The notes under the pieces were generated by a model. It saw only the letters and a program-made list of their open reading frames with translations, searched no databases and was not told the DNA's origin. Shown in pieces: positions 1 to 64,000 of a stretch of 64,000 bases of DNA. Numbering within the stretch: the stretch's first letter is position 1; every line of letters starts with the position of its first letter. Made by a program: the position numbers and the translations under genes. The DNA is taken from positions 1 to 64,000 of the IMG/VR virus record IMGVR_UViG_3300042895_001344; one strand, written 5' to 3'.

Positions 1-418
1 ATGCTTGACGATACTGAATTTCATCTGGTAAGTTATCATACTCTAAGAAATGAATATATTGTTTACCTAATTGTTTAACAAGATTGAAAGCATTTTTCAT
101 TGTCAACCAAATTGCATAGTCGTGATGAAAATCTATTTTATTAGTTATCTTATATGAACCCATATCGGTCCATCTATCACTATTAATACCATACTCAGCA
201 AAATCCTTTTCTAATAATATGTCGTTATTACCATCATATAGATAGTAATCTGCTAACACTTGTATCTCAGGTGAAACTGCATAATGTCCACATAATATAA
301 TGGGACAGTTATAAACCTTTAAACTTATAAGTAATTTCTTTAAAACATTTTCTTTATCTTTATTATCAGGCCAGCAGTCAACTACAAAAACATCATCATT
401 AAATTGTGTATATCCCAT
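1..418 (-). CDS. Partial ORF running off the left edge; hypothetical, probably glycan-related (not in the ORF track)
   Basis: ATG at 418 overlaps the TAA of the upstream gene. Open frame MGYTQFNDDVFVVDCWPDNKDKENV...HFLEYDNLPDEIQYRQA continues to the window edge. Confidence 0.75.
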   Translation of the reverse strand, partial: MGYTQFNDDVFVVDCWPDNKDKENVLKKLLISLKVYNCPIILCGHYAVSPEIQVLADYYLYDGNNDILLEKDFAEYGINSDRWTDMGSYKITNKIDFHHDYAIWLTMKNAFNLVKQLGKQYIHFLEYDNLPDEIQYRQA

Positions 419-1080
419 TATCTTTTTCTTATTAAAATTATTCCATTAAGGAAGGTTATTGATTCTATATCAGTTCTACAATCAGGTTGTACTTTATTTG
501 AATATGGTATTAGTTTATCTTCTCGTCGATCCCATACTGCGGCTTGATCATCTAAGTTCTCAACACCTCTAAAGTTAATATCATCCGTTAATTTCTTGAA
601 GTATTCCATCATACTCTTAGGGTCATTTAAACCTCCACCGTACCAAGGGAAATAGGATGTTGCAACATCTTCAACAATGTACATGCCACCCGATTTAACG
701 TATTGAAATAGTGTTTTAAATGAATAAATAACATGTTCATTCAAATGTGATCCGTCATCTAATATAAAATCAAATGGACCATATTCATTTGAAATTTGAT
801 TTAAAAACTTATCATCATCTTGTGAACCTATTTCAACAAAAATTCTATCTTCCTCATATTTTTTACAATCAGGATTGATGTCAATACCTAAAATATTAGA
901 ACGATAATAATAATCCTTCCAAGTTAATAGTGATTTACCATCTAAGACACCAATCTCCAATATGTTTAATTTATCATATCTGTTAAATGGTAAATACTTT
1001 TCATATTTAACACAATAATTGTGATTGTCGGAAGACTTATCAGTTCCGTATACTTTAGCCAAATTATCTAATGTACTCAT
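418..1080 (-). CDS. Class I SAM-dependent methyltransferase (MycE-like sugar O-methyltransferase type)
   Basis: Motifs GTDK, ILEIGV, GIDI, DFILDDGSH, GGMYIVED. ATG at 1080 forms an ATGA overlap; the track start at 1086 is TTG. Confidence 0.8.
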   Translation of the reverse strand: MSTLDNLAKVYGTDKSSDNHNYCVKYEKYLPFNRYDKLNILEIGVLDGKSLLTWKDYYYRSNILGIDINPDCKKYEEDRIFVEIGSQDDDKFLNQISNEYGPFDFILDDGSHLNEHVIYSFKTLFQYVKSGGMYIVEDVATSYFPWYGGGLNDPKSMMEYFKKLTDDINFRGVENLDDQAAVWDRREDKLIPYSNKVQPDCRTDIESITFLNGIILIRKR

Positions 1081-3812
1081 TTCCAAAAATATATCATTTG
1101 TAAACTGTTATTATTACCCATAAATAATAGATATGAATTGAATCCTAATCCATTCATTTTATTTATAAAATTTGTTCTTAATTCATCATCAAAATCAAAA
1201 TGACTATGATGATATTCCATTGCTATGGTTTTAACTTTTTGTAAGTTCTCATCACTGATACCCGCAAATGCTGCATGTTCTGCTCCTTCAATATCGACCT
1301 TAAGGAAATCAATATGATCCACCAAACCACTTTCAAAAAGATAGTTTAATGTATATGTTTTAACACTATATCCTTCCTGACCTTCAATACCAAAAACATT
1401 TGATCCTCCTAAGTGAGTACTCTCATATAAATTCAATTCTCCAATTTCATGTGCAGCAGCCGCATTAAATAATATTGAACGTGGGTCAGCATTAAGTGAC
1501 AGTAATTTAAAATATCGTCTATCTGGTTCAAATGAAATTACTTTACTTGCACCTTGACTATACGCCCATCTATTAAAGATACCCATATTACCTCCCAAGT
1601 CAACAACAATATCACCTTCATTTATTCTTCTTTCATTACCACCCTTATAATAATCATGTAAATTGAATATCTCATGATAGATTGCTCTTGCCCATCCATA
1701 TTTGTCCGCAATTTCTATTGTTCCACCCTCAACATCTTTGATGTCACCTAAGTTCTCTAACTTATATGTATTAACATCTAATGATGTATAAAATTGTTCT
1801 GATTTATAAAAACTATTATCACGTTTCATCTTAATGAAGTCCATCATAAAATCGGACATCTGTGCATTCTTATTACCGTGGAAATAAAGAATTTGATTCT
1901 TATCTTTTGGTATTGCTTGGTACCCAAATATTCTATTGAAGTTTTGTGGTCCTTCTTCATTCCAAAACTTTAAGAAATGATGTTGTGTTTCATTTGTCAT
2001 TCCATCATCTCCGTCGTAAGATGATGTGTCAAAATTAGATAGTGGTAAATGTTTTTTAAAATTATATTTCCATCTCATTGCATTATCAATACCCTCATCG
2101 TTCCATAGGTATAGTCGTTTGTAATCTTTACCTCCATCTTTCATTACTTCCACATAATGATTAAGGATCTCTTCAAACCACCATTTACATTCTTTATTAT
2201 AGACATACATACAAACATGCATATAAGGTTGTTGTTTTTGAACTCCCCATTCTTTTGCAACTTGTTCGTTGAATAGTTGTGAATTTTTTCCATCATCATA
2301 CCAACCAAAGAATTCTTCCTGAACATGTACATCAGATATTGGATAGTTCTCAATCTCTTTGAAATAAGATTTAATATTATCTACGTTGTAGTTTACGACA
2401 ACATCACCATCCATCCAAACGTAATTATCAAATCCTTCATTAATAGATTCAATACATGCCATTTGTTTCCAATACCATTTATCGTGTTCAGATATCTTTG
2501 GTGTTGTTATCGTTCTTTTGATAATATTTGGATAGTCAAATGGAACCTCACAATCAATACCATATACTATAATCTTACGTTTAGAAAATTCTAATAATGA
2601 TTGAACTAACTTTTCAATAACCGGCATGTATCCGATATTACCAGTTGTGATGAAAGCAAAGTCATCAAATTTATTTTCAAGTATATCTGAAGCACCCTTT
2701 GCAACAGTACTCCAATTAAACTCTTCATGTATTTCTTTTGATTCAGCCACAGCAAATGATTTATGTCGTTTATATTCGTTAAATGCACTTAACATTTGTT
2801 CTCCCAAATTATTCCAATCAGGTTCACAATATTCACCAGGGAAATCTTTATGTTCCACATTAGCAGGTCTTAATCCATCTATCTTTACAGGAATACCTTT
2901 ACCTTCCGCAAACTGTAATTGACCTCCCCAATCTGAGTAAATTGACGGTGTTCCACAAGCCATAGCTTCAATCAACGGTAAGTTCCATCCTTCACTACGT
3001 GCACATGTAACAAACACATCACCCTCTTGCAAATATTTTACATATTCTTCCTGTGGTGTGAATTTTATAAATTTAATGTTCGTTGTGTCTATATTGTGAT
3101 GTTTAACCCTATCTTCAGTTGTTTTAAGTCCGTCAAATGGATAAGGGTTTTCAACTGATGCAATTAACTCCACATCATCCCTATCTTTAAATGTCTTACT
3201 AAACGCACTTAAAACCTCTGTAGTTCCCTTTCTATAATCCCATCTACCAAAATGTAAGAACCTAAATTTGTCCTTCTTTGATGTCTTAGTTAACGGTTTA
3301 AATGTATCTACATCAACTCCCTCAGGAACTATTGATATTTTATGTGATGGATAACCCTGTTCAACCAAACAATCAAATTGCCATTGTGTTGGAACCCATA
3401 CCTCGTCAAAGTAATGTAATCTTTTAAAGAAATTATCGGGATAACGTGTTGATTCCCAAACATTATAAGCTATTTTATAACCATCATAGTCATCATAAAA
3501 ATAACGATTGTTAGTATCAACCAAAACAATATGAACGTCAGGTTTATAACCACCATCATATCCATAGATTGGGTAATCCGACCTACTACCATCCGAATTA
3601 TTAAGAGTTTGAAGAATTAACATATCCTTCATCTCATCTGTAATATAAGGTTCATTATCGTGTGGGGTATCATTCATACCCTTCCAACCCCCACCTATAG
3701 TGGAGTTTCTAACCTTTACTGTGTGGTATTTGTTCAGAGCACAAAAAAAGGACTTTGCGTGGTTAGCATATCCTGTTACTCCAATAAAACATGTATGTAC
3801 AAGTATTTTCAT
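1077..3812 (-). CDS. Multidomain GT4 glycosyltransferase + DxD GT-A-like domain + FkbM methyltransferase
   Basis: GT4 motifs PEGVDVDTF and RSEGWNLPLIEAMACGTP. Central WMDGDVVV. C-terminal VVDLGGNMG, SFEPD, FLKVDIEGAE. Confidence 0.8.
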   Translation of the reverse strand: MKILVHTCFIGVTGYANHAKSFFCALNKYHTVKVRNSTIGGGWKGMNDTPHDNEPYITDEMKDMLILQTLNNSDGSRSDYPIYGYDGGYKPDVHIVLVDTNNRYFYDDYDGYKIAYNVWESTRYPDNFFKRLHYFDEVWVPTQWQFDCLVEQGYPSHKISIVPEGVDVDTFKPLTKTSKKDKFRFLHFGRWDYRKGTTEVLSAFSKTFKDRDDVELIASVENPYPFDGLKTTEDRVKHHNIDTTNIKFIKFTPQEEYVKYLQEGDVFVTCARSEGWNLPLIEAMACGTPSIYSDWGGQLQFAEGKGIPVKIDGLRPANVEHKDFPGEYCEPDWNNLGEQMLSAFNEYKRHKSFAVAESKEIHEEFNWSTVAKGASDILENKFDDFAFITTGNIGYMPVIEKLVQSLLEFSKRKIIVYGIDCEVPFDYPNIIKRTITTPKISEHDKWYWKQMACIESINEGFDNYVWMDGDVVVNYNVDNIKSYFKEIENYPISDVHVQEEFFGWYDDGKNSQLFNEQVAKEWGVQKQQPYMHVCMYVYNKECKWWFEEILNHYVEVMKDGGKDYKRLYLWNDEGIDNAMRWKYNFKKHLPLSNFDTSSYDGDDGMTNETQHHFLKFWNEEGPQNFNRIFGYQAIPKDKNQILYFHGNKNAQMSDFMMDFIKMKRDNSFYKSEQFYTSLDVNTYKLENLGDIKDVEGGTIEIADKYGWARAIYHEIFNLHDYYKGGNERRINEGDIVVDLGGNMGIFNRWAYSQGASKVISFEPDRRYFKLLSLNADPRSILFNAAAAHEIGELNLYESTHLGGSNVFGIEGQEGYSVKTYTLNYLFESGLVDHIDFLKVDIEGAEHAAFAGISDENLQKVKTIAMEYHHSHFDFDDELRTNFINKMNGLGFNSYLLFMGNNNSLQMIYFWK

Positions 3813-3819
3813 TAATGAT

Positions 3820-3847
3820 AATATAATGAAAATATGTGAAAAATCAA
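3820..3847 (-). promoter_or_regulatory. Sigma70-like promoter TTGATT-N16-TATATT
   Basis: Lies 7 nt upstream of the ATG at 3812; the same architecture recurs at 6 other gene starts. Confidence 0.55.
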
Positions 3848-4656
3848 ATCAAATTTTGTTTATTTTTTGGTAAATAATTTATATAACTTGGGAAATTTTT
3901 TGATATAAAATCATGTAGTTTATTTGCATAGGTCTTATTATGGTTAGGCCCTGGATGTCCATTATCCACACCTAAATCTAAATATTTCCCATAATCACCA
4001 TCAAATCTGTTGAGTTCATTATGATCTATCGATGTTATTTCTCTAACATTCCAACCATTCCATACCCAATTACAATTTTTAGATTCTAAAAAATATTTTA
4101 TTAATAAATGATTTTTATACCAATTTACGGTATCCTCATTATAATTTTGTAAATAAGTTAAATATTCTTGTGTTTTAATACCATCATCAGTTTCTTTTAA
4201 ATAACCCCAAGAAGCCGTTGGCATGAACGGTTCAATACCACAATCTTTAGTATATATTTCTCTTCTTAAAGGTGAAGGATACATTATAAATATTAAATCA
4301 GGTTTTATTACATCATAATACGTTAATAAACATCTAACAATGAAATCATTACTTCTACCGCCAGCACCAAAATTAAAATTAACACCATTTGGTATCAATG
4401 ATGTGAATTGAGCTGGCCAAGTTTCATGATCATTAACCGCAACACCTTCGGTATTTGAACATCCAAATGACATAATTTTAAACCCTTCTCTTTTAATACT
4501 ATCACCTCTAAATCCTAATTCATTATATGTGTATGTACATAAACCTGTGTTGTCTGTACCTGATGTTTTAAATATTTTGTTTTTTCGTTCACCTAATTTA
4601 AACTTGTACGATGAGATTTCAAATTCATTAGGGTCCCAATATTTTAGTGGATTCAT
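3844..4656 (-). CDS. SGNH-like hydrolase/acyltransferase
   Basis: FGCSNTEG, GRSN and C-terminal DNGHPG match SGNH blocks I, II/III and V. Confidence 0.6.
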   Translation of the reverse strand: MNPLKYWDPNEFEISSYKFKLGERKNKIFKTSGTDNTGLCTYTYNELGFRGDSIKREGFKIMSFGCSNTEGVAVNDHETWPAQFTSLIPNGVNFNFGAGGRSNDFIVRCLLTYYDVIKPDLIFIMYPSPLRREIYTKDCGIEPFMPTASWGYLKETDDGIKTQEYLTYLQNYNEDTVNWYKNHLLIKYFLESKNCNWVWNGWNVREITSIDHNELNRFDGDYGKYLDLGVDNGHPGPNHNKTYANKLHDFISKNFPSYINYLPKNKQNLI

Positions 4657-5153
4657 ATTAATTTATTTGTTTCTATTTTTATATGTTCGTTTTCTAAAAA
4701 CCATAATAAAGAATATCGTACACCTTCTAAAATTGGTGTTATTTCATGGTCTATTCTTACATCAAATAAATATGTATTCCCAATAACTTTATCTAATGTA
4801 ATTTCATTTGGGTTATACAATTTAAAGTCACCTCCTTCAAAATCACCATTTAATAAAACTCCCACTGCATATAATCTATTATTTCTAATATCATTATGTT
4901 TTCCAAACCAATCACCTTTTACAAATTTATGAAAATGTATAACTTCTTTATTTTTTTTTATCCGTATGTTTGATTGTTCTTCAAAAAATGTTTTAAGTTT
5001 ATCAAACAACCATTTCGTTTCCAACGAATATGTAATTGATTGTGAATTATATTTTCTATCACTCATTATCCAATTTTTAATATGGGTGTCGTTATACGAT
5101 ATTATAGATTCACACTCCTCTTTATTAAATAAGACTTGTTCCTTTATTAACAT
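4653..5153 (-). CDS. 2OG-Fe(II) oxygenase (P4H/PKHD-like)
   Basis: HxD in WFGKHND, FEGGDF, distal H in HEITP, and RYSL. Confidence 0.8.
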   Translation of the reverse strand: MLIKEQVLFNKEECESIISYNDTHIKNWIMSDRKYNSQSITYSLETKWLFDKLKTFFEEQSNIRIKKNKEVIHFHKFVKGDWFGKHNDIRNNRLYAVGVLLNGDFEGGDFKLYNPNEITLDKVIGNTYLFDVRIDHEITPILEGVRYSLLWFLENEHIKIETNKLI

Positions 5154-5685
5154 TTATTCTATATTTTTCTCCGTAAGGAAAATTTTTATTTTCTAATTCA
5201 ACCATATTTAAATAATCTAATATTTTTTGAAAACCATTATTGTAATATAGTTCTTCATATGATATATTAAAATAATCTTTATTTAAATAATTTTCTTTTA
5301 ATCCGTTTTTGATTTGATTAAAATATGATACATCTCCGTCTTTTATTAAATTTTCTTTAAATACCCATGCTTTATCCCAATTATTTGTTTTATTAGCATT
5401 TAACCAAGATTCACTTTGTTCACTTATATTTTCTCTATATAAAATAATTACCTTATCTGATATTTCTATTAATTCTGAAAAATCTGTTTTAATATCATAT
5501 GTTTCTTTAATTAAAATGTGTGGTGTTTTATATTCCCACAATTTTGGTGATACACCATGTTTATACCACTTCCAATTTGGACTTGTTATGGGTTCAAATA
5601 ATGTGGTAAAATTTTTATTACTAAAAAACCAATTAGTTAAGTTGGTTGATCCACTTCGTGGTTCTGCTAGTATTGTTATAACCAT
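5125..5685 (-). CDS. Sulfotransferase-like protein (Stf0/P-loop type)
   Basis: 5'-PSB-like EPRSGSTNL followed by FEP; LYREN; YEEL. Confidence 0.65.
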   Translation of the reverse strand: MVITILAEPRSGSTNLTNWFFSNKNFTTLFEPITSPNWKWYKHGVSPKLWEYKTPHILIKETYDIKTDFSELIEISDKVIILYRENISEQSESWLNANKTNNWDKAWVFKENLIKDGDVSYFNQIKNGLKENYLNKDYFNISYEELYYNNGFQKILDYLNMVELENKNFPYGEKYRINVNKGTSLI

Positions 5686-5771
5686 TATTAAAAAATTGAT
5701 GTTGTTAAAGCTCTCATATTAATTTATTTTATAATTTTAATTATATGTTAAAAATTTATTACATAATAAAA

Positions 5772-6353
5772 TTATAATAATGTATTTTTTTCTTTTACAT
5801 TAGAAACATTAAATTTAAAATTACCAGCAATTACAATTCTATCTTTAGTTGAATTTGGGGAAATTTCAGGTTTGTGAAGTATTTTTGACGAAAATAAAAA
5901 TAATTCGTCTTCTTCAGGTAAAACTGAAAATTCATTTTTATCAAAACTATATGAGAACATACCTTCATTACCATTTAAATTATTTGGCATTTGTACATAA
6001 TAAGTGAAGGTTAAATCAGTTATAATGGAATTTTTATATTTTCCTCCCATTTTTAAATGGTCATGCCATAAAGATTGTTTTGTTTCATTTCTTGATATAA
6101 AAACCCAAGTCTCTAAACAATAATCTATAACCGTATCAATTATACCATTCTTTTTGAGATAATCAATTGCCTTTTTAGTTGCTATTTCTTTTATGAAAGT
6201 GATTTCCTTTGTGACCAATCCTAATGGAGTTTGTATACCAGGAGAATCATAATCACCTGTTTGGGATGAATATAAATTAATATTTTTTTTAAGTTGACTA
6301 ATTAATATTTGTTTATCGTATGGATAATCTATTTTATATTTTTCTATTTTCAT
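5772..6353 (-). CDS. Putative 2OG-Fe(II) oxygenase
   Basis: WHDH, LTFTYYV, LHKP, RIVIAGN. Confidence 0.65.
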   Translation of the reverse strand: MKIEKYKIDYPYDKQILISQLKKNINLYSSQTGDYDSPGIQTPLGLVTKEITFIKEIATKKAIDYLKKNGIIDTVIDYCLETWVFISRNETKQSLWHDHLKMGGKYKNSIITDLTFTYYVQMPNNLNGNEGMFSYSFDKNEFSVLPEEDELFLFSSKILHKPEISPNSTKDRIVIAGNFKFNVSNVKEKNTLL

Positions 6354-6976
6354 ATTATACTTTTATTATTTTTAAAATCTACAATTGGTTCATCTATATT
6401 TAAAAGTTTATGTAGTTTAACATAAAAATCATGGCACCCTTTCCAACCTGGATGCCAATCTATTGGGTCACCTCCTTCATCTGCAATAGAAGTTACTTTT
6501 ATTAATTCTATAAACTCTTTTGTTTTTTCATAAAACTCATCGTTCCATGTTACAAATATTGGTTGGTGGTGGTTATAAAACATTTTTATTTTCTTAAGAA
6601 ATAAAATTTCATCGTCTCGTTCACCATTTAACCAACTATTTGTTTCTTTAATTCGTAATTCAAACAGTTTTTTTGCAAATAATTTATCCTTATACCATTC
6701 CCAATTTAAATATTTTGAATTATGATTTATTTCTCTTTCCCCAAAATATCTTCTTGGGAATCTTGATGGGGATGTAAAAACTATTATGATTCTATCACCA
6801 TTTGTATAATTTGGTATATTTCCTGTTTGGTATAATATAGAGTGATTATCAGCTCCAAATTTTCCAAATTTAATTACGTTATAATGATTGGATAGATAGT
6901 CCGTCCAATGCATTTTAGGTACTTCCCAATCAACAAAACTATCACCACAAATATATAAATTAGATTTTTGTTTCAT
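6350..6976 (-). CDS. SGNH-like protein
   Basis: CGDSF, GADN, DWHPG. Confidence 0.6.
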   Translation of the reverse strand: MKQKSNLYICGDSFVDWEVPKMHWTDYLSNHYNVIKFGKFGADNHSILYQTGNIPNYTNGDRIIIVFTSPSRFPRRYFGEREINHNSKYLNWEWYKDKLFAKKLFELRIKETNSWLNGERDDEILFLKKIKMFYNHHQPIFVTWNDEFYEKTKEFIELIKVTSIADEGGDPIDWHPGWKGCHDFYVKLHKLLNIDEPIVDFKNNKSII

Positions 6977-7659
6977 TACACTAATCTCATATTTTTGGTG
7001 AAGGGCTTTTCAAAAACATCCCAAACCCATTTTTTTAATTCATCATTAACTTCAATTTTATTTTTTATTTTTGATGTTCCATTCATTTTTTTAATTTTTA
7101 ATACTACACCAAATTTTTCATATATTAAATTTTTGAATTTATCTATTTCGGAAATATCAAATTCATAATCACATTTTGTGTTATCTGTCCAATAATTCTT
7201 ACATGCAAATATCGATAACGTATCGGGTAAGTTTTTATTTATTACATTAAAAAATTTACTATATTCTTTTTGTATTTTATATTCATTATCACAATATATT
7301 GCATCTGCTAAATTTTTATTAAAATATTCATAAATAAAGTTATTATCAATATCCGACCAATTATATTTTAATTCGTTTCTATGAAGATGATTTGATATTT
7401 CAAAAAAATATTCCAATGCACTATACCATCTGTCAAACCAATTTCTTGTGATACAACAAGTTTTTTGAAAACCAAATTCTTCTAATAAGAAGTTTTTTCT
7501 AAAATGAAAATGGTGGTTTGTATTTATATTGGGGTAGGGTTCTTTAGATGTTAGATTTATTTGTAATTGATTATTATTTTTTAATGAATCTTCTATTGAG
7601 ACAGACGCACATCTTGGAATTGAAACCCAAATAAGTTGATTGTTAATAAGAATTGACAT
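6976..7659 (-). CDS. Sulfotransferase family 2-like protein
   Basis: WVSIPRCAS (IPK/RxAS PAPS loop) and TRNWFDRWYS (3'-PB motif RxPxxRxxS). Confidence 0.65.
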   Translation of the reverse strand: MSILINNQLIWVSIPRCASVSIEDSLKNNNQLQINLTSKEPYPNINTNHHFHFRKNFLLEEFGFQKTCCITRNWFDRWYSALEYFFEISNHLHRNELKYNWSDIDNNFIYEYFNKNLADAIYCDNEYKIQKEYSKFFNVINKNLPDTLSIFACKNYWTDNTKCDYEFDISEIDKFKNLIYEKFGVVLKIKKMNGTSKIKNKIEVNDELKKWVWDVFEKPFTKNMRLV

Positions 7660-7943
7660 TAAATAATTTTTTCATTATTTAATTTTTTTGCAAAAAACAA
7701 CTTGTCAACTTCTTCCCATTTTCCAATCGGGCATGGATTGTTATTTTTAGAATAAATTTTTTTCATTAATGGACATCCACATAAATCACAAACTATACCT
7801 AATTTAAATTTTTTTATACGTTCTTTTTTGTGTTCACAAGAATTACAAATTTCTGAACGTTTTTGTGCAAGGGACGCTTCTGCGTCAGATGGGTTTGCTG
7901 CTGTTATCCATGCGGATACTATTTCTAATAAATCTAAACTCAT
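7659..7943 (-). CDS. Small Cys-rich putative metal-binding protein (DUF6171-like)
   Basis: Pattern R-x2-IC-x2-C...C-x2-CGC...CP-x2-KW. Confidence 0.55.
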   Translation of the reverse strand: MSLDLLEIVSAWITAANPSDAEASLAQKRSEICNSCEHKKERIKKFKLGIVCDLCGCPLMKKIYSKNNNPCPIGKWEEVDKLFFAKKLNNEKII

Positions 7944-7949
7944 TGATTA

Positions 7950-7977
7950 AATATAACTAATTAAACGATAGGTGTAA
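7950..7977 (-). promoter_or_regulatory. Sigma70-like promoter TTACAC-N16-TATATT
   Basis: Lies 6 nt upstream of the ATG at 7943. Confidence 0.4.
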
Positions 7978-7981
7978 TTTT

Positions 7982-8068
7982 TTAAGAATTTTCGTTAATA
8001 ATTAATGCACCGATTTGGGTCATTAAATTATTCATTTCTAATATTTCTTGTTCTGTTATTGTATTCAT
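7982..8068 (-). CDS. Putative 28-aa peptide MNTITEQEILEMNNLMTQIGALIINENS (not in the ORF track)
   Basis: ATG-to-TAA ORF fills the gap directly downstream of the ATP-grasp/Hint gene, on the same strand. Confidence 0.45.
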   Translation of the reverse strand: MNTITEQEILEMNNLMTQIGALIINENS

Positions 8069-8089
8069 AATATAAATTTTAATAGTTTT

Positions 8090-9625
8090 TTAGAGTTGTA
8101 GACATCTATTTGAATAATATCCACAAGCACCTGTTGCCGAACAAACTTCATACATCTTATCACATCCACCAGACCCTACTCCAATTGAATTACATGGTGC
8201 ACAATATGAATTGTGTTCTACTGCGATATATGATGATACGGTTGCAGAATCACCATCTGTTATGGTTAGGAAAATATGTTCGTCTTGTACACCTATTATA
8301 TATCCACTTAATACTTCGGTTTCGTCTTGTATAGATATCACAGTTTTTTCATTAAATGAAATAGTATCATAATTACCAACATTTATTAATAATAATATAT
8401 CCCCTATTTGTAAATTTGATGTAGTTTGTGTGTTTATATCTTCCCCAATTGTTGCCCACATAACATTGTTATTTCTTTTTATTAAATAAACAGAATTTGA
8501 TGTATCTTTCCAATTTGTTTCGTCACTAAAGTTTAGTGTTGTTAATTTAACTGAAACATCAATTCTTTTTTTAAATGTTATTACATTGGTACTAAATGAT
8601 GAATTTGAAAGAAGTTCATTATAATCAACGTTATATGTCCTCAATTCGTTGGCCTCAGTTATGTTAGGTTGATTTTCATATAGTCTAATTGTTTTAACAG
8701 TATCACCAACCTGTAAATCTTGCCCTGTTTTAAAACTACCATCTGCCATTACAACTAAATCCGTATCAAGTAATTTAGGTTTCACCAACCTTTGTGTCCC
8801 TGTTAAGTATCCGTTTCTATCTACATTAGAAATTTGATGTGTTAGACTATCATATGAGTTGTCATTTAATTCTTGCATAACCTTTAAATTACCATATTTT
8901 TTGTATGCACAGATAGGAATCGATTCTAATGTTGGTGGGTATAAGATATTTAAGGAACGAATAATTGTAATACGTCCTTCGTTTAATTTTTCCTCATTAA
9001 ACAAATATTCCATTAAGAAATAATCTTCATTTACATTATTTGTAATAACTTCATTTAATTCTTCAATATTTGAAACTTTAAAAAATTTTGGGTATACTTC
9101 CCTATCATATATTGGAAATCTTGCTTTTAAAATAAAGTTTGGGTGTATACCATTATTAGGTATGGTCGTTATATTTGATATAACTTGTGAAGTTTCATCC
9201 ATATATGCAAACTTAAACCCAAAATTTTCATTCTGAAACAGTTTTAAAAAATTTACTTTATCTTTGCAGTAAGTTTCGTCAACGATTGCTGAAACATCGT
9301 AGGCACTTCTTACAATTAAGTGATTATCACTATCTTCAATATATGGAATTGTAATACCCCCTAAAGTTTCAATAAATTCATATTCTACCCCCAAATTAAC
9401 ACAAGCCTCATTAAATTTTTCACTTACTTGTGGAATTCCACCGATAAATGTGACCTTTACAAAATTGTTGTTTGATACAAAGCTTATAAATTGTGTCAAA
9501 TTTATGGCCCCCTCAGTCTCAGCCGCTAATCTCACATCCCAACCAATATTGGTGTTTATCTCAATTGGTCTTAAATCACCATTTGAATTGTATGCAAAAT
9601 CTGTCCCTAATAGCAATGTTCTCAT
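8090..9625 (-). CDS. Circularly permuted ATP-grasp-like domain + Hint domain + C-terminal Cys-rich peptide
   Basis: N-terminal TDF..G..RPIEINTN, FILKARFP and FLMEY. Hint-like LLDTDLVVMADGSFKTGQDLQVGDTV, GYIIGVQDEHIF and VEHN|S. Then a 39-aa tail with 6 Cys. Confidence 0.7.
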   Translation of the reverse strand: MRTLLLGTDFAYNSNGDLRPIEINTNIGWDVRLAAETEGAINLTQFISFVSNNNFVKVTFIGGIPQVSEKFNEACVNLGVEYEFIETLGGITIPYIEDSDNHLIVRSAYDVSAIVDETYCKDKVNFLKLFQNENFGFKFAYMDETSQVISNITTIPNNGIHPNFILKARFPIYDREVYPKFFKVSNIEELNEVITNNVNEDYFLMEYLFNEEKLNEGRITIIRSLNILYPPTLESIPICAYKKYGNLKVMQELNDNSYDSLTHQISNVDRNGYLTGTQRLVKPKLLDTDLVVMADGSFKTGQDLQVGDTVKTIRLYENQPNITEANELRTYNVDYNELLSNSSFSTNVITFKKRIDVSVKLTTLNFSDETNWKDTSNSVYLIKRNNNVMWATIGEDINTQTTSNLQIGDILLLINVGNYDTISFNEKTVISIQDETEVLSGYIIGVQDEHIFLTITDGDSATVSSYIAVEHNSYCAPCNSIGVGSGGCDKMYEVCSATGACGYYSNRCLQL

Positions 9626-9675
9626 ATGTTTTGTTTATACTTTTTTATAAATGATATATCGATTATTTTTATTTA

Positions 9676-9704
9676 AATATACAAATAATTATTCAATTTA
9701 TCAA
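9676..9704 (-). promoter_or_regulatory. Sigma70-like promoter TTGATA-N17-TATATT
   Basis: Upstream of the gene starting at 9625. Confidence 0.55.
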
Positions 9705-9721
9705 ATCTATTTTACTTTATC

Positions 9722-9732
9722 TATAAATAGTT
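9722..9732 (-). promoter_or_regulatory. AACTATTTATA motif (putative phage late promoter class)
   Basis: The same motif precedes the structural genes at 56880, 59283 and 62982. Confidence 0.45.
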
Positions 9733-9951
9733 AATTTTTCTCTTTTAGTTCATATTTTATTCATTTATACCAAATTATCTCATATATATAGTATTAAGTG
9801 GGGTTTACATACTAATTTCACAACCTTTTTTTGGGGGGGTCTCAATCTTAATAGATCCACTTTATCCACCATATTGTTAAGAATTAGGTTAAAATACTTA
9901 TAAGACGATATAAAATAGTTTTGAATATATGTCTATTTTTTATACCGTCAT
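9731..9951 (-). pseudogene. Decayed copy of the DUF2061 gene at 11666-11893
   Basis: Colinear nucleotide similarity. Remnant frames RHIFKTILYRLISILT*FLTIWW, SGSIKI and YYIYEIIWYK*IKY carry stops and frameshifts. Same ATGA overlap with an upstream oxygenase. Confidence 0.8.
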
Positions 9952-10427
9952 AATAATCTTTTATTCTTTGTGATCCAAATGGCCATAATTTCTCTACAAC
10001 CCGATGTTATTTCTTTAACCTCATGTTGTTCGGTTTGACCATTAAAGTTAACTAAATCTCCCTTTTTAAAATTTACCAATTCATTATTAACATATAATTC
10101 ACCTCCTTCAAAACTATCGTTTAACATAATCAAATACGTTTTACTTGACTTTACATCTATATGATTTCTAGCATAATAACCTGTCTCATATTTAATATAA
10201 TGTAATGAATATATAACCTCATCTTCCTCCAATTTTATATATTTTATTATAGTACTAACTAATATTTGATTACTTAAATCACAATAAAATATTTCTTTTA
10301 AATGAACTATTTTCTCAAAAGACTTACCATGATATGATATTACATCATTATTTTGATTACCAAAATTATAATATTTTAATATTATATCAATATCGTCTTG
10401 ACTTATATAATTTTTAAAAATATTCAT
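9948..10427 (-). CDS. 2OG-Fe(II) oxygenase
   Basis: NHID, FEGGEL, HEVKE, RE. Confidence 0.8.
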   Translation of the reverse strand: MNIFKNYISQDDIDIILKYYNFGNQNNDVISYHGKSFEKIVHLKEIFYCDLSNQILVSTIIKYIKLEEDEVIYSLHYIKYETGYYARNHIDVKSSKTYLIMLNDSFEGGELYVNNELVNFKKGDLVNFNGQTEQHEVKEITSGCREIMAIWITKNKRLL

Positions 10428-10430
10428 TTA

Positions 10431-10991
10431 TTAAATTAAATTTAATTTTTGAATTATTTGACTTTTTTCAATTGGCATCACAATAGACCATCTTTCCCCA
10501 TTTGTAATTTCTTTTATTTCGTGCCATATTCTACAATGATATCCCAACGCCGTACCAGGTTCTTTATTTATTATAATCTCGTTACCGGAATCATCCCACG
10601 TAATGTATTCACCACCATCATAGTCATCATTCAATTGTATCCCTAAATTATATCTTCTTTCTTCGTATCCTTTAATTAAATCTATATGCTTTGTAAAATG
10701 GTCGCCAATTGTATATCTATGCAAAGTACATATAAGTGTTTTAAAAGTTTTGTCAATTTTAACTTCACTAACTTCACTAAACCAATTAATTAATTTATCA
10801 TAAAACCAATTGGTTTCATTATTATTTAATATGGTGTACACTTCATATGACATTAAATTTTGATTACTTTTTATTCTCTGTCCATCGATAAGTTTTGACG
10901 GAAACCAACCTTCTAATTCTGTATATTTTTTGTGGTATTGTATTATAGTTTGACATTCCTCTTTTGTAAATATTTTTTCTTGGTAAATCAT
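10431..10991 (-). CDS. 2OG-Fe(II) oxygenase (P4H/PKHD-like)
   Basis: FTKHID, YDGGEY, WHEIKE, RWSIV. Confidence 0.8.
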   Translation of the reverse strand: MIYQEKIFTKEECQTIIQYHKKYTELEGWFPSKLIDGQRIKSNQNLMSYEVYTILNNNETNWFYDKLINWFSEVSEVKIDKTFKTLICTLHRYTIGDHFTKHIDLIKGYEERRYNLGIQLNDDYDGGEYITWDDSGNEIIINKEPGTALGYHCRIWHEIKEITNGERWSIVMPIEKSQIIQKLNLI

Positions 10992-11009
10992 ACATACTAC
11001 TTTAATTTA

Positions 11010-11038
11010 AATATACAATAATTTTTTGTAATTACCAA
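11010..11038 (-). promoter_or_regulatory. Sigma70-like promoter TTGGTA-N17-TATATT
   Basis: Upstream of the ATG at 10991. Confidence 0.5.
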
Positions 11039-11598
11039 TTCTTTCCATTATAATGTGGTTCTATCATTAGTTTAAGCCACTTCTCCTCTTCACTAATCAA
11101 TTTTTCTAATTGAATAGAGTGTTCGTGTGGTAAGGTACTTAATGCCGTTTCTATGGAATTGTATTTAGTTGGTAGTTTAAATTCATATTGGGTCGGTGAC
11201 CATTGTAATTTGGAATCAGTTGGAGTAAGTTGAGACAGATCTCGAAGTTTATAAAATGAAAATCCTAACTTTTTATGTAATGGATAAAGTTTTTTATATA
11301 GATACGGATACCAATGTACGGAACCACCTTCTATCATATTGGTTACAATATCAATTACGTCCAATTGAGGTTTGAATGATAAATCAGTTACTGTACCAGA
11401 TAGAAAATGTTCCATTATAGGTCTATATATAAAAGTAGTACCACTATGTATATGTTTCTCTAAATCAGTTATGTCAAATCCAAAAGTATCTATACGATTT
11501 TTCACATCTAACCCCTCTAACCAACGGGTACCACATTTTAAAGGTGCGATTATATCTAATCCGTTTTTATATATACAACGTTTAAGTCTAATTTTCAT
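11032..11598 (-). CDS. Divergent sulfotransferase-like protein
   Basis: APLKCGTRWL resembles the PKxGTxxL loop; FIYRPIMEHFLS resembles the 3'-PB motif. Confidence 0.4.
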   Translation of the reverse strand: MKIRLKRCIYKNGLDIIAPLKCGTRWLEGLDVKNRIDTFGFDITDLEKHIHSGTTFIYRPIMEHFLSGTVTDLSFKPQLDVIDIVTNMIEGGSVHWYPYLYKKLYPLHKKLGFSFYKLRDLSQLTPTDSKLQWSPTQYEFKLPTKYNSIETALSTLPHEHSIQLEKLISEEEKWLKLMIEPHYNGKNW

Positions 11599-11665
11599 TA
11601 TAGGTTAGTTACAGTATAATACTTTTATTTGTAATTCCCCCCACCATTTCTTTATACCATTATAA

Positions 11666-11893
11666 CTATGTTTTGGATTTTTTGAAATCTTTTAATCCAA
11701 ATTTTATCCATTTATACCAAATTCTTTCGTGAATATAGTATTGGATGGGTTTATATATTAATTCTACTACCCCAAAAGCCGTTCCAATCTTAATTGATCC
11801 ACTTACCCACCATATTATTAAGAACCCAATAAGGGTACTTATAATACGATATGATATGGTTTTAGCGATGTGTCTCTTCCTTTCTACTATCAT
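11666..11893 (-). CDS. DUF2061 small membrane protein
   Basis: RHIAKTISYRIIST...YYIHERIW; this family is often linked to sulfate-activation genes. Confidence 0.75.
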   Translation of the reverse strand: MIVERKRHIAKTISYRIISTLIGFLIIWWVSGSIKIGTAFGVVELIYKPIQYYIHERIWYKWIKFGLKDFKKSKT

Positions 11894-12441
11894 AATAATG
11901 TTTTAGATTTTTTGGAATTGTTTTTATCAATAACTTTCCAATCAATTAATAAATGAATTCTATCAGTTTCTCCATTATTGATAACCGAATGTGGTTTATC
12001 ACTATTATTTATTTCCCAAATCTCACCTTGTTTCATATTAATCTCTTCACCATCAACTTCAAATATGCACATATCGTTGGTTACAATTGGAATGTGTATT
12101 CTGTTTCTAGAATCAAAATATATATGTGCATCGGTATGTGGTTTTATTTTTTTAGATTTTGGTAAATTTATTAGAATTGCAGTTTCAATATGACCTTCTC
12201 CTATTTTTGTTGTTAAAATATCACCGATACTATCCAAATCATTTTTAAAAATATTATAATCTTTCCAATATTTTAATTGTGTTTTTTCGTTATCCCATAA
12301 AATCGGAATTGTAAATGTTTCCGCGTGGACATGATACGATTCTTGTCTAAATGTAAATTCATTCCAATCTAAATCTTTTAGATGATTTGATATATTGCTA
12401 ACATCATATCTTTCGTAATATTTAAAATTAAAATCTATCAT
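11890..12441 (-). CDS. Aspartyl/asparaginyl beta-hydroxylase-like 2OG oxygenase
   Basis: IKPHTD, RIHIPI, HSVIN.G..RIHL. Confidence 0.8.
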   Translation of the reverse strand: MIDFNFKYYERYDVSNISNHLKDLDWNEFTFRQESYHVHAETFTIPILWDNEKTQLKYWKDYNIFKNDLDSIGDILTTKIGEGHIETAILINLPKSKKIKPHTDAHIYFDSRNRIHIPIVTNDMCIFEVDGEEINMKQGEIWEINNSDKPHSVINNGETDRIHLLIDWKVIDKNNSKKSKTLL

Positions 12442-12824
12442 TTATCATTCATATTAGGATATTCGATAATATCTCCGTTAGAGTCAATATACCCGTTTCT
12501 GATACTTGTACCACTAATTTTAGCAACATCTTCAGGTGGTTCGTGGTAAATAACATCATACCCAACCCCTCTACCATAATTGATACTTTCAATATCGGGA
12601 ATAATAGATATATTAATTTTATGTGAATTTTCCTTAAAAAACGGTTCGTCCGCCAAATCCATCATAACCTGTTGAGCGGTTTTTGGGTTATTCTCATCTG
12701 TCTCCACATTTCTAATGGCTACCCACACATTCTTTCCTTTCTCTAATTGTTGATTAAGTAACCACTCGTGACCCTTGTGCCAATTCTGCCATCTGCCCAC
12801 ATACATCGCATATTTTTTATTCAT
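12438..12824 (-). CDS. Small HxGH nucleotidyltransferase (cytidylyltransferase-like fold); possible minimal ATP sulfurylase
   Basis: GRWQNWHKGH, YGRGVG, ISGTSIR; translationally coupled to cysC. Confidence 0.7.
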   Translation of the reverse strand: MNKKYAMYVGRWQNWHKGHEWLLNQQLEKGKNVWVAIRNVETDENNPKTAQQVMMDLADEPFFKENSHKINISIIPDIESINYGRGVGYDVIYHEPPEDVAKISGTSIRNGYIDSNGDIIEYPNMNDK

Positions 12825-13258
12825 AGTGTTAATTTTTTTAATATTTCATAATAAGAATCTACTTCGGTTTTACCTGTTGTATCCAAATCTATAAAGTTTT
12901 CGGTCGGTGGTTCGTAGTTCTCCACATGAAACTGATTTCTACCTCTATCCTCTGTCGTGTGTACATAAACCTCAATAACGTCTTCTCTATTCTTAAAGTC
13001 CTCCCTTTGGTCTTTATATGGTGAAACTAAGGATACCAAGACCGTAAACCCCTTTTTATTCAAAAATTGAGCAATGTCTTGTGCTCTTTCAATATTTTTT
13101 CTCCTTCCCACCTCAGAATAGTCCTTATTTTGGAAGATATCCCTCAAATCGTCACCATCTATAATAATAGTGTTCTCCTTACCAAAATGGGTTAGGAGGT
13201 TGTTTACTAACGTAGTCTTACCTGATGCGGGTTGTCCGGTGAACCAATATATTGACAT
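12821..13258 (-). CDS. cysC: Adenylyl-sulfate (APS) kinase
   Basis: WFTGQPASGKTT P-loop, DGDDLR, VSLVSPY, YEPP. Confidence 0.85.
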   Translation of the reverse strand: MSIYWFTGQPASGKTTLVNNLLTHFGKENTIIIDGDDLRDIFQNKDYSEVGRRKNIERAQDIAQFLNKKGFTVLVSLVSPYKDQREDFKNREDVIEVYVHTTEDRGRNQFHVENYEPPTENFIDLDTTGKTEVDSYYEILKKLTL

Positions 13259-13266
13259 AATACTAT

Positions 13267-13295
13267 AATATAAAGAAAGTTTTTTAAAAAACCAA
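13267..13295 (-). promoter_or_regulatory. Sigma70-like promoter TTGGTT-N17-TATATT
   Basis: Lies 8 nt upstream of the cysC ATG. Confidence 0.55.
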
Positions 13296-13296
13296 A

Positions 13297-13413
13297 TTAA
13301 TGGTTATAGATAAATGGATCTCTTTTACGTAATTCTTCTAATTTCTTTTTAAATTCCTTCTTTCTCTTTTTGTCGGCAAAGTATTTCTTTACCCAATTGA
13401 TTAGTTTTTTCAT
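13297..13413 (-). CDS. 38-aa basic peptide MKKLINWVKKYFADKKRKKEFKKKLEELRKRDPFIYNH (not in the ORF track)
   Basis: Clean ORF starting 3 nt after the carbamoyltransferase stop. From recall (not searched), a KKLEELRKRDPFIY-type ending occurs in small phage ORFs. Confidence 0.65.
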   Translation of the reverse strand: MKKLINWVKKYFADKKRKKEFKKKLEELRKRDPFIYNH

Positions 13414-13416
13414 ATT

Positions 13417-15084
13417 TTAATTTTTATACATAACATAATTACCCATTACTAATATATCCATATCAGTATCAAAGAAAGTATCGACAGCATCTTTTGGCGT
13501 TAATACCATTGTTTTATCTTTAACATTGAATGAGGTATTCAGTAAAATTGGATAACCACTTAATTTTTCAAATTCCCTTAATAAATCATGAATTACGGTG
13601 TATTTGTAAACTGTTTGAACTCTTGCACTACCATCTACGTGTGTAACCGCCAGTAGTTTATCACGATATTCTTCCTTTACTTTAACAACTTGATTCATAT
13701 ATGGAACATCGTCTGTCATCTCAAAGAATTGATCTTGTTTCTCTTTGGTTACCATTGGGGCAAATGGTCTAAAACCTTCTCTTTTCTTAATCACCTTATT
13801 AATTCTATCTTTCATATTAGGTAATGTTGGATTTGCTAATATTGATCTATTACCTAACGCCCTTGATCCAAATTCTATATGACCATTAAACCATCCAACA
13901 ACTTTACCTTCAAATAATTTTTGTGCAATATGTGTTCTTAATTTATTTTCAGATTCAAACTTTTTAAAGTTCTTGGTACCAATTGCATGTCTAATATCAT
14001 CTAAATAATATTCGGGACCTAAAAATGGATTTCTTGTAATTTTACTTCTTACTTTACGTTCTTTAACCAAATAATGAACCACAGCACCTATTGCCGACCC
14101 TGCGTCAGATGGTGCAGGTGGAATCCAAAGGTGTGTAAAATGTGATTTGTCTATAATCTTGCCATTCGCCGTTCCATTATATGCACATCCACCACTTAAT
14201 GTTAAGTTTGAACTTTTACTTACGTGTCTAATTGATTTGATAATTTCAAATAATACCTCTTCGTATCTTAATTGAACCGCTGCCGCCAAATCTTTGTGTG
14301 TTTGTTCCAATGTTTCTTCCGGTAATCTTTGTGGGACGCTTAATAGTTCCGCAAGTTTTTCGTTGAACATGGATTTATCGGTCTTATTCCAACAAAATAC
14401 ATCCATATTACACACCAACTTACCACTTTTAAATGAAATCAAATCACGTACCTCTTTAATATACTTTTGAGGGTCACCATAGGACGCCAATCCCATTACC
14501 TTATACTCACCTTCGTTCGGTCTAAACCCTAAATAAGAGGTTAATGCGGAGTAATAAAGACCCATTGAATGTGGATACTTTGCAACTGAACTGTACTTAA
14601 TTCCATTGTAATCGGCAACCCCTAACGACACCGTATCAATTTCACCTACACCGTCAACGGATAAACAAGTAGATTCCTCAAAATGAGACGTATAATGTGC
14701 ATAATACTGATGAGCCTCGTGATGTGTTGAATAAAATACCGTGGGACAAATCTCTTTTAATTTCTTATCAATTTCTTTTATGTTATTACGTATTTTCAAA
14801 TACGACTTTAACGAATATATGGGATTCTTAAACCATTGAGGTTTGATGTTTTTCATTACTCTTTGATACTTTAATTGGGGATCTTCGTAATAACAAACCG
14901 CCTGTAAGTTCTTAGGTGTAATCTTATATTGTTTATAGATATATTCCAACGCTTTGGTTGGAAACGAATCATCATGTTTAATACCTGTGAATTTTTCTTC
15001 CTCGCAAGCAAATATTAATTGGTTATCTCTGAATAAACAAACAGAGGAGTCATGATAAAATGCTGAAATTCCTATAATATACAT
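13417..15084 (-). CDS. O-carbamoyltransferase, NodU/CmcH family
   Basis: HDSS, HHEAH, GEYKVMGLASYG, GGCAYN, EFGSRALGNRSILA, FRPFAP, HVDGSARVQTV, LNTSFN. Confidence 0.92.
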   Translation of the reverse strand: MYIIGISAFYHDSSVCLFRDNQLIFACEEEKFTGIKHDDSFPTKALEYIYKQYKITPKNLQAVCYYEDPQLKYQRVMKNIKPQWFKNPIYSLKSYLKIRNNIKEIDKKLKEICPTVFYSTHHEAHQYYAHYTSHFEESTCLSVDGVGEIDTVSLGVADYNGIKYSSVAKYPHSMGLYYSALTSYLGFRPNEGEYKVMGLASYGDPQKYIKEVRDLISFKSGKLVCNMDVFCWNKTDKSMFNEKLAELLSVPQRLPEETLEQTHKDLAAAVQLRYEEVLFEIIKSIRHVSKSSNLTLSGGCAYNGTANGKIIDKSHFTHLWIPPAPSDAGSAIGAVVHYLVKERKVRSKITRNPFLGPEYYLDDIRHAIGTKNFKKFESENKLRTHIAQKLFEGKVVGWFNGHIEFGSRALGNRSILANPTLPNMKDRINKVIKKREGFRPFAPMVTKEKQDQFFEMTDDVPYMNQVVKVKEEYRDKLLAVTHVDGSARVQTVYKYTVIHDLLREFEKLSGYPILLNTSFNVKDKTMVLTPKDAVDTFFDTDMDILVMGNYVMYKN

Positions 15085-15087
15085 TCT

Positions 15088-15834
15088 CTACTTTTTAAAT
15101 AAAACCTTTTTTAATAATTCTGGTTCAATATATTTTATTGGGTAATGGACACCTAATGGGTTTGGTGAATAAACGTCTTCCATACTAAACCGTTTAGCGG
15201 TTTCAATATCTGCAACACCTCGACCTTTAAGATACTTCACAAAATAAATATCTTCCCAAATAACTTCTTTAATTTTATTCGTTACAGATATTTCTAACAT
15301 TACATTTCGAGTTCTTAATGATAATCCACCGTTACCCACATACGACCCTTCTTTGGGTTTTCTCCAAGGTGCTCCGATGTAATCATAATCTAAAAACTCG
15401 TCAATTCCACTCCTTAATAATATAGAATCCAGTTGAAAAGTAAAGACCTTGTCACCTTTTACTGTTTTCCAAAATTCAACATCTCTAAACAAGACATTAT
15501 ATTCTATTTTTGTTAGACTCGGCATTTCTAAATTAATAACAATTACCTCTCCCCAATCTTTTACCATATCTTTAATGTGCTCGTGATTATCACACCCACA
15601 AAAAATCTGTAATCCCCATTTAATATTGGAATCTGTCTCATTAAGATAATACATACAAGTTTTCATAGTGATATATAAATCTTCATGATGTCTCGGTTCA
15701 AGTGTCATTGCGTAATGAGTTGTCCCGCTTTTTATATTTGGGGTATACCACTCCAATTCCTTTTCCATATTTCTAAGATGCTCATTCCATATGGGAATGT
15801 TTATCTCGTTATATTTTTTTTCTAAGTTTTCCAT
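15088..15834 (-). CDS. DUF5672-family glycosyltransferase-like protein
   Basis: FQLDSILL, DYDYIGAPW, VGNGGLSLR, EDIYF, FSME. ATG at 15834 preferred over the TTG at 15849. Confidence 0.7.
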   Translation of the reverse strand: MENLEKKYNEINIPIWNEHLRNMEKELEWYTPNIKSGTTHYAMTLEPRHHEDLYITMKTCMYYLNETDSNIKWGLQIFCGCDNHEHIKDMVKDWGEVIVINLEMPSLTKIEYNVLFRDVEFWKTVKGDKVFTFQLDSILLRSGIDEFLDYDYIGAPWRKPKEGSYVGNGGLSLRTRNVMLEISVTNKIKEVIWEDIYFVKYLKGRGVADIETAKRFSMEDVYSPNPLGVHYPIKYIEPELLKKVLFKK

Positions 15835-16432
15835 ATATGTAATTAGCAATCACTTTATACCCATCTAAATTTGGGTGGTAGTCTCCTTCATAAAAATTCT
15901 TCTCATCGTTCCATACACTTCTACTCCCGTACTCCCAAACACCGACATCGTTCTTTATTTCATATTCTCGTAATATATCTGAAACGCATCCATCTGGATT
16001 TATAAAATACTCTGGTAATTTTTTTGTATCAACATCCTCTTCTCTAAACGACGGATAAAAAGAATTAAAGTAAAAATGTTTATATCCCTCCAATAATTCT
16101 TCCATTAATAGATATATTTCAACCACATTGTGAATGTCTTTTGATTTATAACGATATGGATAAGATAACATTATTATAACAACATCATCTTTATCGATAA
16201 ATCCGTTTTCAATCGTTTCTCTCAAATCTCTTAAAATATATTCATTACCATAACCACAAACACCTAAATTAATATATTCACATTTTAATTTATCTGAAAC
16301 CCATCTTGGCCATGAGTTCATGTCTCTTAATTTTTGTATGAACATGTGGGGAAATGGTTCTTCTTTATATTTTACGTCAGTTTCAACCCCGTGTCCGGCA
16401 GTCCAACTGTCACCAAATGTTATTAATCTCAT
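15809..16432 (-). CDS. SGNH-like protein
   Basis: FGDSWTAGHG, GYGN, DYHPN. Confidence 0.65.
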   Translation of the reverse strand: MRLITFGDSWTAGHGVETDVKYKEEPFPHMFIQKLRDMNSWPRWVSDKLKCEYINLGVCGYGNEYILRDLRETIENGFIDKDDVVIIMLSYPYRYKSKDIHNVVEIYLLMEELLEGYKHFYFNSFYPSFREEDVDTKKLPEYFINPDGCVSDILREYEIKNDVGVWEYGSRSVWNDEKNFYEGDYHPNLDGYKVIANYIYGKLRKKI

Positions 16433-17160
16433 TGTATATATTTTAAAAATAAATTTGCCAAGACCTCATGTCCTGAAGATGCCATATGATCGTCAATAAT
16501 AACCTCATTAGTTTCGTCTATTATTCGTAAACCACCATTTTCTTTTACGATTTCTTGATATGGTTTATCATATTTTAAAGTATTGGATAATAACCATCTA
16601 TTATTAATATCGTTAATTTCATCTATTTTATACTCAATAATTTTTTTATCTATCGTCCAATAATAAACACGTAATCCTATACTATCGGCAAGTTTATTGA
16701 TTAAAATTTGATACTTAAATAATTCTTCAATCCATAAAACATATGTTCTATTAACAAAAATAGATTCAATAACATTTTTATCATATTCAATTGGTATTTG
16801 ATTAGGTGTTATTGTTGTTATCCTATTAGTTTTATGATCCGCCCATTTAAATCTTTCCATGTGTGTCCATTCAATGATGACAATATCTCCCCTTTGGAAA
16901 TCTTTACTTGCCATACATATATTATTAAAAATTGAAAAGTTACAGTTTCCTTCCATTCCAGTTTTACCGGTTATACCATCTATTCCACCGTGATTTCTCA
17001 ATTTCATGTTTAATTGTTCAGACATAATCTGTGGCCAACTTTTTGGTATAATACCGTTATGATAATTCATGATATAATCGTAACGTGTTGTACCTGGATA
17101 TTTTATAAATGGATCAAAATTTTCAGTAAAACTACATCCAAACGTATATAATGTATTCAT
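16429..17160 (-). CDS. SGNH-like protein
   Basis: FGCSFTE, GNCN, DDHM. Confidence 0.6.
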   Translation of the reverse strand: MNTLYTFGCSFTENFDPFIKYPGTTRYDYIMNYHNGIIPKSWPQIMSEQLNMKLRNHGGIDGITGKTGMEGNCNFSIFNNICMASKDFQRGDIVIIEWTHMERFKWADHKTNRITTITPNQIPIEYDKNVIESIFVNRTYVLWIEELFKYQILINKLADSIGLRVYYWTIDKKIIEYKIDEINDINNRWLLSNTLKYDKPYQEIVKENGGLRIIDETNEVIIDDHMASSGHEVLANLFLKYIQ

Positions 17161-17912
17161 TATTTATTTAATATTTTTGAGTGTCTTTTTATGTGTTTAT
17201 AAAAATATTCCATTTGATTAATATGTCCATATTCTCCCATATGATCATCAATAACTTCGCCGTTTGTTTCTTCCACAATTCTCGCTTTTAAAAGTCCATC
17301 AAAAAATTTTGGTAAGTTTAAATAACCCATTAAACTTGTTTTAATGCTTTCAGGATCATCAATAACGATAAATCTTTCATCAATAAATTTACTATGTTGA
17401 TTAAATAAAGTGTCATCACTACACCAATGGTACACTTCAGCACCTTTTTCCTTAACGACCATGTTAATTAATTTAATCCAATCTAAAACTTCATTAATCC
17501 ATAATGGATGAGATCTGTTAACAATAATTTCTTCCAATGTAGTTTTAGAATAACCCGTGTCACTATAATTTGTGGCATTTGGTAATAGTTCAATGACTAT
17601 ATTCTCATTTAAATTAATTACAGGAAATCTAAGCATACTAGTCCAACCAAATATTAATATATCACCTTTTTTTATTAAGTCACACACATTAATATATTGT
17701 CTAAAAATACTATAATTTGATGATCCTCCGACACCACAATTCATGGTTTGATATTCAATTTTTTTACCCAATAATTCAGACCAAACTAACGGAAGTTTTC
17801 CACCCTTAAATTTCTTATACCGATCGTATTGATTTTCAAATGGATGATAAACACCTTCAATTGGATTATATTCAGCGGTAAAACTACATCCAAACGTCCA
17901 AAGTCTATTCAT
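17160..17912 (-). CDS. SGNH-like protein
   Basis: FGCSFTA, GSSN, DDHMG. Confidence 0.6.
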   Translation of the reverse strand: MNRLWTFGCSFTAEYNPIEGVYHPFENQYDRYKKFKGGKLPLVWSELLGKKIEYQTMNCGVGGSSNYSIFRQYINVCDLIKKGDILIFGWTSMLRFPVINLNENIVIELLPNATNYSDTGYSKTTLEEIIVNRSHPLWINEVLDWIKLINMVVKEKGAEVYHWCSDDTLFNQHSKFIDERFIVIDDPESIKTSLMGYLNLPKFFDGLLKARIVEETNGEVIDDHMGEYGHINQMEYFYKHIKRHSKILNK

Positions 17913-18510
17913 TATTAATATAATTTAAAAATACGTCAACCGCTTTATTGTGTCCATTTATACCTAAATGTGTGTCGGGAATTTTTCCCTCTGTTTCATC
18001 ATACATCGATAAACAATTATTTTGTTTTAATGTTTGATTGTTTAATTTATGATTTAATCTAAACTCTTCTCCTGACCAAAAATATACATTAAAATTTTTA
18101 GATTTGGAAAATGTTTTAATTAAATTTTCCCAACTATATATTTCCTCAACCCATTTATCTTGATTTCTATCAGATATAATTTCATTATCAACACCATTTA
18201 AGTTAGGGTATACATTTTGAAACTCATTGTTTTTAACTTTTCTAAATTTAGAAACCAATCCCCAACCAATTATAACAATATCTTTTTCGTTAATTAAATG
18301 CGACACATCACAAAAATCTTGAAATATTTGATAATTGGAACTACCTGCAATTGCTAAATTTTTAATGTTTGAATTTAATTTTTCCGCCAATAGGTTTGGC
18401 CACGATACAATTTCTAATTGTTCCACCATATTAAGATATTGTCTATGATTATCACTTAAATCTTTTATATTGGCAGTAAAGCTATCTCCAAATGTCCAAA
18501 GTGTTCTCAT
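17905..18510 (-). CDS. SGNH-like protein
   Basis: FGDSFTA, GSSN, DTHLG. Confidence 0.6.
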   Translation of the reverse strand: MRTLWTFGDSFTANIKDLSDNHRQYLNMVEQLEIVSWPNLLAEKLNSNIKNLAIAGSSNYQIFQDFCDVSHLINEKDIVIIGWGLVSKFRKVKNNEFQNVYPNLNGVDNEIISDRNQDKWVEEIYSWENLIKTFSKSKNFNVYFWSGEEFRLNHKLNNQTLKQNNCLSMYDETEGKIPDTHLGINGHNKAVDVFLNYINNE

Positions 18511-19784
18511 TTACATAAATTTTCAAAAAAAAGATAATCATCATCAACTATCGTTAAAAGATCTAAAACTTTTTGTTTATTACTTTCAAATCGTTCCTTG
18601 TTGTTTTTATAAAAATTTATTAGTTCTTCTTTTATATTTGATAACCTTACAATTTCATCTACAAACATACCCAAACGTTTTCTTTGGTCTGGTTCCTCAT
18701 CATAACTATGATTCAAAATATCATCGTAGAAATCTAATTTATATTTTTCCTTTACCATCTTAATGTGGTTATGTGTTGATAAAATAACAGGCATTTGGTA
18801 ATAGTAAAATGGTTTAAATGATTTTTCAGATATGTGTATATTATTGTTTGAATCTAAAAACATTGATTCCGTTATAATATTAACATATGTGTTCTCATAA
18901 TTTTTAGGATATTCAGGTGTATGCATCCATATCGGAAAATCTTTATTATTAACCTCACTAAATTCGTGAAACCAATCTTTTTCAACCTCGTAATCACTTT
19001 TCTTAAAGTGTAATTCATTGAAGTATTTCATCTCCTCTTCCAACATAACTCTATCCTCTTTTGAAAATAATGGGTAGTAATAACTTTCTATTGGTCTACA
19101 GTCATATCCGGGTACTAATGACCAATTAATATCATCCAATAAATTATATTTTTTTAAGAAACACAATAAACCATATCTGTGAATTTTAGGGGATTTGTTA
19201 AATAATTGAAAGAACTTACCCTCTTTTATCGGTTCAAAATCACAACCGCCCACTTTTTTCAAGACCTTTGTGGATGAATGTGGAACAAATCTTATTGTGT
19301 GTACATTTATTTGTGATTGATGTTTTTCTTTGTATTCGGGTAATTTATAATTGTTATTTACGATGTAAATTTGTTTCTCGTTTATACCTATTCCTCGAAC
19401 AAAATCTAAAATTTTCTTAAAACTTTCTTCACAATCAGGTTCGTGTTCGGTTAGGAACATAACAAAGAAATTTGTACATTTTTTTAAACAATCAACGACA
19501 CCGTCATTAAAAGGTGTTATACCATTCTCAAAAAAATCACTAATAAATTCTCCCCCATGATTTATAATATAATAGTAATTTTGTGTTGGGTTATTACTCA
19601 CTTCAGACATTGTACAGGTTCTTTGTATAAATTTATCACCATATGATGTATCATCTATAAAATGTTTGATTAAATTCCTTGAATCACAAACTCCTCTTTT
19701 TGGATAACGAAATATTATATTGGGAATTGGTTCTTCGGTGTATTCATCAAAATTATCATAAACCAAATTTAAAACTTTCTGCAT
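18507..19784 (-). CDS. Putative glycosyltransferase (GT10-like ES..SEK..KP family)
   Basis: FNKSPKIHR and YVNIITES...ISEKSFKPF...HSYD; paralogous to three other genes in the window. Confidence 0.45.
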   Translation of the reverse strand: MQKVLNLVYDNFDEYTEEPIPNIIFRYPKRGVCDSRNLIKHFIDDTSYGDKFIQRTCTMSEVSNNPTQNYYYIINHGGEFISDFFENGITPFNDGVVDCLKKCTNFFVMFLTEHEPDCEESFKKILDFVRGIGINEKQIYIVNNNYKLPEYKEKHQSQINVHTIRFVPHSSTKVLKKVGGCDFEPIKEGKFFQLFNKSPKIHRYGLLCFLKKYNLLDDINWSLVPGYDCRPIESYYYPLFSKEDRVMLEEEMKYFNELHFKKSDYEVEKDWFHEFSEVNNKDFPIWMHTPEYPKNYENTYVNIITESMFLDSNNNIHISEKSFKPFYYYQMPVILSTHNHIKMVKEKYKLDFYDDILNHSYDEEPDQRKRLGMFVDEIVRLSNIKEELINFYKNNKERFESNKQKVLDLLTIVDDDYLFFENLCK

Positions 19785-22321
19785 TATATTAAATTTTCAA
19801 AAAACGAATAATCTTTTTGGATGTACTCCAATAAATTTATAATTATTTTTTTATTATTTTCGAATCTATCTTGATTATTTCTATAGAATTCAGTAAATAA
19901 ATCTTTATTGTCATTTATTCTTTTTATTTCATCAATAATCATTATGAGTCTTTTTTTGTGGTCAGATTCACCATCGTAACTATGATCTATAATATCATCA
20001 AAAAAATCTAATCCATATTCTTCTTTCATTTGTTTTACATGTCCTTTAGAGGCAACAAATATTGGAAACTGATAATAAAAAAATGGTTTAAAGGATTTTT
20101 CTGAGATATGAACGGTATTTGGTAATCTATTGAATACAGATTCTGTTGTAATATTAACGTATGAGTTTATATATGTATCCACAATTTCAATCTCAGTTAA
20201 TTTTTGTGATAAATTACGCTTTTCATTATCATCATCTTTATTATAAGTAAACATATTATTTTCATAATCACTTAATTTATAATTAACTTCTAAAAGATAT
20301 TTAAATAAATTTTCTAATTCTTTATCTTCATTTATAACGTCTTCCATAAAATCAGGATGAATTGTTTCGTTCTTATTTGGAATAAATGACCAATTAACAT
20401 GATCTATTAAATTATATTTCATTAATAAACACAATAACGCCGTTCTATGTGGTTTAATTGATTTATTAAATGTCATAAAAAATTTACCTTGTTTATTTGT
20501 CGTAAATTCACATCCACCTCCGTCTCTCATATCCCTAATTTTACAAAAAAGTAAAAAATTAATCTTATAAACATTAATATCACTATTATATTTCTTTTTA
20601 TATTCTTCTAATTTTGAATTGTTATTGATACAATATATTTGAGACAAATTTACATTTTTTTTAATGAAGTAATTGTTGATTAAAACAAATACATTTTCAT
20701 CAATAGGTTCATGTTCAGTGATTAATAATAACTTAAAATTTTTATATTGCTTTAATTTTTCAATTACCTCATTAGTTATTACAAAATCTTCATTTTCTTT
20801 AGTTATAAAAGTGGGGTTAATGTGATGATTAATTATGTAAAAAAAATTACCATATTCATTAATTTCATTTAATTTATATTTTTTTATTAAAAATTCTCCC
20901 TTTTTTACATTTACTAAAGTATGATTTAATAAACTATCTCCATCGTTAAAGGCCCATTTATTATCGTAGTATATTGAACCATTTGAAATTGGGTTATTGT
21001 TTTGCCAAACATCGTATACCAAATTAAATGATTTTATATTAAGGTCCTTCCAAACATTGTTGATCAAATTTGATATTTCTTTATTAATATTGTTTGATCC
21101 ATATTTTAATCCATAAAGTCTTATAAAATTTTGTTGGTTATGGTTACAAACTTCTTTCATTTCTTCTCTAATTGAAGATAATTCTTCTTTAGATTTTTGG
21201 CTATAATCAATTAATATTTTAATAATTTTATTAATTCTAATAGTTTCATCATTGTCGTTGTCATAATCTTCGTTAAACCATTTATCAAAGGTTTTATACC
21301 CAATTGATTTAAGAAATTTTAACGTTCCTTTATTTCCTAATATTATAAATGGATGACCAACCATAATTGGTTTCCAAGTTTTTTCTGATATGAATAAAGT
21401 GTCTTCATATGTTAACGTTTCAGATATTACAGAAATAAATGTTTTATCATAATCTTCCGTTGTTATATTACATGCCAAATTATAATGTAAATTTGGTGCC
21501 GATTCAATGTGAATTGGTGAATTATCTTTTAAAAAATTAAAATGATTAATATCATTCTCAGATATTAAATAAATTTCAGGATCGTACATATTAACATCCC
21601 CTAAACTCACAAATCCTCTATTAAAAATATTATTTTTTAGTAATTCAATTAAAAATCTAACTCTGTGTGGTCTTGGGTTTCTATTATACATTAAAAATAA
21701 ATTTCTATCATCAATAGTTTTATACTCAACAATTTTCTCATATGAAAATTTATTCCACGCCTCAAAATCTAAAATAGGTTCAACATTTATATGTAATTCT
21801 TTATTTCTTACAATTTCTTTACTCAACAAATTACCACACGCATAATAGACCGAAAATGAAGGTAAATTAGATTCCTTTCTCCATTTTTCTATTATTTCAA
21901 AATCATCGTTTCCTTTAGAACCTGAATATCCTTCATATGTTAAAAATAATAATATTTTACATTTACCATTTCTAACGTCCTCCAAATATTTCTCAGATAC
22001 ACATTTAAACCCAATATCATAATTATCCCTAAAAAAAGACATATTATAAATATTTATTATGTATATGTGTTTATTGTTACCTATTTTATCTATTGTCAGA
22101 TATGTAATATTATGGTTATATATTGAGGGGCACACTTTACCTTTGAAGAAATCCGAACTAAACATTTCACCATTTTCAGAAAAAATATCCCAATCTCCCC
22201 ACATAAGGGGTCTTGATATTCTTTTTAATTCTTTGATGTACCAACTTTTAGAAGATCCATTAGGTCTATAAAAATCTAATATACTATCCCATTCTTCTAA
22301 ACTACATATAATTTTGTCCAT
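19784..22321 (-). CDS. Tandem two-domain member of the same GT10-like family
   Basis: Two copies: ISVISET..ISEKTWKPI and YVNITTES..ISEKSFKPF. Likely ATG at 22321; the track start at 22363 is TTG. Confidence 0.5.
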   Translation of the reverse strand: MDKIICSLEEWDSILDFYRPNGSSKSWYIKELKRISRPLMWGDWDIFSENGEMFSSDFFKGKVCPSIYNHNITYLTIDKIGNNKHIYIINIYNMSFFRDNYDIGFKCVSEKYLEDVRNGKCKILLFLTYEGYSGSKGNDDFEIIEKWRKESNLPSFSVYYACGNLLSKEIVRNKELHINVEPILDFEAWNKFSYEKIVEYKTIDDRNLFLMYNRNPRPHRVRFLIELLKNNIFNRGFVSLGDVNMYDPEIYLISENDINHFNFLKDNSPIHIESAPNLHYNLACNITTEDYDKTFISVISETLTYEDTLFISEKTWKPIMVGHPFIILGNKGTLKFLKSIGYKTFDKWFNEDYDNDNDETIRINKIIKILIDYSQKSKEELSSIREEMKEVCNHNQQNFIRLYGLKYGSNNINKEISNLINNVWKDLNIKSFNLVYDVWQNNNPISNGSIYYDNKWAFNDGDSLLNHTLVNVKKGEFLIKKYKLNEINEYGNFFYIINHHINPTFITKENEDFVITNEVIEKLKQYKNFKLLLITEHEPIDENVFVLINNYFIKKNVNLSQIYCINNNSKLEEYKKKYNSDINVYKINFLLFCKIRDMRDGGGCEFTTNKQGKFFMTFNKSIKPHRTALLCLLMKYNLIDHVNWSFIPNKNETIHPDFMEDVINEDKELENLFKYLLEVNYKLSDYENNMFTYNKDDDNEKRNLSQKLTEIEIVDTYINSYVNITTESVFNRLPNTVHISEKSFKPFFYYQFPIFVASKGHVKQMKEEYGLDFFDDIIDHSYDGESDHKKRLIMIIDEIKRINDNKDLFTEFYRNNQDRFENNKKIIINLLEYIQKDYSFFENLI

Positions 22322-22364
22322 AATATTATATAATAATATAAATAAAAAAAATCGTAATAACAAT

Positions 22365-22392
22365 TTGTAATTAGAGATTTTTTTAGTATATT
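22365..22392 (+). promoter_or_regulatory. Sigma70-like promoter TTGTAA-N16-TATATT for the + strand sugar cassette
   Basis: Lies 6 nt upstream of the ATG at 22399, in the divergent intergenic gap. Confidence 0.55.
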
Positions 22393-22398
22393 TTATAT

Positions 22399-23370
22399 AT
22401 GAAAATATTAATTACGGGAGGTGCTGGTTATCTTGGTTCCGTTATAACGGGTAAGATGTTATCTGAAGGTCACGAGGTGGTAGTTCTTGATAAGTTAATC
22501 TTTAATCAAGTATCTTTATTATCTTATACTTCAAACCCAAATTTTAAGTTTATACATGGTGATGTTCGTAATGAAGTATTATTAGAGAGATTATGTAATG
22601 AGGTTGATGTTATTATACCATTAGCTGCAATTGTGGGATTTCCCGCATGTGCATCTGAACCTGAATTGGCTAAAGAAATTAATTTTAGTCAAATTGTTAA
22701 TATCGTAAAATACTGTAACGGTAAAGGTAAAAAAATATTATATCCAAATACAAATAGTGGTTACGGTTTAGGAACAGGTCAACTTGAATGTGATGAGGAA
22801 TCACCATTAACACCAATATCTGTTTATGGTCAAACTAAATGTGAGGCTGAAAATTTCTTAAGGACCTCCACTGACGCCATTGTTTTTAGATTAGCCACCG
22901 TATTTGGTGTGTCTCCTCGTATGAGGACTGATTTATTAGTAAATGATTTTACATATAAAGCAATAACAGACAAATATATTGTTGTGTTTGAAAAATCATT
23001 CAAACGTAATTTTATTCATATTCAAGACGTTGCAAATGTATTCTTGTTTATGTTGACTAACTATGAACAATATAAGGGTGAAGTCTTTAATGTTGGTTTA
23101 AGTGATGCTAATTTAAGTAAACAAGAATTATTAGAAAAAATTCAATCTCACGTTAAAAACTTTGCGGTATCATATAATGACTATTACGAAGATCCCGACA
23201 AAAGGGATTACATAGTATCAAACACTAAAATAGAGTCGACTGGATGGTACCCAAAATGGACTATAGATATGGGTATTAAAGAATTAATAATGGCCTACCA
23301 AATGATAGTACCAAGAATGGGTGCTGAATTTAGAAATGGTTTTCCTTTAGGATACGCAAATCAAACATAA
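22399..23370 (+). CDS. NAD-dependent nucleotide-sugar epimerase/dehydratase (extended SDR)
   Basis: ITGGAGYLGS, catalytic YGQTK, RLATVFG. Confidence 0.9.
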   Translation: MKILITGGAGYLGSVITGKMLSEGHEVVVLDKLIFNQVSLLSYTSNPNFKFIHGDVRNEVLLERLCNEVDVIIPLAAIVGFPACASEPELAKEINFSQIVNIVKYCNGKGKKILYPNTNSGYGLGTGQLECDEESPLTPISVYGQTKCEAENFLRTSTDAIVFRLATVFGVSPRMRTDLLVNDFTYKAITDKYIVVFEKSFKRNFIHIQDVANVFLFMLTNYEQYKGEVFNVGLSDANLSKQELLEKIQSHVKNFAVSYNDYYEDPDKRDYIVSNTKIESTGWYPKWTIDMGIKELIMAYQMIVPRMGAEFRNGFPLGYANQT

Positions 23371-23371
23371 T

Positions 23372-23917
23372 ATGAGTAATAAATGGGATGAGTTCATAGA
23401 AACTCCGTCAAAAAAATTCGGGTATCAAGTACCCATATTTACACCTTCAATTTATAGAGAATATAGAGGTGAGATATTCACGACATTTCATAGTGAGGAA
23501 CATCCTGTAATGAAACACATTCATTATGAGAAATCTGAAATTAGTATTCACGGTAGATTCTCAAAATCATATAAAGGTGTATTAAGAGGATTACATTATG
23601 ATAATAAAACTTGGAAATTGGTACAAGCTGCAGTCGGTGATATATATTTAATAGTGTTAGATATGAGACCAACGTCGGACACCTTCGGTGAATGGGAATC
23701 TTTTATGATAACTGAAAAAGATAGGAACCAGGTATTGGTACCACCAGGATTTGCGAATGGACATTACGCACTAACCGATTGTATGTTTCATTATAACTTA
23801 TTTTACAAAGATGGTTATGTTGATGCTAACGAACAAGGTGTTGTTAAATGGAATGATCCTGAATATCAAATGGAATGGCCAACAGATAAACCAACATTAC
23901 AAAAAAGAGACAGATGA
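23372..23917 (+). CDS. rmlC: dTDP-4-dehydrorhamnose 3,5-epimerase-like cupin
   Basis: VLRGLHY, LDMRPTS, VPPGFANGH, WNDP. Confidence 0.8.
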   Translation: MSNKWDEFIETPSKKFGYQVPIFTPSIYREYRGEIFTTFHSEEHPVMKHIHYEKSEISIHGRFSKSYKGVLRGLHYDNKTWKLVQAAVGDIYLIVLDMRPTSDTFGEWESFMITEKDRNQVLVPPGFANGHYALTDCMFHYNLFYKDGYVDANEQGVVKWNDPEYQMEWPTDKPTLQKRDR

Positions 23918-24549
23918 TTAAAAATTTAGTAGATGAATTACCAATGGTCAATAATCCGTTATGGGATAAAGCTGGTTTAATTCAATTTGAAAGAAAAATG
24001 GCGGATCATTGGGAATCCGGTAAGGTAAAAGGTCCAATACACTTAAGTGGTGGTAATGAAGATGAATTAATTGAAATATTTAAATACATTAAGAAAACAG
24101 ATTGGGTATTCTCAACTTGGAGATCTCATTATCATGCACTACTTAAAGGTATTCCATCTGAATGGTTAGAAGAAGAGATACTTGCTGGTCGTTCTATTAC
24201 TATAGTTAGTAAAGAACATAAGTTTTATTCATCAGCAATAGTTGGTGCGATTATTCCAATTGCAACAGGTGTTGCACTCGCAAATAAGAGAGATGGTAAG
24301 GATGATAAAGTTTGGTGTTTTATTGGTGATATGGCATTTGAAACTGGTGGTTTTTATGAAATGCACAAATACGCTCAACGTTATGATTTACCAATACGTT
24401 TTGTTGTTGAGGATAACGGTGTATCTACAAATACACCTACGGAAGAAACTTGGAATGGAATAAAAAGAGAAGTACCTAATGATGTTATTTGGTATAATTA
24501 TAAAAAAGAGTGGCCGCACTACGGAACAGGAAAATGGGTGATTTTTTAA
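23914..24549 (+). CDS. TPP-dependent enzyme, E1-alpha-like subunit
   Basis: HLSGGNE, WRSHYH, TPP motif GDMA...EDNGVS. Confidence 0.85.
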   Translation: MIKNLVDELPMVNNPLWDKAGLIQFERKMADHWESGKVKGPIHLSGGNEDELIEIFKYIKKTDWVFSTWRSHYHALLKGIPSEWLEEEILAGRSITIVSKEHKFYSSAIVGAIIPIATGVALANKRDGKDDKVWCFIGDMAFETGGFYEMHKYAQRYDLPIRFVVEDNGVSTNTPTEETWNGIKREVPNDVIWYNYKKEWPHYGTGKWVIF

Positions 24550-25796
24550 ATGTAGTTTACGATAATTGGGATGAGAATGTTAATCCCAAACCAAATTTAG
24601 AAAATATGTTTGGTCAAAATAAATTCAAAGTTGTAAATGGACTTTTTCGTTATTATGAAATGATGTTTAAAGTAAGATTATGGAACATATTAGATGTTTA
24701 TAATAATCCAAATGAAAATTTTTATTATTTTATTAATCCAATAGGTAATAGTTTATACCTATTTCATGAATATGGTGATATACCATTACCAGATGACGTT
24801 AAAGAATGTTTTTTAAAATGTAAAAATTTTAACATAGTTTTCTTAAACGAACATGAATATGAAGAATTTGAATATTTGGAATTTATACATAATAAATCAT
24901 TAAAACACGGATTTGACCACTCTAGAATTTTTGTTTTAAATAATAATTCAAAATTAAAATTATATAAAGAACAAATAGGTACATCAATTAATGTTTATAC
25001 TTTAGAATTCTTACTTAATTTTATTTCAGGTCATATGTTAGAATATATTAGTGAACATAAACCTATAAAAGAAGGTAAATTTTTTCTTTGCCACAATAGA
25101 TCGCCTAAACCACATAGATATTCTCTTTTGGTTTTACTAAGAAATAATAATTTATTGGATCAAGTAGATTGGTCATTAATAATGGGGTGGAATAGAAAAC
25201 AAAATTTAGTAGGTGGTGATGTTTCCAAAAATTTCTTTTCTCGATTTTTTAATTTTATCGAATATGAAAATCTTAAAGACGATATAGATTTTTTTGAAAA
25301 TATAGGTATTAAAAAAAGTATATATGAGAATGAAACAAATTGGTTTAGTGAAGGTGACTTATCCCCTAATTTTAATTGGAAAGATATTTATGAATTACGA
25401 TCTTTTCATGAGAGTTATGTAAATGTTGTAACAGAGTCTAATTTTTTTAGTGATAGTGTTCATATAACTGAAAAATCAATAAAACCATTTTATTTTTATC
25501 AGCTACCCATTTTTCTATCGGGGGTTGATCATGTGAAATTTTTAAAAAATAAATATGATTTTGACTTTTTTGATGAAATTATAGATCATAGTTATGATAA
25601 TATTAAAGATAACAAAAAAAGATTATTTGCTGTTTTTAATGAAATAAAAAGGCTTTTTAGTAATAAAGAAGAAATTATTAATTTTTATATAAATAATAAA
25701 GATAGATTTGAAGAAAATAAAAATAAAGTGATTAAAATTAAAAAGGTCAATTCTGATGTAGATTATTTTAACTCATTAATAAATAAAACATTTTAA
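24534..25796 (+). CDS. GT10-like family putative glycosyltransferase
   Basis: HNRSPKPHR and YVNVVTES..ITEKSIKPF..DHSYD. Likely start MGDFLNVVYDNW at 24534. Confidence 0.45.
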   Translation: MGDFLNVVYDNWDENVNPKPNLENMFGQNKFKVVNGLFRYYEMMFKVRLWNILDVYNNPNENFYYFINPIGNSLYLFHEYGDIPLPDDVKECFLKCKNFNIVFLNEHEYEEFEYLEFIHNKSLKHGFDHSRIFVLNNNSKLKLYKEQIGTSINVYTLEFLLNFISGHMLEYISEHKPIKEGKFFLCHNRSPKPHRYSLLVLLRNNNLLDQVDWSLIMGWNRKQNLVGGDVSKNFFSRFFNFIEYENLKDDIDFFENIGIKKSIYENETNWFSEGDLSPNFNWKDIYELRSFHESYVNVVTESNFFSDSVHITEKSIKPFYFYQLPIFLSGVDHVKFLKNKYDFDFFDEIIDHSYDNIKDNKKRLFAVFNEIKRLFSNKEEIINFYINNKDRFEENKNKVIKIKKVNSDVDYFNSLINKTF

Positions 25797-25797
25797 A

Positions 25798-27447
25798 ATG
25801 AAAAACGTGTTGATAACCGGTTGTTCTGGTTTATTAGGAACATATTTAATAAAAAAATTCTTAACAATTCAAAATTCGTATAAAGTAATTGGAGTTGATA
25901 TTGTTGACACTAAATTAAATTTTAAACAGCCTAATTTTGTTTTTGAGAAATTAGATTTAACTGATGAAAAAAATATAAAATATCTTTTTGATAAGTATAA
26001 ACCTGATTTAGTAATCAATTCTTTTGGAATTAAAGGATCTCCATTGAAGGCTAAAAATCAACCTGTTGACTTTTTATACCCATCATTAAAAATTAATACT
26101 GAAATAATTAATCAATCATATAAAAATAATAGTTGGTTAATATTTGTTAGTTCGGTTGGGGTTTACTCTCCTGCTGAGAAATTTGTCGAAGATGATGTAT
26201 GGAAAACTTTACCTTCTGAGAACGATTGGTACCCTTCTTGGTCAAAAAGGGTTGGTGAACTTTTATTAGAGTCATATAAAGTGCAATATGGTTATGATAA
26301 ATGGTCCATCATAAGACCCGCAAACATATTTGGTGATTATGATGATTTTAGTGGTAATGGTACCGTAATATCAACTACAATTAAGAAAATATGGGAATCT
26401 GAAGGGACAATGGAATGTTGGGGAGATGGTAGTCCAACTAGAGACTTTGTATTTGGTGATGACGTTGCGGACGCAATATATAAAATGTATGAAAATAAAA
26501 TTAATGATATTGTAAATTTTGGTTCAGGAGAAGAAATTACTATTAAATCGATGATAGAAGATTTAATATCCATTAGTAAAAAGAATATTTCGATTACTTG
26601 GGATTCTTCAAAACCTAATGGTGATTTAAGAAGACAAATGGATACCACAAAACAAGAAAAATACGATTTATTACCAACAACTTCATTTAAAAGAGCGTTA
26701 GAAAGGACATATTATTACTACATTTCCCAATTTAAAACCGAAGAATTATCTTTTTTAAAAAGAGATTTGTTTGATAATGGATTTTATGTTGGTAAATTAG
26801 ACGAAATTTTTACTGATATAAATACATTAAATGGTAAAATAGAAGAATTAAAATCATTATCAAAAACTAAAGAATACTATAGTGCTAGATTTGATTACAA
26901 TTTAAGTGATAACGAACCTAGATATAAAATTAGTTTAAATGAAGAAGAATATGAAGAAAGGAAAAAATTTGTAAAAGAAAATAATAAAAAAGTGGTTCAA
27001 AAATGGTGGGAAAGCACAAGTCCTGTTTTTAACGAATTAAAAAATTATTTTAATGATGAAGTAGTAAAATGTTTAAAGAAAATTTATCCTGAATCAATTG
27101 GTAATGAATTACATAATTCTAATTTTACATTATATGAAAATGGAGATTTTATCACCCCACATAGAGATGGATTTAATATATCAAGATATTGTGTTATATT
27201 AATTTACTTATCAGATGAAAAAGACTACAATAATGGTGGTGGTGAATTAGTTATAATTGAAAATGGAGTAGAAGTTGTGGTCCCTCCTATAAAAGGTAAC
27301 TTCGCAATATTAGACTTTACAAGAAATAACGCAAATCACGCAGTTAATCCAGTTAAAAATGATTTCGTAAGATATACGTATATTAATTTTTATCAAAATG
27401 AAAAAATACATTTAGAAGAAATGGAAAAAAATACAAAATATAAATAA
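25798..27447 (+). CDS. GDP-fucose-synthase-like SDR fused to a C-terminal 2OG-Fe(II) oxygenase
   Basis: ITGCSGLLG, YPSWSK, WGDGSPTRDF; C-terminal PHRDG, GGGEL, NHAVNPV..RY. Confidence 0.75.
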   Translation: MKNVLITGCSGLLGTYLIKKFLTIQNSYKVIGVDIVDTKLNFKQPNFVFEKLDLTDEKNIKYLFDKYKPDLVINSFGIKGSPLKAKNQPVDFLYPSLKINTEIINQSYKNNSWLIFVSSVGVYSPAEKFVEDDVWKTLPSENDWYPSWSKRVGELLLESYKVQYGYDKWSIIRPANIFGDYDDFSGNGTVISTTIKKIWESEGTMECWGDGSPTRDFVFGDDVADAIYKMYENKINDIVNFGSGEEITIKSMIEDLISISKKNISITWDSSKPNGDLRRQMDTTKQEKYDLLPTTSFKRALERTYYYYISQFKTEELSFLKRDLFDNGFYVGKLDEIFTDINTLNGKIEELKSLSKTKEYYSARFDYNLSDNEPRYKISLNEEEYEERKKFVKENNKKVVQKWWESTSPVFNELKNYFNDEVVKCLKKIYPESIGNELHNSNFTLYENGDFITPHRDGFNISRYCVILIYLSDEKDYNNGGGELVIIENGVEVVVPPIKGNFAILDFTRNNANHAVNPVKNDFVRYTYINFYQNEKIHLEEMEKNTKYK

Positions 27448-27448
27448 A

Positions 27449-28423
27449 ATGATAAATAAAAATTCAAGAATATTAATTACCGGTGGTTCGGGATTAGTAG
27501 GTCAAAACTTAACCGAAAGATTACTTAAAGAAGGTTACACTAATTTAAGAATAAATTTACACAAAAGAGGTGTTAGAAAAATTCATGATGGTGTTCATTA
27601 CACATATCACGATTTACAAACTTACGAAGGTTGTTTAACTGCAACTAAAGATGTGGATGTAGTATTTCACGCCGCAGCGTCAACATCTAATGCGGTAGAT
27701 ACTGTTGTTGATCCGTTAGCTCACGTTACACCTAACGTCGCAATGAATAACTTCTTAATTGACTCCAGTTGGAGAAATAAGGTTCAACATTACATCTTCT
27801 TATCATCTAACACAGTTTATCCACCAAAAGGAGATGAACCCGTTGTTGAGACTGATTTCTTATTTAATGAACCATATCCTGTTTACTTCCCTGTGGGTTG
27901 GATGAAAAGATATGCTGAGATTCAATGTGAATTGTATGGTAAGTATTTACCTGTTAAAATGAAATGTACCGTTGTTAGACCAGCCAATTTATTTGGTCCT
28001 CACGATAAGTATGATTTCAATAAATGTCACGTAACTCCAGCAACTATTCGTAAAGTGGCCGATAAAATGGATCCAATTCCAGTATGGGGTGATGGTAGTG
28101 AATTGAGAGATTTATTATACATTGAAGATTTTGTTGAGGCATTACAAGTTATTATGGAAAATGAGACTGAAATGTTTGAAGTTTATAATGTTGGGTCTAA
28201 TAAAGTTTATTCCGTATTAGAAGTATTAGAAATGATGAAAGTAATTGCTAACCATGACGCTCCAACTGAATTTATTAGTGGAAAACCTTCCATGATACCA
28301 ACTCGTAAAATTGATTCAAATAAAATTAAAGAAAAATTAGGGTGGGAATCTAAAACATCATTAACAACAGGTTTATCCTTAGCTTACAATTGGTATACTG
28401 AAAATAAAAACGAATTTAATTAA
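27449..28423 (+). CDS. GDP-L-fucose synthase-like epimerase/reductase
   Basis: ITGGSGLVG, RPANLFGPHD, WGDGSELRDLLY. Confidence 0.8.
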   Translation: MINKNSRILITGGSGLVGQNLTERLLKEGYTNLRINLHKRGVRKIHDGVHYTYHDLQTYEGCLTATKDVDVVFHAAASTSNAVDTVVDPLAHVTPNVAMNNFLIDSSWRNKVQHYIFLSSNTVYPPKGDEPVVETDFLFNEPYPVYFPVGWMKRYAEIQCELYGKYLPVKMKCTVVRPANLFGPHDKYDFNKCHVTPATIRKVADKMDPIPVWGDGSELRDLLYIEDFVEALQVIMENETEMFEVYNVGSNKVYSVLEVLEMMKVIANHDAPTEFISGKPSMIPTRKIDSNKIKEKLGWESKTSLTTGLSLAYNWYTENKNEFN

Positions 28424-28424
28424 T

Positions 28425-29252
28425 ATGAAAGGATTATTATTTGGTGGTTGTTCATTTACATGGGGTCAAGGTCTATATTTCTATTCGGACTTACCTAAAC
28501 AAAAATACCCATTAAATGAATTCACATATCGACGTGAAGAATTAACCGACGCACATCTAAGATTTAAAGATACATTAAGATTTCCTCGTTTAGTTGCAAA
28601 TCACTTTAATACTTTTGAATTAGTTAAAGGTCAGAATGGTGGGAGTGAAGATGAAACATTTGATTTTTTACGTACAGTTTTTAAACATAAAATTAATGAA
28701 AAGCACGACCATTATGTAAGTGATAACATAGAATATGGGGATATTGAATATATAATTATTCAAACATCTCAAATTTGGCGTAATAAATTCTATTTTACAT
28801 TAAATGGTAAAGAAGATTATGCTATGATTTCATTGAATAATAATCATCACGGTTATAATTGGGATAACCTTTATAAATGGTTGATTGAAAATAATGAAAC
28901 AATTGAAAATGTTGTAAAATCTCATTTAAAAATACAATTAGATAGATTTGAAAATGAAGTGAAGTTTTATGAGGATAAGGGTATAAAAGTAAGATTTCTA
29001 TGTTGGGAACCTGATTTCTATTATGAATTGGATAAATACCCATATCTTAGAGAGAGATTCGTACCAATTTTTTACAATGATGTAAGATATAATACAATAC
29101 GTAAAATGCACGATGAGAATCCACATTTAAAGATCAAGGGTGATGTTGTATTTTTCGGTGATAATATTCCCGATGATCATCATCCATCAAAAGAATGTCA
29201 TAAGGTGATTGCTGAAAGTATAATTAGAAGACTTGAATCTGAAATAAAATAA
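28425..29252 (+). CDS. SGNH-like protein
   Basis: FGGCSFTWGQG, NGGS, DDHHPS. Confidence 0.6.
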   Translation: MKGLLFGGCSFTWGQGLYFYSDLPKQKYPLNEFTYRREELTDAHLRFKDTLRFPRLVANHFNTFELVKGQNGGSEDETFDFLRTVFKHKINEKHDHYVSDNIEYGDIEYIIIQTSQIWRNKFYFTLNGKEDYAMISLNNNHHGYNWDNLYKWLIENNETIENVVKSHLKIQLDRFENEVKFYEDKGIKVRFLCWEPDFYYELDKYPYLRERFVPIFYNDVRYNTIRKMHDENPHLKIKGDVVFFGDNIPDDHHPSKECHKVIAESIIRRLESEIK

Positions 29253-30028
29253 TGAAAGGTATAATATTCGCCGGTTGTTCGTTTACTTGGGGTCAGGGAT
29301 TGTATTATTATTCCACTATGAAAAATGTGGTTAATCAAGGAAATCAATTTAAACCTAATTTATTAACAGATGCACACATTCGTTATAAAAATATATTTAG
29401 ATTTCCAAGATTGGTGGCTAATCATTTTAATGGATTTGAAATTGTTAGAGAACCGAATGGTGGTAATGATATAACGTCAATCGATTTTGTTAACAACTTA
29501 TTCGATAAATATAAATTTAATGATGGAGGTAAATATGATTATTCGGAAATTGATTATATTATATTACAAACATCTCAAATTGTTAGGAACCATTTTGATG
29601 TTGGGGTGGGTGGTAAATTAAAAACATTATCCTGTAGTCAAAACGATTCTAAGTTAACAAAATATTTAGTAGAAAATAACATAACATTTAATGAATGGTT
29701 TAATATATTTACAGGACAAGTATTTCAAAAAATAAAAGATTTTATTATATTCTACGAAAATAAAGGTATTAAAACTAAGATATGGTGTTGGCAAGATGAT
29801 TTATTAAAATATATTAAAACAGATTCTTATTTTTCAGATAAATTTATTAAATTTGAATATGAAGGACAAACATATGATTGTTTAGATTATATGATAAATT
29901 TGAATGAAAATTTACTTATATCAAATGATAAAATTAATTTTACAGAATTGATACCGGATCAACATCCATCTAAATTATGTCATGAAATAATTGCCAAAAA
30001 TATAATAAAAAATATAGAAAATAAATAA
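29252..30028 (+). CDS. SGNH-like protein, paralog of the preceding gene
   Basis: FAGCSFTWGQG, NGGN, DQHPS; shares TDAH.R.K...RFPRLVANHF with the preceding gene. Confidence 0.6.
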   Translation: MKGIIFAGCSFTWGQGLYYYSTMKNVVNQGNQFKPNLLTDAHIRYKNIFRFPRLVANHFNGFEIVREPNGGNDITSIDFVNNLFDKYKFNDGGKYDYSEIDYIILQTSQIVRNHFDVGVGGKLKTLSCSQNDSKLTKYLVENNITFNEWFNIFTGQVFQKIKDFIIFYENKGIKTKIWCWQDDLLKYIKTDSYFSDKFIKFEYEGQTYDCLDYMINLNENLLISNDKINFTELIPDQHPSKLCHEIIAKNIIKNIENK

Positions 30029-30030
30029 TT

Positions 30031-30576
30031 ATGAGTTCACCAGAATATACCCCATATAAGGACGCACTAACAAATTCAATGACTTACCTTGGTCAACAGG
30101 AAGATACTGTATTTATAGGTCAACAGGTTCTTTGGCACGGTAATCCAATGAGTACGACCATTGGTGATGTTCCTAAAGAAAAACTAATTGAACTTCCCGT
30201 TATGGAAGAATCTCAAATGGGTATGTCATTAGGAATGGCTATGGCTGGTAAGTTTGTCGTTACATTCTACCCTCGTTGGGATTTTGTAATATGTTCAACA
30301 AATCAATTAGTTAACCATGTTGATAAAATTGGATTAATGAGTCAAGGTAAATGGCAACCTAATATGATTATTCGTTTAGGTAAGGGTTCTGATAAACCGT
30401 TAGATCCAGGTCATCAACACAGAGGTAATTACTTTGAGGAATTCAAATCCATGTGTCCTAATATTAATTTTATTGATTTAAAGGATTGGAACGATATTGA
30501 ATTACATTATAAAAACGCATACGAAAAAGGTGGTATTCATGTAATTGTGGAATATCCTGAATTATATTATATTTAA
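30031..30576 (+). CDS. TPP-dependent enzyme, E1-beta/transketolase pyrimidine-binding domain only
   Basis: ELPVMEESQMGMSLGMA, PGHQH; 181 aa with no C-terminal domain. Confidence 0.8.
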   Translation: MSSPEYTPYKDALTNSMTYLGQQEDTVFIGQQVLWHGNPMSTTIGDVPKEKLIELPVMEESQMGMSLGMAMAGKFVVTFYPRWDFVICSTNQLVNHVDKIGLMSQGKWQPNMIIRLGKGSDKPLDPGHQHRGNYFEEFKSMCPNINFIDLKDWNDIELHYKNAYEKGGIHVIVEYPELYYI

Positions 30577-31644
30577 TTTTTTATTAACTAAATGATGGAA
30601 ATTATGTGTAACAATTTTCTTTTTATTTATATAATATAATTCATTCATGAATGAATTAAAAAATGGATGATCTTCTTTAAAAACTTGTATTTTTTTAACT
30701 TCTTCTTCGGTGTATGCACCATCTCCCCAATGTACATGTTGTGTATAATTAATATGTAATTTAAAACTACTACTTTTAAAAATATCTGTCATTATATTAT
30801 AAAACATTCCCATTTCTAAATAATTTTTCTCACTTACAACAAAAGACAATGTTAAATAATTAATAGTATCAATTGTACTTATAAATTTGAGATTACCTAA
30901 TAACATATCCCAATCACCATTTAATCTGGTAATATTTTCGTAAGTATATTTAGTTCCCGCATCTATACTAATTTCAATAGATCCTATATATTTTTTCGCT
31001 TGTAATGAATTCCACATTTTTTCATTTAACATTTTACCGTTAGTAATAATGTTTATATATTGTAAATTTGGATATTTTTTAATATCAAAATTAATTAAAT
31101 AGTTTCTATAAATTTTAGAATAAAATGGATCTCCACTACCAGTTATTAATATTGTTTTTATATGACTGGCAAATTTAGTCTCAATTTCATAAAGAGTTTT
31201 TAATTTATCTTGATGTTTTTTAGAATTTTCATCATCATTTGAAACTAAGTCCAATCTACAAGATGGACATTTAAAATTACAACTTCTATCAAAACCAAAT
31301 AAAACGTTCTCAGGATGGGTTTCTATTTTTTCAACATCTTCGATTGAGTTAATTTTATGATAGTTTAGAAATTTTTCTTTTTCTATGAAATTAATTGGTA
31401 TTTCGTTTGTGTTTAATAATCTATTTAAACTAGGACACACATTATGATCACAATGTCTATATGTTCCATCTAATACTGATTTCCGTATATCAATTGCCGT
31501 ATTAGTATCCCACTCTATTTCTTCTTTGCCGTCTCTAATACTTGTTGGACACCATGAGGGGCAACAAACATACACTTGATATGGTTGTAAGTCCATATAA
31601 CTAAACGGGTTAGTACAAACATATTTATTTAACTTATCCTTCAT
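30562..31644 (-). CDS. Radical SAM protein with N-terminal twitch/SPASM-like Cys cluster
   Basis: CTNPF, CCPSWC, CNFKCPSC, GSGDPF. Likely ATG at 31644. Confidence 0.8.
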   Translation of the reverse strand: MKDKLNKYVCTNPFSYMDLQPYQVYVCCPSWCPTSIRDGKEEIEWDTNTAIDIRKSVLDGTYRHCDHNVCPSLNRLLNTNEIPINFIEKEKFLNYHKINSIEDVEKIETHPENVLFGFDRSCNFKCPSCRLDLVSNDDENSKKHQDKLKTLYEIETKFASHIKTILITGSGDPFYSKIYRNYLINFDIKKYPNLQYINIITNGKMLNEKMWNSLQAKKYIGSIEISIDAGTKYTYENITRLNGDWDMLLGNLKFISTIDTINYLTLSFVVSEKNYLEMGMFYNIMTDIFKSSSFKLHINYTQHVHWGDGAYTEEEVKKIQVFKEDHPFFNSFMNELYYINKKKIVTHNFHHLVNKKLNII

Positions 31645-32062
31645 TTTCTTCTTTTGTTGGCCAACTAACTTCCCAATCTTTAAAATCAGCCGCAATACAA
31701 TCAATTTTATAATCTTTTCTTCCACCAACAACTTCTTGTATTTTATTCTTGGCGGTATTTCTTATACCATTTAATCCGTGAGTTAACGATAACATACTTG
31801 GTCCTTCTTTTCCACTTCTTACATTAGATTCGTTATGCCAAATGTGTAAATTCATTTGTGCACATACAATAACCGCTCTCAACATCTCACCAGTTATAAC
31901 AACATCTTTCTCACTTAAAATAAGTTGTATGTCGTGTGTGATATCAGCAATTTCTTTAGCGTATTCTTCTTTATGTTCAGTTATAAACACTTCTTTTAAT
32001 TGTACAATCGAAAGTCTATCAATTAACTCCGATAATGTTGGTAAAAATCTTCTTTGTTCCAT
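31634..32062 (-). CDS. Helical hypothetical protein (DUF6165-like)
   Basis: LPTLSELIDRLSIVQLK N-terminal motif; coupled to neighbouring genes. Confidence 0.5.
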   Translation of the reverse strand: MEQRRFLPTLSELIDRLSIVQLKEVFITEHKEEYAKEIADITHDIQLILSEKDVVITGEMLRAVIVCAQMNLHIWHNESNVRSGKEGPSMLSLTHGLNGIRNTAKNKIQEVVGGRKDYKIDCIAADFKDWEVSWPTKEENEG

Positions 32063-33027
32063 TATATTAATTTGTTTTGTTTTTTTATTTCTGATAAATA
32101 ATCATTTTTTATTATAAAATCATACATAGTTTTTGCAATCTCAGTATGAGCTTTTATTGACGGGTGTGCACAGGGTGTTATATATCCACCTTTTGACATT
32201 TTTTTATTTGAGTACGCGTAATCGTAATATTTTGCCGATGATTCTACACCTATTAAATCGTCTCTATTCTCTAAATGACATAACATGTCAGCAACACAAG
32301 AAAAACCTCCTGGTTTGAGGTAACTATCCCAATTAACCATAGTCATCAATTCATTAAGATAATGAATATTACCATAAAGATAGTTTTCCTTTGTTTTTTC
32401 TCCTCTTATTTTTTTATAAAATGATTCATTGTTATAATCTGTTGAGAAAGCACTTGTTAATATTAATTTTGCATTATTTGCTTTACACCATGTTTGAGCT
32501 TCATGAATGTTCAATATTAATTCTATTGTTGCGGATCTATCTGAATAGATATGAGTAAGATACTCATTCCATAAACCTCTTTCATCTCCGACATGTGAAT
32601 CGGTTGGCCACATTGTTTTAAAATGAATATGTTGATTTAAATTTTTATGTACAAAATCAAATCTCTCCATACCTGTTAACATGAAAATAACTATTTTTTC
32701 TTTTATATTTTCAAATTTAAACGCGGGGTGCATTGATAATTGTTTAACAGATGCTCGATTACCTCTACCTACCATACCTAAATTAATCGACATATAATCT
32801 GTTAAATGGTTTTTACATAATTGATTTACCCATGAGTTTTCATAAAAGATTGTATCCACGATTTTTTCGTCGGATTCAGGAACATTTTTCATATCCCAAT
32901 TATATTTTTTCCATATATCTTCACTACAAGCACCTTGTCCTTGTGTAAAACTATCTCCAATACCAATTATAACTTTAGAATCTGTAGTTAATTTTCTAAT
33001 TAAATCGTATTTATACCAATCAAACAT
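32062..33027 (-). CDS. SGNH-like protein
   Basis: IGDSFTQGQG, GRGN, AHPS. Confidence 0.6.
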   Translation of the reverse strand: MFDWYKYDLIRKLTTDSKVIIGIGDSFTQGQGACSEDIWKKYNWDMKNVPESDEKIVDTIFYENSWVNQLCKNHLTDYMSINLGMVGRGNRASVKQLSMHPAFKFENIKEKIVIFMLTGMERFDFVHKNLNQHIHFKTMWPTDSHVGDERGLWNEYLTHIYSDRSATIELILNIHEAQTWCKANNAKLILTSAFSTDYNNESFYKKIRGEKTKENYLYGNIHYLNELMTMVNWDSYLKPGGFSCVADMLCHLENRDDLIGVESSAKYYDYAYSNKKMSKGGYITPCAHPSIKAHTEIAKTMYDFIIKNDYLSEIKKQNKLI

Positions 33028-34313
33028 TAAATTAAATTTTTAATTTTATTTGTATGATTACAATAATTTTTTAAATTGGTATACGCTTCAGGTAATTTAA
33101 ATAATTTACCAACCAATACTGATTGATTATATTTTATAATTTCTTCCATAGAAGAAAACCATTTTAATTTATCTTGAATATCATCAACTTTTTTAATTGA
33201 CTCAATAATATATTGTAACCTTTCATGTGTCGGTAAATGATCATATCCCTCATCTATAAAACCATCAAATGTTTTATATCCAATTTTTTTCATCATTTCC
33301 ATACTATCCTTATTCCCCATTATAATAAATGGACTATTACATGCAATAACTTTAAATGTTTTTTCACTTAAAAACATGGTTTCGTCACTATCACCACAAT
33401 GAGCTTCACTAATAACCGTCATAAATGTATCTAATGAAATTTGATTATTGAATCTTCTAATATAGAAATTATCATCAAATTCATCGTTACTTTTTTCATG
33501 TACTAAAAGTGGTAATCCAACTAATATTTCGTCTATACGTTCTTTACTTATTTCTTGTCCTTCAAATATATAACCATGTTTATCGAATGAGTTCATACTA
33601 ACTAATCCCTTGTTAATTAATCCCGCTTGATGTAAGTAATTATAAAACCAAACTCTTTGTAATCTAATTCTTTTATTTAAACAAGCGAAAGTTTTAATAT
33701 GAGATATATTTTCTGTTTTATGTGTGATGTGATCTTCAAATGTTGGTAATGGGTGGTTATCTCTGATTTTTTCATAACACATCATCCCCATATCTAATTC
33801 AAAATGTGAATATGGTATAACTTTAATCTTTTCAATTACATCATTGTCTTTTGTCCATTTTTCATATGTTTCATCGGCAATCATATTACCAGTAACATAA
33901 ATGATACGTGTTGGTGAAACATTCCATTCTTTACATTCTTTATGAAACCACTCCCATAACCAAGGTGTTTGATACCCCTCTAAACTTTGATCCAACATAA
34001 CATAAGCTTTATTATTTCTTAAGTCAGTTAGATATTTTTCATTAAGATAAAAGAAAAAACTTTTAACCCTAGGGTCATACCCTGTCCAATCATCGGGACT
34101 ATGGTTTACTGATGTTGGGATTATATACTCTTCATCAATTATTTCATCTACCGAATAATAATTTAACTCTCCATTAATATTTGATAATTGGCAATTAATG
34201 TTTGTTGCGGTTAATAATGGTGATATACCAAACCTATTAATCCCTGATCTATTAATATCTTTACAGGAAGTAAAATTAGCCAGATTAAACTTATCTTCAA
34301 AAACAAAATTCAT
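33027..34313 (-). CDS. GT10-like family putative glycosyltransferase
   Basis: LNKRIRLQR and TVISEA..LSEKTFKVI..PFIIMG..GYD. Confidence 0.45.
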   Translation of the reverse strand: MNFVFEDKFNLANFTSCKDINRSGINRFGISPLLTATNINCQLSNINGELNYYSVDEIIDEEYIIPTSVNHSPDDWTGYDPRVKSFFFYLNEKYLTDLRNNKAYVMLDQSLEGYQTPWLWEWFHKECKEWNVSPTRIIYVTGNMIADETYEKWTKDNDVIEKIKVIPYSHFELDMGMMCYEKIRDNHPLPTFEDHITHKTENISHIKTFACLNKRIRLQRVWFYNYLHQAGLINKGLVSMNSFDKHGYIFEGQEISKERIDEILVGLPLLVHEKSNDEFDDNFYIRRFNNQISLDTFMTVISEAHCGDSDETMFLSEKTFKVIACNSPFIIMGNKDSMEMMKKIGYKTFDGFIDEGYDHLPTHERLQYIIESIKKVDDIQDKLKWFSSMEEIIKYNQSVLVGKLFKLPEAYTNLKNYCNHTNKIKNLI

Positions 34314-35761
34314 TATTTATTGTAATTTTCTTTATCTGACACATAAACTCCAGGTTCATAGTGTGTTATTCTACCATCAGTAATTTTTACATCTTGTATT
34401 GTGTTGTCAATCACTAATGAATTATACCAATCTTCTAACTCAGGGAATGTCTCCACGAAATTCTTGTTTCTACGAATATCATATTGAACATAGAAGCTTT
34501 TAAAGTCATGATATTGTATTGACATGTCCATTTCACTTGTATTATGACCTCTATTAACAACTTCAATATAATCAATCAATCTTTGAATTTGAGCACCTTC
34601 ATGCATATTGATTAACGGATTCTTTTTATGTTTTCTCCACCACATTGATAACTTACCGTGTAAATCGTGTTTAATATCGTCCGGTAATGTAAGTGGTGAC
34701 ATAAACGCCGGCCATCTTAAAATGTTAAAGTCAACAATTGGTTTATGTGTTCCGTATTTCTCTTTTAATTTCAACATATCATCTAAAAATTCAGTAATAC
34801 TAAATAAACACAAACTATTAATTGTCATCATAATAACAACTTGTCTAATTTTAGCACTCTCAATTACTTTAACTAAATTACTTCTCCATAGTTCATAATT
34901 TAAACCATCCCTAATATATTCCGCTTGCTCACCATAAGCTTCACAACTTGTATACAAATCGAATTCTTTGATGTCTAATTCGTGAGATATACTAATTAAC
35001 CTATTCACCGTCGTTTCGTTAAGACCTAGGTTAGAATTGACTGCAAGTCGTAAATTAGGGGACGGATATTGTTTCATTGTATCCATGAACTGCCAAAAAT
35101 TACGAGATTGTGATGGTTCTCCACCAGTTACACGTATTTCCATTAATTTTTGTGACAATTCAGGCCACCATTTTAAGAAAGCATCAACATATGGATTGTT
35201 CTCATTGTATTTACCGTAAATCTCAGACCAAGATCCGTCAGCATAATATGCCCCCGCACTTGTTGTTTTAAATTTCTGATATGGACCATTATCTTTAATG
35301 TCTTTACCCCATGTTGTTGAGTATCCTGAATTACAATATGAACAAGCAAAATTACATGTTCTATCAAAAGATACCTCGATAGTCTGTGGTACAATATCCG
35401 CATCCCAAGGTAGTTCTTTTAATGCCGCAATATCTTCAGAACTATAAATTTGACTTTTATATATACGATCCGAAATATTATTTCTACCGATATCTTCAAT
35501 CTTCCAACAGTAAGAACATTCCGCCGGTTTAACACCTTCTAACATCATTTTACGAATTTCTTTCTTAAAATCAGTATTATGTAATGCTGCTGGATTTGTT
35601 TTTATTGCTTCAACATCAATGGGATGTGGTAATGGTAAATGACACGAGTTTGTAAATCCATGACCTAAGTGTAAACTAACATTTAACCATTTAGCCGCAC
35701 AAAAACTACAACTTACTTTATTTAAATGTTCATCTCTCCAGTTTGCTAATTGTTCTGACAT
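34313..35761 (-). CDS. Twitch-domain radical SAM protein
   Basis: CAAKW, SCH, CSYCW, CNFACSYC, TGGEP. Confidence 0.85.
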   Translation of the reverse strand: MSEQLANWRDEHLNKVSCSFCAAKWLNVSLHLGHGFTNSCHLPLPHPIDVEAIKTNPAALHNTDFKKEIRKMMLEGVKPAECSYCWKIEDIGRNNISDRIYKSQIYSSEDIAALKELPWDADIVPQTIEVSFDRTCNFACSYCNSGYSTTWGKDIKDNGPYQKFKTTSAGAYYADGSWSEIYGKYNENNPYVDAFLKWWPELSQKLMEIRVTGGEPSQSRNFWQFMDTMKQYPSPNLRLAVNSNLGLNETTVNRLISISHELDIKEFDLYTSCEAYGEQAEYIRDGLNYELWRSNLVKVIESAKIRQVVIMMTINSLCLFSITEFLDDMLKLKEKYGTHKPIVDFNILRWPAFMSPLTLPDDIKHDLHGKLSMWWRKHKKNPLINMHEGAQIQRLIDYIEVVNRGHNTSEMDMSIQYHDFKSFYVQYDIRRNKNFVETFPELEDWYNSLVIDNTIQDVKITDGRITHYEPGVYVSDKENYNK

Positions 35762-35795
35762 TTTTATATTTTTATTAATGTAATTAAAATTATTG

Positions 35796-36542
35796 TTATT
35801 TCATATATTGTATTGGTACTTTTTCTAAAAAGTTACAATTTTTTGATTCATCATAAATTATATCTAAATTGTTAATAATCTCAAAATCGTATAAACAAAT
35901 AAGATCTTCATAATAATATTTTTCTACTAAACCTACTAATTCAGATTGATATAAATCTTTTGCATCATTTATATCTGACGACTTCATTAAAATAGAAAAA
36001 TGATTTAAGTCCATTTCCCCATAATATCTTTGTTCTTTCAACCCGCAATCAGGACTCGAACACCCTAAATATAAACCGTCCGACCTATAATCTTCAATTA
36101 ATTGTCCTTCAAATGTTAGTTCATTTACTTCGACAAAGTTTTTATATAATATAAATTTATTTAATTTTCTAATAACAGATAGTGTTACACCATTTTCAAC
36201 GTCCTTCTTATCCACATCTTTAAAATGTATATATTTAAATTCATCTTCTCCATTGTCTTTTCTTACCCAAAATTCCCAAGCAACATCGTTAGTTTCACTA
36301 TTATATGATAATCCCATATTTTTTCCAGGTTTACCGTATATCATACAAATTTTATCAATTTTATATTTTTCTTTAATTGTAAAATTACAGGTAATTATAA
36401 ATTTTTCTTTATGTTGAAAATCATACACATTATAATTTTTTTCTTTATCAAAAATAGTAACGTATTGATTATCGTGATGTTCACTTAAATCCCAATTATA
36501 TTTAATCCAATAAGGGTGTTTATATTTTATTCTCATATTCAA
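35796..36542 (-). CDS. Degenerate LamG/concanavalin A-like domain protein
   Basis: Paralogous to the N-terminus of the next gene: GKPGKNMGLSY, LYLGC, YYGEMDLNHFSI, CLYDF. Confidence 0.45.
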   Translation of the reverse strand: MNMRIKYKHPYWIKYNWDLSEHHDNQYVTIFDKEKNYNVYDFQHKEKFIITCNFTIKEKYKIDKICMIYGKPGKNMGLSYNSETNDVAWEFWVRKDNGEDEFKYIHFKDVDKKDVENGVTLSVIRKLNKFILYKNFVEVNELTFEGQLIEDYRSDGLYLGCSSPDCGLKEQRYYGEMDLNHFSILMKSSDINDAKDLYQSELVGLVEKYYYEDLICLYDFEIINNLDIIYDESKNCNFLEKVPIQYMK

Positions 36543-38619
36543 TTTTCTTTATAAATTTAATCAATTCTGGAAAATATTCTTCGCAAACATAACCTCTTCT
36601 AATTTCATATTCTCTAATAAATTTTACAAAATCTAATTTGTCTTTATTAAATGAATTAGAATCAAGTTCTGAATCACTAATAAAAATATCTCTCAATCTA
36701 GATATTTTTTCAATTTCTTGTAATGAAAAACCAACATCTTTAATTTCTTGCATTTTATGAAAATTTAAACTTCTAAAACTTGTGTTAAATTTCATAAATT
36801 TTATACATCTATCAAAATAATCAATTTTAACATAATCTTTTAATATCCTAAAACTTAAAAACGGTGGATGTCTTAAATATGATGTGTCCAAAATAATTGC
36901 CGAATTCCAATATCTTTCATCATTAAAATGTTTAATTTTCATTTTATATATTCTTTTTATTAATCTCTCATAAGAAAATACACTAAATATATTAAATGTT
37001 GCCATAACGACAATAGTTACTTTCGGTAATAAAGTTAGAATTTTATCTATATTTTTAAATAACATATTAAAATCTAAACCATACCTAGTGTATTCGGCTT
37101 GTTTTCCGTCAGCTTCACAAGATGTAAAAATAATTATTTCTTTTACTCTTTTTTCGTCAATTATAATTGTTAACTTTTCAATTAATTTATCAACTAAATC
37201 ATCAGGTATACCTAAATTACTATTAATTGATAATTTTAAATTTTTATTTGGTTCCTCAGTTTCAATAATGTAATCTAGTACTTTCCAAGTATCTTTAGAT
37301 AGCAATGGTTCTCCTCCGGTAATTCTAAACGTATCTAAACTACTATATAATTCGGGAAACCACGTCCAAAAAGCTTGGACGTATGGATTTTCTTCAGAAT
37401 GTTTATATGGTACCGTATTTCGTTCTTCCATTCTTTTTGTACCATTATAATCATATGAAAGTCTATATGGTCCATATTGATTAATTTCTTCCATCCATTT
37501 AGATGAATATTCAGGTCCACAATATGCACATTTAAAATTACAAGTATTGGAAAAACTAACTTCAGCATACTTTGGGTTAAAATCATCTCTCCAATTTGAT
37601 TTAGATATATCATGAAAATATGGTTCTGACCAAGGTTCCGATGATTTAAAAATTCTATCTGAAAATGATTTTACAGTTGTGTCTTCAACATTCCAACAAT
37701 ATTGACATTCGGATGGTCGTTCTCCTTCCAACATTTCTTTTCTAGCTTGTTTTTTTATTAGACTATTATGTAATGCCGTTGGATTTCTTTTAATTTCATT
37801 TAAATTTACTTTATGTGGTTCTGGATGGTGACAACTATGTGTTGTTCCATTATGTAAATGCATGGTTACTTGAGTCCATTTAGCCAAACAAAATCCGCAA
37901 CCAACACCATCTAATTTTTCCTTCATTAATTCGAATCCAACGTTAGACATTTTATTTTTTTTCTTTAAAAATGTCTTATCTTTTAACTCGTCCATTATTA
38001 AAAACTCGTCATTTTTATCCTCCAAATCATAATAACAATATAATGTATCAAAATCATATGAATTTTTTAATTCAGTACTATCTGTTGAATATTTTTCTAA
38101 CTTTTCAATATCAATATCCTCAGAATATATACTTAAATGTTTTAACTCCATTTCGGTTAAACATTTATGTCTAATATTTGTACTATCAATATTATGACAT
38201 CCAATATATATTGGTTCATTAATATAATCACTAACCAATTCACCTTCACTTTCTATTGTGTCGATTAATTTAAAATCTTTATATAATTTAAATGTTTTTT
38301 TATTGTAGGTAATTGACAATGTTAATCCACTCGATAAAGTGGAGTTATTTAAGATGTCATAAGTATAACAATTAAATTTTTCTTCTCCGTTTTCTTGTAC
38401 TGTCCAAAATTCAAATACAAACAAATCAACTTCATAATCATAACTAATACCAAAATTTTTACCAGGTACACCTAAAAATCCAATTTTGTAGTCTTTTTCA
38501 AAGTCTTTACCTATTTTAAATGAAATATTAATACTAAAACTACCTTGAGTAATTATATTACTTTGTATTTCATGTAATTTTGGTTTTAGGAACCACGGTT
38601 TCTGATATTCTATTCTCAT
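36520..38619 (-). CDS. LamG-like domain fused to a twitch radical SAM enzyme
   Basis: N-terminal GVPGKNFGISY, IYIGC, CYYD; C-terminal CLAKW, CQYCW, CNFKCAYC, TGGEP. Confidence 0.8.
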   Translation of the reverse strand: MRIEYQKPWFLKPKLHEIQSNIITQGSFSINISFKIGKDFEKDYKIGFLGVPGKNFGISYDYEVDLFVFEFWTVQENGEEKFNCYTYDILNNSTLSSGLTLSITYNKKTFKLYKDFKLIDTIESEGELVSDYINEPIYIGCHNIDSTNIRHKCLTEMELKHLSIYSEDIDIEKLEKYSTDSTELKNSYDFDTLYCYYDLEDKNDEFLIMDELKDKTFLKKKNKMSNVGFELMKEKLDGVGCGFCLAKWTQVTMHLHNGTTHSCHHPEPHKVNLNEIKRNPTALHNSLIKKQARKEMLEGERPSECQYCWNVEDTTVKSFSDRIFKSSEPWSEPYFHDISKSNWRDDFNPKYAEVSFSNTCNFKCAYCGPEYSSKWMEEINQYGPYRLSYDYNGTKRMEERNTVPYKHSEENPYVQAFWTWFPELYSSLDTFRITGGEPLLSKDTWKVLDYIIETEEPNKNLKLSINSNLGIPDDLVDKLIEKLTIIIDEKRVKEIIIFTSCEADGKQAEYTRYGLDFNMLFKNIDKILTLLPKVTIVVMATFNIFSVFSYERLIKRIYKMKIKHFNDERYWNSAIILDTSYLRHPPFLSFRILKDYVKIDYFDRCIKFMKFNTSFRSLNFHKMQEIKDVGFSLQEIEKISRLRDIFISDSELDSNSFNKDKLDFVKFIREYEIRRGYVCEEYFPELIKFIKKIEYENKI

Positions 38620-40049
38620 TTCATTTTAACATTTATAAATTTTGTATTAGGGTATAATGTATCATCAACATTATCAACATCTAACACTTCTAATATTTTA
38701 TTAAGTCCATCTTTTTTATAATCTATCTTTTTTTGTTGCATTTCAGTAACAAATCTTTTCTCATTTCTTGCGGTCGTTTCTCCCTTTTTCCATTCACCAT
38801 TAATAAATCCTTCGTCTTCATGAAACATACAATTAAAATTACCTTCTCTTCTTATTGGAATTATATTATCGATAACTTCAATATCTTCTTTAGTAATTTC
38901 AGTATTAAGATTTTCACATATTATATTATTTACCTTATCTAAATAACCATTCTCAAAATCCATATGTAAAACCAAACTTTTTTCTTTACTAACCGACATT
39001 TTTATATTTTTATAACACTTGTCATATATTTTAACTTCAGCAATTTGGCCTTTAAAATATGTTTTTTGGTTGCTACAAAACCCTAATATAAATGGATTGG
39101 TGTTATCGTGTTTTTTAAGGTTTTCTCCAATCATAAATGATTTATTCTCTTTAACATCGTTTACGTTAGTGACTAATTCATTATTAACAAAGAAATACAT
39201 TTCTTTTGTTTTATTATCAAATGAAACTGTTACCCACGTCCATTCATTTTCAAATTTCTTAACCCAATTATTATGATAATTTTCGTTTTTATCAAAAACT
39301 GTCATGTTAACCGTCCTTGAATTATTAAAGGATAACCCCCATGTCCAAGATTCGTGTTTTCTTAATATTGGGTATTCAATAAATTTCTTTTCTTTGTCAC
39401 CAACCAACCAAATAGGCACTTTCTCTTGTTGTTGTTCTGCTTTAAATAATACAGAAATAGTATGATTACCAGATAAACATTTACTTATCTTTTCGTTTGT
39501 TGGTATAACCACTAATGAATCATCTCCATTAAAATTTACAACCGATTTTTCTTTATGTGATTTAAAAATCTTACCATCTTTATAACCCTCAAAATAACAC
39601 CTCCAAAAAAGATCATCATCTTCTTGACCCCAATCCCAATATTCGTTTGAATAACCATTGGTTTGATACGCTTGTTCTTTGGTAAATAAAACAACACCTC
39701 CAAAGTATTGATCATACCCTAATGTGTAATTATACTTTGATAATTTGGTTGCAATATGAACTGGTGATTTTTCAGGATAGGAGTAATCACAAATTAAATT
39801 ATCTTTATCGATTGCTAACATATCCACGTCGTGCCAAGCTACATAATCACAACCATCTTCAAACGCATAATGTGCTGCAATGTTTTTTGTTGCACCTCTA
39901 TTAAATAATTTATCATCAACTTGATGTCCAACATAAAATTTATGTTCTATTCCTTTTTCATTTAAATATTTTGATAAATGTGGTATCAAATTCTCAATGT
40001 GTTCCTTTCTATTTCTGTACGGTATACAAATACCTAATTTATGACTCAT
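38616..40049 (-). CDS. GT7 (beta-1,4-galactosyltransferase-like) with an inserted LamG domain
   Basis: IPYRNR, FNRG, WHDVD, YFGG, NGYSN.YWDWGQEDDDL. Insert FNGDDS..YFKGQIAEVKIY. C-terminal H..NE.RF..DGL. Confidence 0.8.
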   Translation of the reverse strand: MSHKLGICIPYRNRKEHIENLIPHLSKYLNEKGIEHKFYVGHQVDDKLFNRGATKNIAAHYAFEDGCDYVAWHDVDMLAIDKDNLICDYSYPEKSPVHIATKLSKYNYTLGYDQYFGGVVLFTKEQAYQTNGYSNEYWDWGQEDDDLFWRCYFEGYKDGKIFKSHKEKSVVNFNGDDSLVVIPTNEKISKCLSGNHTISVLFKAEQQQEKVPIWLVGDKEKKFIEYPILRKHESWTWGLSFNNSRTVNMTVFDKNENYHNNWVKKFENEWTWVTVSFDNKTKEMYFFVNNELVTNVNDVKENKSFMIGENLKKHDNTNPFILGFCSNQKTYFKGQIAEVKIYDKCYKNIKMSVSKEKSLVLHMDFENGYLDKVNNIICENLNTEITKEDIEVIDNIIPIRREGNFNCMFHEDEGFINGEWKKGETTARNEKRFVTEMQQKKIDYKKDGLNKILEVLDVDNVDDTLYPNTKFINVKMK

Positions 40050-41461
40050 ATTCCAACTGTTACAAATGTTATGTTATTTTCGTTTGTTATTCCGTGTTCT
40101 ACAAAATTTAAATCTGATAATCCATCGTTATATAATAATTCGTGATTTGTAGATACTTCATTTATAAATCGTAGTTGATTCCATCTAGTAGATTGATCTT
40201 TCCATTTGTTATCTAAAAATCCATTTTCTTCGTGAGGTAAACTTTCAAATAGAGATTTTCTCCTATGTGGAACATATAATTCGTATATACTATCTACTAT
40301 TAAGTCTGTAATTTCACAATTAATGATTTCACCATCATTATTATTTCCTGATAAATCTTTTAATTTATAACCTTTTATTATCTTAGTGTCATAATATAAT
40401 TTAAGGGAATCCGCAGATTTGTAATCACCAAAATTTTGTGTTAAACCCTTAAATTTATTTTTTGATATTTCCATTATTTCATTATCATCTAAAACGATAT
40501 CATAAACGGCAAAAGCATCAAAATATCCTTTAAAATATTTTGGTTCATATTCATTGTTAAGGTCACCTGTTCCAATATAAAAAAATGGTTGTTTTTGGTA
40601 TTGATGTAGTTTTCCTGAAAATTCTACTTTACCAATAATATCCCCGTCTTGGTATACTTTAATAATCTTATCTGTGTCGTTAATTGTAATGGAAATATTT
40701 GTCTTATAATTTTTCTTTATTTTAGAATTAACATAAAGTACATTATGTTTATTATCAAAAGTACAAATATTATATCTGGAAAATGAGTTGAATGATATTG
40801 AAAAATCATATCCTGGTATTGTAAATATATTAAATTGATCCACTTCTTTTGTATGGTCACATATTATATCATCAGGATAAAAGGAAATAAATAATGTAAT
40901 ATCCTTATTAAAGTTAAGATTATTTATACCTTTTACGTAAGCATCTTTTCCATTAAATTTTAATACAGAACCTGATGTTCCCATATTATCTAAGTAAAGT
41001 GTATTTAAATCTAAATCATTCACAACACACCTTAAAAGTAAATCAGTATCTTCATAACCCCATCCCCAATACTTGTTAGAATACCCGTTTATTTTTTTAA
41101 AATCTTTAACATTAAACATGGTCACTCCTCCAAAATATGTGTCAAATATTTCTCTATCTTGGTTTGAAAAATTGGTAGCTAAGTGTGTGGGTGTAATAGA
41201 ATAACTGTAGTCTACGTCGATCGGTAACATATCTATATCATGAAAAACAACATACTTACATTTAAGTTTCTCAGCATAAGTAAATCCTATATTTAATAAC
41301 ATTCCTCTATTGAACAATTTAGCATCATCTTGTTCAACTATGATAATCTCATACGGAATATTCTTTTCACTAAGATATTTTGTAATTCTCTCTTTAAAAA
41401 TATCAAGCTGTTCGTATCTATTTCTAAATGGAACTATTATACCTACTTTTCTATTGTGCAT
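40046..41461 (-). CDS. GT7 with an inserted LamG domain (paralog)
   Basis: VPFRNR, FNRG, FHDID, YFGG, WGWGYEDTDL. Insert FNGKDA..YFKGYFDAFAVY. C-terminal DGL. Confidence 0.8.
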   Translation of the reverse strand: MHNRKVGIIVPFRNRYEQLDIFKERITKYLSEKNIPYEIIIVEQDDAKLFNRGMLLNIGFTYAEKLKCKYVVFHDIDMLPIDVDYSYSITPTHLATNFSNQDREIFDTYFGGVTMFNVKDFKKINGYSNKYWGWGYEDTDLLLRCVVNDLDLNTLYLDNMGTSGSVLKFNGKDAYVKGINNLNFNKDITLFISFYPDDIICDHTKEVDQFNIFTIPGYDFSISFNSFSRYNICTFDNKHNVLYVNSKIKKNYKTNISITINDTDKIIKVYQDGDIIGKVEFSGKLHQYQKQPFFYIGTGDLNNEYEPKYFKGYFDAFAVYDIVLDDNEIMEISKNKFKGLTQNFGDYKSADSLKLYYDTKIIKGYKLKDLSGNNNDGEIINCEITDLIVDSIYELYVPHRRKSLFESLPHEENGFLDNKWKDQSTRWNQLRFINEVSTNHELLYNDGLSDLNFVEHGITNENNITFVTVGI

Positions 41462-41693
41462 TTTTCTTTACTTTCTTATCGTCAGTTTTAATTTCTTCTT
41501 CTACATCATCACCCTTTACTATTTTATTATGAAATTCGGCAAGATAATATTGGACTCTTTGTCCCCACTCATCTTTATCGATTTCTTCAAACCACACAGT
41601 TAATGCGTCTAATGAATTGGCAATTTTTTCTAATGCTTTTATTTTTCTCGTTTCGAGAGCTAATTGCTCATCTTTTTCTGTTTTTACACTCAT
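41451..41693 (-). CDS. Small hypothetical protein
   Basis: 80-aa ORF overlapping both neighbours. Confidence 0.6.
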   Translation of the reverse strand: MSVKTEKDEQLALETRKIKALEKIANSLDALTVWFEEIDKDEWGQRVQYYLAEFHNKIVKGDDVEEEIKTDDKKVKKNAQ

Positions 41694-42547
41694 ATTGATA
41701 TGATTTTTTTAATTAATTTATTCCAATTTTTATAATGGTTATATTCTGGTTTATTTAATCCTAATTCAAACATAAAATCAGGATTTAATAAATTTATTTT
41801 AAAATTTGTCTTTTTTAATTCTTTATACATTTGAAAATATTCACTTGAAAACGCATAATCTTCATTTAGGTTTGCAACATTCGATACTCTATCTATTGAT
41901 GTTGAGTCCCATTTAAAGTGATGAACTTGTACTGAGTGTGTATCCACTGGTGCAATTAATGGATGACTCCACCCTTGCCATCTCCATGTTGTGTGGTCGT
42001 CAATTTTAGCATAATGTTGTCCTGCCGTTACATCAACATATCCTTTCATAATACAAATCTTATTTGGACATGCGTTACTCATTGGATATCTAAAAAAACC
42101 AGCATTAGGAAATTGTTCCCATATAGATACGTCATTAACTAACTCAGTAAATTCGCCCCCTGTACCAATTCTATCAATAAAACCACCTCTTACAATATCC
42201 CAATTATTTTCTTGACAATCATATATTATTTTACGTAAATCATCATTAGGATATAAATGAAATTCATCAATATCAGCAATAACATACCAACTATCTTTTC
42301 GTTTTGATTTAACAAAATTATAAAGTTGCGTTACTTTTTCCCAATCAAATACTCTTTCTTGTATAGTTATAACAACATTAACTTTTTCGTAGTTTTTAAT
42401 TACTTGATTAATTTCTTCGGTTAAATTTGGATGTAATTCGGTTTCGTATACGGCAATATTAATTTCATCAACATGTTTTTGATAATGTTCAATGAAATGT
42501 GGAAGTAAGTTAATTCCGTGACCTATAACTGTTAATAATTTAACCAT
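41690..42547 (-). CDS. GT2-like glycosyltransferase (GT-A fold)
   Basis: HFIEHY, WYVIADIDEF, HHFKW. Confidence 0.65.
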   Translation of the reverse strand: MVKLLTVIGHGINLLPHFIEHYQKHVDEINIAVYETELHPNLTEEINQVIKNYEKVNVVITIQERVFDWEKVTQLYNFVKSKRKDSWYVIADIDEFHLYPNDDLRKIIYDCQENNWDIVRGGFIDRIGTGGEFTELVNDVSIWEQFPNAGFFRYPMSNACPNKICIMKGYVDVTAGQHYAKIDDHTTWRWQGWSHPLIAPVDTHSVQVHHFKWDSTSIDRVSNVANLNEDYAFSSEYFQMYKELKKTNFKINLLNPDFMFELGLNKPEYNHYKNWNKLIKKIISI

Positions 42548-43271
42548 TTTTCTTATTAATTACCGTAATACCACTAGATGACGGTTTATTAGGTAATATA
42601 CCAAAATTAAATAGATTAATCAAATTAAAAGATGGGTTTTTTTCTAATTCTTTAATAAACTTTGATGGTCCATCGAATCTATGATGATCTTTTTTTGCAT
42701 CTTCAGAAACTATAAGTTTTTCCTCATAATCTGAATCCGTATCGTGGATAACGATAATACCTTTATCTGTTAATAGTGTTGAATATAACTCAAAATCTTT
42801 CTTGACTCCTTCATATGAATGGTCACCATCTATAAAGATAAAATCTAATTTAATATCTTGTAAAACAAAGAAATTATAATATGCGTCTTCTGATGTTGAT
42901 TTAATCAATCTGGGATGAAATTTATAACGGAAATATGAATTCTCATCCTCTAAGTCGTTAGGTCCTCCTACCCCATTACAAGCGTCAACCAGGTAGGTTA
43001 CTCCAATGTCTCCCCAACTTAAATTATCATCTCCCTCAAATATTCCTTGTTTGTGTAAATCAATTCTTGCTTGTGTCATAATACGGGGTATAAACCCACC
43101 TCCAGACCCGATACAGACACAGGTTTTTGCTCTCATATGTTGTATCAGTGAATAAACAACAAGACCGTCACCCATATGTTCTGTCGTTGCACCATGTGTC
43201 CATCTATAAGGGACTGGATCACCTCCATTTGTTGTGATATTTCCTGTTATGAAATCTTGATTGGTAATCAT
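42540..43271 (-). CDS. SAM-dependent methyltransferase (Methyltransf_24-like)
   Basis: CIGSGGG, FIFIDGDHSYEG, IIVIHD. Confidence 0.8.
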   Translation of the reverse strand: MITNQDFITGNITTNGGDPVPYRWTHGATTEHMGDGLVVYSLIQHMRAKTCVCIGSGGGFIPRIMTQARIDLHKQGIFEGDDNLSWGDIGVTYLVDACNGVGGPNDLEDENSYFRYKFHPRLIKSTSEDAYYNFFVLQDIKLDFIFIDGDHSYEGVKKDFELYSTLLTDKGIIVIHDTDSDYEEKLIVSEDAKKDHHRFDGPSKFIKELEKNPSFNLINLFNFGILPNKPSSSGITVINKKNG

Positions 43272-43277
43272 TAAGAT

Positions 43278-43306
43278 AATATAAGAAAAATATTTCTATA
43301 AACCAA
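43278..43306 (-). promoter_or_regulatory. Sigma70-like promoter TTGGTT-N17-TATATT at the start of the enzyme operon
   Basis: Lies 6 nt upstream of the ATG at 43271 and overlaps the end of the LamG gene. Confidence 0.55.
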
Positions 43307-44009
43307 ACCTTCCCTTTTGTATGTTGTAATTTAATAATACTTCCGTAGATGATAGTGTTCTATCATATAGTTGTACATTTCCTAAATACGCATTATGATA
43401 TGTAGTATCTATTGCATATGAACAAAGTCTAGCTACCGTTGTTGCATTAATAGTACCTGTATTACCTGCACTTGACGCCCAAGATGTACCATTTCTATAT
43501 ATTACCATTGCCCCCGTAGATGTATTTTTAGTAAAACACCAATAATTCCATCCTAAATAAGTTGAACCAGCTGCTTGAGACAATCTATCACCACCGCAAT
43601 CAAAATAAATAGTTCCATCTGCCCATGGTAAATGTATATTTAATGTTCTAGCACCTGCTATATCTCTAGATTCAACAACCGATGATTGTTGTGTAGTAAT
43701 TCCGTAATTCCAAACACAAAAACTTATTTGATTTCCAAATGGAATTGATGATGGTGAAACTGTAACATTCTGATTACTACCATTAAATATTAAATACCCA
43801 CCATTGAATCCGCTAAATGTTGGGCTATTATTTAAAGTTGTAGTGATTCCGTTATAACTTAGATCATACCAACTGGTTCCTGAACCTGGGTAAGATGAAA
43901 TATTAGCGGTATCCAAATGTAATACTAATCCATTTAATATAATATCATTAGTTGCAAATAATTTTGCACTTGAAGAATTTATTTCATATCCGCCAACATT
44001 TACACCCAT
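43296..44009 (-). CDS. LamG-domain protein (putative virion adhesin)
   Basis: LVLHLD..SYPGSGTSWYDLS, FNG, LYDRTLS..EV..NYN...RFGL. Confidence 0.85.
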   Translation of the reverse strand: MGVNVGGYEINSSSAKLFATNDIILNGLVLHLDTANISSYPGSGTSWYDLSYNGITTTLNNSPTFSGFNGGYLIFNGSNQNVTVSPSSIPFGNQISFCVWNYGITTQQSSVVESRDIAGARTLNIHLPWADGTIYFDCGGDRLSQAAGSTYLGWNYWCFTKNTSTGAMVIYRNGTSWASSAGNTGTINATTVARLCSYAIDTTYHNAYLGNVQLYDRTLSSTEVLLNYNIQKGRFGL

Positions 44010-44022
44010 AATTATTTATTAT

Positions 44023-44220
44023 TTAATCGTAATATACTTCTTTTATTGTTAATGTAACACCAGAATAAATAGAATATCCATTCATTTGATTTATTTTATT
44101 TTCACATTCTTCTACAGTATTAAATTCATATATTCCATCACCTATTATTGGTGGATGTAATATTAATGGGTCTCCAACATGTTCTATTTTTTTCTTTAAT
44201 ATTTGATATTTTATTGTCAT
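44023..44220 (-). CDS. Small hypothetical protein
   Basis: 65-aa ORF within the operon. Confidence 0.5.
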   Translation of the reverse strand: MTIKYQILKKKIEHVGDPLILHPPIIGDGIYEFNTVEECENKINQMNGYSIYSGVTLTIKEVYYD

Positions 44221-44226
44221 ATAATA

Positions 44227-44946
44227 TTATTTTATAAACCACATATGATAATGTTGTCCACTACCACCTGCACATTCTACTTTATATTTTAAGTCGGGAT
44301 TAGTTCCACTTCCTAATAATACCCAATATAATTTTAATACACTCATATCAGGTTGTGCACTACAACATGCATTTACAAAATTACCATCTCCCCAAGTACA
44401 CATTCCACTACTTGTAAAAGAACCAGCGTAAACAGGACCACTATAATATCCAGAATCCGTTCCACCCCAAATAGCTGAACACTGTCCTATTGTAGATATT
44501 CTATGCATTAACATCATTGTATTAGTATATGAGTATCCATAATCATTTGGATTTTTTAATGTATATTGACTCGTCGTCCAACCACCACCACATCCCACTT
44601 CCACTACATTTACATTTAATATTTGTGGATTATTTTTTTGTAATCTACCAGAACTATTCGTTTCCCAAGTTGCAGATGTATTTGAATTTGATGATTGTGG
44701 GCATAGGTCAGAAGTTACTCCCATCCAACCTCCACCATTAATTCCTGTATCCATTATACAATAAACTCTTTTAACTCCAAATGTTCCAAATTTAATGTAA
44801 TAATAACCATCAGCAACTCCTGGATTTGCAGACATAATTGCTGAAGCACTAGACGCTGCCAATGATGGTATTGTTCCCAATTTTTTATTTAATTCGGACG
44901 ATACTATTGTACCACTATACACATAACCACCTATATTAAATCCCAT
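44227..44946 (-). CDS. Fibrinogen-N/NEC-like Cys-rich protein (putative adhesin)
   Basis: AASSASAI..NP..DGYYYIK..VYC.MD..GGGW. Confidence 0.6.
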   Translation of the reverse strand: MGFNIGGYVYSGTIVSSELNKKLGTIPSLAASSASAIMSANPGVADGYYYIKFGTFGVKRVYCIMDTGINGGGWMGVTSDLCPQSSNSNTSATWETNSSGRLQKNNPQILNVNVVEVGCGGGWTTSQYTLKNPNDYGYSYTNTMMLMHRISTIGQCSAIWGGTDSGYYSGPVYAGSFTSSGMCTWGDGNFVNACCSAQPDMSVLKLYWVLLGSGTNPDLKYKVECAGGSGQHYHMWFIK

Positions 44947-44958
44947 AATTTTTTATTT

Positions 44959-45726
44959 TTATAAACCAAATCTTGATTTTTGTATATTATAATTTATTAA
45001 AACTTCATCCTCCGATAATTGTCTATTATATGCTCTAACTACTGCAATTTTTCCATTTAAAGGTACTATATAATTTGGGGTGTCAAAGTCTATACCAATT
45101 ATAAGTGGTCTACTACTATTACATACCTCATTTATATGACTACCATATAAATAATTAGTATAAGATTGTGAAACTCCATTTTTATATAATTTCATTTGGG
45201 TATATCCACCAGAACCTTTTGAAAAAATTAAATGATTCCAAACTCCAGTTGTTACTACGCCGGTTGATGATAATGCTCCTTCTAAACAACTTCCGTAACT
45301 TTGTGATGAGTAATATCCAACAAATTTTCCAGTATTATCAACATACATTGATATTGCCGGCCAATAATCATTTTCGGTATTTTTTTTCATAATACAATTA
45401 TTAGAATTAAATGCTGTAAAATATACCCAAGTTTCTAAAGTAAATTCTGCTGTACTACCAAAGTCAACATCTCCCGTCGTAACATAATCATTAGTTCCGT
45501 CAAATACAATACAACCACTATTTACACTACTGTAGGTTGGTCCATTTGTTAATGTACCATTATAGAGATTTCCTGTTAAATCATACCAACCCGTTCCACT
45601 ACCCACATATGAACCTGTAGATGAAGCGTCTAAATGTAATTTTAATCCTCTATTTATAATATGTGTAGTTTGTATTGATTTTACTAATGTACTATCAACA
45701 ACACTACCACTTATATTTAATGGCAT
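44959..45726 (-). CDS. LamG-domain protein
   Basis: LHLDA..SYVGSGTGWYDL, FDGTNDY, NGKIAVVRAYNRQLS, RFGL. Confidence 0.85.
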   Translation of the reverse strand: MPLNISGSVVDSTLVKSIQTTHIINRGLKLHLDASSTGSYVGSGTGWYDLTGNLYNGTLTNGPTYSSVNSGCIVFDGTNDYVTTGDVDFGSTAEFTLETWVYFTAFNSNNCIMKKNTENDYWPAISMYVDNTGKFVGYYSSQSYGSCLEGALSSTGVVTTGVWNHLIFSKGSGGYTQMKLYKNGVSQSYTNYLYGSHINEVCNSSRPLIIGIDFDTPNYIVPLNGKIAVVRAYNRQLSEDEVLINYNIQKSRFGL

Positions 45727-45744
45727 ATCTTATTATTTTCCATA

Positions 45745-46104
45745 TTATTGTTTATCCCATTTTAATTCTTCTTCATTCCAAATATAAAGATTATTTGTAT
45801 CAGGATATGATATTGGTGGTTCCCATAAACATGTTTCTTCATTTAATATCCAACTATTAAATGGTTTTGGTGCAATAAATGCATCTCTAATAACATCATA
45901 TGTATATCCAATTCCTGCAAAGTTTTTTCTAAAAGGACTTCCACCATTTATATGTGTTCCTCCTAATGTATTAAATGATGTTCGTTTACATAATTGAGCA
46001 CGAAAATCACCATAATGTCTTTCCCAATCAAAGTTAGTTTCATCTTTACCTACTATTACTTCCGTAACAATATAATTTTCATCTAAAAAAGCATAATGTG
46101 CCAT
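45745..46104 (-). CDS. Conserved phage protein, possibly a fibre assembly helper
   Basis: MAHYAFLDEN..VTEVIVG, FRKNFAGIGYTYD..RDAFIAPKP..SW; the function is inferred only. Confidence 0.55.
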   Translation of the reverse strand: MAHYAFLDENYIVTEVIVGKDETNFDWERHYGDFRAQLCKRTSFNTLGGTHINGGSPFRKNFAGIGYTYDVIRDAFIAPKPFNSWILNEETCLWEPPISYPDTNNLYIWNEEELKWDKQ

Positions 46105-46113
46105 AATTTTTTT

Positions 46114-47145
46114 TTAAGTAAATGTTACTGTTCCAGTACCTGCTGTTATTTGATATATTTTATTTAATCCAGATGTAATAGTTGTAACGGTTAAACCATT
46201 ACTAAATGTTCCGATATAAGAATTAGGTACACTAATAATTACTACACCACTTCCACCTGCGCCACCTGCACTAGTACCTCCACTAGTAGTTGATGCACCA
46301 CCACCTCCACCACCTGTGTTAGCCGTGCCGGCAACACCGGGATTGTTTAAATTCGGAGTACCACCTGCACCACCACCTCCCAAACCACCTGTACTTGCTG
46401 TACCAGGAGGGTTATGACTACCACCACCGCCACCGCCACCAATATAATAATTACCTCCTGAATTTTGACCTATAGTACTTCCTGATATTGTGTTTTGAAT
46501 ACCAGCACCACCATTACCACATGCATCTTGTGTTCCGGTTCCGCCAACGGCTCCTGCACCGCCACCTCCACCATGATTGTACGCCGCTGTACTGGTACAT
46601 GGTCCACCATCATAACCTTGTCTAGTTGCACTTATATAAGATGATCCGGGGTATATTCCATATCCATTTGTTTTTGATTCAGCGGCACCACCACCACTAC
46701 CACCATTACCACCATTACCACCATCAAAACTAGAACCACCACCACCACCAACTGCGGTAGATGATCTAAATATTGTGTCTGATCCATTACCACCAACATT
46801 TGGATTTCCTCCTGCACCACCTGCACCTACCGTAATACTATAAGTATTGTTTATACTTAGGGTATCTGTTCCACTTATATACCCACCGGCACCACCACCC
46901 GCACCATGTCTATATCCACCACCACCACCTCCAGCAACAAGTAGAAATTGAGCATTAAAATTTGGTGATTTAACAGTTTGCCAAATTGCACCGGTACTAT
47001 CATACCACTCAGGTTCTCCTATTGTACTATTAAATCTAAACATACCCGCACTTGGTGATGCTGGTCTTTGTGCTGTTGTTCCACTAGGAAGTTTTAATGA
47101 TCCAGTTCCCGACATTATAATATCACCTAATGTATTTATTCCCAT
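46114..47145 (-). CDS. Glycine-rich fibre protein
   Basis: GTTAQRP..GMFRFN module; GGGGGG/GGAGGY repeats; terminal GGSGVVII. Confidence 0.7.
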   Translation of the reverse strand: MGINTLGDIIMSGTGSLKLPSGTTAQRPASPSAGMFRFNSTIGEPEWYDSTGAIWQTVKSPNFNAQFLLVAGGGGGGYRHGAGGGAGGYISGTDTLSINNTYSITVGAGGAGGNPNVGGNGSDTIFRSSTAVGGGGGSSFDGGNGGNGGSGGGAAESKTNGYGIYPGSSYISATRQGYDGGPCTSTAAYNHGGGGGAGAVGGTGTQDACGNGGAGIQNTISGSTIGQNSGGNYYIGGGGGGGSHNPPGTASTGGLGGGGAGGTPNLNNPGVAGTANTGGGGGGASTTSGGTSAGGAGGSGVVIISVPNSYIGTFSNGLTVTTITSGLNKIYQITAGTGTVTFT

Positions 47146-47172
47146 ATTGATAAATATTTGTTTTATTGTGTT

Positions 47173-47991
47173 TTAACAATGTGTACAACTTGGATCATAA
47201 TTATAAAGTGCACATCCACTACCGCAATCAAACCATTGCTCAAACTTTTCTCTTGTTGCTTGATAATTTTGTATAATTTCAGTTGAGGTTAATGGTCTAT
47301 TATATATCATAACAATAGATAAGTTACCGTCTAAATATTCTGCAGTTCCTGGTGAAACCCCTATAATTGTACTACCTGTCTTTGTTTTTAATTGACCTCC
47401 TGAGGAATGTGCAGAACTAGTGAATAATGCACCGTCGAGATAAGTTTTTAATGTTGTATTGTCATATGTTCCACTATAAAAATGCCATTGAGAGAGTGGA
47501 GCATTTGTTACAATTCCTGTTGTAGCGCTAGATGAATTTGTAATGTTAAAATATAAACTAGTACCATTATTTGTACCACCGGCATAATTTTCTCTTCCAT
47601 ATCTAAATTCAAAACCACCAATTCTATCATCACTAACACCATTGGTTACAACACCTCTATATGGACCTGTTCCACCACCATTCTTATGCCAAACACAAAG
47701 AGTTATACCATTAGTATATGAATAGTTTTCCATACCAGTTGTTGTAACATAGTTATTTGAATAATTGAAAGCAAAATTACTAACATATGAATTACTAAAA
47801 GTTGGACTATTAATTAATGTTCCATTATAGGCGTTACCACTTAAATCAGTCCATGCAGTTCCAGTGCCAGAATATGAATTACCATCAGTAGCATTTAAAT
47901 ATAAAAGTAAACCGTTGGTGACTACATTACTTGATGATACAATATTTGCACCTAACGTACTGAATAACTCACCATTTATATTAAATGCCAT
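47173..47991 (-). CDS. LamG-domain protein
   Basis: LYLNA..SYSGTGTAWTDLS, WHFYSGTYD, IYNRPLT..EI.QNY. Confidence 0.85.
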   Translation of the reverse strand: MAFNINGELFSTLGANIVSSSNVVTNGLLLYLNATDGNSYSGTGTAWTDLSGNAYNGTLINSPTFSNSYVSNFAFNYSNNYVTTTGMENYSYTNGITLCVWHKNGGGTGPYRGVVTNGVSDDRIGGFEFRYGRENYAGGTNNGTSLYFNITNSSSATTGIVTNAPLSQWHFYSGTYDNTTLKTYLDGALFTSSAHSSGGQLKTKTGSTIIGVSPGTAEYLDGNLSIVMIYNRPLTSTEIIQNYQATREKFEQWFDCGSGCALYNYDPSCTHC

Positions 47992-48001
47992 AATTAATTT
48001 T

Positions 48002-48682
48002 TTATACTCCCAATCTATTTCTAAAAACTTGATAATTTTGTAAAATTTCCGCCGCTGTTAATTCTCTATTATAAACTAATAAAAATGAAACATTACCATC
48101 AGAAAATTCACTAGAACCTAAATGACCACCTAATGAAAACCCATTAGGTCCTGCGGTTCCGGTAGTATTAGTTGTGTTTAATGCACCATTAATATACAAT
48201 TTATATGTTCCTCCAATTACACCCGTTCCAGCATATATTCTCCAATTTGTATCGGAACCACCTTGTGCTTCATTAGTTATCCATCCCGCAGAATAATATG
48301 CCGCCACGCTATTACCCCAATGACCTAATAACCAATTATTATTTAACGCAGATATTATTCTTCCAGAACCATTCGCATATCTTGATGCTCCAATAACAGT
48401 AAAATTAGATGAAGTTAAATTTATACTACTATTTCTAAAATGTGCACCAGCCGCGGTAGTTACCATCCTTCCTCCTGTTGTTAAACTCCAAGTTGGACTA
48501 CTATTAAATGTAAAATTATTACCATTACCACTTAAATCGTACCATGTTGTTCCGGTACCAGGATATGAATTTGAATTAGCGGCATCTATATAACAAATCA
48601 AATTAGTTGTAACTATATTTTTATAATTAAAGTATTTTGTCCCGTTTGATGTTAATATATTTCCGTTTACGTTTAATGGCAT
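48002..48682 (-). CDS. LamG-domain protein
   Basis: YIDAAN..SYPGTGTTWYDLSG, VYNRELTAAEILQNY. Confidence 0.85.
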   Translation of the reverse strand: MPLNVNGNILTSNGTKYFNYKNIVTTNLICYIDAANSNSYPGTGTTWYDLSGNGNNFTFNSSPTWSLTTGGRMVTTAAGAHFRNSSINLTSSNFTVIGASRYANGSGRIISALNNNWLLGHWGNSVAAYYSAGWITNEAQGGSDTNWRIYAGTGVIGGTYKLYINGALNTTNTTGTAGPNGFSLGGHLGSSEFSDGNVSFLLVYNRELTAAEILQNYQVFRNRLGV

Positions 48683-48685
48683 TTC

Positions 48686-48979
48686 TTAATATTTTTGTAT
48701 TATATTTTCAATCCAATTTATCACATCACTCTCTAACCATTCATCACCAACTAATGGCCCAAATGGTGTTAAATTATGTATCATTATTGCCCTATTTTTT
48801 ATATCATCCACAGTCACTTCAATTAAACTATCTGGAATAAAATAATTTCTATCTTCCTCATTTGGTATAAAGGCAATATTTGTACCATTATCCATATCTA
48901 ATGGAAGTGGAAATTCAATAAAATCAGGTTTTAAACTATCTTTTCCTATTCTGTGATTTTTATATTCGTAAAATGGCAT
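48686..48979 (-). CDS. Hypothetical protein
   Basis: 97-aa ORF within the operon. Confidence 0.55.
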   Translation of the reverse strand: MPFYEYKNHRIGKDSLKPDFIEFPLPLDMDNGTNIAFIPNEEDRNYFIPDSLIEVTVDDIKNRAIMIHNLTPFGPLVGDEWLESDVINWIENIIQKY

Positions 48980-48982
48980 AAT

Positions 48983-50161
48983 TTAATTTTTAAAATATAA
49001 TGATGCTGCAGTTGATGATGATCCCCATTGTACGCTACCAGCAGACGCTGCGGAGTTACCCGTCCACGGATGTAAATTTGTATACCAAGATGACGCACCT
49101 ACCGTCCAACATATTGGATATCCAGCACTTGATGTTTTAGTTCCCAACAATAAAGTGCTACCTGAACCAACTGGTGAATTGTGATCACTTATCCATATTG
49201 AAGTTGTATGAGCACATCTACTTTGTTCTGTTGGGACATACCGATATCCATAATCCCATGTACCGTCATTTGCGGCATCAACATAAATGTCATATGGTTG
49301 TGATGTAGTTGGTAGTGCATCTGTACCCCAATTAGGTAATGATGAAAAGATTATTTTTAATGCACCCGCACCATAGTTCATAAGTGGATCCGCACTACCG
49401 GTAACTCTCCATAATGTTGTAAGTGAACTTTTTAAAATATTAATATCTGTACTTGGTATTTTTCCTGCAGATAAACCAATTTGACTTGACGTCCAAGAAC
49501 CACCAGCATTTACACCTCCAGCACCTGATAAATCAGTTGTATTATACCATTGAACTGCTTTAACCCATGGACCATCTGGTTTATCAAAGATAATATACGC
49601 TTGAAATGCTGTGTTAGAACCTGATACAAATTTTAACCAATAAACACCATTTGGTGCCGCCGGATTAAGTGCTTTTATCACACTTGCAGAAGGTGCCGCA
49701 GTTTCAGCAGATGAACCATTTAATGCTGACATATAAATCCAATCGGTTCCTGTATAAACTTCAGCTAACCCAACACTTGTGTTAAATCTAACCATACCTG
49801 ACAATGGTGATGATGGTCTTTGACCTGTTGTTCCTTTTGGTAACGTTAATGATCCCGTACCAGATAAAATCATATCTCCATTAAAATTAGAACTACCGTC
49901 AGAATGGCAAAGATTTATTTTAGCTAGTCCTCCTCCAATAAATGCGGTGGAATTGGCTTTCACATCAACTGCACCTGCAACTGTTAATGTTGTATCAATA
50001 TTTCTATTATAAATTCCCCAAATTGCAGCATCACCCCAATTCATTAACCAACAATCATTATTATTATCATTTGATTTAATAATTGCATTATCAACTGATG
50101 TGTTTCCAACATAAGTTTGAACGTTTGCCCCTGAACCTAAATGTGATGAGTTTACTCCCAT
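48983..50161 (-). CDS. Fibre protein with GTTGQRP module and fibrinogen-like C-terminal domain
   Basis: GTTGQRP..GMVRFN; AAPSA..I..NP.APNGVYWLK..GPW. Confidence 0.6.
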   Translation of the reverse strand: MGVNSSHLGSGANVQTYVGNTSVDNAIIKSNDNNNDCWLMNWGDAAIWGIYNRNIDTTLTVAGAVDVKANSTAFIGGGLAKINLCHSDGSSNFNGDMILSGTGSLTLPKGTTGQRPSSPLSGMVRFNTSVGLAEVYTGTDWIYMSALNGSSAETAAPSASVIKALNPAAPNGVYWLKFVSGSNTAFQAYIIFDKPDGPWVKAVQWYNTTDLSGAGGVNAGGSWTSSQIGLSAGKIPSTDINILKSSLTTLWRVTGSADPLMNYGAGALKIIFSSLPNWGTDALPTTSQPYDIYVDAANDGTWDYGYRYVPTEQSRCAHTTSIWISDHNSPVGSGSTLLLGTKTSSAGYPICWTVGASSWYTNLHPWTGNSAASAGSVQWGSSSTAASLYFKN

Positions 50162-50164
50162 CTC

Positions 50165-53100
50165 TTATGATTTTTTAGGTGTTGCAATATTAGGGTTAAC
50201 TTCAGTTAAAGCAAACTTATATACTTTACCCTTCTTATTATTATATAAGAATAAATCATCTTCACCTTCCACTATTGTCCAATCACCAATTCCGTTGTTT
50301 AAGGATAAATCCGACGTATAAACTGTACTCCAACGATATGTTGCCGAACCTAAATCTCTTGTTCCATTTGCTTCAGGTAAAACGTTACCTGCTACCGTTA
50401 ATGTTGAACCGTCAAATGTTAAATTGGCTTCAGCATTTAATGTAACTCCACCGGCACTTGTCATTATTCTATTGTCAACAGCATTTGTAATTGTTGTTGT
50501 ACCACTGGAACCTGAAGAACCGTTACTACCACTAGAACCTGATGTTCCTGAACTACCGTTAGAACCTGAAGAACCACTAGTTCCTGATGACCCTGAACTA
50601 CCCGATGTTCCACTAGAACCTGATGAACCGTTAGATCCACTAGAACCTGATGTACCACTAGACCCTGAAGAACCATTTGAACCTGATGTTCCTGAAGATC
50701 CACTAGTACCTGATGTTGCTGCAGTATATGATGTTCCGTTTATTGATAATGAACCAGTTATACTTAAACTACCTGTAACTTGATGTGTGTCATCTAATGT
50801 ATCACCAAATTTTGTTGATCCTGAAGAATACATAACAGATGATGTAACATATGTCATGAAAAGTTCGTCAGCCGTAATTGCCCCTTTAACTTTTAATGAA
50901 CCTGTAATCTCAACATTTTTAGTTGCCGACCATATAGACCCTGTTTGTGCGAATATTGAATCTCCCGATGAACCACTTGAACCATTGGAACCTGAACTAC
51001 CTGATGTTCCACTTGATCCTGAAGTACCTGAAGTACCGCCTGATCCAGATGATCCTGATCCACCGCTAGAACCTGATGTACCTGATGTTGCGGACGTATA
51101 TGATAGACCACCAATTGTAACTCCATTTGTAAAATTAGCTGAACCCGATACGATAATATCGTCACCAAAAACAACACTATTACCACCTGAACTTAATATT
51201 TTAGATCCGTCTTGTAGTACAATATTTCCTCTAACATCAACCGAACCCGTCGTTGGGTCAATTAATATATTACCTCCACCCGATGACTTTAATTGAATAT
51301 CTCCATCCACAGTTTGGAATGTGATTGTATCTGTACCTTGTTCTAAAATCTTAATTGATTGACCGTTGTCGGTTGTAATCTGTAATTCTTGGTTTGTACT
51401 ACCTAAAACTTTTTGTCCGTCAATGTATAATGATGCACTTGATAAGTATAAGTGTCTAAATGGATTTGACTCACTACCCAAATCAAATGAACCACTACCT
51501 ACAGGTACAATTGACCCACTGAATGTTTGAGTTCCTTTAAACGTATTTGAACCTGTGATTGCAAAACCTAAATTTGTTCCTTGAACACTTGAACTTACAA
51601 TATTACTACTTAATAGAGCTGAAGATAAATCCACCGCTCCACTAACCATATGTCCACCTCTAACTACATTCACACTACCTGAAACTGCAAGTGGGAAATA
51701 AACATTAAGATTATTATTATCAACAGATTCTATTCTACTTGGTATGATTATACTTCTACTATCGTCCCAAACCGTAACAACAGGGAAATCAATACCTAAA
51801 TTGTGGAATACCGACCATGTTGCTAATGATGCGAATGTTTGTGTTGCTCCACCTATTCCATCTCTACCACTTGTTCCTGATGTACCTGAAGTACCACCTG
51901 AACCTGATGAACCCGAACCACCACTGGTTCCTGAAGAACCATTAATACCACTTGTTCCTGAAGAACCATTAATACCACTAGTTCCTGATGAACCACTAGT
52001 TCCAGATGAACCACTTGTACCTGATGTACCCGCAGTTCCCGCTCCACCTACAGTTACACTTATTGTTCCCTCTTGTGCAAATGGGAAATATACACTTATA
52101 TTATTTGTGTCTGTTGAAATTATTTCACTTGGGATTACAATACGTCCGTCATTATCAAATACTTGAACTGATGGATATCTAACACCCATTTGGTGATTAA
52201 ATGACCATGTGGCTGCTGCAACACTAACGTTTTGTGTTTTTGTTTGTCCATTTAATACAACGGCGTTTAAAGCATGTGATGCCGTTAATGCGTATGATGA
52301 ACTTGCAATTGTTGTTGTTGAACTTGATACGTATGAATTAAACCATGACTCATCTAACTTACCTGTTCCAACAACTGCACCATTAACGTATAATGATCCA
52401 GTAATCTTTACAGATCCAGTAAAATTATGATTATCGTCAAATGTATTACCAAATGCTGTTGAACCTGATTCAAATAATACTGAAGACGTAACTAATGCCG
52501 TATGAATTTCTTTTGCTGTAAGTGTTCCTGTAATTGTTAAATCACCATTTACTTTAGCATTATTTGTGGTTTCCCAAACCGAACCTGTTAAAGCAAATAA
52601 ACTATCTCCTGATGAACCTGATGAACCACTTGTTCCTGTTGTACCACTTGATCCTGCAGTACCTGAAGAACCTGCAGTTCCTGAAGAACCACTAGATCCT
52701 GATGTACCTGATGAACCGTTACTTCCACTAGTTCCTGATGAACCTGAAGTTCCTGTGGATCCACTAGACCCTGATGTTCCACTTGTTCCATTACTACCTG
52801 ATGTTCCTGAAGAACCATTACTACCGCTAGATCCTGATGTTCCACTGCTACCTGATGAACCATTAGATCCACTAGAACCTGACGTACCTGAAGTACCTGA
52901 TGATCCATTACTACCGCTAGATCCTGATGTTCCTGAACTACCTGAAGAACCACTAGTTCCTGTAGAACCGCTAGATCCTGATGTTCCTGAACTACCTGAA
53001 GAACCTGACGTTCCAGAAGAACCATTACTACCCGATGTTCCTGATGAACCATTAGATCCTGAAGTTCCACTAGAACCACTTGTACCACTCGTTCCCGATG

Positions 53101-53692
53101 TTGTGGACGTATATTCGGTTCCATTTATATTAAATGAACCTGTTAAATTAATTGAACCTGATAAAATTAAATTATTGTTTTCATCAAGTAACATTTGTCT
53201 GTTACCATTTCTACTGAAAACTAAACCATCAATATCAGTTGTTGCACCTCTTGCAGCACCTATCGTCCAATTCTCTCCACTCCAATTAAAACGAACACCC
53301 GATGCAACTCTATTTGGTGTGTTAAATCCTGCTGCATTATAAATTGAACTATCAGGAACAAATGCTTGAACATTTGCAACGGGGTCCGAACCTGATACTA
53401 CTAATGATGTTAATGATGTATTCCCTAAAACTCTTAAAGAACCTGACGTATTTAAAGATCCTGTAATATTTTCTGTTCCAATTAAATTGAAACTACCACT
53501 AAGATTTAATGAACCTGTGTTCTGAGCATTTGTAGTAACTATTTCCTCAATAGAGGTAGAAGCCGATCCTGATTTGGCAAAGTATAATTTACCGTCGGTT
53601 GTGTTTATTGCTATTTCCCCTAATTGTAATTGGGAGTTAGTAGGTCTATTCCCACCAGTGGAACTTCTACGTAGTTTTACTATTTGACTCAT
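50165..53692 (-). CDS. Long tail fibre-like protein with Gly-Ser/Thr-Ser repeat stalks
   Basis: N-terminal KLRRS...LGEIAINTTDGKLY; four G-x-x repeat blocks; C-terminal DLGSATYRWSTVY..WTIVEG. Confidence 0.8.
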   Translation of the reverse strand: MSQIVKLRRSSTGGNRPTNSQLQLGEIAINTTDGKLYFAKSGSASTSIEEIVTTNAQNTGSLNLSGSFNLIGTENITGSLNTSGSLRVLGNTSLTSLVVSGSDPVANVQAFVPDSSIYNAAGFNTPNRVASGVRFNWSGENWTIGAARGATTDIDGLVFSRNGNRQMLLDENNNLILSGSINLTGSFNINGTEYTSTTSGTSGTSGSSGTSGSNGSSGTSGSNGSSGTSGSSGSSGTSGSSGSTGTSGSSGSSGTSGSSGSNGSSGTSGTSGSSGSNGSSGSSGTSGSSGSNGSSGTSGSNGTSGTSGSSGSTGTSGSSGTSGSNGSSGTSGSSGSSGTAGSSGTAGSSGTTGTSGSSGSSGDSLFALTGSVWETTNNAKVNGDLTITGTLTAKEIHTALVTSSVLFESGSTAFGNTFDDNHNFTGSVKITGSLYVNGAVVGTGKLDESWFNSYVSSSTTTIASSSYALTASHALNAVVLNGQTKTQNVSVAAATWSFNHQMGVRYPSVQVFDNDGRIVIPSEIISTDTNNISVYFPFAQEGTISVTVGGAGTAGTSGTSGSSGTSGSSGTSGINGSSGTSGINGSSGTSGGSGSSGSGGTSGTSGTSGRDGIGGATQTFASLATWSVFHNLGIDFPVVTVWDDSRSIIIPSRIESVDNNNLNVYFPLAVSGSVNVVRGGHMVSGAVDLSSALLSSNIVSSSVQGTNLGFAITGSNTFKGTQTFSGSIVPVGSGSFDLGSESNPFRHLYLSSASLYIDGQKVLGSTNQELQITTDNGQSIKILEQGTDTITFQTVDGDIQLKSSGGGNILIDPTTGSVDVRGNIVLQDGSKILSSGGNSVVFGDDIIVSGSANFTNGVTIGGLSYTSATSGTSGSSGGSGSSGSGGTSGTSGSSGTSGSSGSNGSSGSSGDSIFAQTGSIWSATKNVEITGSLKVKGAITADELFMTYVTSSVMYSSGSTKFGDTLDDTHQVTGSLSITGSLSINGTSYTAATSGTSGSSGTSGSNGSSGSSGTSGSSGSNGSSGSSGTSGSSGSSGTSGSSGSNGSSGTSGSSGSNGSSGSSGTTTITNAVDNRIMTSAGGVTLNAEANLTFDGSTLTVAGNVLPEANGTRDLGSATYRWSTVYTSDLSLNNGIGDWTIVEGEDDLFLYNNKKGKVYKFALTEVNPNIATPKKS

Positions 53693-53713
53693 ATATATGT
53701 GTTCTAAATCCTT

Positions 53714-53750
53714 GTGATATATATCACGGTTAAAGACCTATGTAGGTCTT
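53714..53750. other. Two adjacent inverted repeats upstream of the fibre gene
   Basis: Perfect palindrome GTGATATATATCAC (53714-53727) and AAGACCTA-TG-TAGGTCTT (53733-53750). Confidence 0.7.
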
Positions 53751-53767
53751 ATGATAAATACTTATAA

Positions 53768-53801
53768 TAAATAAAAAAGGAGACTTTTTATGGTCTCCTT
53801 T
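53768..53801 (-). terminator. Rho-independent terminator
   Basis: Stem AAAGGAGAC/GTCTCCTTT with a U-tract on the minus strand. Confidence 0.75.
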
Positions 53802-53811
53802 GATGTTTTTA

Positions 53812-53979
53812 TTATACATTTTCGATTGAAAGGACCGTTCCTTCCTGTCTTCCAACATATTTGTTTACTTCTATTGTTGTAATGTTTAGTGCCTCTTCTA
53901 TTGAATTACCGATAGCACTACAATTAAATGTTATTTTTTCTTCACCTACTTGATATTCTACTTTAAATTTATGTCTCAT
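53812..53979 (-). CDS. 55-aa hypothetical protein MRHKFKVEYQVGEE...SIENV (not in the ORF track)
   Basis: Clean ATG-TAA ORF between the PT-rich gene and the terminator. Confidence 0.6.
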   Translation of the reverse strand: MRHKFKVEYQVGEEKITFNCSAIGNSIEEALNITTIEVNKYVGRQEGTVLSIENV

Positions 53980-54003
53980 TTTAGTTTATTTTGTTTTATT
54001 TTA

Positions 54004-56880
54004 TTAAGGTGCTTCTGCACAGAATGATTTATTGGATACTATTCCGGTATACGAAATGTTTCCTGAATATGGTGTGGCCCCTACACTATTTAAAGAAAAC
54101 GCATGAGTTTCATTTTCACCGGTATATACTGTTACTAAATTAGGATCTAAAAAGAATTGTTCTACATTAAATGGTTGATCTGCTGTTGCATATACTGTAG
54201 TGTAGAAATCCTGACCGTAATTTTGACAAGCCAAACTCGATGATGTGTAAGATGGTCCTAATTGATAAGCATATGATGTTGCAGGTATTGGTGTTGCGGT
54301 TGGTTCTGCTGTTGGTTCTGCCGTTGGTGGGAATGGTGTTGGTGTTGGTGATTGTGTTGGTACGTTAGTTGGTACGTTTGTTGGTACTACTGTTGGTTCT
54401 GGCGTATTAGTTGGTACTGCTGTTGGTTCTGGTGTATTAGTTGGTACTGCTGTTGGTACTGCTGTTGGTACAGGTGTTGATGTTGCAGGTAATGGTGTTG
54501 GTGTTGCTGTAGGTGCCGCCGGACAAGCTGTACAAGCTGTTTGTGCTGTTCCGGTTTCTGCGGAACCATTTCTAATAAACTCTCTTTCATCTGTACCATT
54601 AGAAACCCAGAATGTGGTGTTATTAGTCATATCACCATACACGTTACCATACAATGTGGATGATAAACCTTTTATTTGAGTTAAGTTACATAATGATGTA
54701 CCCTGTACGGTAATATTAACATTACCATATTCACCACCAGCACATGCTGTTGGTCCGTTAACTAAACTAACAAATCCACTAAACGTAGTTTCAAATGGTG
54801 TTGGTTGTGGTGTTGGTGTTGCAGTTGCTGGTACAGGTGTATTTGTTGGTACTGCTGTTGGTACTGCTGTTGGTACGTTAGTTGGTACTGCGGTTGGTAC
54901 TACTGTTGGTTCTGGTGTAACTGTTGGTGTTGCTGTTGGTACTACTGTTGGTACTACTGTTGGTTCTGGTGTAACTGTTGGTGTTGCTGTTGGTACTACT
55001 GTTGGTTCTGGTGTTGCCGTTGGTCCTGGAATAGCAAGACAATTTGTTAAGCTAATTATCGATCCTAAGTTGTCTGTATCTATTACATATTTATTTTCTT
55101 CATATTCAATTATAAAGTAATTTCCAATTCCAGTAAAATATATACTTGATAATTCCACATCTGTATATAATACATCACCAACATTTAATGTTGAATTTAT
55201 ACTGTAAAATGTAGAATCAACTGTTTGATTTTGACACGCCGTATATGGATCTAAATATGTCCCACCTAAATGTACTCCGTAACTATATAAAGGTATTGGT
55301 GTTGGTGTTGGTGTTTCAGTTGGTGTTGGGGTTGGTGTTGGTGATTCTGCCGCTGAACAACTTACACAAGCATTGGTAAATGTAAATATTCCACTTGTTA
55401 ATACCCCCTCTCTACTGTTTGTTCCATCGGAAAACCATCCTGGTGCATCTCCAGAAAATATATCGGCATCGTATGTTGATAATTCAAATCCTGTTGAGTT
55501 ACATAATGTTGATCCACTAATGAAATTTCCACCTCCTAATATGTTTATATATGTGTTTAAATTATTACATGTTTCGTATGCACCACTGAATCCCATAGAT
55601 AACGTTGGTGGTGTTGGTGTTGGTGTTGGTGTTGACGTTGCTGGTAATGGTGTTGGGGTTGGTGATTCTGTGGGTGCGTTTGTTGGTATTTGTGTACTAG
55701 TTGGTTCTGGTGTTGGTGTTTCAGTTGCTGGTAATGGTGTTGGCGTATCTGTTGGATTTGATGTTGATGTTGGTGTTGGTGTTGGTGTAACATCTGGAGG
55801 TAATCCACTGTTAAAACCAAAACTTTCCCAACTAACTGTATAATTATTTAAACCTGTTCCACTTACTGGCGAAAGTACCTCAATTGTTCCCAAGGTTGTT
55901 CCAGATTGAATTACATCATTATAGTTAATATCTGGATCAGTATAAAAATTACTAGTGAAAGTATTATTAGATGTTAGTAAATTACTTTGGAAAAATCCAC
56001 CATCCGGTATGTTTATTGTTCCTGTGGTGGTTTGTATTGTCAAAGACCATTGAATGATAACATCGTCCGTCACATTATAATCCGAATTTGGTGTAAAATA
56101 TCCTCGTAATTTTCCCGCTGCGGTTTGATAAAAAACAACATTCGCCATAATATTATTTACCGGTAATGGTGTTGATGTTGCGGTAGGTGTTGGTGTTGGT
56201 GTGCTAGTTGGTATTGTTGTACCTGTTATTGTTGGTGTAGGAGTTGGTCCACTTACATTTGTACAATTAACTAAACTATTTATTTCTGCATTTGGTCCTA
56301 CATTTACAACGTATTTATTTACCCCATCTTCAATAATGTTATAATCTTGTCCTGATAAACCAAATATTAAAGTAAGTTCAGAATCACTATATAAGATATG
56401 TCCCGTATTTAACGATGGATATTCTGTGTAAACAGTAGTATTAACTAATCCATTTTGACACGCAATATAAGGTTCAAAATATCCATTGAGATCTATTTGA
56501 TAAGAATATGACACAATTGTTGGTGTAGGTGTTGGAGTACTTGTTGCTGGTATTGGTGTTTCTGTTGGTGTTTCAGTTGGTACTTCTGTTGGTACTCCAC
56601 TTGGTAGTGGTGTACTTGTTGCCGGTACTGGTGTTGGTGTTGCCGTTGCAACAATTACCGTTGGTGTTGGTGTTGCAGTTGCACATGGAATACTAAAAGT
56701 ACAAGTTTGACTAAAACCAGTAAATAATAATGAATAATCTCCCATGTAATTTTCACTTACATAGTCGTAAGGGACAACATGTGACCCTAAGTCAATCGTT
56801 CCACCACTACAAGGTGAAAATGTGATAGTGGCAGTTTGTCCACTATAATTTGTTGTTAATATTCTAATCGATGTTGCCAT
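54004..56880 (-). CDS. Pro/Thr-rich beads-on-a-string protein (putative virion surface protein)
   Basis: Three ACQN-containing domains and two LCN..RE..AC..C domains separated by PT linkers. Confidence 0.7.
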   Translation of the reverse strand: MATSIRILTTNYSGQTATITFSPCSGGTIDLGSHVVPYDYVSENYMGDYSLLFTGFSQTCTFSIPCATATPTPTVIVATATPTPVPATSTPLPSGVPTEVPTETPTETPIPATSTPTPTPTIVSYSYQIDLNGYFEPYIACQNGLVNTTVYTEYPSLNTGHILYSDSELTLIFGLSGQDYNIIEDGVNKYVVNVGPNAEINSLVNCTNVSGPTPTPTITGTTIPTSTPTPTPTATSTPLPVNNIMANVVFYQTAAGKLRGYFTPNSDYNVTDDVIIQWSLTIQTTTGTINIPDGGFFQSNLLTSNNTFTSNFYTDPDINYNDVIQSGTTLGTIEVLSPVSGTGLNNYTVSWESFGFNSGLPPDVTPTPTPTSTSNPTDTPTPLPATETPTPEPTSTQIPTNAPTESPTPTPLPATSTPTPTPTPPTLSMGFSGAYETCNNLNTYINILGGGNFISGSTLCNSTGFELSTYDADIFSGDAPGWFSDGTNSREGVLTSGIFTFTNACVSCSAAESPTPTPTPTETPTPTPIPLYSYGVHLGGTYLDPYTACQNQTVDSTFYSINSTLNVGDVLYTDVELSSIYFTGIGNYFIIEYEENKYVIDTDNLGSIISLTNCLAIPGPTATPEPTVVPTATPTVTPEPTVVPTVVPTATPTVTPEPTVVPTAVPTNVPTAVPTAVPTNTPVPATATPTPQPTPFETTFSGFVSLVNGPTACAGGEYGNVNITVQGTSLCNLTQIKGLSSTLYGNVYGDMTNNTTFWVSNGTDEREFIRNGSAETGTAQTACTACPAAPTATPTPLPATSTPVPTAVPTAVPTNTPEPTAVPTNTPEPTVVPTNVPTNVPTQSPTPTPFPPTAEPTAEPTATPIPATSYAYQLGPSYTSSSLACQNYGQDFYTTVYATADQPFNVEQFFLDPNLVTVYTGENETHAFSLNSVGATPYSGNISYTGIVSNKSFCAEAP

Positions 56881-56885
56881 ATCAA

Positions 56886-56896
56886 TATAAATAGTT
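56886..56896 (-). promoter_or_regulatory. AACTATTTATA putative late promoter
   Basis: 5 nt upstream of the ATG at 56880, just downstream of the terminator. Confidence 0.5.
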
Positions 56897-56905
56897 TATT
56901 TAAAC

Positions 56906-56936
56906 AAAAAAGGAGAACTTTTTATGATCTCCTTTT
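56906..56936 (-). terminator. Rho-independent terminator
   Basis: Stem AAAAGGAGA/TCTCCTTTT; similar to the 53768 and 59319 terminators. Confidence 0.75.
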
Positions 56937-56955
56937 ATTATTTTTATTTGTTGTT

Positions 56956-58788
56956 TTACGCACATTGACCATCAGTTCCATTTATGAATACACCACCTGT
57001 GATGTCCATTACTTGTGAGAATGTTTGTCCACCTGAAGCCGCAATACTTTGTGGTCCGTTAAATGCGGTAGATACTGTTAAACATCCATCAGGAGCAACA
57101 TCGGCTATATGTACAACGACCGTTTGTGAACCTGTTAACGGAACTGTTCCTGAGAACCCATCTCCAGGACTTCTTGGAAACACATCATTTGTTGTAAGTG
57201 ATAAACCTCCAATTATAACACTTGTTATTGCACCACCAAAAAATCCATTACTACCTGTGACTTCAGTTGAAACTGCAGGTTCAGGTGTTGCAGTTGGTGG
57301 GAATGGTGTTGGTGTTGGTGATTGTGTTGGTACGTTAGTTGGTACTTGTGTTGGTTCTGGTGTTGGTGGGAATGGTGTTGGTGTTGGTGATTGTGTTGGT
57401 ACGTTAGTTGGTACTTGTGTTGGTTCTGGTGTATTAGTTGGAACTGCTGTTGGTATTGCTGTTGGAACCGCCGTTGGTATTGCTGTTGGTATTGCTGTTG
57501 GTATTGCTGTTGGTATTGCTGTTGGTTGTGGTGTATTAGTTGGTATTGCTGTTGGTTGTGGTGTATTAGTTGGTACTGCTGTTGGTTGTGGTGTATTAGT
57601 TGGTACTGCTGTTGGTTGTGGTGTATTAGTTGGTACTGCTGTTGGTATTGCTGTTGGTATTGCTGTTGGTATTGCTGTTGGTATTGCTGTTGGTATTGCT
57701 GTTGGAACTGCTGTTGGAACTGCTGTCGGTGGTGGCGTTGGAGGTAACGGTGTACTAGTTGGTACTTGTGTCGGAACTGCTGTTGGTACTACTGTTGGTA
57801 CTACTGTTGGTACCGGTGTTGCTGGTAATGGTGTATCAGTTGGTACCGCTGTTGGTATTGCTGTTGGTATTGCTGTTGGTAAAGGTGTATCAGTTGGTAC
57901 GTTAGTAGGTAAAGGTGTATCAGTTGGTACGTTTGTTGGTACGTTAGTAGGTAAAGGTGTATCAGTTGGTACGTTAGTAGGTAAAGGTGTATCAGTTGGT
58001 ACGTTAGTAGGTAAAGGTGTATCAGTTGGTACGTTAGTAGGTAAAGGTGTATCAGTTGGTACGTTAGTAGGTAAAGGTGTATCAGTTGGTACGTTAGTAG
58101 GTAAAGGTGTTGCCGGTAAAGGTGTTACTGTTGGTGTTGCTGTAGGTTCTGCTGTTGGTTCCGCTGTAGCTGGTAATGGTGTTGCTGTAGGTTCCGCTGT
58201 TGGTATATTTGTTGGTAATGGTGTATCTGTTGGTACCGGTGTTGCCGGTATTGGTGTACTAGTTGGAATATTAGTCGGCTCTATTGTTGGTTCTGGTGTA
58301 CTAGTTGGTACATCTGTTGGTACCGGTGTTGCCGGTATTGGTGTACTAGTTGGTACGTTAGTTGGTAATGGTGTATCAGTTGGTACCGCTGTTGGTATAT
58401 TTGTTGGTTCCGGTGTTGCTGTAGGTACTTGTGTTGGAATATCTGTCGGTGTTGGTGTATCTGTTGGTACAGGTGTTGGTATATCTGTAGGTAATGGTGT
58501 ATCTGTTGGTACAGGTGTTGGTATATCTGTAGGTAATGGTGTTGGTGTGGCGGTTGCAACAATTACCGTTGGTGTCGGTGTTGCGGTTGCACAAGGTATA
58601 CTGAAAGTACATGTTTGACTAAAACCAGTAAAGTATAATGAGTAATCTCCCAAATAGTTATCACTAATATAATTGTATGGAATAACATGTGAACCTAAAT
58701 TGATCGTTCCTCCACTACAGGGTGAAAATGTAATTGTAGCAGTTTCACCACTATAATTTGTTGTTAATATCTGAACCGTTATTGACAT
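56956..58788 (-). CDS. Pro/Thr-rich mucin-like protein; N-terminal paralog of 54004-56880
   Basis: Shared [38 protein letters not shown]-terminus, followed by a long PT tandem array. Confidence 0.7.
57445..57720 (-). repeat. Coding tandem repeats: 12-nt (PTAI/PTAV) and 30-nt ([10 protein letters not shown]) units
   Basis: TGCTGTTGGTAT runs and four TGGTACTGCTGTTGGTTGTGGTGTATTAGT-type units. Confidence 0.85.
57878..58110 (-). repeat. Coding 30-nt tandem repeat ([10 protein letters not shown])
   Basis: Five perfect consecutive GGTAAAGGTGTATCAGTTGGTACGTTAGTA copies from 57950, plus flanking copies. Confidence 0.9.
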
Positions 58789-58800
58789 TTTATTTTTATA

Positions 58801-59283
58801 TTAAATTGTTGTTATTTCGTAATTTATATCACATGTTGTATCAAATGGTATTATAATATATGTAATGTCACAAGTCATATCAAATGGTACTACATTATAT
58901 GTAATATCACAAGATGGTACGGATGGTGTTGGTGTTGGTGTACTAGTTGATACTGATGTTGGTTGTGGTGTACTTGTTGCCGGTAATGGTGTAGTGGTAC
59001 TAGTTGGTTGTGGTGTAGGAGTACTTGTTGCCGGTAATGGTGTTTCTGTACTAGTAGGTTGTGGTGTTGGGGTATCGGTTGGATTAGGAGTTGGTGTACT
59101 TGTTGCCGGTAATGGTGTTTCTGTATTTGTTGGTGTAGGTGTTGGTGTTTCTGTTGCCGGTAATGGTGTAGGAGTAGGTGTATTTGTTACAACATTAGTT
59201 GGTGCGGGTGTTGGAGTTGGTGTAAACGTTCCATTGTGAATATTTGGGACTATTTTTAGTCCTCCTGTAAATTGTATTCCCAT
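58801..59283 (-). CDS. Pro/Thr-rich protein with three C-terminal CDI[TN]Y repeats
   Basis: PT stalk followed by CDITY..., CDITY..., CDINY at 13-aa spacing. Confidence 0.65.
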
Positions 59284-59290
59284 AGTACTC

Positions 59291-59301
59291 TATAAATAGT
59301 T
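59291..59301 (-). promoter_or_regulatory. AACTATTTATA putative late promoter
   Basis: 7 nt upstream of the ATG at 59283. Confidence 0.5.
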
Positions 59302-59318
59302 TAATTTCTTAATAAGAT

Positions 59319-59352
59319 AAAAAAAAAGGAAGATTTTTTAGGTCTTCCTTTT
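59319..59352 (-). terminator. Rho-independent terminator
   Basis: Stem AAAAGGAAGA/TCTTCCTTTT with a U-tract on the minus strand. Confidence 0.75.
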
Positions 59353-59370
59353 AATTTTTGTTACGTTTTT

Positions 59371-62300
59371 TTAGAACGTTCCACCGTCTATTGTATTTGT
59401 GAATGTTAAACTACCATCTGAGGTTTTATAACCTAATATTGTAGTCACCACATCACTTGTATCTGTTGTCGGTACTTCACCAAATATGTCGTTAGCATTT
59501 TTAAATGTAACATTTGATCTTGTACTACTTATCAAGTCATTACCGTTAGTTGATACTTTTAATGTACCTGCTACCACTGTGTTTCCTGATACCGATTCAA
59601 CTGTGAATTTATCTGTATTGAATTGTAATGTTGTTCCACTATATTTCAATAAACTATCACCGATTGTGTTGTCAGAAGATGCAATTGGGAATGTTCCACT
59701 TGTTAAACTTGTTTCACTTCCTAATGTTCCTGCGGTCGTTCCAATTACTTTACTTGAATTGTTAGAACCATCAACTGTTAACCAATCATTATTTACTGAG
59801 TCCCATAGTAAAGAACCTGATTGTCCTATTGAACCTGAATCATATCCACTAATACCTGCGTATCTTTGGAATGGTGAGTAAGCATTTACTAAGATAATAT
59901 TATCACCTAATTCAACTGTATTTGATTGAATACTTACGTTTGTTGATGAACCTAATACTTGTAAGTTTCCTGATACAAATAAATTACCACCTAACATTGT
60001 TGCTGAACCTGAACTTACTGTTAATGAACCTGTAATTGATGTGTTAGCATTTACTTGTAGACCTGCTGCAGTTACCGATGCTGTTACCGCACCACTTGCA
60101 ATCTTATCTAATTGTAATCCTGTTACACCACTTGCTGGTATATTATAAAGTCCCGCACCATCACCAATGAACGAACCTGTGAATACAGAAGAAGTTACTG
60201 GTTGGTTAAATTTAACACTTAAGTTTGTTTCCCAAACTGATCCTGTTAAAGCGAATATACTGTCTCCTGAAGATCCTGATGTTCCTGATGAACCTGAAGA
60301 ACCTGAAGAACCTGCTGATCCTGATGAACCACTAGATCCTGAAGTTCCTGCTGTTCCTGAACTACCTGATGTACCGCTTGAACCACTTGTACCTGATGAA
60401 CCATTACTACCTGAAGAACCTGATGTTCCCGCTGTTCCTGAAGAACCGCTAGATCCTGAAGTTCCTGATGAACCTGAAGAACCACTAGTTCCTGATGAAC
60501 CATTACTACCTGATGTTCCGTCAGATCCTGAAGATCCTGAAGTTCCTGATGAACCACTAGATCCTGAAGATCCTGAAGAACCACTAGATCCTGAAGTTCC
60601 TGCAGTTCCTGATGTACCACTAGATCCTGATGAACCTGAAGTTCCTGAAGATCCTGATGAACCTGAAGAACCGCTAGAACCACTTGTTCCTGCTGTTCCT
60701 GAAGAACCGCTAGATCCTGAAGTTCCTGATGAACCTGAAGATCCACTTGTTCCTGATGAACCATTACTACCTGATGTTCCGTCAGATCCTGAAGATCCTG
60801 AAGTTCCTGATGAACCTGCTGTACCTGAAGAACCGCTAGATCCTGATGAACCATTACTACCTGATGTTCCTGATGTACCTGAAGAACCATTACTACCACT
60901 TGTTCCTGATGTTCCGTCTGATCCTGAAGAACCTGATGTACCTGAAGTACCTGCTGTTCCTGAAGAACCTGATGTACCTGCTGAACCTGATGAACCTGAT
61001 GAACCTGATGTACCCGCTGATCCTGAAGATCCTGAAGTTCCACCTGATCCACTTGTTCCTGATGAACCATTACCACCAATAGTAGCAATTACTGTACCTG
61101 TTTGTGCTTCATTAAAGTATACTTTTAAGTTATTACTATCAATAACTTCAATTTCTGTTGGTATAACAACTTTATCTGAACCGTCAAACACATTAATTGC
61201 AGGATATTTGTATCCTAAATTGTGGTTGAATGACCATGTTGTCGATGCTGAACCAATTACTAACGTTTTAGTTTGACCTGAAACAATAACCGCGTTTTCA
61301 GCGTATATTGCGTAAGACGATGTTCCTGCGAATTGAGAATTAGAACCTGAAACATATGTGTTGAACGCTGTTTCATCTAATTTACCCGTTCCAACTGTTA
61401 CACCGTTCAACATTAATGAACCTGTGATGTTAACGGAACCTGTGAATGAATGTACATCGTCTTGTGTGTCACCAAATTTGGTTGAACCTGATTGATAAAG
61501 AACTGAAGATGATACTAATGTAATGTTTAATTCTTTCGCTGTAAGTGTACCATCAATAAATGTATCTCCATTTACTCTGAATGTTCCGTCAGATGCGATA
61601 GATGCACTTACTGAACCACTTACAATTTTATTTAATTCTAATCCTGTTACACCCGAAGCTGGAATGTTATATAAACCTGCACCGTTTCCAACAAATGAAG
61701 ACGATACCACTGAAGCGGTTACCGCTCCAACAACTCTTACTGGATTTGTTGTTGACCATATTGAACCTGTTAATGCAAATAAACTATCTCCTGAAGTACC
61801 ATCACTACCTGAAGAACCACTTGTTCCTGAAGAACCACTAGATCCTGAAGTACCTGCCGTTCCTGATGAACCACTAGATCCTGAAGTTCCTGAAGATCCT
61901 GAAGTACCACTAGATCCGTTAGATCCTGATGAACCACTTGTTCCTGCAGTTCCCGATGTACCCGCCGATCCTGATGATCCTGATGAACCATCACTACCAC
62001 TAGATCCTGATGTACCTGCTGTTCCTGAAGATCCTGAAGATCCTGAAGTACCACTAGATCCGTTAGAACCTGAAGAACCACTTGTTCCTGCTGTTCCTGA
62101 TGAACCACTAGATCCTGATGTTCCTGATGAACCACTAGATCCTGATGTTCCTGTTGATCCTGAAGAACCATCACTACCACTAGATCCTGATGTACCTGCT
62201 GTTCCTGAAGATCCTGAAGATCCTGAAGTACCACTAGATCCGTTAGACCCACTAGAACCTGATGAACCATCACTACCACTTGTTCCTGATGTACCTGCAG

Positions 62301-62982
62301 TTCCTGAAGATCCTGAAGATCCTGAAGTTCCTGATGAACCGTTAGACCCACTAGAACCTGATGAACCTGAAGTTCCCGCAGTTCCTGAAGAACCACTAGA
62401 TCCTGATGTACCCGCAGATCCTGATGAACCTGAAGAACCACTAGATCCTGAAGTACCAGCTGTTCCTGATGAACCACTAGATCCTGATGAACCTGAAGTT
62501 CCTGAACTATTTGATGTATATTCAGAACCGTTTATAAATAAACTTCCTGTAACATTAATTGAACCACTAACGTTAACTTGACTACCAAACGTTGCTGTTG
62601 TACCTGTTAAATTAGTAATTGTAACACCACTGATAGTATTACCTTCAATGTTACCAACCAAATTCATGGTTGTATTACCAGCAATACCGGTGTCTAATAT
62701 ATATAATTTCTTTTCGGCAGTAGCGTAGAATGGTACACCATCTAAACCTGAACCATATGTACCAGCAGCAATTGATGGTGCGTTTGCTCCTTGATAAATC
62801 TTGGATGCTGCCCTAAATGCTCCTGCAACTCCTTCATCCGATAATTCCGGAGAACCAATAAATATAAAAGGTCCTTGTAAATTACCAATCGAACCGGTTG
62901 CGATGATTAATTCACCGTTTCTTGCCGTTGTGTTTTTGAGGGTTGATATCGAACCCCTCCTGTGTTTAATGATTTGTGCCAT
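59371..62982 (-). CDS. Long tail fibre-like protein with two long Gly-Ser/Thr-Ser repeat blocks
   Basis: N-terminal IKHRRG..GELII; G-x-x blocks; modules shared with 50165-53692; ends IDGGTF. Confidence 0.8.
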   Translation of the reverse strand: MAQIIKHRRGSISTLKNTTARNGELIIATGSIGNLQGPFIFIGSPELSDEGVAGAFRAASKIYQGANAPSIAAGTYGSGLDGVPFYATAEKKLYILDTGIAGNTTMNLVGNIEGNTISGVTITNLTGTTATFGSQVNVSGSINVTGSLFINGSEYTSNSSGTSGSSGSSGSSGTAGTSGSSGSSGSSGSAGTSGSSGSSGTAGTSGSSGSSGSNGSSGTSGSSGSSGTAGTSGTSGSDGSSGSSGSNGSSGTSGSSGSSGTAGTSGSSGSDGSSGSTGTSGSSGSSGTSGSSGSSGTAGTSGSSGSNGSSGTSGSSGSSGTAGTSGSSGSDGSSGSSGSAGTSGTAGTSGSSGSNGSSGTSGSSGTSGSSGSSGTAGTSGSSGSSGTSGSSGSDGTSGDSLFALTGSIWSTTNPVRVVGAVTASVVSSSFVGNGAGLYNIPASGVTGLELNKIVSGSVSASIASDGTFRVNGDTFIDGTLTAKELNITLVSSSVLYQSGSTKFGDTQDDVHSFTGSVNITGSLMLNGVTVGTGKLDETAFNTYVSGSNSQFAGTSSYAIYAENAVIVSGQTKTLVIGSASTTWSFNHNLGYKYPAINVFDGSDKVVIPTEIEVIDSNNLKVYFNEAQTGTVIATIGGNGSSGTSGSGGTSGSSGSAGTSGSSGSSGSAGTSGSSGTAGTSGTSGSSGSDGTSGTSGSNGSSGTSGTSGSNGSSGSSGSSGTAGSSGTSGSSGSDGTSGSNGSSGTSGSSGSSGTSGSSGSSGTAGTSGSSGSSGSSGSSGTSGSSGSSGTSGTAGTSGSSGSSGSSGSSGSSGTSGSSGSDGTSGSNGSSGTSGSSGSSGTSGSSGSSGTAGTSGSSGSNGSSGTSGSSGTSGSSGTAGTSGSSGSSGSAGSSGSSGSSGTSGSSGDSIFALTGSVWETNLSVKFNQPVTSSVFTGSFIGDGAGLYNIPASGVTGLQLDKIASGAVTASVTAAGLQVNANTSITGSLTVSSGSATMLGGNLFVSGNLQVLGSSTNVSIQSNTVELGDNIILVNAYSPFQRYAGISGYDSGSIGQSGSLLWDSVNNDWLTVDGSNNSSKVIGTTAGTLGSETSLTSGTFPIASSDNTIGDSLLKYSGTTLQFNTDKFTVESVSGNTVVAGTLKVSTNGNDLISSTRSNVTFKNANDIFGEVPTTDTSDVVTTILGYKTSDGSLTFTNTIDGGTF
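61790..62505 (-). repeat. Degenerate 9-nt coding repeat (G-S/T-S)n
   Basis: Gly at every third residue with varied synonymous codons. Similar blocks at about 60265-61075, 52610-53100, 51860-52045, 50960-51095, 50500-50720 and 63825-63955. Confidence 0.9.
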
Positions 62983-63003
62983 CTACTTTGTGTTTGTTTA
63001 GTT

Positions 63004-63014
63004 TATAAATACTT
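63004..63014 (-). promoter_or_regulatory. AAGTATTTATA putative late promoter
   Basis: Upstream of the ATG at 62982. Confidence 0.45.
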
Positions 63015-63080
63015 AATTTTTACCAATCTTCGAGTTATTTCTATCTATTTGTAATATATTTTTATTATTAATTTGTTTTT

Positions 63081-64000
63081 TTAAAAACCACCTAAATCCA
63101 ATACAATATTATTTTGTTCTTGTGTTATTACGTTTTGTCCTCCCATTGATATTGAAGCAGAGATAATTTGTGATTGAATTTGAGCTTGCATCATTGCCAT
63201 TGCACCTGATATAATAAGTGATTCTCTTAATGGATCAGTTGATGTTAATGTTGTTGTTCCACGTACTGTTAAATCTCCATCAATAATAACTGAACCTGTT
63301 GTACGTAATGAACCTGTAAAATCATGTTTATCATCTAATGTATCACCGAACTTTGTTGACCCTGATTGATAAAGTATTGAAGATGTTACATAATCAATAC
63401 GTAATTCTTTTGCTGTGATTGTACCATCAATTACTACATCTGTATTAACTTTTAATTTTCCATCAGCTAATGATGCACTTACACTACCACTAACAATTCT
63501 ATCTAAGTTAAGTCCTGTAATTCCTGATGATGGGATATTATATAATCCTGCACCATCACCTGTAAATGAACCGCTAATTGTTCCGTTATTTACAGTTAAA
63601 TCACCTGTGTTAATTTCTAAATCACTATTTGTTAAATCAACAAGACCATTGAAAACATGTAAATTAGATCCACTTGTTAAATACAATGATGAACTGTCGG
63701 TCATTATTGTATTACTATCGGTAATTCCTAATTGAGATGTAATATTTAACGATCCCGTTATTTCTACATCATTTGTTGTCGTCCATGTGCCAGGTGTTGT
63801 TTCGGCAAATAAACTATCTCCGCTAGATCCTGATGTTCCACTTGTTCCCGATGTTCCACTTGTTCCTGATGTACCTGCAGTTCCTGATGAACCTGAAGTT
63901 CCGCTTGTTCCAGCCGAACCCGATGAACCACTAGTACCTGATGAACCATTACCACCGACAGTAGCAATTACTGTACCTGTTTGAGCCTCGTTAAAATATA
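63081..64000 (-). CDS. Partial fibre-like protein; its 5' end lies beyond the window
   Basis: The frame of track ORF 63081-63704 stays open to 63998 (YFNEAQTGTVIATVGGNGSSG..GDSLFAETTPG) and carries the same modules as the other fibres. Confidence 0.8.
   Translation of the reverse strand, partial: YFNEAQTGTVIATVGGNGSSGTSGSSGSAGTSGTSGSSGTAGTSGTSGTSGTSGTSGSSGDSLFAETTPGTWTTTNDVEITGSLNITSQLGITDSNTIMTDSSSLYLTSGSNLHVFNGLVDLTNSDLEINTGDLTVNNGTISGSFTGDGAGLYNIPSSGITGLNLDRIVSGSVSASLADGKLKVNTDVVIDGTITAKELRIDYVTSSILYQSGSTKFGDTLDDKHDFTGSLRTTGSVIIDGDLTVRGTTTLTSTDPLRESLIISGAMAMMQAQIQSQIISASISMGGQNVITQEQNNIVLDLGGF

Follow-up and report, generated by a model that had tools for sequence, protein, structure and literature searches.

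A hypervariable glycan island set in a fiber gene cluster occupies the window analyzed here, the first 64 kb (positions 1 to 64,000) of the 217-kb genome of an uncultured T4-superfamily jumbo phage from lake water. The island, of ~45 kb, lies inside a cluster of genes for Ser/Thr-rich collagen-like and Pro-Thr fibers and includes a core module (a methyltransferase, a GT2-like enzyme, two GT7 enzymes, and a twitch radical SAM enzyme) that, judged from sequence, is phage-specific and newly recognized. The reading best supported is that the phage glycosylates its own fibers, which we infer with a confidence a little short of even; sulfation of the fibers is more speculative. Fiber glycosylation is preferred because membrane, lipid-carrier, and export genes are missing from the window, because no thymidylate-synthase-family hydroxymethylase is found in the complete close relative, and because the core module and the fiber genes are syntenic.

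PHROG matches in the 217-kb record (E 1e-21 to 1e-67) cover a T4-type capsid, portal, terminase, sheath, and baseplate wedge, so that the predicted proteins identify a contractile-tailed phage of the T4 superfamily. The capsid protein is ~38% identical to those of Microcystis phage Mel-JY01 and Flavobacterium phage immuto, and the host is probably a member of the Flavobacteriia. More than 580 IMG/VR contigs carry the capsid at 75% identity or above, and DNA of the window is found again in at least 16 lake metagenome runs.

Table 1. Features of the window, in order of position, with strand and basis of assignment
Feature	Position	Strand	Basis or remark
Contig-end gene, C-terminal 139 aa	2-418	-	707 aa in G012, followed there by another collagen-like gene
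Methyltransf_24	418-1086	-	Pfam
GT4 fused to C-terminal FkbM methyltransferase	1077-3812	-	Pfam above cut-off
Decoration block	3844..12441	-	Pfam, atlas, homologue names
2OG-Fe(II) oxygenases	4653-5153, 5772-6353 (weak), 9948-10427, 10431-10991	-	Pfam
Sulfotransferase-like	5125-5685	-	Atlas feature score 0.97; P-R-S-G-S-T-like N-terminal loop
SGNH-like	6350-6976	-	GDS/GCS-F-T block
Sulfotransferase-like	6976-7659	-	Atlas feature score 0.98, TM 0.6
Asp/Arg-hydroxylase-like cupin	11890-12441	-	Pfam
HxGH nucleotidyltransferase-like, 128 aa	12438-12824	-	Generic HxGH similarity
APS kinase, 145 aa	12821-13258	-	Pfam 64.5 bits (cut-off 21.1)
NodU/CmcH/TobZ-type O-carbamoyltransferase	13417-15084	-	Pfam E 1e-60 and 1e-65
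DUF5672 protein, candidate GT only	15088-15849	-	Pfam
Four SGNH-like paralogues	15809-18510	-	BLAST paralogy
GT-B enzyme	18507-19784	-	Model; no Pfam model
Double GT-B fusion	19784-22363	-	Both halves paralogous to 18507-19784
Nucleotide-sugar block	22399..30576	+	Opposite strand to rest of island; Pfam, paralogy
SDR epimerase/dehydratase	22399-23370	+	Pfam
RmlC-like 3,5-epimerase	23372-23917	+	Pfam
Thiamine-diphosphate E1-alpha-like	23914-24549	+	Half of split E1/transketolase pair
GT-B paralogue	24510-25796	+	Paralogue of 18507-19784
SDR fused to 2OG oxygenase	25798-27447	+	Pfam
SDR epimerase/dehydratase	27449-28423	+	Pfam
Two SGNH-like paralogues	in 22399..30576	+	Paralogy
E1-beta/transketolase-like	30031-30576	+	Other half of split E1 pair
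Radical-SAM block	30562..38619	-	Adjoins core module
Radical SAM, weaker	30562-31731	-	Pfam weak
Small conserved protein, no assignment	31634-32062	-	Radical-SAM block
SGNH-like	32062-33027	-	GDS/GCS-F-T block
GT-B-like	33027-34313	-	More distant paralogue of 18507-19784
Twitch radical SAM, second	34313-35761	-	Radical-SAM block
Twitch radical SAM	36520-38619	-	Extra N-domain paralogous to 35796-36542; fifth gene of core
Core module	38616..43271	-	Four overlapping or adjacent genes (next four rows)
GT7b	38616-40049	-	Pfam Glyco_transf_7N / 7C, 58.6 and 66.7 bits (gathering cut-offs 27 and 23)
GT7a	40046-41461	-	Pfam Glyco_transf_7N / 7C, 72.7 and 68.0 bits (same cut-offs)
GT2_4-like GT-A	41690-42547	-	Family-level Pfam GT2_4, matched by 13/16 homologues
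Methyltransf_24 (core)	42540-43271	-	Pfam
Seven small proteins, M-x-x-N-x-x-G N terminus	43296..50161	-	Alignment, paralogy
Laminin_G_3 (ConA-like lectin) domain proteins	start 43296, 44959, 47173, 48002	-	Pfam
M-x-x-N-x-x-G proteins, no Pfam match	start 44227, 48983	-	Alignment
Unassigned protein	45745-46104	-	Between small M-x-x-N-x-x-G genes
Gly_rich_2 protein	46114-47145	-	Pfam
colA, 1175 aa	50165..53692	-	Pfam Collagen E 1e-40
Three Pro/Thr-rich proteins, PT1-PT3	54004..59283	-	Composition; no Pfam match
colB, 1203 aa	59371..62982	-	Pfam Collagen E 1e-69
Third collagen-like fiber, C-terminal part	63081..64000	-	1742-aa ORF to genome position 68309
Fourth collagen-like gene	68312-70012, outside window		Follows third

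The candidate acceptors are the fibers themselves. What had been taken for Ser-Gly repeats read in translation as strict collagen G-X-Y triplets in which X is Ser or Thr, Y is mostly Ser, and Pro is absent. The two runs of colB (80 and 90 triplets, the latter the longest) have Ser or Thr at 168 of 170 X positions (Ser 106, Thr 62, Asp 2) and Ser at 133 of 170 Y positions (with Ala at 19, Asn at 9, and Asp at 7); Pro, Lys, and Arg do not occur in the triplets, and the Pro/Hyp residues or charged pairs that stabilize collagens at these positions are not found. In colA (Ser 23%, Gly 18%, Thr 12%), five runs totaling 111 triplets alternate with repeated globular modules of a kind present 10-11 times in G000 and G002. 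Ser and Thr together make up 35-40% of the collagen-like genes and 27-40% over the fiber genes. The collagen repeats are kept in protein though the DNA repeats are only 63-80% alike, a pattern that, with the Pfam Collagen matches at E 1e-40 and 1e-69, is not one of chance. Pro and Thr account for 32-51% of the three Pro/Thr-rich proteins: PT1 (958 aa) consists of globular domains connected by Pro-Thr linkers, PT2 (610 aa; 24% Thr and 23% Pro) is encoded in part by perfect tandem repeats of 30 bp, and PT3 (160 aa) has 29% Thr and 22% Pro, with the N-terminal 64 residues of PT1 and PT2 being 80% identical. The small M-x-x-N-x-x-G proteins are probably fiber-associated or distal binding proteins. 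The parallel once drawn with animal proteoglycans fails, as Ser-Gly follows from the G-X-Y periodicity, without acidic flanks, and a Pfam scan of the window's 58 ORFs shows no xylosyltransferase (GT14), GalT-II (GT31), GlcAT-I (GT43), or glycosaminoglycan polymerase, the GT7 relatives being the only counterpart.

Besides nucleotide-sugar enzymes, the island encodes nine GT-type genes, three methyltransferase domains, one NodU/CmcH-type carbamoyltransferase, two sulfotransferase-like proteins, one APS kinase, eight SGNH-like proteins, six oxygenases, and three radical-SAM enzymes. Pfam, structure models, and composition bear out, with corrections, the original prediction of a glycan toolkit adjoining Ser/Thr-rich fiber genes. 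Its figure of at least 10 GT-like genes becomes nine genes carrying 10 domains, and these are unevenly supported, with Pfam matches above cut-off only for the GT4 and the two GT7 genes. All of the island enzymes are soluble; in the same scan of 58 ORFs, supplemented by membrane prediction, the window has no predicted membrane protein and no lipid-carrier, flippase, polymerase, priming transferase, or export gene. No protein Ser/Thr-initiating transferase is identified among the window's enzymes, and searches with Pfam (to E 10) and NCBIfam return nothing usable for 3844-4656, 8090-9625, 11032-11598, 31634-32062, and 45745-46104.

The GT7 pair is the most closely assignable part of the core module. 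Across an alignment of 17 sequences that includes both paralogues, the motifs FNRG..LLNIGF, HDxDM, YFGGV, and WGWGxEDDDL, a C-terminal His, and DGL are invariant or nearly so, and HMMER aligns the signature motifs to beta4GalT1. Searched against the PDB, the profile finds beta4GalT1 and beta4GalT7 at E 1e-42 each. Among solved structures, Drosophila beta4GalT7 best matches a model of pLDDT 92 (Z 25.8; 206 of 241 residues aligned, with rmsd 2.2 A and 27% identity). Motifs and models together mark these enzymes as true beta4GalT relatives of GT-A fold; the family's activity, beta1,4 transfer of Gal or GalNAc to sugar acceptors, is in their case putative. Within the catalytic domain, both carry an insert of ~230 residues, most of it a LamG/pentraxin-like domain, that separates the WGWGxEDDD loop from the C-terminal His/DGL segment; BLAST detects no relationship between it and the small LamG proteins. 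To our knowledge, characterized GT7 enzymes extend sugars and do not start on protein. The GT2-like profile receives no specific assignment from the PDB.

Other enzymes are placed with varying precision. The GT-B enzyme at 18507-19784 (model pLDDT 94) has GT10 alpha1,3-fucosyltransferases as its top matches (Z 11.3 and 10.9; atlas score to GT10, 0.79), and its structural neighbors include SdgB, Gtf3, and, at Z ~10, the T4 alpha- and beta-glucosyltransferases, a resemblance that in the model is generic to the fold. In the radical-SAM block NCBIfam NF033640 scores 300 bits (cut-off 170), and Pfam Radical_SAM is weak. The nucleotide-sugar block, also kept in the complete relative G019 at 114-122 kb, suggests that a deoxy sugar is made, which may bear a two-carbon branch. 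A GDS/GCS-F-T block recurs in the eight SGNH proteins, whose Pfam matches are sub-threshold only.

For sulfation, the window encodes an APS kinase: all 22 of its PDB matches are APS kinases, and its P-loop and I-D-G-D-D-L-R motif are legible, in a protein of 145 residues compared with 175-210 in solved enzymes and with matches spanning residues 3-106 only. Its pairing with the adjacent nucleotidyltransferase recurs in G002, G012, and G019; a role for the latter as ATP sulfurylase is rejected, only generic HxGH similarity having been found. The sulfotransferase calls come only from language-model and structure similarity (TM 0.58-0.60 to Sulfotransfer_1/2 models), as neither protein has a Pfam match and 5125-5685 has no specific PDB sequence match; some decoration-block homologues are labeled NodH-type sulfotransferase by JGI. 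The suggested likeness to the rhizobial Nod set survives at the level of function and not of orthology: the NodU model scores 166 bits on the carbamoyltransferase against an equivalog cut-off of 1000, the methyltransferases are of Methyltransf_24/21 type, and in the window an ATP sulfurylase and a NodL-type acetyltransferase are not found, leaving only the APS-kinase half of NodPQ. The 2OG oxygenases receive no specific assignment from the PDB. Prolyl hydroxylation of the Pro-Thr proteins was considered as their role; since G019 and G002 have oxygenases without Pro-Thr proteins, and since one oxygenase is fused to an SDR sugar enzyme, a sugar substrate is at least as likely.

Conservation across relatives separates the core from its surroundings. 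The core module is found in 77 viral contigs, loci that are not independent and range from 35 to 100% in GT7 identity; single components occur in 68-77 of these 77, the radical-SAM family of 36520 in 69. The module, GT7-LamG enzymes included, has no match in 50,697 GenBank phage records, and a search of 185,579 species genomes finds full-length GT7-LamG nowhere but on phage-type contigs. In 56 of 58 loci the core is preceded upstream by ORFs of at least 250 residues that are 30% or more Ser+Thr+Gly; such ORFs lie downstream of it in none of 44. Fiber genes enclose the island in the window and in the relatives G012 and G002; in G012, a complete genome, and in G002, those on both sides are Ser/Thr-rich. 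Independence of island and fibers had been named as the result that would count against fiber glycosylation, and in part it is observed: the core occurs in the complete genomes G019 and G022, both without collagen-like or Pro-Thr fibers, and the sulfation, oxygenase, and SGNH genes vary independently. As a Ser+Thr content of 24-30% is ordinary in phage fibers, the synteny of the core with Ser/Thr/Gly-rich ORFs may be the inherited gene order of one clade. Co-occurrence over 10 capsid-selected relatives is uninformative, all being fragments in which the neighboring island and fibers are lost together.

If the phage does glycosylate its own fibers, activated sugars would be made in the host cytoplasm during infection by the SDR, RmlC-like, and thiamine-dependent block, and soluble GTs would build short O-linked glycans on fibers made at the same time, with proline-free (Gly-Ser/Thr-Ser)n collagen-like runs and Pro-Thr linkers as acceptors. 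The common steps would fall to the conserved core: the first sugar would be put on protein by the GT2-like enzyme (or else by the GT4 or GT-B enzymes), and further sugars would be added to a sugar acceptor by the two beta4GalT-like GT7 enzymes. Their lectin-like insert may hold the enzyme on already glycosylated or repetitive substrate, much as the lectin domain of polypeptide GalNAc-transferases holds those enzymes on glycosylated substrate. Methyltransf_24 and twitch radical-SAM enzymes would tailor the sugar, and the variable cargo (carbamoyltransferase, sulfotransferase-like proteins with APS kinase, SGNH proteins, oxygenases, and extra GT-B enzymes) would diversify the glycan between strains. 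The payoff would likely be stabilization of an otherwise weak triple helix, together with a hydrated coat that shields the fibers or aids adhesion. Of the original proposal of self-glycosylated and sulfated fibers, the first part thus has circumstantial backing in synteny, soluble enzymes, and the lack of a hydroxymethylase, and the second is the more speculative. A fuller picture, in which a widespread clade of lake jumbo phages uses phage-only machinery, centered on the tandem GT7 pair and twitch radical-SAM tailoring, to build a dense, mucin- or proteoglycan-like brush of methylated, carbamoylated, acylated, and sulfated O-glycans on collagen-like fibers and Pro-Thr linkers, with the glycan needed for the triple helix, seems unlikely to hold as a whole.

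Remodeling of the host envelope, though somewhat unlikely, is the strongest competitor. The enzymes would then act on lipid-linked or cytoplasmic glycan precursors of the host and alter its surface polysaccharide, blocking superinfection or keeping progeny off debris, and adjacency to fiber genes would be that of the usual T4-like hyperplastic region. Cyanomyovirus sugar islands are usually so read (S-SCSM2R has 13 glycosyltransferases; PMC12801897), homologues of the carbamoyltransferase are present in 148 phage records (for the most part cyanophages and pelagiphages), Sulfotransfer_2 and a GT7C domain are fused in one protein cluster of Bacteroidota, and island content varies freely between relatives. 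Expression signals point the same way, in that every fiber gene has a late-type motif upstream and the enzyme genes do not. The T4 late promoter TATAAATA was dropped, being upstream of only 5 of 193 ORFs, and the alternative motif RVTATTTAT is well placed yet no commoner than chance in the window. In favor of fiber glycosylation, co-transcription of the core with fiber genes is possible, since the stretch from the last late-type motif (47150) to the core shows no terminator. Lake metatranscriptome contigs match the GT7, GT2, and methyltransferase genes in part, with DNA carry-over possible and no timing derivable. Against host remodeling stand the missing priming transferase, flippase, polymerase, exporter, and membrane proteins, the absence of GT7-LamG from cellular genomes except on phage-type contigs, and the persistence of the core beside fiber genes across deep divergence.

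The island may also be mixed, with only the core serving fibers or another virion protein and the cargo (APS kinase and sulfotransferases, carbamoyltransferase with radical SAM and SGNH, and oxygenases) made up of independent cassettes aimed elsewhere, for example at small molecules, nucleotides, or host glycans, so that a sulfated coat would be wrong even if glycosylation were right. Ralstonia phage RsoM2USA carries a cassette of a 3844-like gene, twitch radical SAM, SGNH, and carbamoyltransferase without GT7, and sulfation, oxygenase, and SGNH genes are gained and lost independently among relatives: G022 has no kinase, sulfotransferase, oxygenase, or SGNH genes, and in G019 the toolkit is scattered, with the main fiber cluster 40 kb and the APS kinase pair 140 kb from the core. 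However, a giant-virus fibril glycosylation cluster also has sulfate-metabolism genes (PMC9614988). The window, G012, and G002, moreover, pack cargo and GTs in one co-oriented block, and a mixed island is judged rather improbable.

Pyle and colleagues are said to have described, in 2024, phages with DNA hypermodification against restriction, and known DNA glycosylation requires a thymidylate-synthase-family hydroxymethylase; we know of no such system that features deoxy- or branched-sugar synthesis, sulfotransferases, or eight SGNH proteins, as this island does. Decoration of modified bases by the GTs and tailoring enzymes, as in T4, is therefore highly improbable, even though the phage belongs to the T4 superfamily, the T4 glucosyltransferases are near the GT-B model, and this role is one option named for phage glycosyltransferases (PMC12619734), because that similarity is generic to the fold and neither the 217-kb record nor G012, a complete close relative of 335 kb, yields a ThyA-family hydroxymethylase (a TET/JBP search, run without a working positive control, gave no match).

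If fiber glycosylation is correct, abundant aquatic T4-like jumbo phages would join giant eukaryotic viruses and a few of the mycobacteriophages as users of virus-encoded, host-independent protein glycosylation, and the large sugar islands that marine and freshwater myoviruses carry, so far only guessed to remodel hosts, would gain a function. Glycan-coated fibers would bear on how particles adsorb and aggregate, on host range, and on what becomes of the particles as organic matter. Three new reagents would follow: a branch of the animal beta4GalT family from bacterial viruses, with the lectin-like domain built in; a GT-B family, GT10-like, that has no Pfam model; and collagen-like scaffolds of only Gly, Ser, and Thr. 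Should the target prove to be the host surface, the five conserved genes would still form a defined unit open to testing.

Among known systems, the islands of cyanophages P-SSM2, S-SCSM1, and S-SCSM2R share with the window an aquatic T4-superfamily setting, many GTs, NDP-sugar epimerases, RmlC, Nol-like carbamoyltransferases, many 2OG oxygenases, and a function that is predicted, but they have neither GT7-LamG nor the GT10-like GT-B and are not reported beside Ser/Thr-only collagen fibers. Animal beta4GalT1 and beta4GalT7 have signature motifs and metal- and base-binding residues that are all kept in the window GT7 enzymes, which differ in their LamG insert, tandem pairing, solubility, and lack of a signal anchor; the beta4GalT7 proteoglycan linker system has a xylosyltransferase and other linker enzymes that the window lacks. 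BclA and the serine-rich-repeat and Ser-Asp-repeat adhesins have glycosylation genes (GtfA/B, SdgA/B) nearby. Like the window, the Bacillus exosporium nap and the Ser-rich adhesins involve a collagen-like G-X-Thr or Ser-rich repeat protein, and BclA is a collagen-like glycoprotein of hair-like filaments, densely O-glycosylated by enzymes together with deoxy-sugar genes (PMC6222408, PMC10050317); these systems are cellular, however, and BclA has Gly-Pro-Thr triplets where the window has Gly-Ser/Thr-Ser without Pro. Mycobacteriophages, in the account of Freeman et al. 2023 as cited in PMC12619734, place O-glycans on their own capsid and tail proteins by phage-encoded GTs, as is proposed here, although there the capsid and tail-tube subunits are modified on their C-terminal tails, the toolkit comprises few genes, and the hosts are Actinobacteria; here a ~45-kb island adjoins giant repetitive fibers. 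In the giant viruses, whose fibril glycosylation clusters have been reviewed, one with sulfate genes (PMC9614988), the fibrils of Mimivirus, Moumouvirus, and Megavirus and the chlorovirus capsid are served, as in the window, by the virus's own nucleotide-sugar pathways, soluble multidomain GTs, and methyltransferases, which act in the cytoplasm on virion surface proteins, and collagen-like genes are present (PMC9614988). Those viruses are eukaryotic and their glycans were determined experimentally, whereas the present system belongs to a tailed phage and is predicted from its genes. Mimivirus collagen is modified on hydroxylysine, while the window collagens have no Lys or Pro in their triplets, and the enzymes differ as well, the window having GT7 with a lectin-like insert, twitch radical SAM, and a GT10-like GT-B.

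The best-supported, if still tentative, reading of this region is that the phage itself encodes the O-glycosylation of its fibres, with a conserved core that would build the common part of the fibre glycan and variable cargo that would decorate it. Searching IMG/VR with the core glycosyltransferase (GT) GT7a (40046-41461) recovered 77 loci at 35-100% identity, and the same four neighbours accompany it in 68-77 of them: a Methyltransf_24 protein, a GT2_4-like GT-A enzyme, the paralogous GT7b (38616-40049), and a twitch-domain radical SAM protein (NF033640, 300 bits). The GT7 pair are real members of the animal β4-galactosyltransferase family; both Pfam halves and every signature motif are present, profile comparison gives E 1e-42 to β4GalT1 and to β4GalT7, and the top solved structure for the model is Drosophila β4GalT7 (Z 25.8). 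The catalytic domain is interrupted by a LamG/pentraxin-like domain, whose top match is a Bacteroides carbohydrate-binding protein (Z 21). GT7 carrying this insert had no match among 50,697 GenBank phage records and occurred in only three contigs, all phage-type, among 185,579 species genomes, where cellular GT7 matches span the GT-A core only and do not have the insert.

Upstream of the core, 56 of the 58 loci, drawn from the 77, that retain 4 kb of sequence on that side have open reading frames of at least 250 residues in which Ser+Thr+Gly makes up at least 30%; downstream, such frames occur in none of 44. Because the loci are related, the 56/58 figure exaggerates their independence, and 24-30% Ser+Thr is ordinary for phage fibres. 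Ser/Thr-rich fibre genes flank the island on both sides in two relatives (G012 and G002); G022 and G019, which are complete, have a Ser/Thr-rich reading frame next to the core, about 6 kb upstream in the former and directly upstream in the latter, and the main fibre cluster of G019 is 40 kb away. Of 16 module-bearing records, only 5 contain collagen-like repeats, and two complete genomes, G022 and G019 (the latter with terminal repeats), have none. The co-occurrence of island and fibres expected in relatives holds for the core beside Ser/Thr/Gly-rich reading frames, but not for collagen-like repeats, without which the core also occurs.

Gene content around the core is far less constant. The island of G022 consists of the core with only a carbamoyltransferase, one radical SAM protein, and one GT4. 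In G019, the sugar block, oxygenases, SGNH genes, and APS-kinase pair are dispersed across the genome, and no sulfotransferase homologue occurs in that complete sequence. The cultured Ralstonia jumbo phage RsoM2USA (MG752970, 123.5-129 kb) has a compact cassette without GT7, its genes all annotated as hypothetical, that encodes a homologue of the 3844-4656 product, a twitch radical SAM protein (47% identity), an SGNH protein, and a carbamoyltransferase (33%), and could offer an experimental handle for part of the island. From these differences, the core is taken as the constant element, with the genes for sulfation, carbamoylation, and acylation as exchangeable cargo.

The fibres themselves are unusual in composition. 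Their G-S-S and G-T-S repeats are collagen triple-helix repeats, organized in five runs (111 triplets) in colA (50165-53692) and in two runs of 80 and 90 (170 triplets) in colB (59371-62982); a third collagen-like gene extends past the window and a fourth comes after. The colB composition is extreme, with Ser or Thr at X in 168 of 170 triplets, Ser at Y in 133, and no Pro, Lys, or Arg in the triplets. Because of mixed Ser codons the DNA repeats are only 63-80% alike, so that selection, and not recent slippage, has preserved the protein pattern. Located between the collagen genes are those of three Pro/Thr-rich proteins (32-51% Pro+Thr). Unlike the collagen arrays, the tandem repeats of one of them, PT2 (56956-58788), are perfect or nearly so (30 bp in 5.9 copies at 100%, 30 bp in 4.6 copies at 99%, and 69 bp in 2 copies at 100%), which suggests recent copy-number change in a Pro-Thr linker whose length possibly differs among strains. 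Seven small proteins with a common N terminus, four with a ConA-like lectin (Laminin_G_3) domain, separate fibres from enzymes. GC skew turns positive at 54000-60000 while genes there remain on the minus strand; a strand switch or replication feature was ruled out, as the effect arises from the Pro (CCN) and Thr (ACN) codons of the Pro-Thr genes.

The enzyme list of the original prediction proved essentially right in light of Pfam, NCBIfam, paralogue analysis, two structure models, and language-model searches. Its count of at least ten GT-like genes is correct for domains, of which there are ten, but these reside in only nine genes; only three pass the Pfam threshold themselves, one has family-level support through its homologues, and four or five depend on a confident GT-B model whose top solved neighbours are α1,3-fucosyltransferases (Z 11.3 and 10.9). 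In the double GT-B fusion, the listed TTG start yields a hydrophobic leader that is probably untranslated, an ATG 15 codons inward being the more likely start. The fusion of a sugar epimerase/dehydratase to an oxygenase domain is a hint that sugars, and not protein prolines, are the substrates for at least some members of the set of six oxygenases. The weakest items are the two putative sulfotransferases, for which Pfam and PDB sequence searches returned no match and the sole basis is Atlas scores of 0.97-0.98 with TM ~0.6. The APS kinase gene cysC is genuine at family level, though short, and the window showed no ATP sulfurylase. Adjoining the kinase gene without exception in G000 (the record itself), G002, G012, and G019 is that of the HxGH protein, which is conserved far beyond its neighbours (at least 94% identity in more than 120 sequence clusters, 3781 hits); one idea is that it serves as a minimal sulfate- or sugar-phosphate-adenylylating partner. 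Separately, the Atlas result for 6976-7659 was a Bacteroidota protein cluster in which Sulfotransfer_2 is fused to Glyco_transf_7C, so that a single polypeptide of the likely host phylum combines GT7-type transfer with sulfation.

Coordinates of features in and around the glycan island
Feature	Position	Strand	Basis or remark
RVTATTTAT copies	47150-47158, 53754-53762, 56887-56895, 59292-59300, 63005-63013, 9723-9731	-	motif scan
Hairpin terminators	53776-53801, 59324-59352		
Plus-strand block	22399-30576	+	sole block so oriented
Double GT-B fusion	19784-22363	-	single 859-aa ORF; N-half like 33027-34313; C-half like 18507-19784 and 24510-25796
SDR NDP-sugar epimerase/dehydratase fused to 2OG-Fe(II) oxygenase domain	25798-27447	+	domain content
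HxGH nucleotidyltransferase-like protein	12438-12824	-	128 aa
Counterparts of RsoM2USA cassette	3844-4656, 13417-15084, 32062-33027, 34313-35761	-	sequence similarity
PT2 tandem repeats, perfect or near-perfect	57293-57432, 57509-57646, 57935-58110	-	DNA repeat analysis

Alternative targets for these enzymes must also be weighed. Remodelling of the host envelope is rather unlikely; none of the 57 window proteins has a convincing membrane segment, and a priming transferase, flippase, polymerase, and exporter are all absent from this set, although host lipid-linked intermediates could still serve as substrates of the phage enzymes. That the island is mixed is more doubtful again. DNA modification is very improbable, as a thymidylate-synthase-family hydroxymethylase is missing from both the 217-kb record and the complete G012, and a TET/JBP search, run without a positive control, was also empty.

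Expression signals bear on whether fibre genes and the island are expressed together. Almost all genes from 70 to 30.5 kb and from 22.4 kb to position 1 lie on the minus strand with overlaps or tiny gaps. The motif RVTATTTAT, which may be a late promoter of the lineage, precedes every fibre gene by 13-70 nt, and likewise the genes for sheath, portal, and other structural proteins, and in many cases it follows a hairpin terminator; enzyme genes do not have it, except for a copy about 100 nt upstream of 8090-9625. The motif recurs genome-wide in G000 and G012, and of 49 copies in the genome, 27 stand no more than 90 nt ahead of a same-strand reading frame; the count in the whole window is not above chance. 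As no terminator was found between the last copy (47150) and the core, read-through from the fibre genes is possible, and co-expression of island and fibres by this route is a lead only. Short contigs from two lake metatranscriptome libraries (X19 and X20), some mismatch-free, match GT7b, GT7a, the GT2-like gene, and the methyltransferase (38616-42800), and one of 151 nt crosses the GT7b/GT7a junction, consistent with expression in the lake or with DNA carry-over.

The record (217,142 bp, ~31% G+C, 65% complete by CheckV), of which the window is the left end, further encodes a tail sheath, baseplate wedge, T4-type major head protein, portal, large terminase, and family-B polymerase; the structural set identifies a contractile-tailed jumbo phage of the T4 superfamily. 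Its closest cultured capsids, from Microcystis phage Mel-JY01 and Flavobacterium phage immuto, are only ~38% identical, while the capsid recurs at 75% identity or above in more than 580 IMG/VR contigs. The entire island context is displayed in G012, a close syntenic relative (335,630 bp, 100% complete by CheckV), and at least 16 lake-water metagenome runs (2020-2024) contain the window DNA in nearly identical form. Three module-bearing contigs were binned with Flavobacteriaceae or Flavobacteriales genomes, which fits a Flavobacteriia host but is no proof. At 199000-214000, beyond the window, several Thr/Ser-rich right-end reading frames start with Bacteroidota-type signal peptides (M-K-K-L-L... 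ending N-A-Q); these may be host-derived secreted proteins or a pointer to the host phylum.

Virus-encoded virion glycosylation, collagen-like phage fibres, and the sugar islands of aquatic myoviruses are already known (PMC9614988, PMC12619734, PMC12801897). New here are a module confined to phages, with a lectin-like insert in its GT7 enzymes and a fixed place next to fibre genes; collagens made only of Gly, Ser, and Thr; and a GT-B family resembling GT10 for which Pfam has no model. The likeness to animal proteoglycans and to the Nod-factor enzymes drawn in the original prediction is a loose functional analogy rather than membership, the Ser-Gly dipeptides once proposed as glycosaminoglycan acceptors being a by-product of G-X-Y periodicity. 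The repeats are better compared with BclA of Bacillus spores, the collagens of giant viruses, and the Riftia collagen with its galactosyl-threonine (PMC6222408, PMC9614988, PMC10141479).

What the first reader, a model, noticed from the sequence alone, without database searches (positions are those of the whole stretch)
3844..12441. Unrelated enzymes share a basic-then-dihydrophobic C-terminal tag (..K/N-x-x-[LI][LIV]-COOH)
Seen: 10 of the 12 ORFs of 90 aa or more in this span end KQNLI, TNKLI, GTSLI, KNTLL, NKSII, NMRLV, NEKII, NKRLL, KLNLI and SKTLL. The same ending recurs at 19784 (ENLI), 30562 (KLNII), 32062 (QNKLI) and 33027 (IKNLI). These are SGNH, 2OG oxygenase, sulfotransferase, Cys-rich, radical SAM and GT-like folds with no common ancestry. 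The structural genes end differently (RFGL, GGTF). Stop/start overlap does not explain all cases: 3844 and 5772 are followed by gaps and 30562 is convergent. Inference: a shared C-terminal docking or degron signal, for example recruitment to a scaffold or compartment, or turnover by a C-terminal-recognising protease.
Basis: partly seen in the sequence, partly recalled or inferred. Interest (0 to 1): 0.75.

Follow-up and report, generated by a model that had tools for sequence, protein, structure and literature searches.

The report
Shared C-terminal tag on phage enzymes
In a large group of uncultured giant freshwater phages, the enzymes of one gene island, although unrelated in fold, all end in the same short tail (lysine-rich linker, then Leu/Ile-Ile/Leu at the very end), which behaves like an address label read by a common, still unidentified partner.

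Summary
In 3844-12441, 10 of 13 genes end [LI][LIV]-COOH against a 5% internal rate (p 2e-11).

- **Spread:** the same island of 5-17 tagged genes recurs in about 120 related IMG/VR contigs. 28 protein families carry the tail in 60-100% of members and 55 neighbouring families in 0-25%.
- **Protein-level selection:** the hydrophobic pair sits exactly at -2/-1 in 90% of 543 representatives. Synonymous codon use matches internal use. Tail frequency does not depend on what lies downstream.
- **Form:** it is an appended 7-15-residue flexible module, and AF2 gives pLDDT under 50 for it.
- **Context:** 47 of 49 complete islands are anchored by one untagged gene (window 8090-9625). It is an ATP-grasp domain fused to a Hint domain that lacks the position-1 nucleophile, followed by invariant His-Asn and a hypervariable Cys-rich peptide.

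Best reading (about 0.4): the tail docks tailoring enzymes onto this RiPP-like, probably self-cleaving precursor. My one docking prediction did not place the tail. Main rival (about 0.25): a degron, since the phage encodes ClpP and a ClpC-like unfoldase without an N-domain. Composition, stop/start coupling and a DNA motif are rejected. I found no description of it in the literature.

The parts
3844..4656 (-).
   Evidence: The ortholog in L002 ends SKLI at 63% identity. 66-73% of the family is tagged. No Pfam or PHROG hit.
4653..5153 (-). Tagged 2OG-Fe(II) oxygenase (family 0, 166 aa), ends TNKLI
   Evidence: phrog_61. 111 of 126 full-length representatives in the 1.84e9-protein library end in two hydrophobic residues.
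5125..5685 (-). Tagged sulfotransferase-like protein (family 5, 186 aa), ends GTSLI
   Evidence: Atlas neighbours carry Sulfotransfer_3/1. 96-98% of the family is tagged.
5772..6353 (-). Tagged 2OG-Fe(II) oxygenase (family 6, 193 aa), ends KNTLL
   Evidence: phrog_81. The L002 ortholog ends KTIL.
6350..6976 (-).
   Evidence: Weak BLAST similarity to family 10.
6976..7659 (-). Tagged sulfotransferase-like protein (family 4, 227 aa), ends NMRLV
   Evidence: Atlas neighbours carry Sulfotransfer_2. In alignment A4 the -2 Leu is one of about 17 invariant or near-invariant columns at 20-55% identity. AF2 gives pLDDT 91 overall, a last helix at 206-220, and pLDDT under 50 for residues 224-227.
7659..7943 (-). 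Tagged small Cys-rich protein with CxxC motifs (family 8, 94 aa), ends NEKII
   Evidence: 80-93% of the family is tagged.
8090..9625 (-). Untagged anchor gene of the island (511 aa). Residues 1-275 are an ATP-grasp domain, 280-472 a Hint/BIL domain, followed by invariant H471-N472 and a disordered, hypervariable Cys-rich peptide of 39 aa.
   Evidence: AF2 pLDDT 81. Foldseek and VIA-align matches. Conservation. C-peptide variability. Present in 47 of 49 complete islands. It is the only common untagged family inside islands.
9948..10427 (-). Tagged 2OG-Fe(II) oxygenase (159 aa), ends NKRLL
   Evidence: PF13640 at 9.5e-9. The L002 ortholog ends KNII.
10431..10991 (-). Tagged 2OG-Fe(II) oxygenase (186 aa), ends KLNLI
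   Evidence: PF13640 at 5e-10. The L002 ortholog ends MHLI.
11032..11598 (-). Untagged island gene in this phage (188 aa, ends NGKNW). Two of the three family members elsewhere are tagged.
11666..11893 (-). Untagged small membrane protein, DUF2061 (75 aa)
   Evidence: PF09834 at 4e-15. The family is never tagged.
11890..12441 (-). Tagged Asp/Asn beta-hydroxylase-family protein (183 aa), ends SKTLL
   Evidence: PF05118. Among homologs the tail is an appended module: an extension of 5 aa or less gives 0 of 10 tails, and 7 aa or more gives 56 of 59. The syntenic ortholog in L245 lacks it.
19784..22363 (-). Outlying tagged protein (859 aa), ends FENLI. Its paralog 18507-19784 ends FENLCK.
30562..31731 (-). 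Outlying tagged radical SAM protein (389 aa), ends KLNII, convergent with the next gene
   Evidence: PF04055 below cut-off. Family 3 is 92-98% tagged.
32062..33027 (-). Outlying tagged protein (321 aa), ends QNKLI
   Evidence: Only a faint GDSL hit.
33027..34313 (-). Outlying tagged protein (428 aa), ends IKNLI
12438..15084 (-). Untagged neighbours that plausibly supply precursors: cytidylyltransferase-like, APS kinase-like and carbamoyltransferase-like genes
   Evidence: Families 9, 17 and 7 are tagged in 0%, 0% and 11-24% of members.

Best explanation
The tail is a protein-level short linear motif. It is a 7-15-residue flexible extension with a Lys/Asn-rich, hydrophobic-poor linker (K/N at -4, T/S/K/N at -3) that ends in [L/I][I/L] with a free carboxylate. 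It marks the tailoring enzymes of one phage gene island and is read at the very C-terminus by one conserved partner. I hold this general claim at about 0.85.

The specific mechanism I think most likely (about 0.4) is docking.

The anchor looks like a RiPP-like precursor. It has a large ATP-grasp-Hint 'leader' carrying a hypervariable Cys-rich C-terminal core peptide. The Hint domain's invariant His-Asn could release that peptide by Asn cyclisation. The enzymes would then act on the tethered peptide. This inverts the usual RiPP logic, in which the enzymes carry a domain that reads the leader.

Shown: the motif, its conservation, its exposure, its positional precision, its restriction to the island, and the domain make-up of the anchor.
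For: **The motif is real and selected at the protein level**
- 10 of 13 genes against a 5% internal rate, p 2e-11.
- Islands of 5-17 tagged genes in about 120 contigs.
- Families are bimodal: 28 are tagged and 55 are not.
- The logo, and synonymous codon use at -2 equal to internal use.
- A hydrophobic pair at -2/-1 in 90% of representatives, against 3.7% and 1.3% one and two positions inward and 8.7% internally.
- Tail frequency of 88%, 83% and 89% with an overlapping, a gapped or a convergent downstream gene.
- The -2 Leu is near-invariant at 20-55% identity.
- 111 of 126 distant 2OG representatives are tagged.
- The tail is an appended module on a linker of variable length.
- The tail is disordered in the AF2 model.

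**The link to the anchor gene**
- It lies within three genes of 47 of 49 complete islands, although the loci were fetched with other genes as queries.
- It is the only common untagged family inside islands.
- In L245 it is followed directly by 12 consecutive tagged genes, while the upstream sugar, APS-kinase and carbamoyltransferase genes are untagged.
- Its ATP-grasp domain resembles glutathione synthetase and glutathionylspermidine-synthase/YjfC-type enzymes. By established knowledge, those enzymes bind and activate a peptide's C-terminal carboxylate.

**The RiPP-like reading**
- The C-peptide has 6-8 Cys and a conserved C-x-K, and is hypervariable: 38% identical where residues 1-472 are 70-80% identical.
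- His-Asn is present in 120 of 120 homologs.
- The tagged set consists of typical natural-product tailoring enzymes, including a halogenase.
Against: - The only docking test did not place the tail. Anchor protein plus ATP, Mg and the last 16 residues of 11890 scored ipSAE 0.48 against a best control of 0.05, which the tool rates as 'weak support'. One of the three runs scored 0.00. The confident contacts were peptide residues 168-173 (WKVIDK, the exposed end of the last beta-strand), not the KTLL end.
- Some anchor proteins end ...VHNK with no Cys-rich peptide, or carry 2-4 extra canonical Hint domains instead. Their islands are still fully tagged. The Cys-rich peptide therefore cannot be the universal substrate.
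- The tail consensus does not co-vary with the anchor subtype.
- Four tagged genes in the window lie 10-25 kb from the anchor.
- Co-occurrence could reflect a shared pathway rather than physical contact.
Confidence: 0.4

Rival explanations
1. The tail is a C-terminal degron. The basic linker plus a non-polar end with a free carboxylate would be gripped by an AAA+ unfoldase. That could be the phage's own ClpC-like ATPase working with phage ClpP, or host ClpXP, ClpAP or FtsH. The island's enzymes would then be short-lived or cleared at a set time in infection.
For: - The phage encodes a true ClpP (PF00574, 1e-55; G000 84022-84699).
- It also encodes a 677-695-aa double-AAA ClpC-like protein with AAA, AAA_lid_9, UVR, AAA_2 and ClpB_D2-small domains and a GVGF loop of the ClpP-docking type, but no Clp_N domain.
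- ClpP or the ClpC-like gene occurs in all seven related records that are at least 53% complete and were checked, and each of them also carries the anchor gene.
- By established knowledge, non-polar C-termini are destabilising in bacteria (ssrA ...LAA). ClpX also reads a basic-then-hydrophobic C-terminal class typified by MuA ...RRKKAI.
- The requirement for an exact free C-terminus fits a reader that engages the carboxylate.
Against: - The Clp genes are core genes of the whole clade (553 or more contigs at 77-100% identity), so co-occurrence carries no information.
- They are not linked to the island.
- Four island-bearing fragments that are 43-67% complete show no ClpP.
- A degron does not explain why only the tailoring enzymes next to the anchor gene are tagged, while the precursor-supply enzymes and the paralogs in the neighbouring cluster (15809-18510) are not.
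Confidence: 0.25
2. The tail is a weak membrane-association signal. Basic residues plus two terminal hydrophobic residues would keep the tailoring enzymes at the inner face of the cytoplasmic membrane, near a lipid-linked substrate or the small DUF2061 membrane protein encoded in the island.
For: - The linker is Lys-rich and the end is hydrophobic.
- A DUF2061 membrane protein lies in or beside many islands.
- The neighbouring genes are of glycan-building type: GT4-FkbM methyltransferase, APS kinase, carbamoyltransferase and sugar epimerases.
- By established knowledge, LpxO-type Asp/Asn hydroxylase homologs act at the membrane.
Against: - Two hydrophobic residues are too few for a known bacterial membrane-targeting sequence, which is normally an amphipathic helix of 8-12 residues.
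- Membrane binding would not need the pair exactly at the free end, yet one position inward is strongly depleted.
- DUF2061 is found inside islands only once among 31 sequences.
Confidence: 0.1
3. The tail is a substrate end for covalent chemistry by the anchor protein. The ATP-grasp domain would activate the -Leu-Ile carboxylate and join it to an amine. Alternatively, a linker lysine would attack the succinimide made by the Hint His-Asn. Either way, tagged proteins would become covalently modified or tethered.
For: - The ATP-grasp fold is nearest to ligases that act on peptide C-terminal carboxylates.
- D9, E22, N24, K167 and R223 are invariant.
- His-Asn is invariant.
- The anchor's C-peptide holds a conserved Lys, and the tails have K at -4 in 47% of cases.
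- Recognition requires the exact free C-terminus.
Against: - There is no direct evidence.
- The complex prediction did not put the tail end near the ATP site.
- Stoichiometric covalent capture of enzymes would be wasteful.
- No precedent is known for this chemistry with a Hint domain that lacks its position-1 nucleophile.
Confidence: 0.1
4. The pattern is not a protein signal. It would be an AT-rich compositional bias, a by-product of stop/start overlap (ATGA, TAATG), or a conserved DNA or RNA element at gene ends.
For: - The genome is 25-32% GC.
- Many island genes overlap by ATGA or TAATG.
- A-ending codons are somewhat enriched at -1, and TGA stops make up 30% against 15% elsewhere.
Against: - The internal rate of the dipeptide class is 5-9% against 77-90% at the end.
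- Tail frequency is the same whether the next gene overlaps (88%), lies more than 20 nt away (83%) or converges (89%). Untagged families with overlapping neighbours are tagged in 1% of cases.
- Codon choice at -2 equals internal use, and the -3 residue varies among T, S, K and N, so no DNA word is conserved.
- The rest of the same genome is at background.
Confidence: 0.02

Closest known systems
PTS1 peroxisomal targeting signal (-Ser-Lys-Leu-COOH, read by the TPR domain of Pex5)
   Same: It is a tripeptide-scale signal at the extreme free C-terminus, on a flexible and often basic linker. Many enzymes of unrelated fold carry it, one receptor reads it, and it is gained and lost family by family.
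   Different: The sequence class differs: here -2 is hydrophobic rather than basic. The host is a prokaryote with no known organelle, and no shell gene was found (TPR receptors were not searched for). The comparison is one of function only.
C-terminal degrons of bacterial AAA+ proteases (ssrA ...LAA; the ClpX C-motif-2 class typified by MuA ...RRKKAI)
   Same: Both have a free carboxylate, a non-polar end and preceding basic residues. The phage carries a ClpP and a ClpC-like unfoldase.
   Different: Known degrons end in small Ala-rich residues, not Leu-Ile. They mark regulators or stalled products, not a whole set of enzymes in one operon. No degradation data exist for this tail.
Encapsulin cargo-loading peptides and microcompartment encapsulation peptides
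   Same: They are short terminal extensions on flexible linkers that direct unrelated enzymes to one protein assembly.
   Different: Those peptides are longer (about 10-20 residues, with GSL-type motifs or amphipathic helices) and need a shell. No Linocin_M18 or BMC gene was found in G000 or in the complete relative G004.
PDZ ligands and tail-specific protease (Prc/Tsp) substrates
   Same: Recognition uses the last 3-4 residues with a hydrophobic final residue. About 43% of tails have S or T at the third-from-last position, as class I PDZ ligands do.
   Different: No PDZ_2 or Peptidase_S41 gene is present in the phage record. Bacterial PDZ proteases are periplasmic, and the tagged enzymes show no signal peptides on reading their N-termini.
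RiPP biosynthesis with protein-like or enzyme-fused precursors (NHLP/Nif11 leaders; borosin OphMA, where the enzyme is fused to its own core peptide)
   Same: There is a large folded N-terminal part, a short hypervariable Cys-rich C-terminal peptide, and a neighbouring set of radical SAM, hydroxylase, halogenase and sulfotransferase-like tailoring enzymes.
   Different: No RiPP precursor is known that is released by a Hint domain, and no case is known in which the enzymes carry a common tail in place of an RRE. Some anchor proteins have no core peptide at all.
Bacterial intein-like (BIL) and pre-toxin HINT domains
   Same: The anchor's residues 280-472 match the BIL2 domain at Z 15.2, with an invariant C-terminal His-Asn followed by a variable C-terminal module.
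   Different: Position 1 is Lys or Tyr, never Cys, Ser or Thr, so only C-terminal cleavage is plausible. Fusion to an ATP-grasp domain turned up in no paper found here.

Membership tests
Functional C-terminal short linear motif (generic) | Enriched over a composition-matched background | tested here: met
   10 of 13 against 5% (p 2e-11). 90% against an 8.7% internal rate in 543 representatives.
Functional C-terminal short linear motif (generic) | Conserved in orthologs while the flanking linker varies | tested here: met
   Ortholog pairs, alignment A4, the hydroxylase family with 7-15-aa linkers, and distant 2OG representatives.
Functional C-terminal short linear motif (generic) | Lies in an exposed, disordered region | tested here: met
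   AF2 model of 6976-7659: overall pLDDT 91, residues 224-227 under 50, following the last helix at 206-220. Only one protein was modelled.
Functional C-terminal short linear motif (generic) | An identified binding partner | tested here: inconclusive
   The complex prediction with the anchor protein gave ipSAE 0.48 against a best control of 0.05, but the contacts were not at the tail end.
ClpX/ClpA-type C-terminal degron | Non-polar last residues with a free carboxylate | tested here: met
   Logo and positional precision.
ClpX/ClpA-type C-terminal degron | Match to a known degron consensus (LAA, or RRKKAI-like with small final residues) | tested here: not met
   The ends are L/I-I/L. Ala is not among the seven commonest residues at -1 or -2, each of which is listed down to 1%.
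ClpX/ClpA-type C-terminal degron | Tail-dependent degradation by the protease | not testable with these tools
   Needs half-life or in-vitro degradation assays. Only the presence of ClpP and a ClpC-like gene was shown.
PDZ or tail-specific protease ligand | A PDZ- or S41-domain reader encoded by the phage | tested here: not met
   No PF13180 or PF03572 match in G000. Host proteins were not testable, and G000 is only 65% complete.
Encapsulin or microcompartment cargo tag | A shell protein encoded alongside | tested here: not met
   No PF04454 or PF00936 match in G000 or in the complete G004.
Translational-coupling or DNA-motif artefact | Dependence on an overlapping downstream start, or a conserved nucleotide word | tested here: not met
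Hint / bacterial intein-like domain (anchor gene 8090-9625) | Hint fold | tested here: met
   Foldseek E 1e-8 and VIA-align Z 15.2 to BIL2 6y75, with many inteins at Z 11-14.
Hint / bacterial intein-like domain (anchor gene 8090-9625) | C-terminal His-Asn for Asn cyclisation | tested here: met
   H471 and N472 are invariant in 39 of 39 and 120 of 120 sequences.
Hint / bacterial intein-like domain (anchor gene 8090-9625) | Cys, Ser or Thr nucleophile at position 1, as needed for splicing | tested here: not met
   The structural equivalent, residue 284, is K in 25 and Y in 14 of 39 sequences. It is therefore not a splicing intein, and at most a C-terminal cleaver.
ATP-grasp amidoligase (anchor gene, residues 1-275) | ATP-grasp fold with conserved acidic/Asn metal ligands and Lys/Arg | tested here: inconclusive
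   Foldseek probability 1.0 but E only 3e-5 to 4e-4 and TM 0.25-0.27 (whole-model normalised) to glutathione synthetases, YjfC and a GspS. D9, E22, N24, K167 and R223 are invariant. There is no Pfam or PDB sequence hit, and the roles of these residues are inferred.
RiPP precursor (anchor gene) | Hypervariable core peptide next to tailoring enzymes | tested here: met
RiPP precursor (anchor gene) | The core peptide is modified and released | not testable with these tools
   Needs expression and mass spectrometry. Variants without any core peptide exist.

The most novel reading that the evidence does not exclude
The island is a phage-borne peptide-maturation system of a new type. A self-processing ATP-grasp-Hint protein would carry a hypervariable Cys-rich peptide. 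Its conserved body would act as the hub that reads a universal -K-x-[TSKN]-[LI][IL]-COOH badge on every tailoring enzyme. This would be an inverted leader/RRE logic that lets any small enzyme join the pathway by gaining about ten residues. In the stronger version, the ATP-grasp domain activates that carboxylate and so tethers or modifies the enzymes covalently.
Probability: 0.3. Interest if true: 0.9.

Novelty: new variant of a known kind. Interest (0 to 1): 0.8.

Why it matters
C-terminal address labels shared by unrelated enzymes are known from eukaryotic organelles (PTS1, KDEL), from encapsulins and from protease degrons. I found no report of such a label that organises a whole phage gene island.

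Here the label is short, sharply defined, portable and conserved across hundreds of environmental phage sequences. Families gain and lose it, and paralogs outside the island lack it. That makes it directly testable with a handful of peptides and reporter fusions.

If it is a docking tag, it gives a simple rule for how hypervariable viral enzyme islands recruit new activities. It would also offer a possible 10-residue handle for enzyme scaffolding. If it is a degron for the phage's own Clp machine, it would be a clear case of a virus-encoded protease with virus-encoded, tag-defined substrates.

Either way, it draws attention to an undescribed ATP-grasp-Hint-peptide protein family that is abundant in freshwater viromes.

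Tried and rejected
- **Composition and chance.** Rejected.
- **Stop/start coupling or a DNA word.** Rejected by downstream-context and codon analysis.
- **Phage tmRNA whose tag might match.** None found, only five tRNAs.
- **Cultured relatives.** None were found for the region or for two of its proteins in the phage collection. The only hits were partial, about 33% identical 2OG matches in Xanthomonas, Stenotrophomonas and Erwinia phages.
- **Phage-encoded readers of PDZ, S41, encapsulin or BMC type.** None found.
- **Docking of the tail on the anchor protein.** My peptide included W168-V170-I171, the end of the last beta-strand. Those residues made the confident contacts, not the tail end, so the test is uninformative for the motif.
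- **Co-variation of tail consensus with anchor subtype.** None seen.
- **Link between catalytic-residue loss in the anchor and tail loss.** Only one degenerate locus was found (L118, 2 of 5 tagged), which is anecdotal.
- **Clp co-occurrence as a discriminator.** Uninformative, because the Clp genes are core genes of the clade.
- **Clamp-binding motif (QL[SD]LF, or T4 gp45-type aromatic tails).** Considered from memory and set aside, because Q and aromatic residues are not enriched.
- **Literature.** Searches for an ATP-grasp-Hint protein, Hint-domain RiPP precursors, phage-encoded Clp proteases and phage sulfotransferase/2OG islands, plus term searches in a jumbo-phage review, found no description.
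- **Sequence search of the anchor against PDB chains.** Nothing significant.

Full report

Yes. All genes between 3844 and 12441 lie on the minus strand. The four outliers are also correct: 19784 ENLI, 30562 KLNII, 32062 QNKLI and 33027 IKNLI.

The exceptions in the span are:
- 8090-9625, a 511-aa protein ending CLQL;
- 11032-11598, ending GKNW;
- a 75-aa DUF2061 membrane protein.

Inside these same proteins the [LIV][LIV] dipeptide occurs at 5.0% of positions, so ten of thirteen has a binomial p of 2.3e-11. The window belongs to a 217,142-bp IMG/VR virus record of 31.6% GC that CheckV rates 65% complete. It is a myovirus with tail sheath, large terminase and major head protein. Of 213 called genes, 21 end this way. 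Fourteen of those lie between 3.8 and 34.3 kb, and the rest of the genome is at the background rate of about 4%.

**2. Is it a feature of the DNA or of the protein?**

Of the protein.

A relative fetched with the 511-aa protein (L002, 54% identical) has 15 of 16 consecutive genes ending NLI, NII, NLV, SLL, TIL, ELI, TLI and so on. The codons differ from those of the window. Ortholog pairs at 44-73% identity keep the last two residues, while the preceding 5-10 residues vary and carry insertions and deletions.

Two further scans of IMG/VR brought the set to 129 loci. They used a 2OG oxygenase alignment and the alignment of the protein at 3844-4656 as queries. Almost every locus contains a run of 5-17 tagged genes.

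Clustering the 1,749 distinct proteins gave a bimodal picture. Of the families with four or more members, 28 carry the tail in at least 60% of members, most of them in 80-100%. Another 55 carry it in at most 25%, most of them in none.

The logo from 543 non-redundant members is:

| Position | Residues |
|---|---|
| -7 to -5 | K-rich |
| -4 | K 47%, N 20% |
| -3 | T 24%, K 20%, S 19%, N 14% |
| -2 | L 68%, I 18% |
| -1 | I 60%, L 26% |

Codon use for Leu and Ile at -2 equals internal codon use. At -1 there is only a mild excess of A-ending codons, as ATGA overlaps would produce.

Tail frequency in tagged families does not depend on the downstream context. Untagged families with an overlapping neighbour are tagged in 1% of cases.

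| Downstream context | Tagged |
|---|---|
| Next gene overlaps | 88% |
| Next gene more than 20 nt away | 83% |
| Next gene converges | 89% |

The hydrophobic pair is at exactly -2/-1 in 90% of members. It is at -3/-2 in 3.7% and at -4/-3 in 1.3%, which is below the internal rate of 8.7%. That precision points to a reader that engages the free carboxylate end.

**3. What kind of element is it?**

- **Conservation.** In the sulfotransferase-like family of 6976-7659, members are only 20-55% identical. The -2 Leu is nevertheless one of about 17 invariant or near-invariant columns, alongside conserved Pro, Ser, His and Arg positions that are presumably catalytic.
- **Exposure.** The AF2 model of that protein is confident (pLDDT 91). 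Its last helix ends at residue 220, and residues 224-227 fall below pLDDT 50.
- **Modularity.** In the Asp/Asn hydroxylase family of 11890-12441, homologs whose chain stops 1-5 residues after the last strand (HLLID[WYF]) never have the tail (0 of 10). Those with 7-15 extra residues nearly always do (56 of 59). Linker length varies.
- **Age and spread.** In a library of 1.84 billion representatives, 111 of 126 full-length homologs of the 2OG oxygenase 4653-5153 end in two hydrophobic residues, down to about 26-30% identity.

The tail is therefore an appended, exposed, portable module on a flexible linker, which is the anatomy of a short linear motif. Families gain and lose it. Four tandem paralogs at 15809-18510 lack it, although 82% of their family elsewhere has it. 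The syntenic hydroxylase ortholog in L245 also lacks it.

**4. What carries it, and what does not?**

Tagged in the window:
- four 2OG-Fe(II) oxygenases;
- an Asp/Asn beta-hydroxylase-family cupin;
- two different sulfotransferase-like families;
- a 94-aa Cys-rich protein;
- a radical SAM protein;
- three proteins of unknown fold.

A relative also has a tagged Trp-halogenase homolog.

Untagged are the genes that would supply activated precursors or build glycans:
- APS kinase;
- a cytidylyltransferase-like protein;
- carbamoyltransferase;
- sugar epimerases and an aminotransferase;
- the 911-aa GT4-FkbM methyltransferase.

The tail nonetheless spans at least five unrelated folds in the window.

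**5. The anchor gene**

One untagged family sits at the 5' edge of, or inside, the tagged run. This is the 511-aa protein at 8090-9625. It lies within three genes of 47 of 49 complete islands, even though most loci were fetched with other genes as queries. It is the only common untagged family found inside islands. In L245, which is syntenic with the window, twelve consecutive tagged genes follow it directly.

It has no Pfam or PHROG hit. The AF2 model (pLDDT 81) shows three parts.

- **Residues 1-275: an ATP-grasp domain.** Its nearest matches are eukaryotic glutathione synthetases, E. coli YjfC and a glutathionylspermidine synthase. By established knowledge these enzymes activate the C-terminal carboxylate of a peptide. 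D9, E22, N24, K167 and R223 are invariant.
- **Residues 280-472: a Hint/bacterial-intein-like domain.** VIA-align gives Z 15.2 to the BIL2 domain 6y75, and many inteins score Z 11-14. The residue that takes the place of the intein's Cys1 is Lys or Tyr in all 39 aligned members, so splicing is excluded. The C-terminal His-Asn is invariant in 120 of 120 homologs, so C-terminal cleavage by Asn cyclisation is plausible.
- **After His-Asn: a disordered peptide of 25-55 residues.** It has 6-8 Cys and a conserved C-x-K, and it is otherwise hypervariable. Where residues 1-472 are 70-80% identical, the peptide is 38% identical.

Some members instead end ...VHNK, or carry 2-4 further canonical Hint domains (CFxAGT...HN). 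Their islands are tagged all the same. More than 600 homologs exist in metagenomes, and all are unnamed.

**6. How does the tail most likely work?**

I hold the general claim at about 0.85: this is a protein-level signal read at the free C-terminus by one conserved partner. For the specific mechanism I favour docking on the anchor protein, at about 0.4.

Under that reading, the anchor looks like a RiPP-like precursor with a large folded 'leader' and a hypervariable Cys-rich core that its own Hint domain could release. The tagged proteins are the kinds of enzyme that tailor peptides: hydroxylases, radical SAM, halogenase and sulfotransferases. They are small single-domain proteins with no recognisable leader-binding domain. 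A common tail read by the conserved body of the precursor would give every enzyme access to the tethered peptide. It would also explain why an enzyme is tagged when it serves this island and untagged when it does not.

The evidence is contextual only. It scored ipSAE 0.48 (runs 0.61, 0.00 and 0.48) against a best control of 0.05, which the tool rates as 'weak support'. The confident contacts were peptide residues 168-173 (WKVIDK). That is the exposed end of the domain's last strand, not the KTLL end. I therefore count this as no support for the motif. Anchor variants without a Cys-rich peptide show that this peptide cannot be the only substrate.

**7. Rivals**

- **Degron, about 0.25.** The phage encodes a true ClpP (1e-55). 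It also encodes a ClpC-like double-AAA unfoldase with a GVGF ClpP-docking loop and no N-domain. Both are present in the related large genomes. Non-polar C-termini with a free carboxylate are the classic bacterial degron class. However, these Clp genes are core genes of the clade, so co-occurrence says nothing. They are unlinked to the island. Four island-bearing fragments lack ClpP. A degron also does not explain the sharp split between tagged and untagged genes within one pathway.
- **Membrane association, about 0.1.** This fits the basic-hydrophobic character and the nearby DUF2061 and glycan genes. It does not fit the need for an exact free end.
- **Covalent use of the tail by the ATP-grasp or Hint chemistry, about 0.1.** The anchor's folds make this conceivable, but nothing supports it directly.
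- **Composition, coupling or a DNA motif.** Refuted (section 2).

**8. Comparison with what is known**

In function, the closest analogue is PTS1 (-SKL-COOH): a tripeptide-scale C-terminal label on unrelated enzymes, read by one receptor. Others are encapsulin cargo-loading peptides, ssrA/MuA-type degrons and PDZ ligands.

None is a membership match:
- the sequence class differs from PTS1 and from known degrons;
- no shell, PDZ or S41 gene is present;
- degradation could not be tested.

The anchor protein meets the fold and His-Asn criteria of BIL/PT-HINT domains but fails the position-1 nucleophile test. Its ATP-grasp assignment rests on fold similarity alone. Literature searches, including a comparative survey of jumbo phages (PMC7824862, which mentions ClpP in some groups), found no description of the tail or of the ATP-grasp-Hint protein. 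No cultured phage carries the island. The only host hint is a 3.7-kb contig with a tagged 2OG gene, the anchor gene and a tagged Cys-rich gene, binned in a Candidatus Pelagibacterales MAG.

**9. Verdict**

The finding is a real, strongly selected, previously undescribed C-terminal tag that defines membership of a hypervariable phage enzyme island. Simple peptide-binding and reporter-stability experiments would decide between them.

Noticed in passing
window 8090-9625 (-): An undescribed protein family: ATP-grasp domain, then a Hint/BIL domain with Lys or Tyr in place of the position-1 nucleophile, invariant His-Asn, and a hypervariable 25-55-aa peptide with 6-8 Cys and a conserved C-x-K. More than 600 unnamed homologs exist in metagenomes. 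It looks like a self-cleaving, RiPP-like or toxin-like precursor.
   Followed up: yes
L063:13549-15903, L105:14-1864, G004 314056-316311: Variants of the same family replace the Cys-rich peptide with 2-4 tandem canonical Hint domains (CFxAGT...HN) and end ...VHNK. The invariant Cys at +3 after the first His-Asn corresponds to Cys1 of the next Hint domain. In L090 and L105 a conserved 50-aa ORF (MDxSKHPxLYKKK...) follows.
   Followed up: partly
G000 84022-84699 (-) and 193467-195554 (+), outside the window (L138, L139): The phage encodes its own ClpP (PF00574, 1e-55) and a ClpC-like double-AAA unfoldase with UVR motif and GVGF loop but no Clp_N domain. The unfoldase is a highly conserved core gene of the clade (77-100% identical in the 80 best of 553 matching IMG/VR stretches).
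   Followed up: partly
window 15809-18510 (-): Four tandem paralogs (207, 243, 250 and 201 aa) lack the tail (ending KKI, YIQ, LNK and NNE), although 82% of their family is tagged in other phages. A fifth paralog (G000 195541-196200, ends KKIM) overlaps the end of the ClpC-like gene.
   Followed up: partly
window 18507-19784 and 19784-22363 (-): Adjacent paralogs end FFENLCK and FFENLI. The first looks like a tail capped or altered by a small change, which makes it a natural 'masked tag' control.
   Followed up: no
window 5125-5153: 5125-5685 overlaps the annotated start of 4653-5153 by 29 nt, which is unusual beside the 1-4-nt overlaps elsewhere. The downstream gene may start at a later codon.
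   Followed up: no
window 11666-11893 (-): A DUF2061 two-helix membrane protein sits between the hydroxylase and the tagged block. In relatives it lies next to the APS kinase/cytidylyltransferase-like pair or a peptide deformylase, and it is never tagged.
   Followed up: partly
window 43296-48682 (-): Four paralogous genes (237, 255, 272 and 226 aa; family 146), two of them ending RFGL, lie just upstream of very large genes that end DGGTF and DLGGF (59371-62982, and 63081 onward, 1742 aa). They are probably baseplate or fibre modules, so the enzyme island lies beside the tail-fibre region.
   Followed up: no
G000 214836-216035, outside the window: A cluster of five tRNA genes (Thr-TGT, Asn-GTT, Met-CAT, Ser-TGA, Glu-TTC). 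There is no tmRNA.
   Followed up: no
L161 (VHCC01000082.1, 3.7 kb): A short contig binned in a Candidatus Pelagibacterales MAG from a lake sample carries a tagged 2OG gene, the anchor gene (645 aa, with an extra C-terminal domain) and a tagged Cys-rich gene. It is probably phage DNA co-binned with its host, which would hint at a freshwater SAR11 host.
   Followed up: partly
L244:7353-8567: A flavin-dependent Trp-halogenase homolog carrying the tail (FKNLI) sits in a related island, which adds to the natural-product character of the tagged enzyme set.
   Followed up: no
window 1077-3812 (-): A 911-aa fusion of a GT4 glycosyltransferase and an FkbM-type methyltransferase closes the island. It is untagged and conserved at the same position in L245.
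   Followed up: partly

What the first reader, a model, noticed from the sequence alone, without database searches (positions are those of the whole stretch)
8090..9625. ATP-grasp + cleavage-only Hint + six-Cys peptide: candidate self-releasing peptide (RiPP-like) system in a phage
Seen in sequence: residues ~1-283 put the D-F..IEINTN motif at the very N-terminus, with the K (FILKARFP) and MEY elements later. Residues ~284-472 read as a Hint domain ending VEH471-N472|S473. The tail is SYCAPCNSIGVGSGGCDKMYEVCSATGACGYYSNRCLQL (39 aa, 6 Cys, nt 8093-8209). Established: that motif order is typical of circularly permuted ATP-grasp ligases (glutathionylspermidine synthase and eukaryotic GSH synthetase type). 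In inteins, residue 1 Cys/Ser and the block B TxxH drive N-terminal cleavage, while block F His and block G His-Asn drive C-terminal Asn cyclisation. Here residue 1 is Lys284 and block B reads T375-S-N-S, but H450 and H471-N472 are kept. Inference: the protein cannot splice, yet can autocleave to free a disulfide- or metal-binding peptide with a new N-terminal Ser. Its own ATP-grasp domain could then cyclise the peptide or ligate it to an acceptor. Five neighbouring 2OG oxygenases, three sulfotransferase-like genes and cysC could tailor it. I do not recognise this architecture as a described system.
Basis: partly seen in the sequence, partly recalled or inferred. Interest (0 to 1): 0.92.

Follow-up and report, generated by a model that had tools for sequence, protein, structure and literature searches.

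The report
Self-cleaving phage ligase releasing cysteine-rich peptide
A large, previously undescribed family of proteins from uncultured big phages fuses an ATP-using ligase to a self-cutting (intein-like) domain that most likely snips off a fast-evolving, disulfide-rich mini-peptide, a new way for a virus to make and perhaps modify a peptide product.

Summary
The 511-aa ORF (window 8090-9625, minus strand) has three parts.

- **Ligase:** an N-terminal, circularly permuted ATP-grasp ligase. Its best fold matches are eukaryotic glutathione synthetases.
- **Hint domain:** its best fold match is a bacterial-intein-like domain. It lacks the N-terminal nucleophile and the block-B His but keeps the C-terminal His-Asn.
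- **Tail:** a 39-aa tail with six Cys.

In 171 homologs, x-His-Asn is invariant and the +1 residue is almost never a nucleophile. The tail is hypervariable, and its Cys count is even in 98.8%.

A wider, phage-only superfamily (300 clusters at 50% identity) keeps the ATP-grasp-Hint pair but swaps the cargo. In some members the Cys-rich peptide is also bracketed downstream by a second self-cleaving domain, either a Cys1 intein-like domain or Peptidase_S74. This argues strongly that the cargo is released.

The role of the ATP-grasp domain is unresolved, and the neighbouring enzymes look as much glycan-directed as peptide-directed. There is no literature precedent, no homolog in cultured phages and none in cellular genomes. 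I rate the interest high. Cleavage and ligation still need biochemical testing.

The parts
8090..9625 (-). Whole ORF, 511 aa: ATP-grasp, then Hint, then Cys-rich tail (stop codon at 8090-8092).
   Evidence: ORF listing. More than 615 full-length homolog clusters. omega is 0.16-0.18 in the enzyme domains.
8780..9625 (-). Residues 1-282: circularly permuted ATP-grasp ligase domain. Residues ~274-282 form a disordered linker.
   Evidence: AF2 model pLDDT 87.4. Foldseek PDB top hits are yeast glutathione synthase 1m0t (E 4.6e-5, prob 1.0), 5oev and 3kak, followed by ArgX/LysX. D9, E22, N24, R106, D116, K167 and R223 are invariant in 116-118 of 118 representatives.
8210..8776 (-). Residues 284-472: Hint domain. 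It lacks the position-1 nucleophile (K284) and the block-B His (S378) and ends in H471-N472.
   Evidence: Foldseek PDB top hits are BIL2 6y75 (E 1.1e-7, TM 0.70 on target), inteins, hedgehog 1at0 and the Clostridium thermocellum (Cth) bacterial intein-like domain 2lwy. HN is present in 171/171 close homologs and in 110 (H) and 114 (N) of 118 representatives.
8093..8209 (-). Residues 473-511: hypervariable 39-aa, six-Cys cargo peptide with a central C-x-K motif.
   Evidence: Cys count is even in 98.8% of 171 tails. Lys is present in 171/171 tails. There are 93 Cys-spacing patterns. dN is 0.40, against 0.11 in the body. No Pfam family matches.
7982..8068 (-). Conserved 28-aa micro-ORF, 21 nt after the target's stop codon, with an invariant ...G-x-L-I...N-S C-terminus.
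   Evidence: Translation. Present in 69/70 loci, with 42 unique sequences and omega 0.39. Analogous small ORFs lie beside the divergent architectures.
7659..7943 (-). c4: 94-aa Zn-ribbon-like protein with six conserved Cys (CxxC...CxxCxC...C).
   Evidence: Adjacent in 59/70 loci. Alignment A5. Weak matches to the TFIIB and DC1 zinc ribbons. HMM hits lie beside the S74 and BACON variants.
6976..7659 (-). c3: 227-aa sulfotransferase-like protein.
   Evidence: Present in 58/70 loci. The profile aligns the 5'-PSB and 3'-PB motifs to heparan-sulfate 2-O-sulfotransferase 4ndz at E 0.02. HMM hits lie beside the double-Hint and S74 variants.

Best explanation
The gene encodes an autoprocessing precursor that also carries its own enzyme.

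**Step 1 (inferred, well supported).** The Hint domain cannot start splicing, so it performs only the last intein step. Asn472, assisted by His471 (and His450 in this clade), cyclises to a succinimide. This breaks the N472|S473 bond and frees the 39-aa tail with a new alpha-amine.

**Step 2 (inferred from even Cys parity).** The tail folds into a mini-protein with three disulfides once it reaches an oxidising environment, that is, at or after lysis or on the virion. Its loops evolve fast while the Cys skeleton and a central Lys are kept.

**Step 3 (inferred, weakest).** The fused ATP-grasp domain is catalytically intact and never occurs without the Hint. It uses ATP to form an acyl-phosphate on a conserved carboxylate substrate and joins that substrate to an amine of the cargo. 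The most economical acceptor is the alpha-amine that the Hint has just unmasked beside it, because a new N-terminus is the only chemical feature shared by all cargo types. The universal cargo Lys is the alternative acceptor.

The conserved 28-aa micro-peptide (invariant C-terminal Asn-Ser), the Zn-ribbon protein c4 and the sulfotransferase-like c3 are co-inherited partners of this reaction or of later maturation.
For: **Fold and residues.**
- Hint fold: E 1e-7, and all top 50 PDB hits are BIL domains, inteins or hedgehog.
- The ATP-grasp fold resembles the permuted glutathione synthetases.
- The Mg/ATP triad D9...E22-x-N24, K167, and R106, D116, R223 are invariant in 116-118 of 118 representatives at <=50% identity.
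- H471 is kept in 110/118 and N472 in 114/118, while position 1 is never Cys or Ser and block B has no His.
- The residue roles are as described in PMC4031507.
- The +1 residue is a nucleophile in only 17 of 171, so splicing is excluded.

**Evidence that the cargo is released.**
- Cargo after HN is hypervariable and modular: short Cys tails (67/118), a Cys-rich peptide plus a second Cys1 intein-like domain (Pfam Intein_splicing 41-58 bits, above threshold), a Cys-rich segment plus a Peptidase_S74 self-cleaving chaperone, and 700-1240-aa BACON proteins.
- Bracketing of the same kind of peptide by two self-cleaving junctions is hard to explain unless the peptide is excised.

**Disulfides.** Cys count is even in 169/171 close homologs and 67/67 superfamily tails, across 93 spacing patterns.

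**Coupling of ligase and Hint.**
- In all 150 listed of the 300 exhaustive HMMER hits the ATP-grasp domain lies at the N-terminus.
- My Hint profile detects a Hint directly after it in most full-length members but not in about 30 of them.
- The apparent ATP-grasp-only proteins examined were artefacts.

**Partners.**
- Micro-ORF in 69/70 loci with omega 0.39.
- c4 in 59/70 loci and c3 in 58/70.
- Both persist next to relatives only 27% identical.
- The module is duplicated as a unit on one contig.
Against: - There is no experimental evidence of cleavage or ligation.
- Inteins usually slow Asn cyclisation until the branched intermediate forms (PMC4031507). A Hint without step 1 must have lost that brake, and this is unproven.
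- The block-F His (H450) is Asp in half of the superfamily.
- The tail is modelled with pLDDT below 50 and matches no known peptide family.
- Disulfides cannot form in the host cytoplasm.
- Nothing identifies the ATP-grasp substrates. The termini of the tail are not conserved.
- The ATP-grasp domain is kept even where a second Hint could activate the peptide's C-terminus.
- The surrounding enzymes look glycan-directed, so the ligase may act on something other than the cargo.
- Tail omega is 0.31-0.45, not above 1, and tail dS is also raised. The hypervariability may therefore reflect cassette exchange and relaxed constraint rather than diversifying selection.
Confidence: 0.6

Rival explanations
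1. Polyprotein, or unrelated enzyme. The Hint only separates two co-translated products. The ATP-grasp domain is a small-molecule or glycan ligase working for the surrounding sugar-decorating island, for example amidating a uronic acid. It has no chemical business with the cargo.
For: - The island encodes NodH-like and HS-2-O-sulfotransferase-like proteins, a NolO-like carbamoyltransferase, an APS kinase and glycosyltransferases.
- Related loci also encode a nucleotide-sugar epimerase and UDP-glucose dehydrogenase.
- The ATP-grasp substrate-binding residues are invariant while the cargo is hypervariable, which fits a constant small substrate.
Against: - The ATP-grasp domain was never found as a genuine stand-alone protein among the 150 listed of 300 clusters, and the short forms I examined were artefacts.
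- A Hint was detected directly after it in most full-length members.
- No relative exists in about 186,000 cellular genomes, where a useful metabolic ligase would be expected.
- The BACON-cargo variant sits beside the tail sheath, outside the island, yet keeps the ligase, c4 and a micro-ORF.
Confidence: 0.2
2. No cleavage. The Hint is a degenerate structural domain, and the Cys-rich tail is a permanent metal-binding (Zn or Fe-S) or redox module of the enzyme.
For: - Three of the five canonical intein catalytic positions are lost.
- The tail is Cys-rich, and the adjacent c4 protein is Zn-ribbon-like.
- There are no cleavage data.
Against: - HN is the one Hint feature kept across the superfamily.
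- A metal site would conserve ligand spacing, yet there are 93 spacing patterns, 4-12 Cys and tail lengths of 21-68 aa.
- Cargo can be a 1,240-aa BACON protein, or a peptide followed by a second self-cleaving domain.
Confidence: 0.1
3. Polymorphic-toxin-like weapon. The released peptide is an antibacterial or anti-competitor toxin, and the conserved small neighbours (micro-ORF, c4) are immunity or chaperone factors. The ATP-grasp domain replaces the trafficking domain. This rival concerns the role of the product and is compatible with step 1 of the best explanation.
For: - A Hint directly upstream of a polymorphic C-terminal cargo is the PT-HINT logic of polymorphic toxins. There is a weak PT-HINT hit on a relative (21.3 bits) and PT-HINT hits on second Hints.
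- The tail evolves fast and its dS is raised, suggesting cassette exchange.
- Cargo type changed at least 32 times on the tree of 118 representatives.
Against: - Immunity genes normally co-vary with their toxin. Here c4 (mean column identity 51%) and the micro-ORF are conserved while tails are not.
- The other cargo types (BACON, S74-chaperoned segments) and a position beside the tail sheath point to virion or adhesion modules.
- The tails match no toxin family.
Confidence: 0.15

Closest known systems
Pretoxin Hint (PT-HINT) domains of bacterial polymorphic toxins
   Same: A Hint domain lies immediately upstream of a hypervariable, exchangeable C-terminal cargo that it is thought to release by autoproteolysis. 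PT-HINT gives weak or partial Pfam matches on relatives.
   Different: - Here the N-terminal partner is an ATP-grasp ligase, not a secretion or trafficking domain.
- The host is a phage.
- The cargo is mostly a 21-68-aa disulfide-rich peptide.
- There is no co-varying immunity gene.
- The window protein itself does not hit the PT-HINT model.
Type A bacterial intein-like (BIL) domains and the Tetrahymena BUBL BIL2 domain (PDB 6y75)
   Same: - Best structural match.
- C-terminal His-Asn without a +1 nucleophile.
- Cleavage dominates over splicing (PMC4031507).
- BIL2 dispenses its flanking domain onto lysines (PMC8616854).
- The second Hint of the double-Hint relatives (Cys1 ... VHN followed by a Lys-rich stub) looks like a true type A BIL.
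   Different: - The window's Hint has Lys, not Cys, at position 1 and Ser instead of the block-B His. It therefore cannot form the N-terminal thioester that BILs use.
- BILs are not fused to ligases.
Eukaryotic glutathione synthetase (circularly permuted ATP-grasp; PDB 1m0t, 3kak)
   Same: - Best fold match (E 4.6e-5, probability 1.0).
- Same permuted order, with the Mg-binding D...E-x-N strands ahead of the ATP-binding Lys.
- An I-E-I-N-T motif resembles the one I recall in human GSS (from memory).
   Different: - No sequence-level family membership.
- TM-score is only 0.42 on the query.
- The domain is about 280 aa, against about 470 aa.
- The substrate is unknown.
LysW-LysX/ArgX amino-group carrier system
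   Same: - Second group of fold matches (3vpb, 5k2m).
- An ATP-grasp ligase joins the C-terminal carboxylate of a small partner protein to an amine. This is a possible analogy for the conserved micro-peptide with its invariant C-terminus.
   Different: - The match E-values are only about 0.01-0.1.
- LysW is a Zn-ribbon protein with an acidic C-terminus (from memory). Here the Zn-ribbon protein (c4) has a basic C-terminus, and the micro-peptide ends in Asn-Ser.
- No link to Lys or Arg biosynthesis.
Enzyme-core-peptide fusions among RiPPs (borosins such as OphMA) and graspetides
   Same: - Borosins: the modifying enzyme and its substrate peptide are one polypeptide, with the peptide at the C-terminus (from memory).
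- Graspetides: an ATP-grasp enzyme acts on a ribosomal peptide.
   Different: - Borosins need an external protease.
- Graspetide ligases are non-permuted, act on separate leader-containing precursors and need Asp/Glu plus Ser/Thr/Lys. By contrast, 29 of 171 tails here have no acidic residue.
- A survey of graspetide systems mentions no Hint, intein, phage or permuted ligase.

Membership tests
ATP-grasp superfamily, circularly permuted (eukaryotic glutathione-synthetase type) | ATP-grasp fold | tested here: met
   The AF2 model (pLDDT 87.4) matches 1m0t, 5oev and 3kak at E 5e-5 to 3e-4 with probability >=0.99, then LysX/ArgX and PurK. TM on the query is only 0.38-0.42.
ATP-grasp superfamily, circularly permuted (eukaryotic glutathione-synthetase type) | Mg/ATP-binding residues: acidic residue, then E-x-N 13 residues later, plus the nucleotide-binding Lys | tested here: met
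   D9 is kept in 116/118, E22 in 118/118, N24 in 118/118 and K167 in 117/118. Mapping to DdlB D257/E270/N272 is from memory.
ATP-grasp superfamily, circularly permuted (eukaryotic glutathione-synthetase type) | Permuted order, with the E-x-N strands N-terminal to the Lys and hinge elements | tested here: met
   The sequence order is D9, then E22-x-N24, then K167, then M205-E-Y. The best fold hits are the permuted synthetases.
ATP-grasp superfamily, circularly permuted (eukaryotic glutathione-synthetase type) | Sequence-profile membership of a curated ATP-grasp or GSH-synthetase family | tested here: not met
   There is no Pfam, NCBIfam, PHROG or PDB sequence hit for the protein or its profile. 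One member gave ATPgrasp_YheCD at E 0.003.
ATP-grasp superfamily, circularly permuted (eukaryotic glutathione-synthetase type) | ATP-dependent carboxylate-amine ligation | not testable with these tools
   Needs an enzyme assay.
Intein (class 1 protein splicing element) | Hint fold | tested here: met
   All top 50 Foldseek PDB hits are Hint domains.
Intein (class 1 protein splicing element) | Cys/Ser/Thr at position 1 | tested here: not met
   K284 is invariant in the close family. Across the superfamily the position is H/L/K/I and never Cys or Ser.
Intein (class 1 protein splicing element) | Block B T-x-x-H | tested here: not met
   The His position is S378 (S 59, T 18, A 15, N 10 of 118).
Intein (class 1 protein splicing element) | C-terminal His-Asn | tested here: met
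   171/171 in the close family. H 110/118 and N 114/118 across the superfamily.
Intein (class 1 protein splicing element) | Cys/Ser/Thr at +1 of the C-extein | tested here: not met
   The +1 residue is Y42, A28, V23, G14, S12, L12, F11 and others. There is no Cys, and S/T account for 17 of 171.
Type A bacterial intein-like (BIL) domain | C-terminal His-Asn, no +1 nucleophile required, cleavage products dominate | tested here: met
   with the definition from PMC4031507. Cleavage itself was not tested.
Type A bacterial intein-like (BIL) domain | N-terminal Cys that forms a thioester | tested here: not met
   K284. The second Hint of the double-Hint relatives does meet this feature.
Polymorphic toxin with PT-HINT releasing domain | Hint directly upstream of a polymorphic C-terminal cargo | tested here: met
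Polymorphic toxin with PT-HINT releasing domain | Match to the PT-HINT profile | tested here: inconclusive
   No hit for the window protein. 21.3 bits (cut-off 27.7) on relative P0318.
Polymorphic toxin with PT-HINT releasing domain | N-terminal secretion or trafficking domain, and a co-varying immunity gene | tested here: not met
   The N-terminus is an ATP-grasp domain. The downstream small genes are conserved and do not co-vary.
Graspetide-type RiPP | Separate leader-core precursor, graspetide-clade ATP-grasp, and Asp/Glu to Ser/Thr/Lys cross-link motif | tested here: not met
   The peptide is fused to the enzyme. The ligase resembles GSH synthetase and LysX, not the graspetide ATP-grasp ligases MdnB/MdnC. 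29 of 171 tails lack any Asp or Glu. Whether the micro-ORF is a precursor is open.

The most novel reading that the evidence does not exclude
This would be an ATP-driven protein-ligation (tagging) machine. The Hint unmasks an alpha-amine on a hypervariable cargo. The fused ATP-grasp domain then immediately joins that amine, or the universal cargo Lys, to a conserved carboxylate.

There are two versions.
- **Exchange:** the carboxylate is the invariant Asn-Ser C-terminus of the 28-aa micro-peptide, or a virion protein. The 472-aa enzyme would then be exchanged for a short conserved handle, or the cargo would be fixed covalently to the particle.
- **Cyclisation:** the carboxylate is the cargo's own C-terminus, giving backbone- or Lys-cyclised, cystine-knotted peptides comparable to cyclotides.

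Either way it would be a new enzymology of peptide maturation, encoded only by phages.
Probability: 0.2. Interest if true: 0.95.

Novelty: new variant of a known kind. Interest (0 to 1): 0.85.

Why it matters
- **New protein chemistry.** It would add a new biosynthetic logic: an enzyme, its substrate peptide and the releasing protease in one chain, with an intein relative reduced to a single-turnover C-terminal cutter.
- **Phage biology.** It points to an abundant class of fast-evolving, disulfide-rich peptides made by large aquatic phages. Their role (virion decoration or adhesion, competition, or signalling) is unknown.
- **Scale.** The family is large: more than 600 clusters at 90% identity and 300 at 50%. 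It is absent from cultured phages and from about 186,000 cellular genomes, so a sizeable piece of viral dark matter would gain a testable function.
- **Tools.** A self-cleaving, nucleophile-free Hint that tolerates almost any +1 residue, paired with a tethered ligase, could be useful for traceless peptide release or ligation.

Tried and rejected
- **Sequence searches.** Pfam, PHROGs, NCBIfam and PDB, with the single sequence and with profiles, gave no significant family for the protein or either domain. Only fold comparison worked.
- **Cultured phages.** tblastn against 50,697 phage records with four different superfamily members found nothing.
- **Cellular genomes.** A GTDB species-genome scan found no relative. 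The scan is pattern-based and could miss distant ones.
- **Viral fold library.** BFVD holds no relative of the ATP-grasp domain.
- **Stand-alone ligases.** A domain-only word search was saturated by full-length members. The 270-290-aa hits were a frameshifted assembly (L081) and a chimeric contig (L082), so they are not natural ATP-grasp-only proteins.
- **Tails against Pfam.** No Cys-rich peptide or toxin family matched.
- **Expression signals.** The promoter and terminator scan was not above the shuffled expectation.
- **Positive selection.** Pooled tail omega is 0.31-0.45, so omega above 1 is not shown. Raised tail dS points to recombination or alignment noise, and some of the 19 pairs are near-duplicates.
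- **K284-E470-N472 isopeptide triad.** Considered, but K284 and E470 are not conserved in the superfamily.
- **Diversity-generating retroelement.** Considered as the source of tail variation. It seems unlikely because tails vary in length and Cys number. I did not search for a reverse transcriptase.
- **Large cargos.** P0323 and P0236 gave no hit against PDB.
- **Literature.** No paper combines ATP-grasp with Hint or intein-like domains in a fused system.
Full report
**1. Observation**

The window carries a 511-aa ORF on the minus strand at 8090-9625.
- D9-F10 and I-E22-I-N24-T-N at the extreme N-terminus.
- F-I-L-K167-A-R and M-E206-Y further on.
- P283-K284.
- D374-T-S-N-S378.
- H450.
- V-E-H471-N472, followed by a 39-residue tail with six Cys (nt 8093-8209).

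The window is a low-GC (about 28%) phage fragment:
- It is 100% identical, over the target gene, to a 217-kb IMG/VR contig (L001).
- It carries collagen-like tail-fibre genes.
- Relatives lie on contigs of up to 335 kb, some next to a tail-sheath gene.

**2. A real, large, unannotated family**

Single-sequence and profile searches against Pfam, PHROGs, NCBIfam and PDB sequences gave nothing significant. Even so:
- The protein has more than 615 full-length homolog clusters (90% level) in metagenomes, all labelled hypothetical.
- It has 240 loci on viral contigs.
- None occurs in 50,697 cultured-phage records.
- None occurs in a pattern-based scan of 185,579 species genomes.

**3. Domain identities**

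I built per-domain alignments from 38 non-redundant loci (A2, A3) and predicted the structures.

The N-domain:
- The model has pLDDT 87.4.
- It best matches yeast glutathione synthase, a nematode GS-like effector and soybean homoglutathione synthetase (E 5e-5 to 3e-4, probability >=0.99).
- The next matches are the LysX/ArgX and PurK ATP-grasp enzymes.
- TM-scores are modest (about 0.4 on the query), so this is fold-level kinship, not family membership.

The C-terminal part:
- The Hint core has pLDDT about 85-93 and the tail is below 50.
- It matches only Hint-superfamily structures.
- The best is the Tetrahymena BUBL BIL2 domain (E 1.1e-7, TM 0.70 on the target).
- Inteins, hedgehog and a Clostridium BIL follow.

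**4. Which catalytic residues survive**

In 171 unique close homologs:
- The junction is x-H-N in 171/171.
- The residue after it is Y, A, V, G, S, L, F and others. It is never Cys, and it is Ser or Thr in only 17.

An exhaustive HMMER search of 1.84 billion representatives with the ATP-grasp profile found 300 clusters. In 118 full-length ones, mutually at most 50% identical:
- D9, E22, N24, R106, D116, K167 and R223 are present in 116-118.
- H471 is present in 110 and N472 in 114.
- Hint position 1 is H, L, K or I and never Cys or Ser.
- The block-B His position is S, T, A or N.

According to the intein literature (PMC4031507):
- Cys/Ser at position 1, block-B Thr/His and the +1 nucleophile drive steps 1, 2 and 4 of splicing.
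- The terminal Asn, with the penultimate His and the block-F His, drives step 3, which is C-terminal cleavage.

This domain therefore cannot splice, and it has kept exactly the residues for Asn cyclisation. K284 and E470, invariant in the close family, are not conserved in the superfamily.

**5. The tail**

- Tails are 23-62 aa long (median 38).
- Composition is 18% Cys, 12% Gly and 8% each Pro and Tyr. The body has 0.5% Cys.
- Cys number is 6 or 8 in 160 of 171 and even in 169 of 171. It is even in 67/67 short tails across the superfamily.
- There are 93 different Cys spacings.
- This pattern argues for disulfide pairing and against a fixed metal site.
- Every tail contains Lys (171/171 and 67/67), usually in a central C-x-K.
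- The tail diverges faster than the enzyme. Identity is 0.60 against 0.84, and 0.77 against 0.92.
- dN is 0.40 in the tail against 0.11 in the body.
- Tail dS is also raised and omega is 0.31-0.45. I therefore claim hypervariability, possibly through cassette exchange, and not proven positive selection.

**6. The superfamily shows the cargo is a separable product**

After the ATP-grasp-Hint pair the cargo varies:
- 67 of 118 representatives have short Cys tails.
- About 15 have longer Cys-rich segments.
- Six have 540-1,240-aa cargo. Two of the three I scanned carry BACON domains, and one of those genes abuts a tail sheath.
- Six have a 70-88-aa Cys-rich segment (6-12 Cys) followed by a Peptidase_S74 intramolecular-chaperone domain. 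That domain self-cleaves in phage fibres (its role is stated from memory).
- Twelve have a second Hint.

In seven members of the second-Hint group:
- A 27-35-aa peptide with 6 or 8 Cys lies between the first Hint's H-N and a canonical Cys-Phe/Leu intein start.
- The second domain passes the Pfam Intein_splicing threshold in the two best cases (41-58 bits).
- It ends in V-H-N followed by a 1-13-aa Lys-rich stub.

These bracketed peptides contain no Lys themselves. A type-A-BIL-like reaction would append the Lys stub, so Lys downstream of the last H-N is universal.

Cargo type follows the ATP-grasp tree only loosely. There are 32 changes, against 48.6 +/- 1.4 for shuffled labels, using a crude classification.

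**7. Conserved partners**

Clustering ORFs from 70 loci shows the following:
- A 94-aa six-Cys protein (c4) lies next to the gene in 59 loci.
- A 227-aa protein (c3) lies next to the gene in 58 loci.
- c4 resembles zinc ribbons weakly.
- c3 aligns its 5'-PSB and 3'-PB PAPS-binding motifs with heparan-sulfate 2-O-sulfotransferase (E 0.02).

Lowering the ORF threshold exposed a micro-ORF of 24-30 codons, 16-62 nt after the target's stop codon:
- It is present in 69 of 70 loci.
- G(-9), L(-7), N(-2) and S(-1) are invariant, and omega is 0.39.
- In the window it is 7982-8068, minus strand.

The association holds at 27% identity:
- c3 follows the double-Hint and S74 variants.
- c4 follows the S74 and BACON variants.
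- Small ORFs flank all three.
- One 211-kb contig carries two divergent copies of the target-c4-c3 module.

**8. The wider island**

- Upstream and downstream genes include two or three Pfam-supported 2OG-Fe(II) oxygenases plus two by cluster membership.
- There is also an Asp/Asn-hydroxylase-like protein, an APS kinase, a small nucleotidyltransferase-like protein, a carbamoyltransferase, a radical SAM enzyme and a glycosyltransferase-methyltransferase.
- Cyano- and pelagiphages also carry the carbamoyltransferase, where it is annotated as Nol-like.
- The c6 family's only PDB match is the NodH sulfotransferase. The match is weak, but both PAPS-binding motifs align.
- One relative adds a tryptophan halogenase and a UDP-glucose dehydrogenase.

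The evidence does not decide between the two.

**9. Mechanism and comparison**

The best-supported reading has three layers:
- A single-turnover Asn-cyclisation cut releases a disulfide-rich cargo. I put this at about 0.7.
- A fused, active ATP-grasp ligase has chemistry coupled to the cargo. The likeliest acceptor is the newly exposed alpha-amine, because a new N-terminus is the only feature common to all cargo types. The universal Lys is the alternative. I put this at about 0.4.
- The micro-peptide, c4 and c3 act as partners.

The closest known things are:
- PT-HINT release of polymorphic toxin domains.
- Type A BIL and BUBL domains.
- Permuted glutathione synthetases.
- The LysW-LysX carrier-ligase pair.
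- Enzyme-core fusions in borosin RiPPs.

It is a member of none. Intein, BIL-A, PT-HINT-toxin and graspetide membership each fail at least one defining feature that I tested. No paper in the searchable library describes the architecture.

**10. Verdict**

- The functional story is only partly supported, both for the ATP-grasp acting on the peptide and for the neighbours tailoring it.
- It is an undescribed, phage-restricted variant of Hint-mediated cargo release, coupled to a ligase.
- It is of high interest, and it is directly testable with simple expression, mutation and mass spectrometry.

Noticed in passing
window 7982-8068 (-): A conserved 28-aa micro-ORF lies 21 nt after the target's stop codon. 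It is present in 69/70 related loci, with an invariant ...G-x-L-I...N-S C-terminus and omega 0.39.
   Followed up: partly
window 7659-7943 (-) and 6976-7659 (-): A Zn-ribbon-like six-Cys protein (c4; the family has 840 unannotated clusters) and a sulfotransferase-like protein (c3) are syntenic with the target. The synteny holds even next to relatives only 27% identical. One contig carries two divergent copies of the whole module (L006 and L027).
   Followed up: partly
P0254, P0287, P0325, P0307, P0273, P0306 (L083:8001-9959): Double-Hint relatives have the order ATP-grasp, Hint (HN), Cys-rich peptide of 27-35 aa, canonical Cys1 mini-intein-like domain (VHN), Lys-rich stub. Other members have two or three tandem Hints separated by 2-8-aa spacers (P0342, P0358, P0359, P0317).
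   Followed up: partly
P0242, P0251, P0260, P0264, P0281, P0285 (L085:1423-3366): In these relatives a 70-88-aa Cys-rich segment (6-12 Cys) after the Hint is followed by a Peptidase_S74 intramolecular-chaperone self-cleaving domain. That domain is typical of phage fibres and spikes.
   Followed up: partly
L086:150-5153 and L086:5150-5404: A 1,667-aa member carries BACON-domain cargo and sits directly upstream of the tail-sheath gene. An uncalled c4 homolog lies just downstream (E 2e-22), and a 30-aa ORF lies just upstream.
   Followed up: partly
window 5125-5685 (-), 12821-13258 (-), 13417-15084 (-): A NodH-like sulfotransferase candidate (c6), an APS kinase and a NolO/NodU-like carbamoyltransferase occur together. 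The combination is reminiscent of Nod-factor-type glycan decoration. It raises the possibility that the island modifies sugars rather than the peptide.
   Followed up: partly
L083:10813-12357: A flavin-dependent tryptophan-halogenase homolog and a radical SAM gene lie just downstream of the double-Hint variant, whose peptide is rich in Trp and Tyr.
   Followed up: no
tail region of the family (e.g. window 8093-8209): Synonymous divergence in the tail (dS 1.29) is about twice that of the rest of the gene (0.59-0.75). This suggests recombinational exchange of tail cassettes, or alignment noise.
   Followed up: no
P0342, P0325, P0243 second Hint domains; window residues 283-325: The Pfam AXH (ataxin-1/HBP1) model scores strongly on the canonical second Hint domains (up to 79.9 bits). 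PDB ataxin-1 AXH chains weakly match the block-A region of the window's Hint. This cross-match between AXH and Hint N-terminal halves is unexplained.
   Followed up: no
window 15809-18510 (-) and 3844-4656 (-): Four tandem paralogs plus one dispersed copy of a 200-270-aa family (c1) are present, and the family is multi-copy in most related loci. One member gives a sub-threshold GDSL/SGNH hydrolase hit. The function is unknown.
   Followed up: no
window 50165-53692 (-) and 59371-62982 (-): Two large collagen-like tail-fibre genes are present. A second radical SAM gene lies at 34313-35761, and a plus-strand block with a nucleotide-sugar epimerase lies at 22.4-30.6 kb, where the GC skew flips.
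   Followed up: no
L081:2615-4134: One metagenomic copy is split by a frameshift in the inter-domain linker. The Hint and tail continue in another frame. This is probably an assembly error or a pseudogene, not a natural two-gene form.
   Followed up: yes
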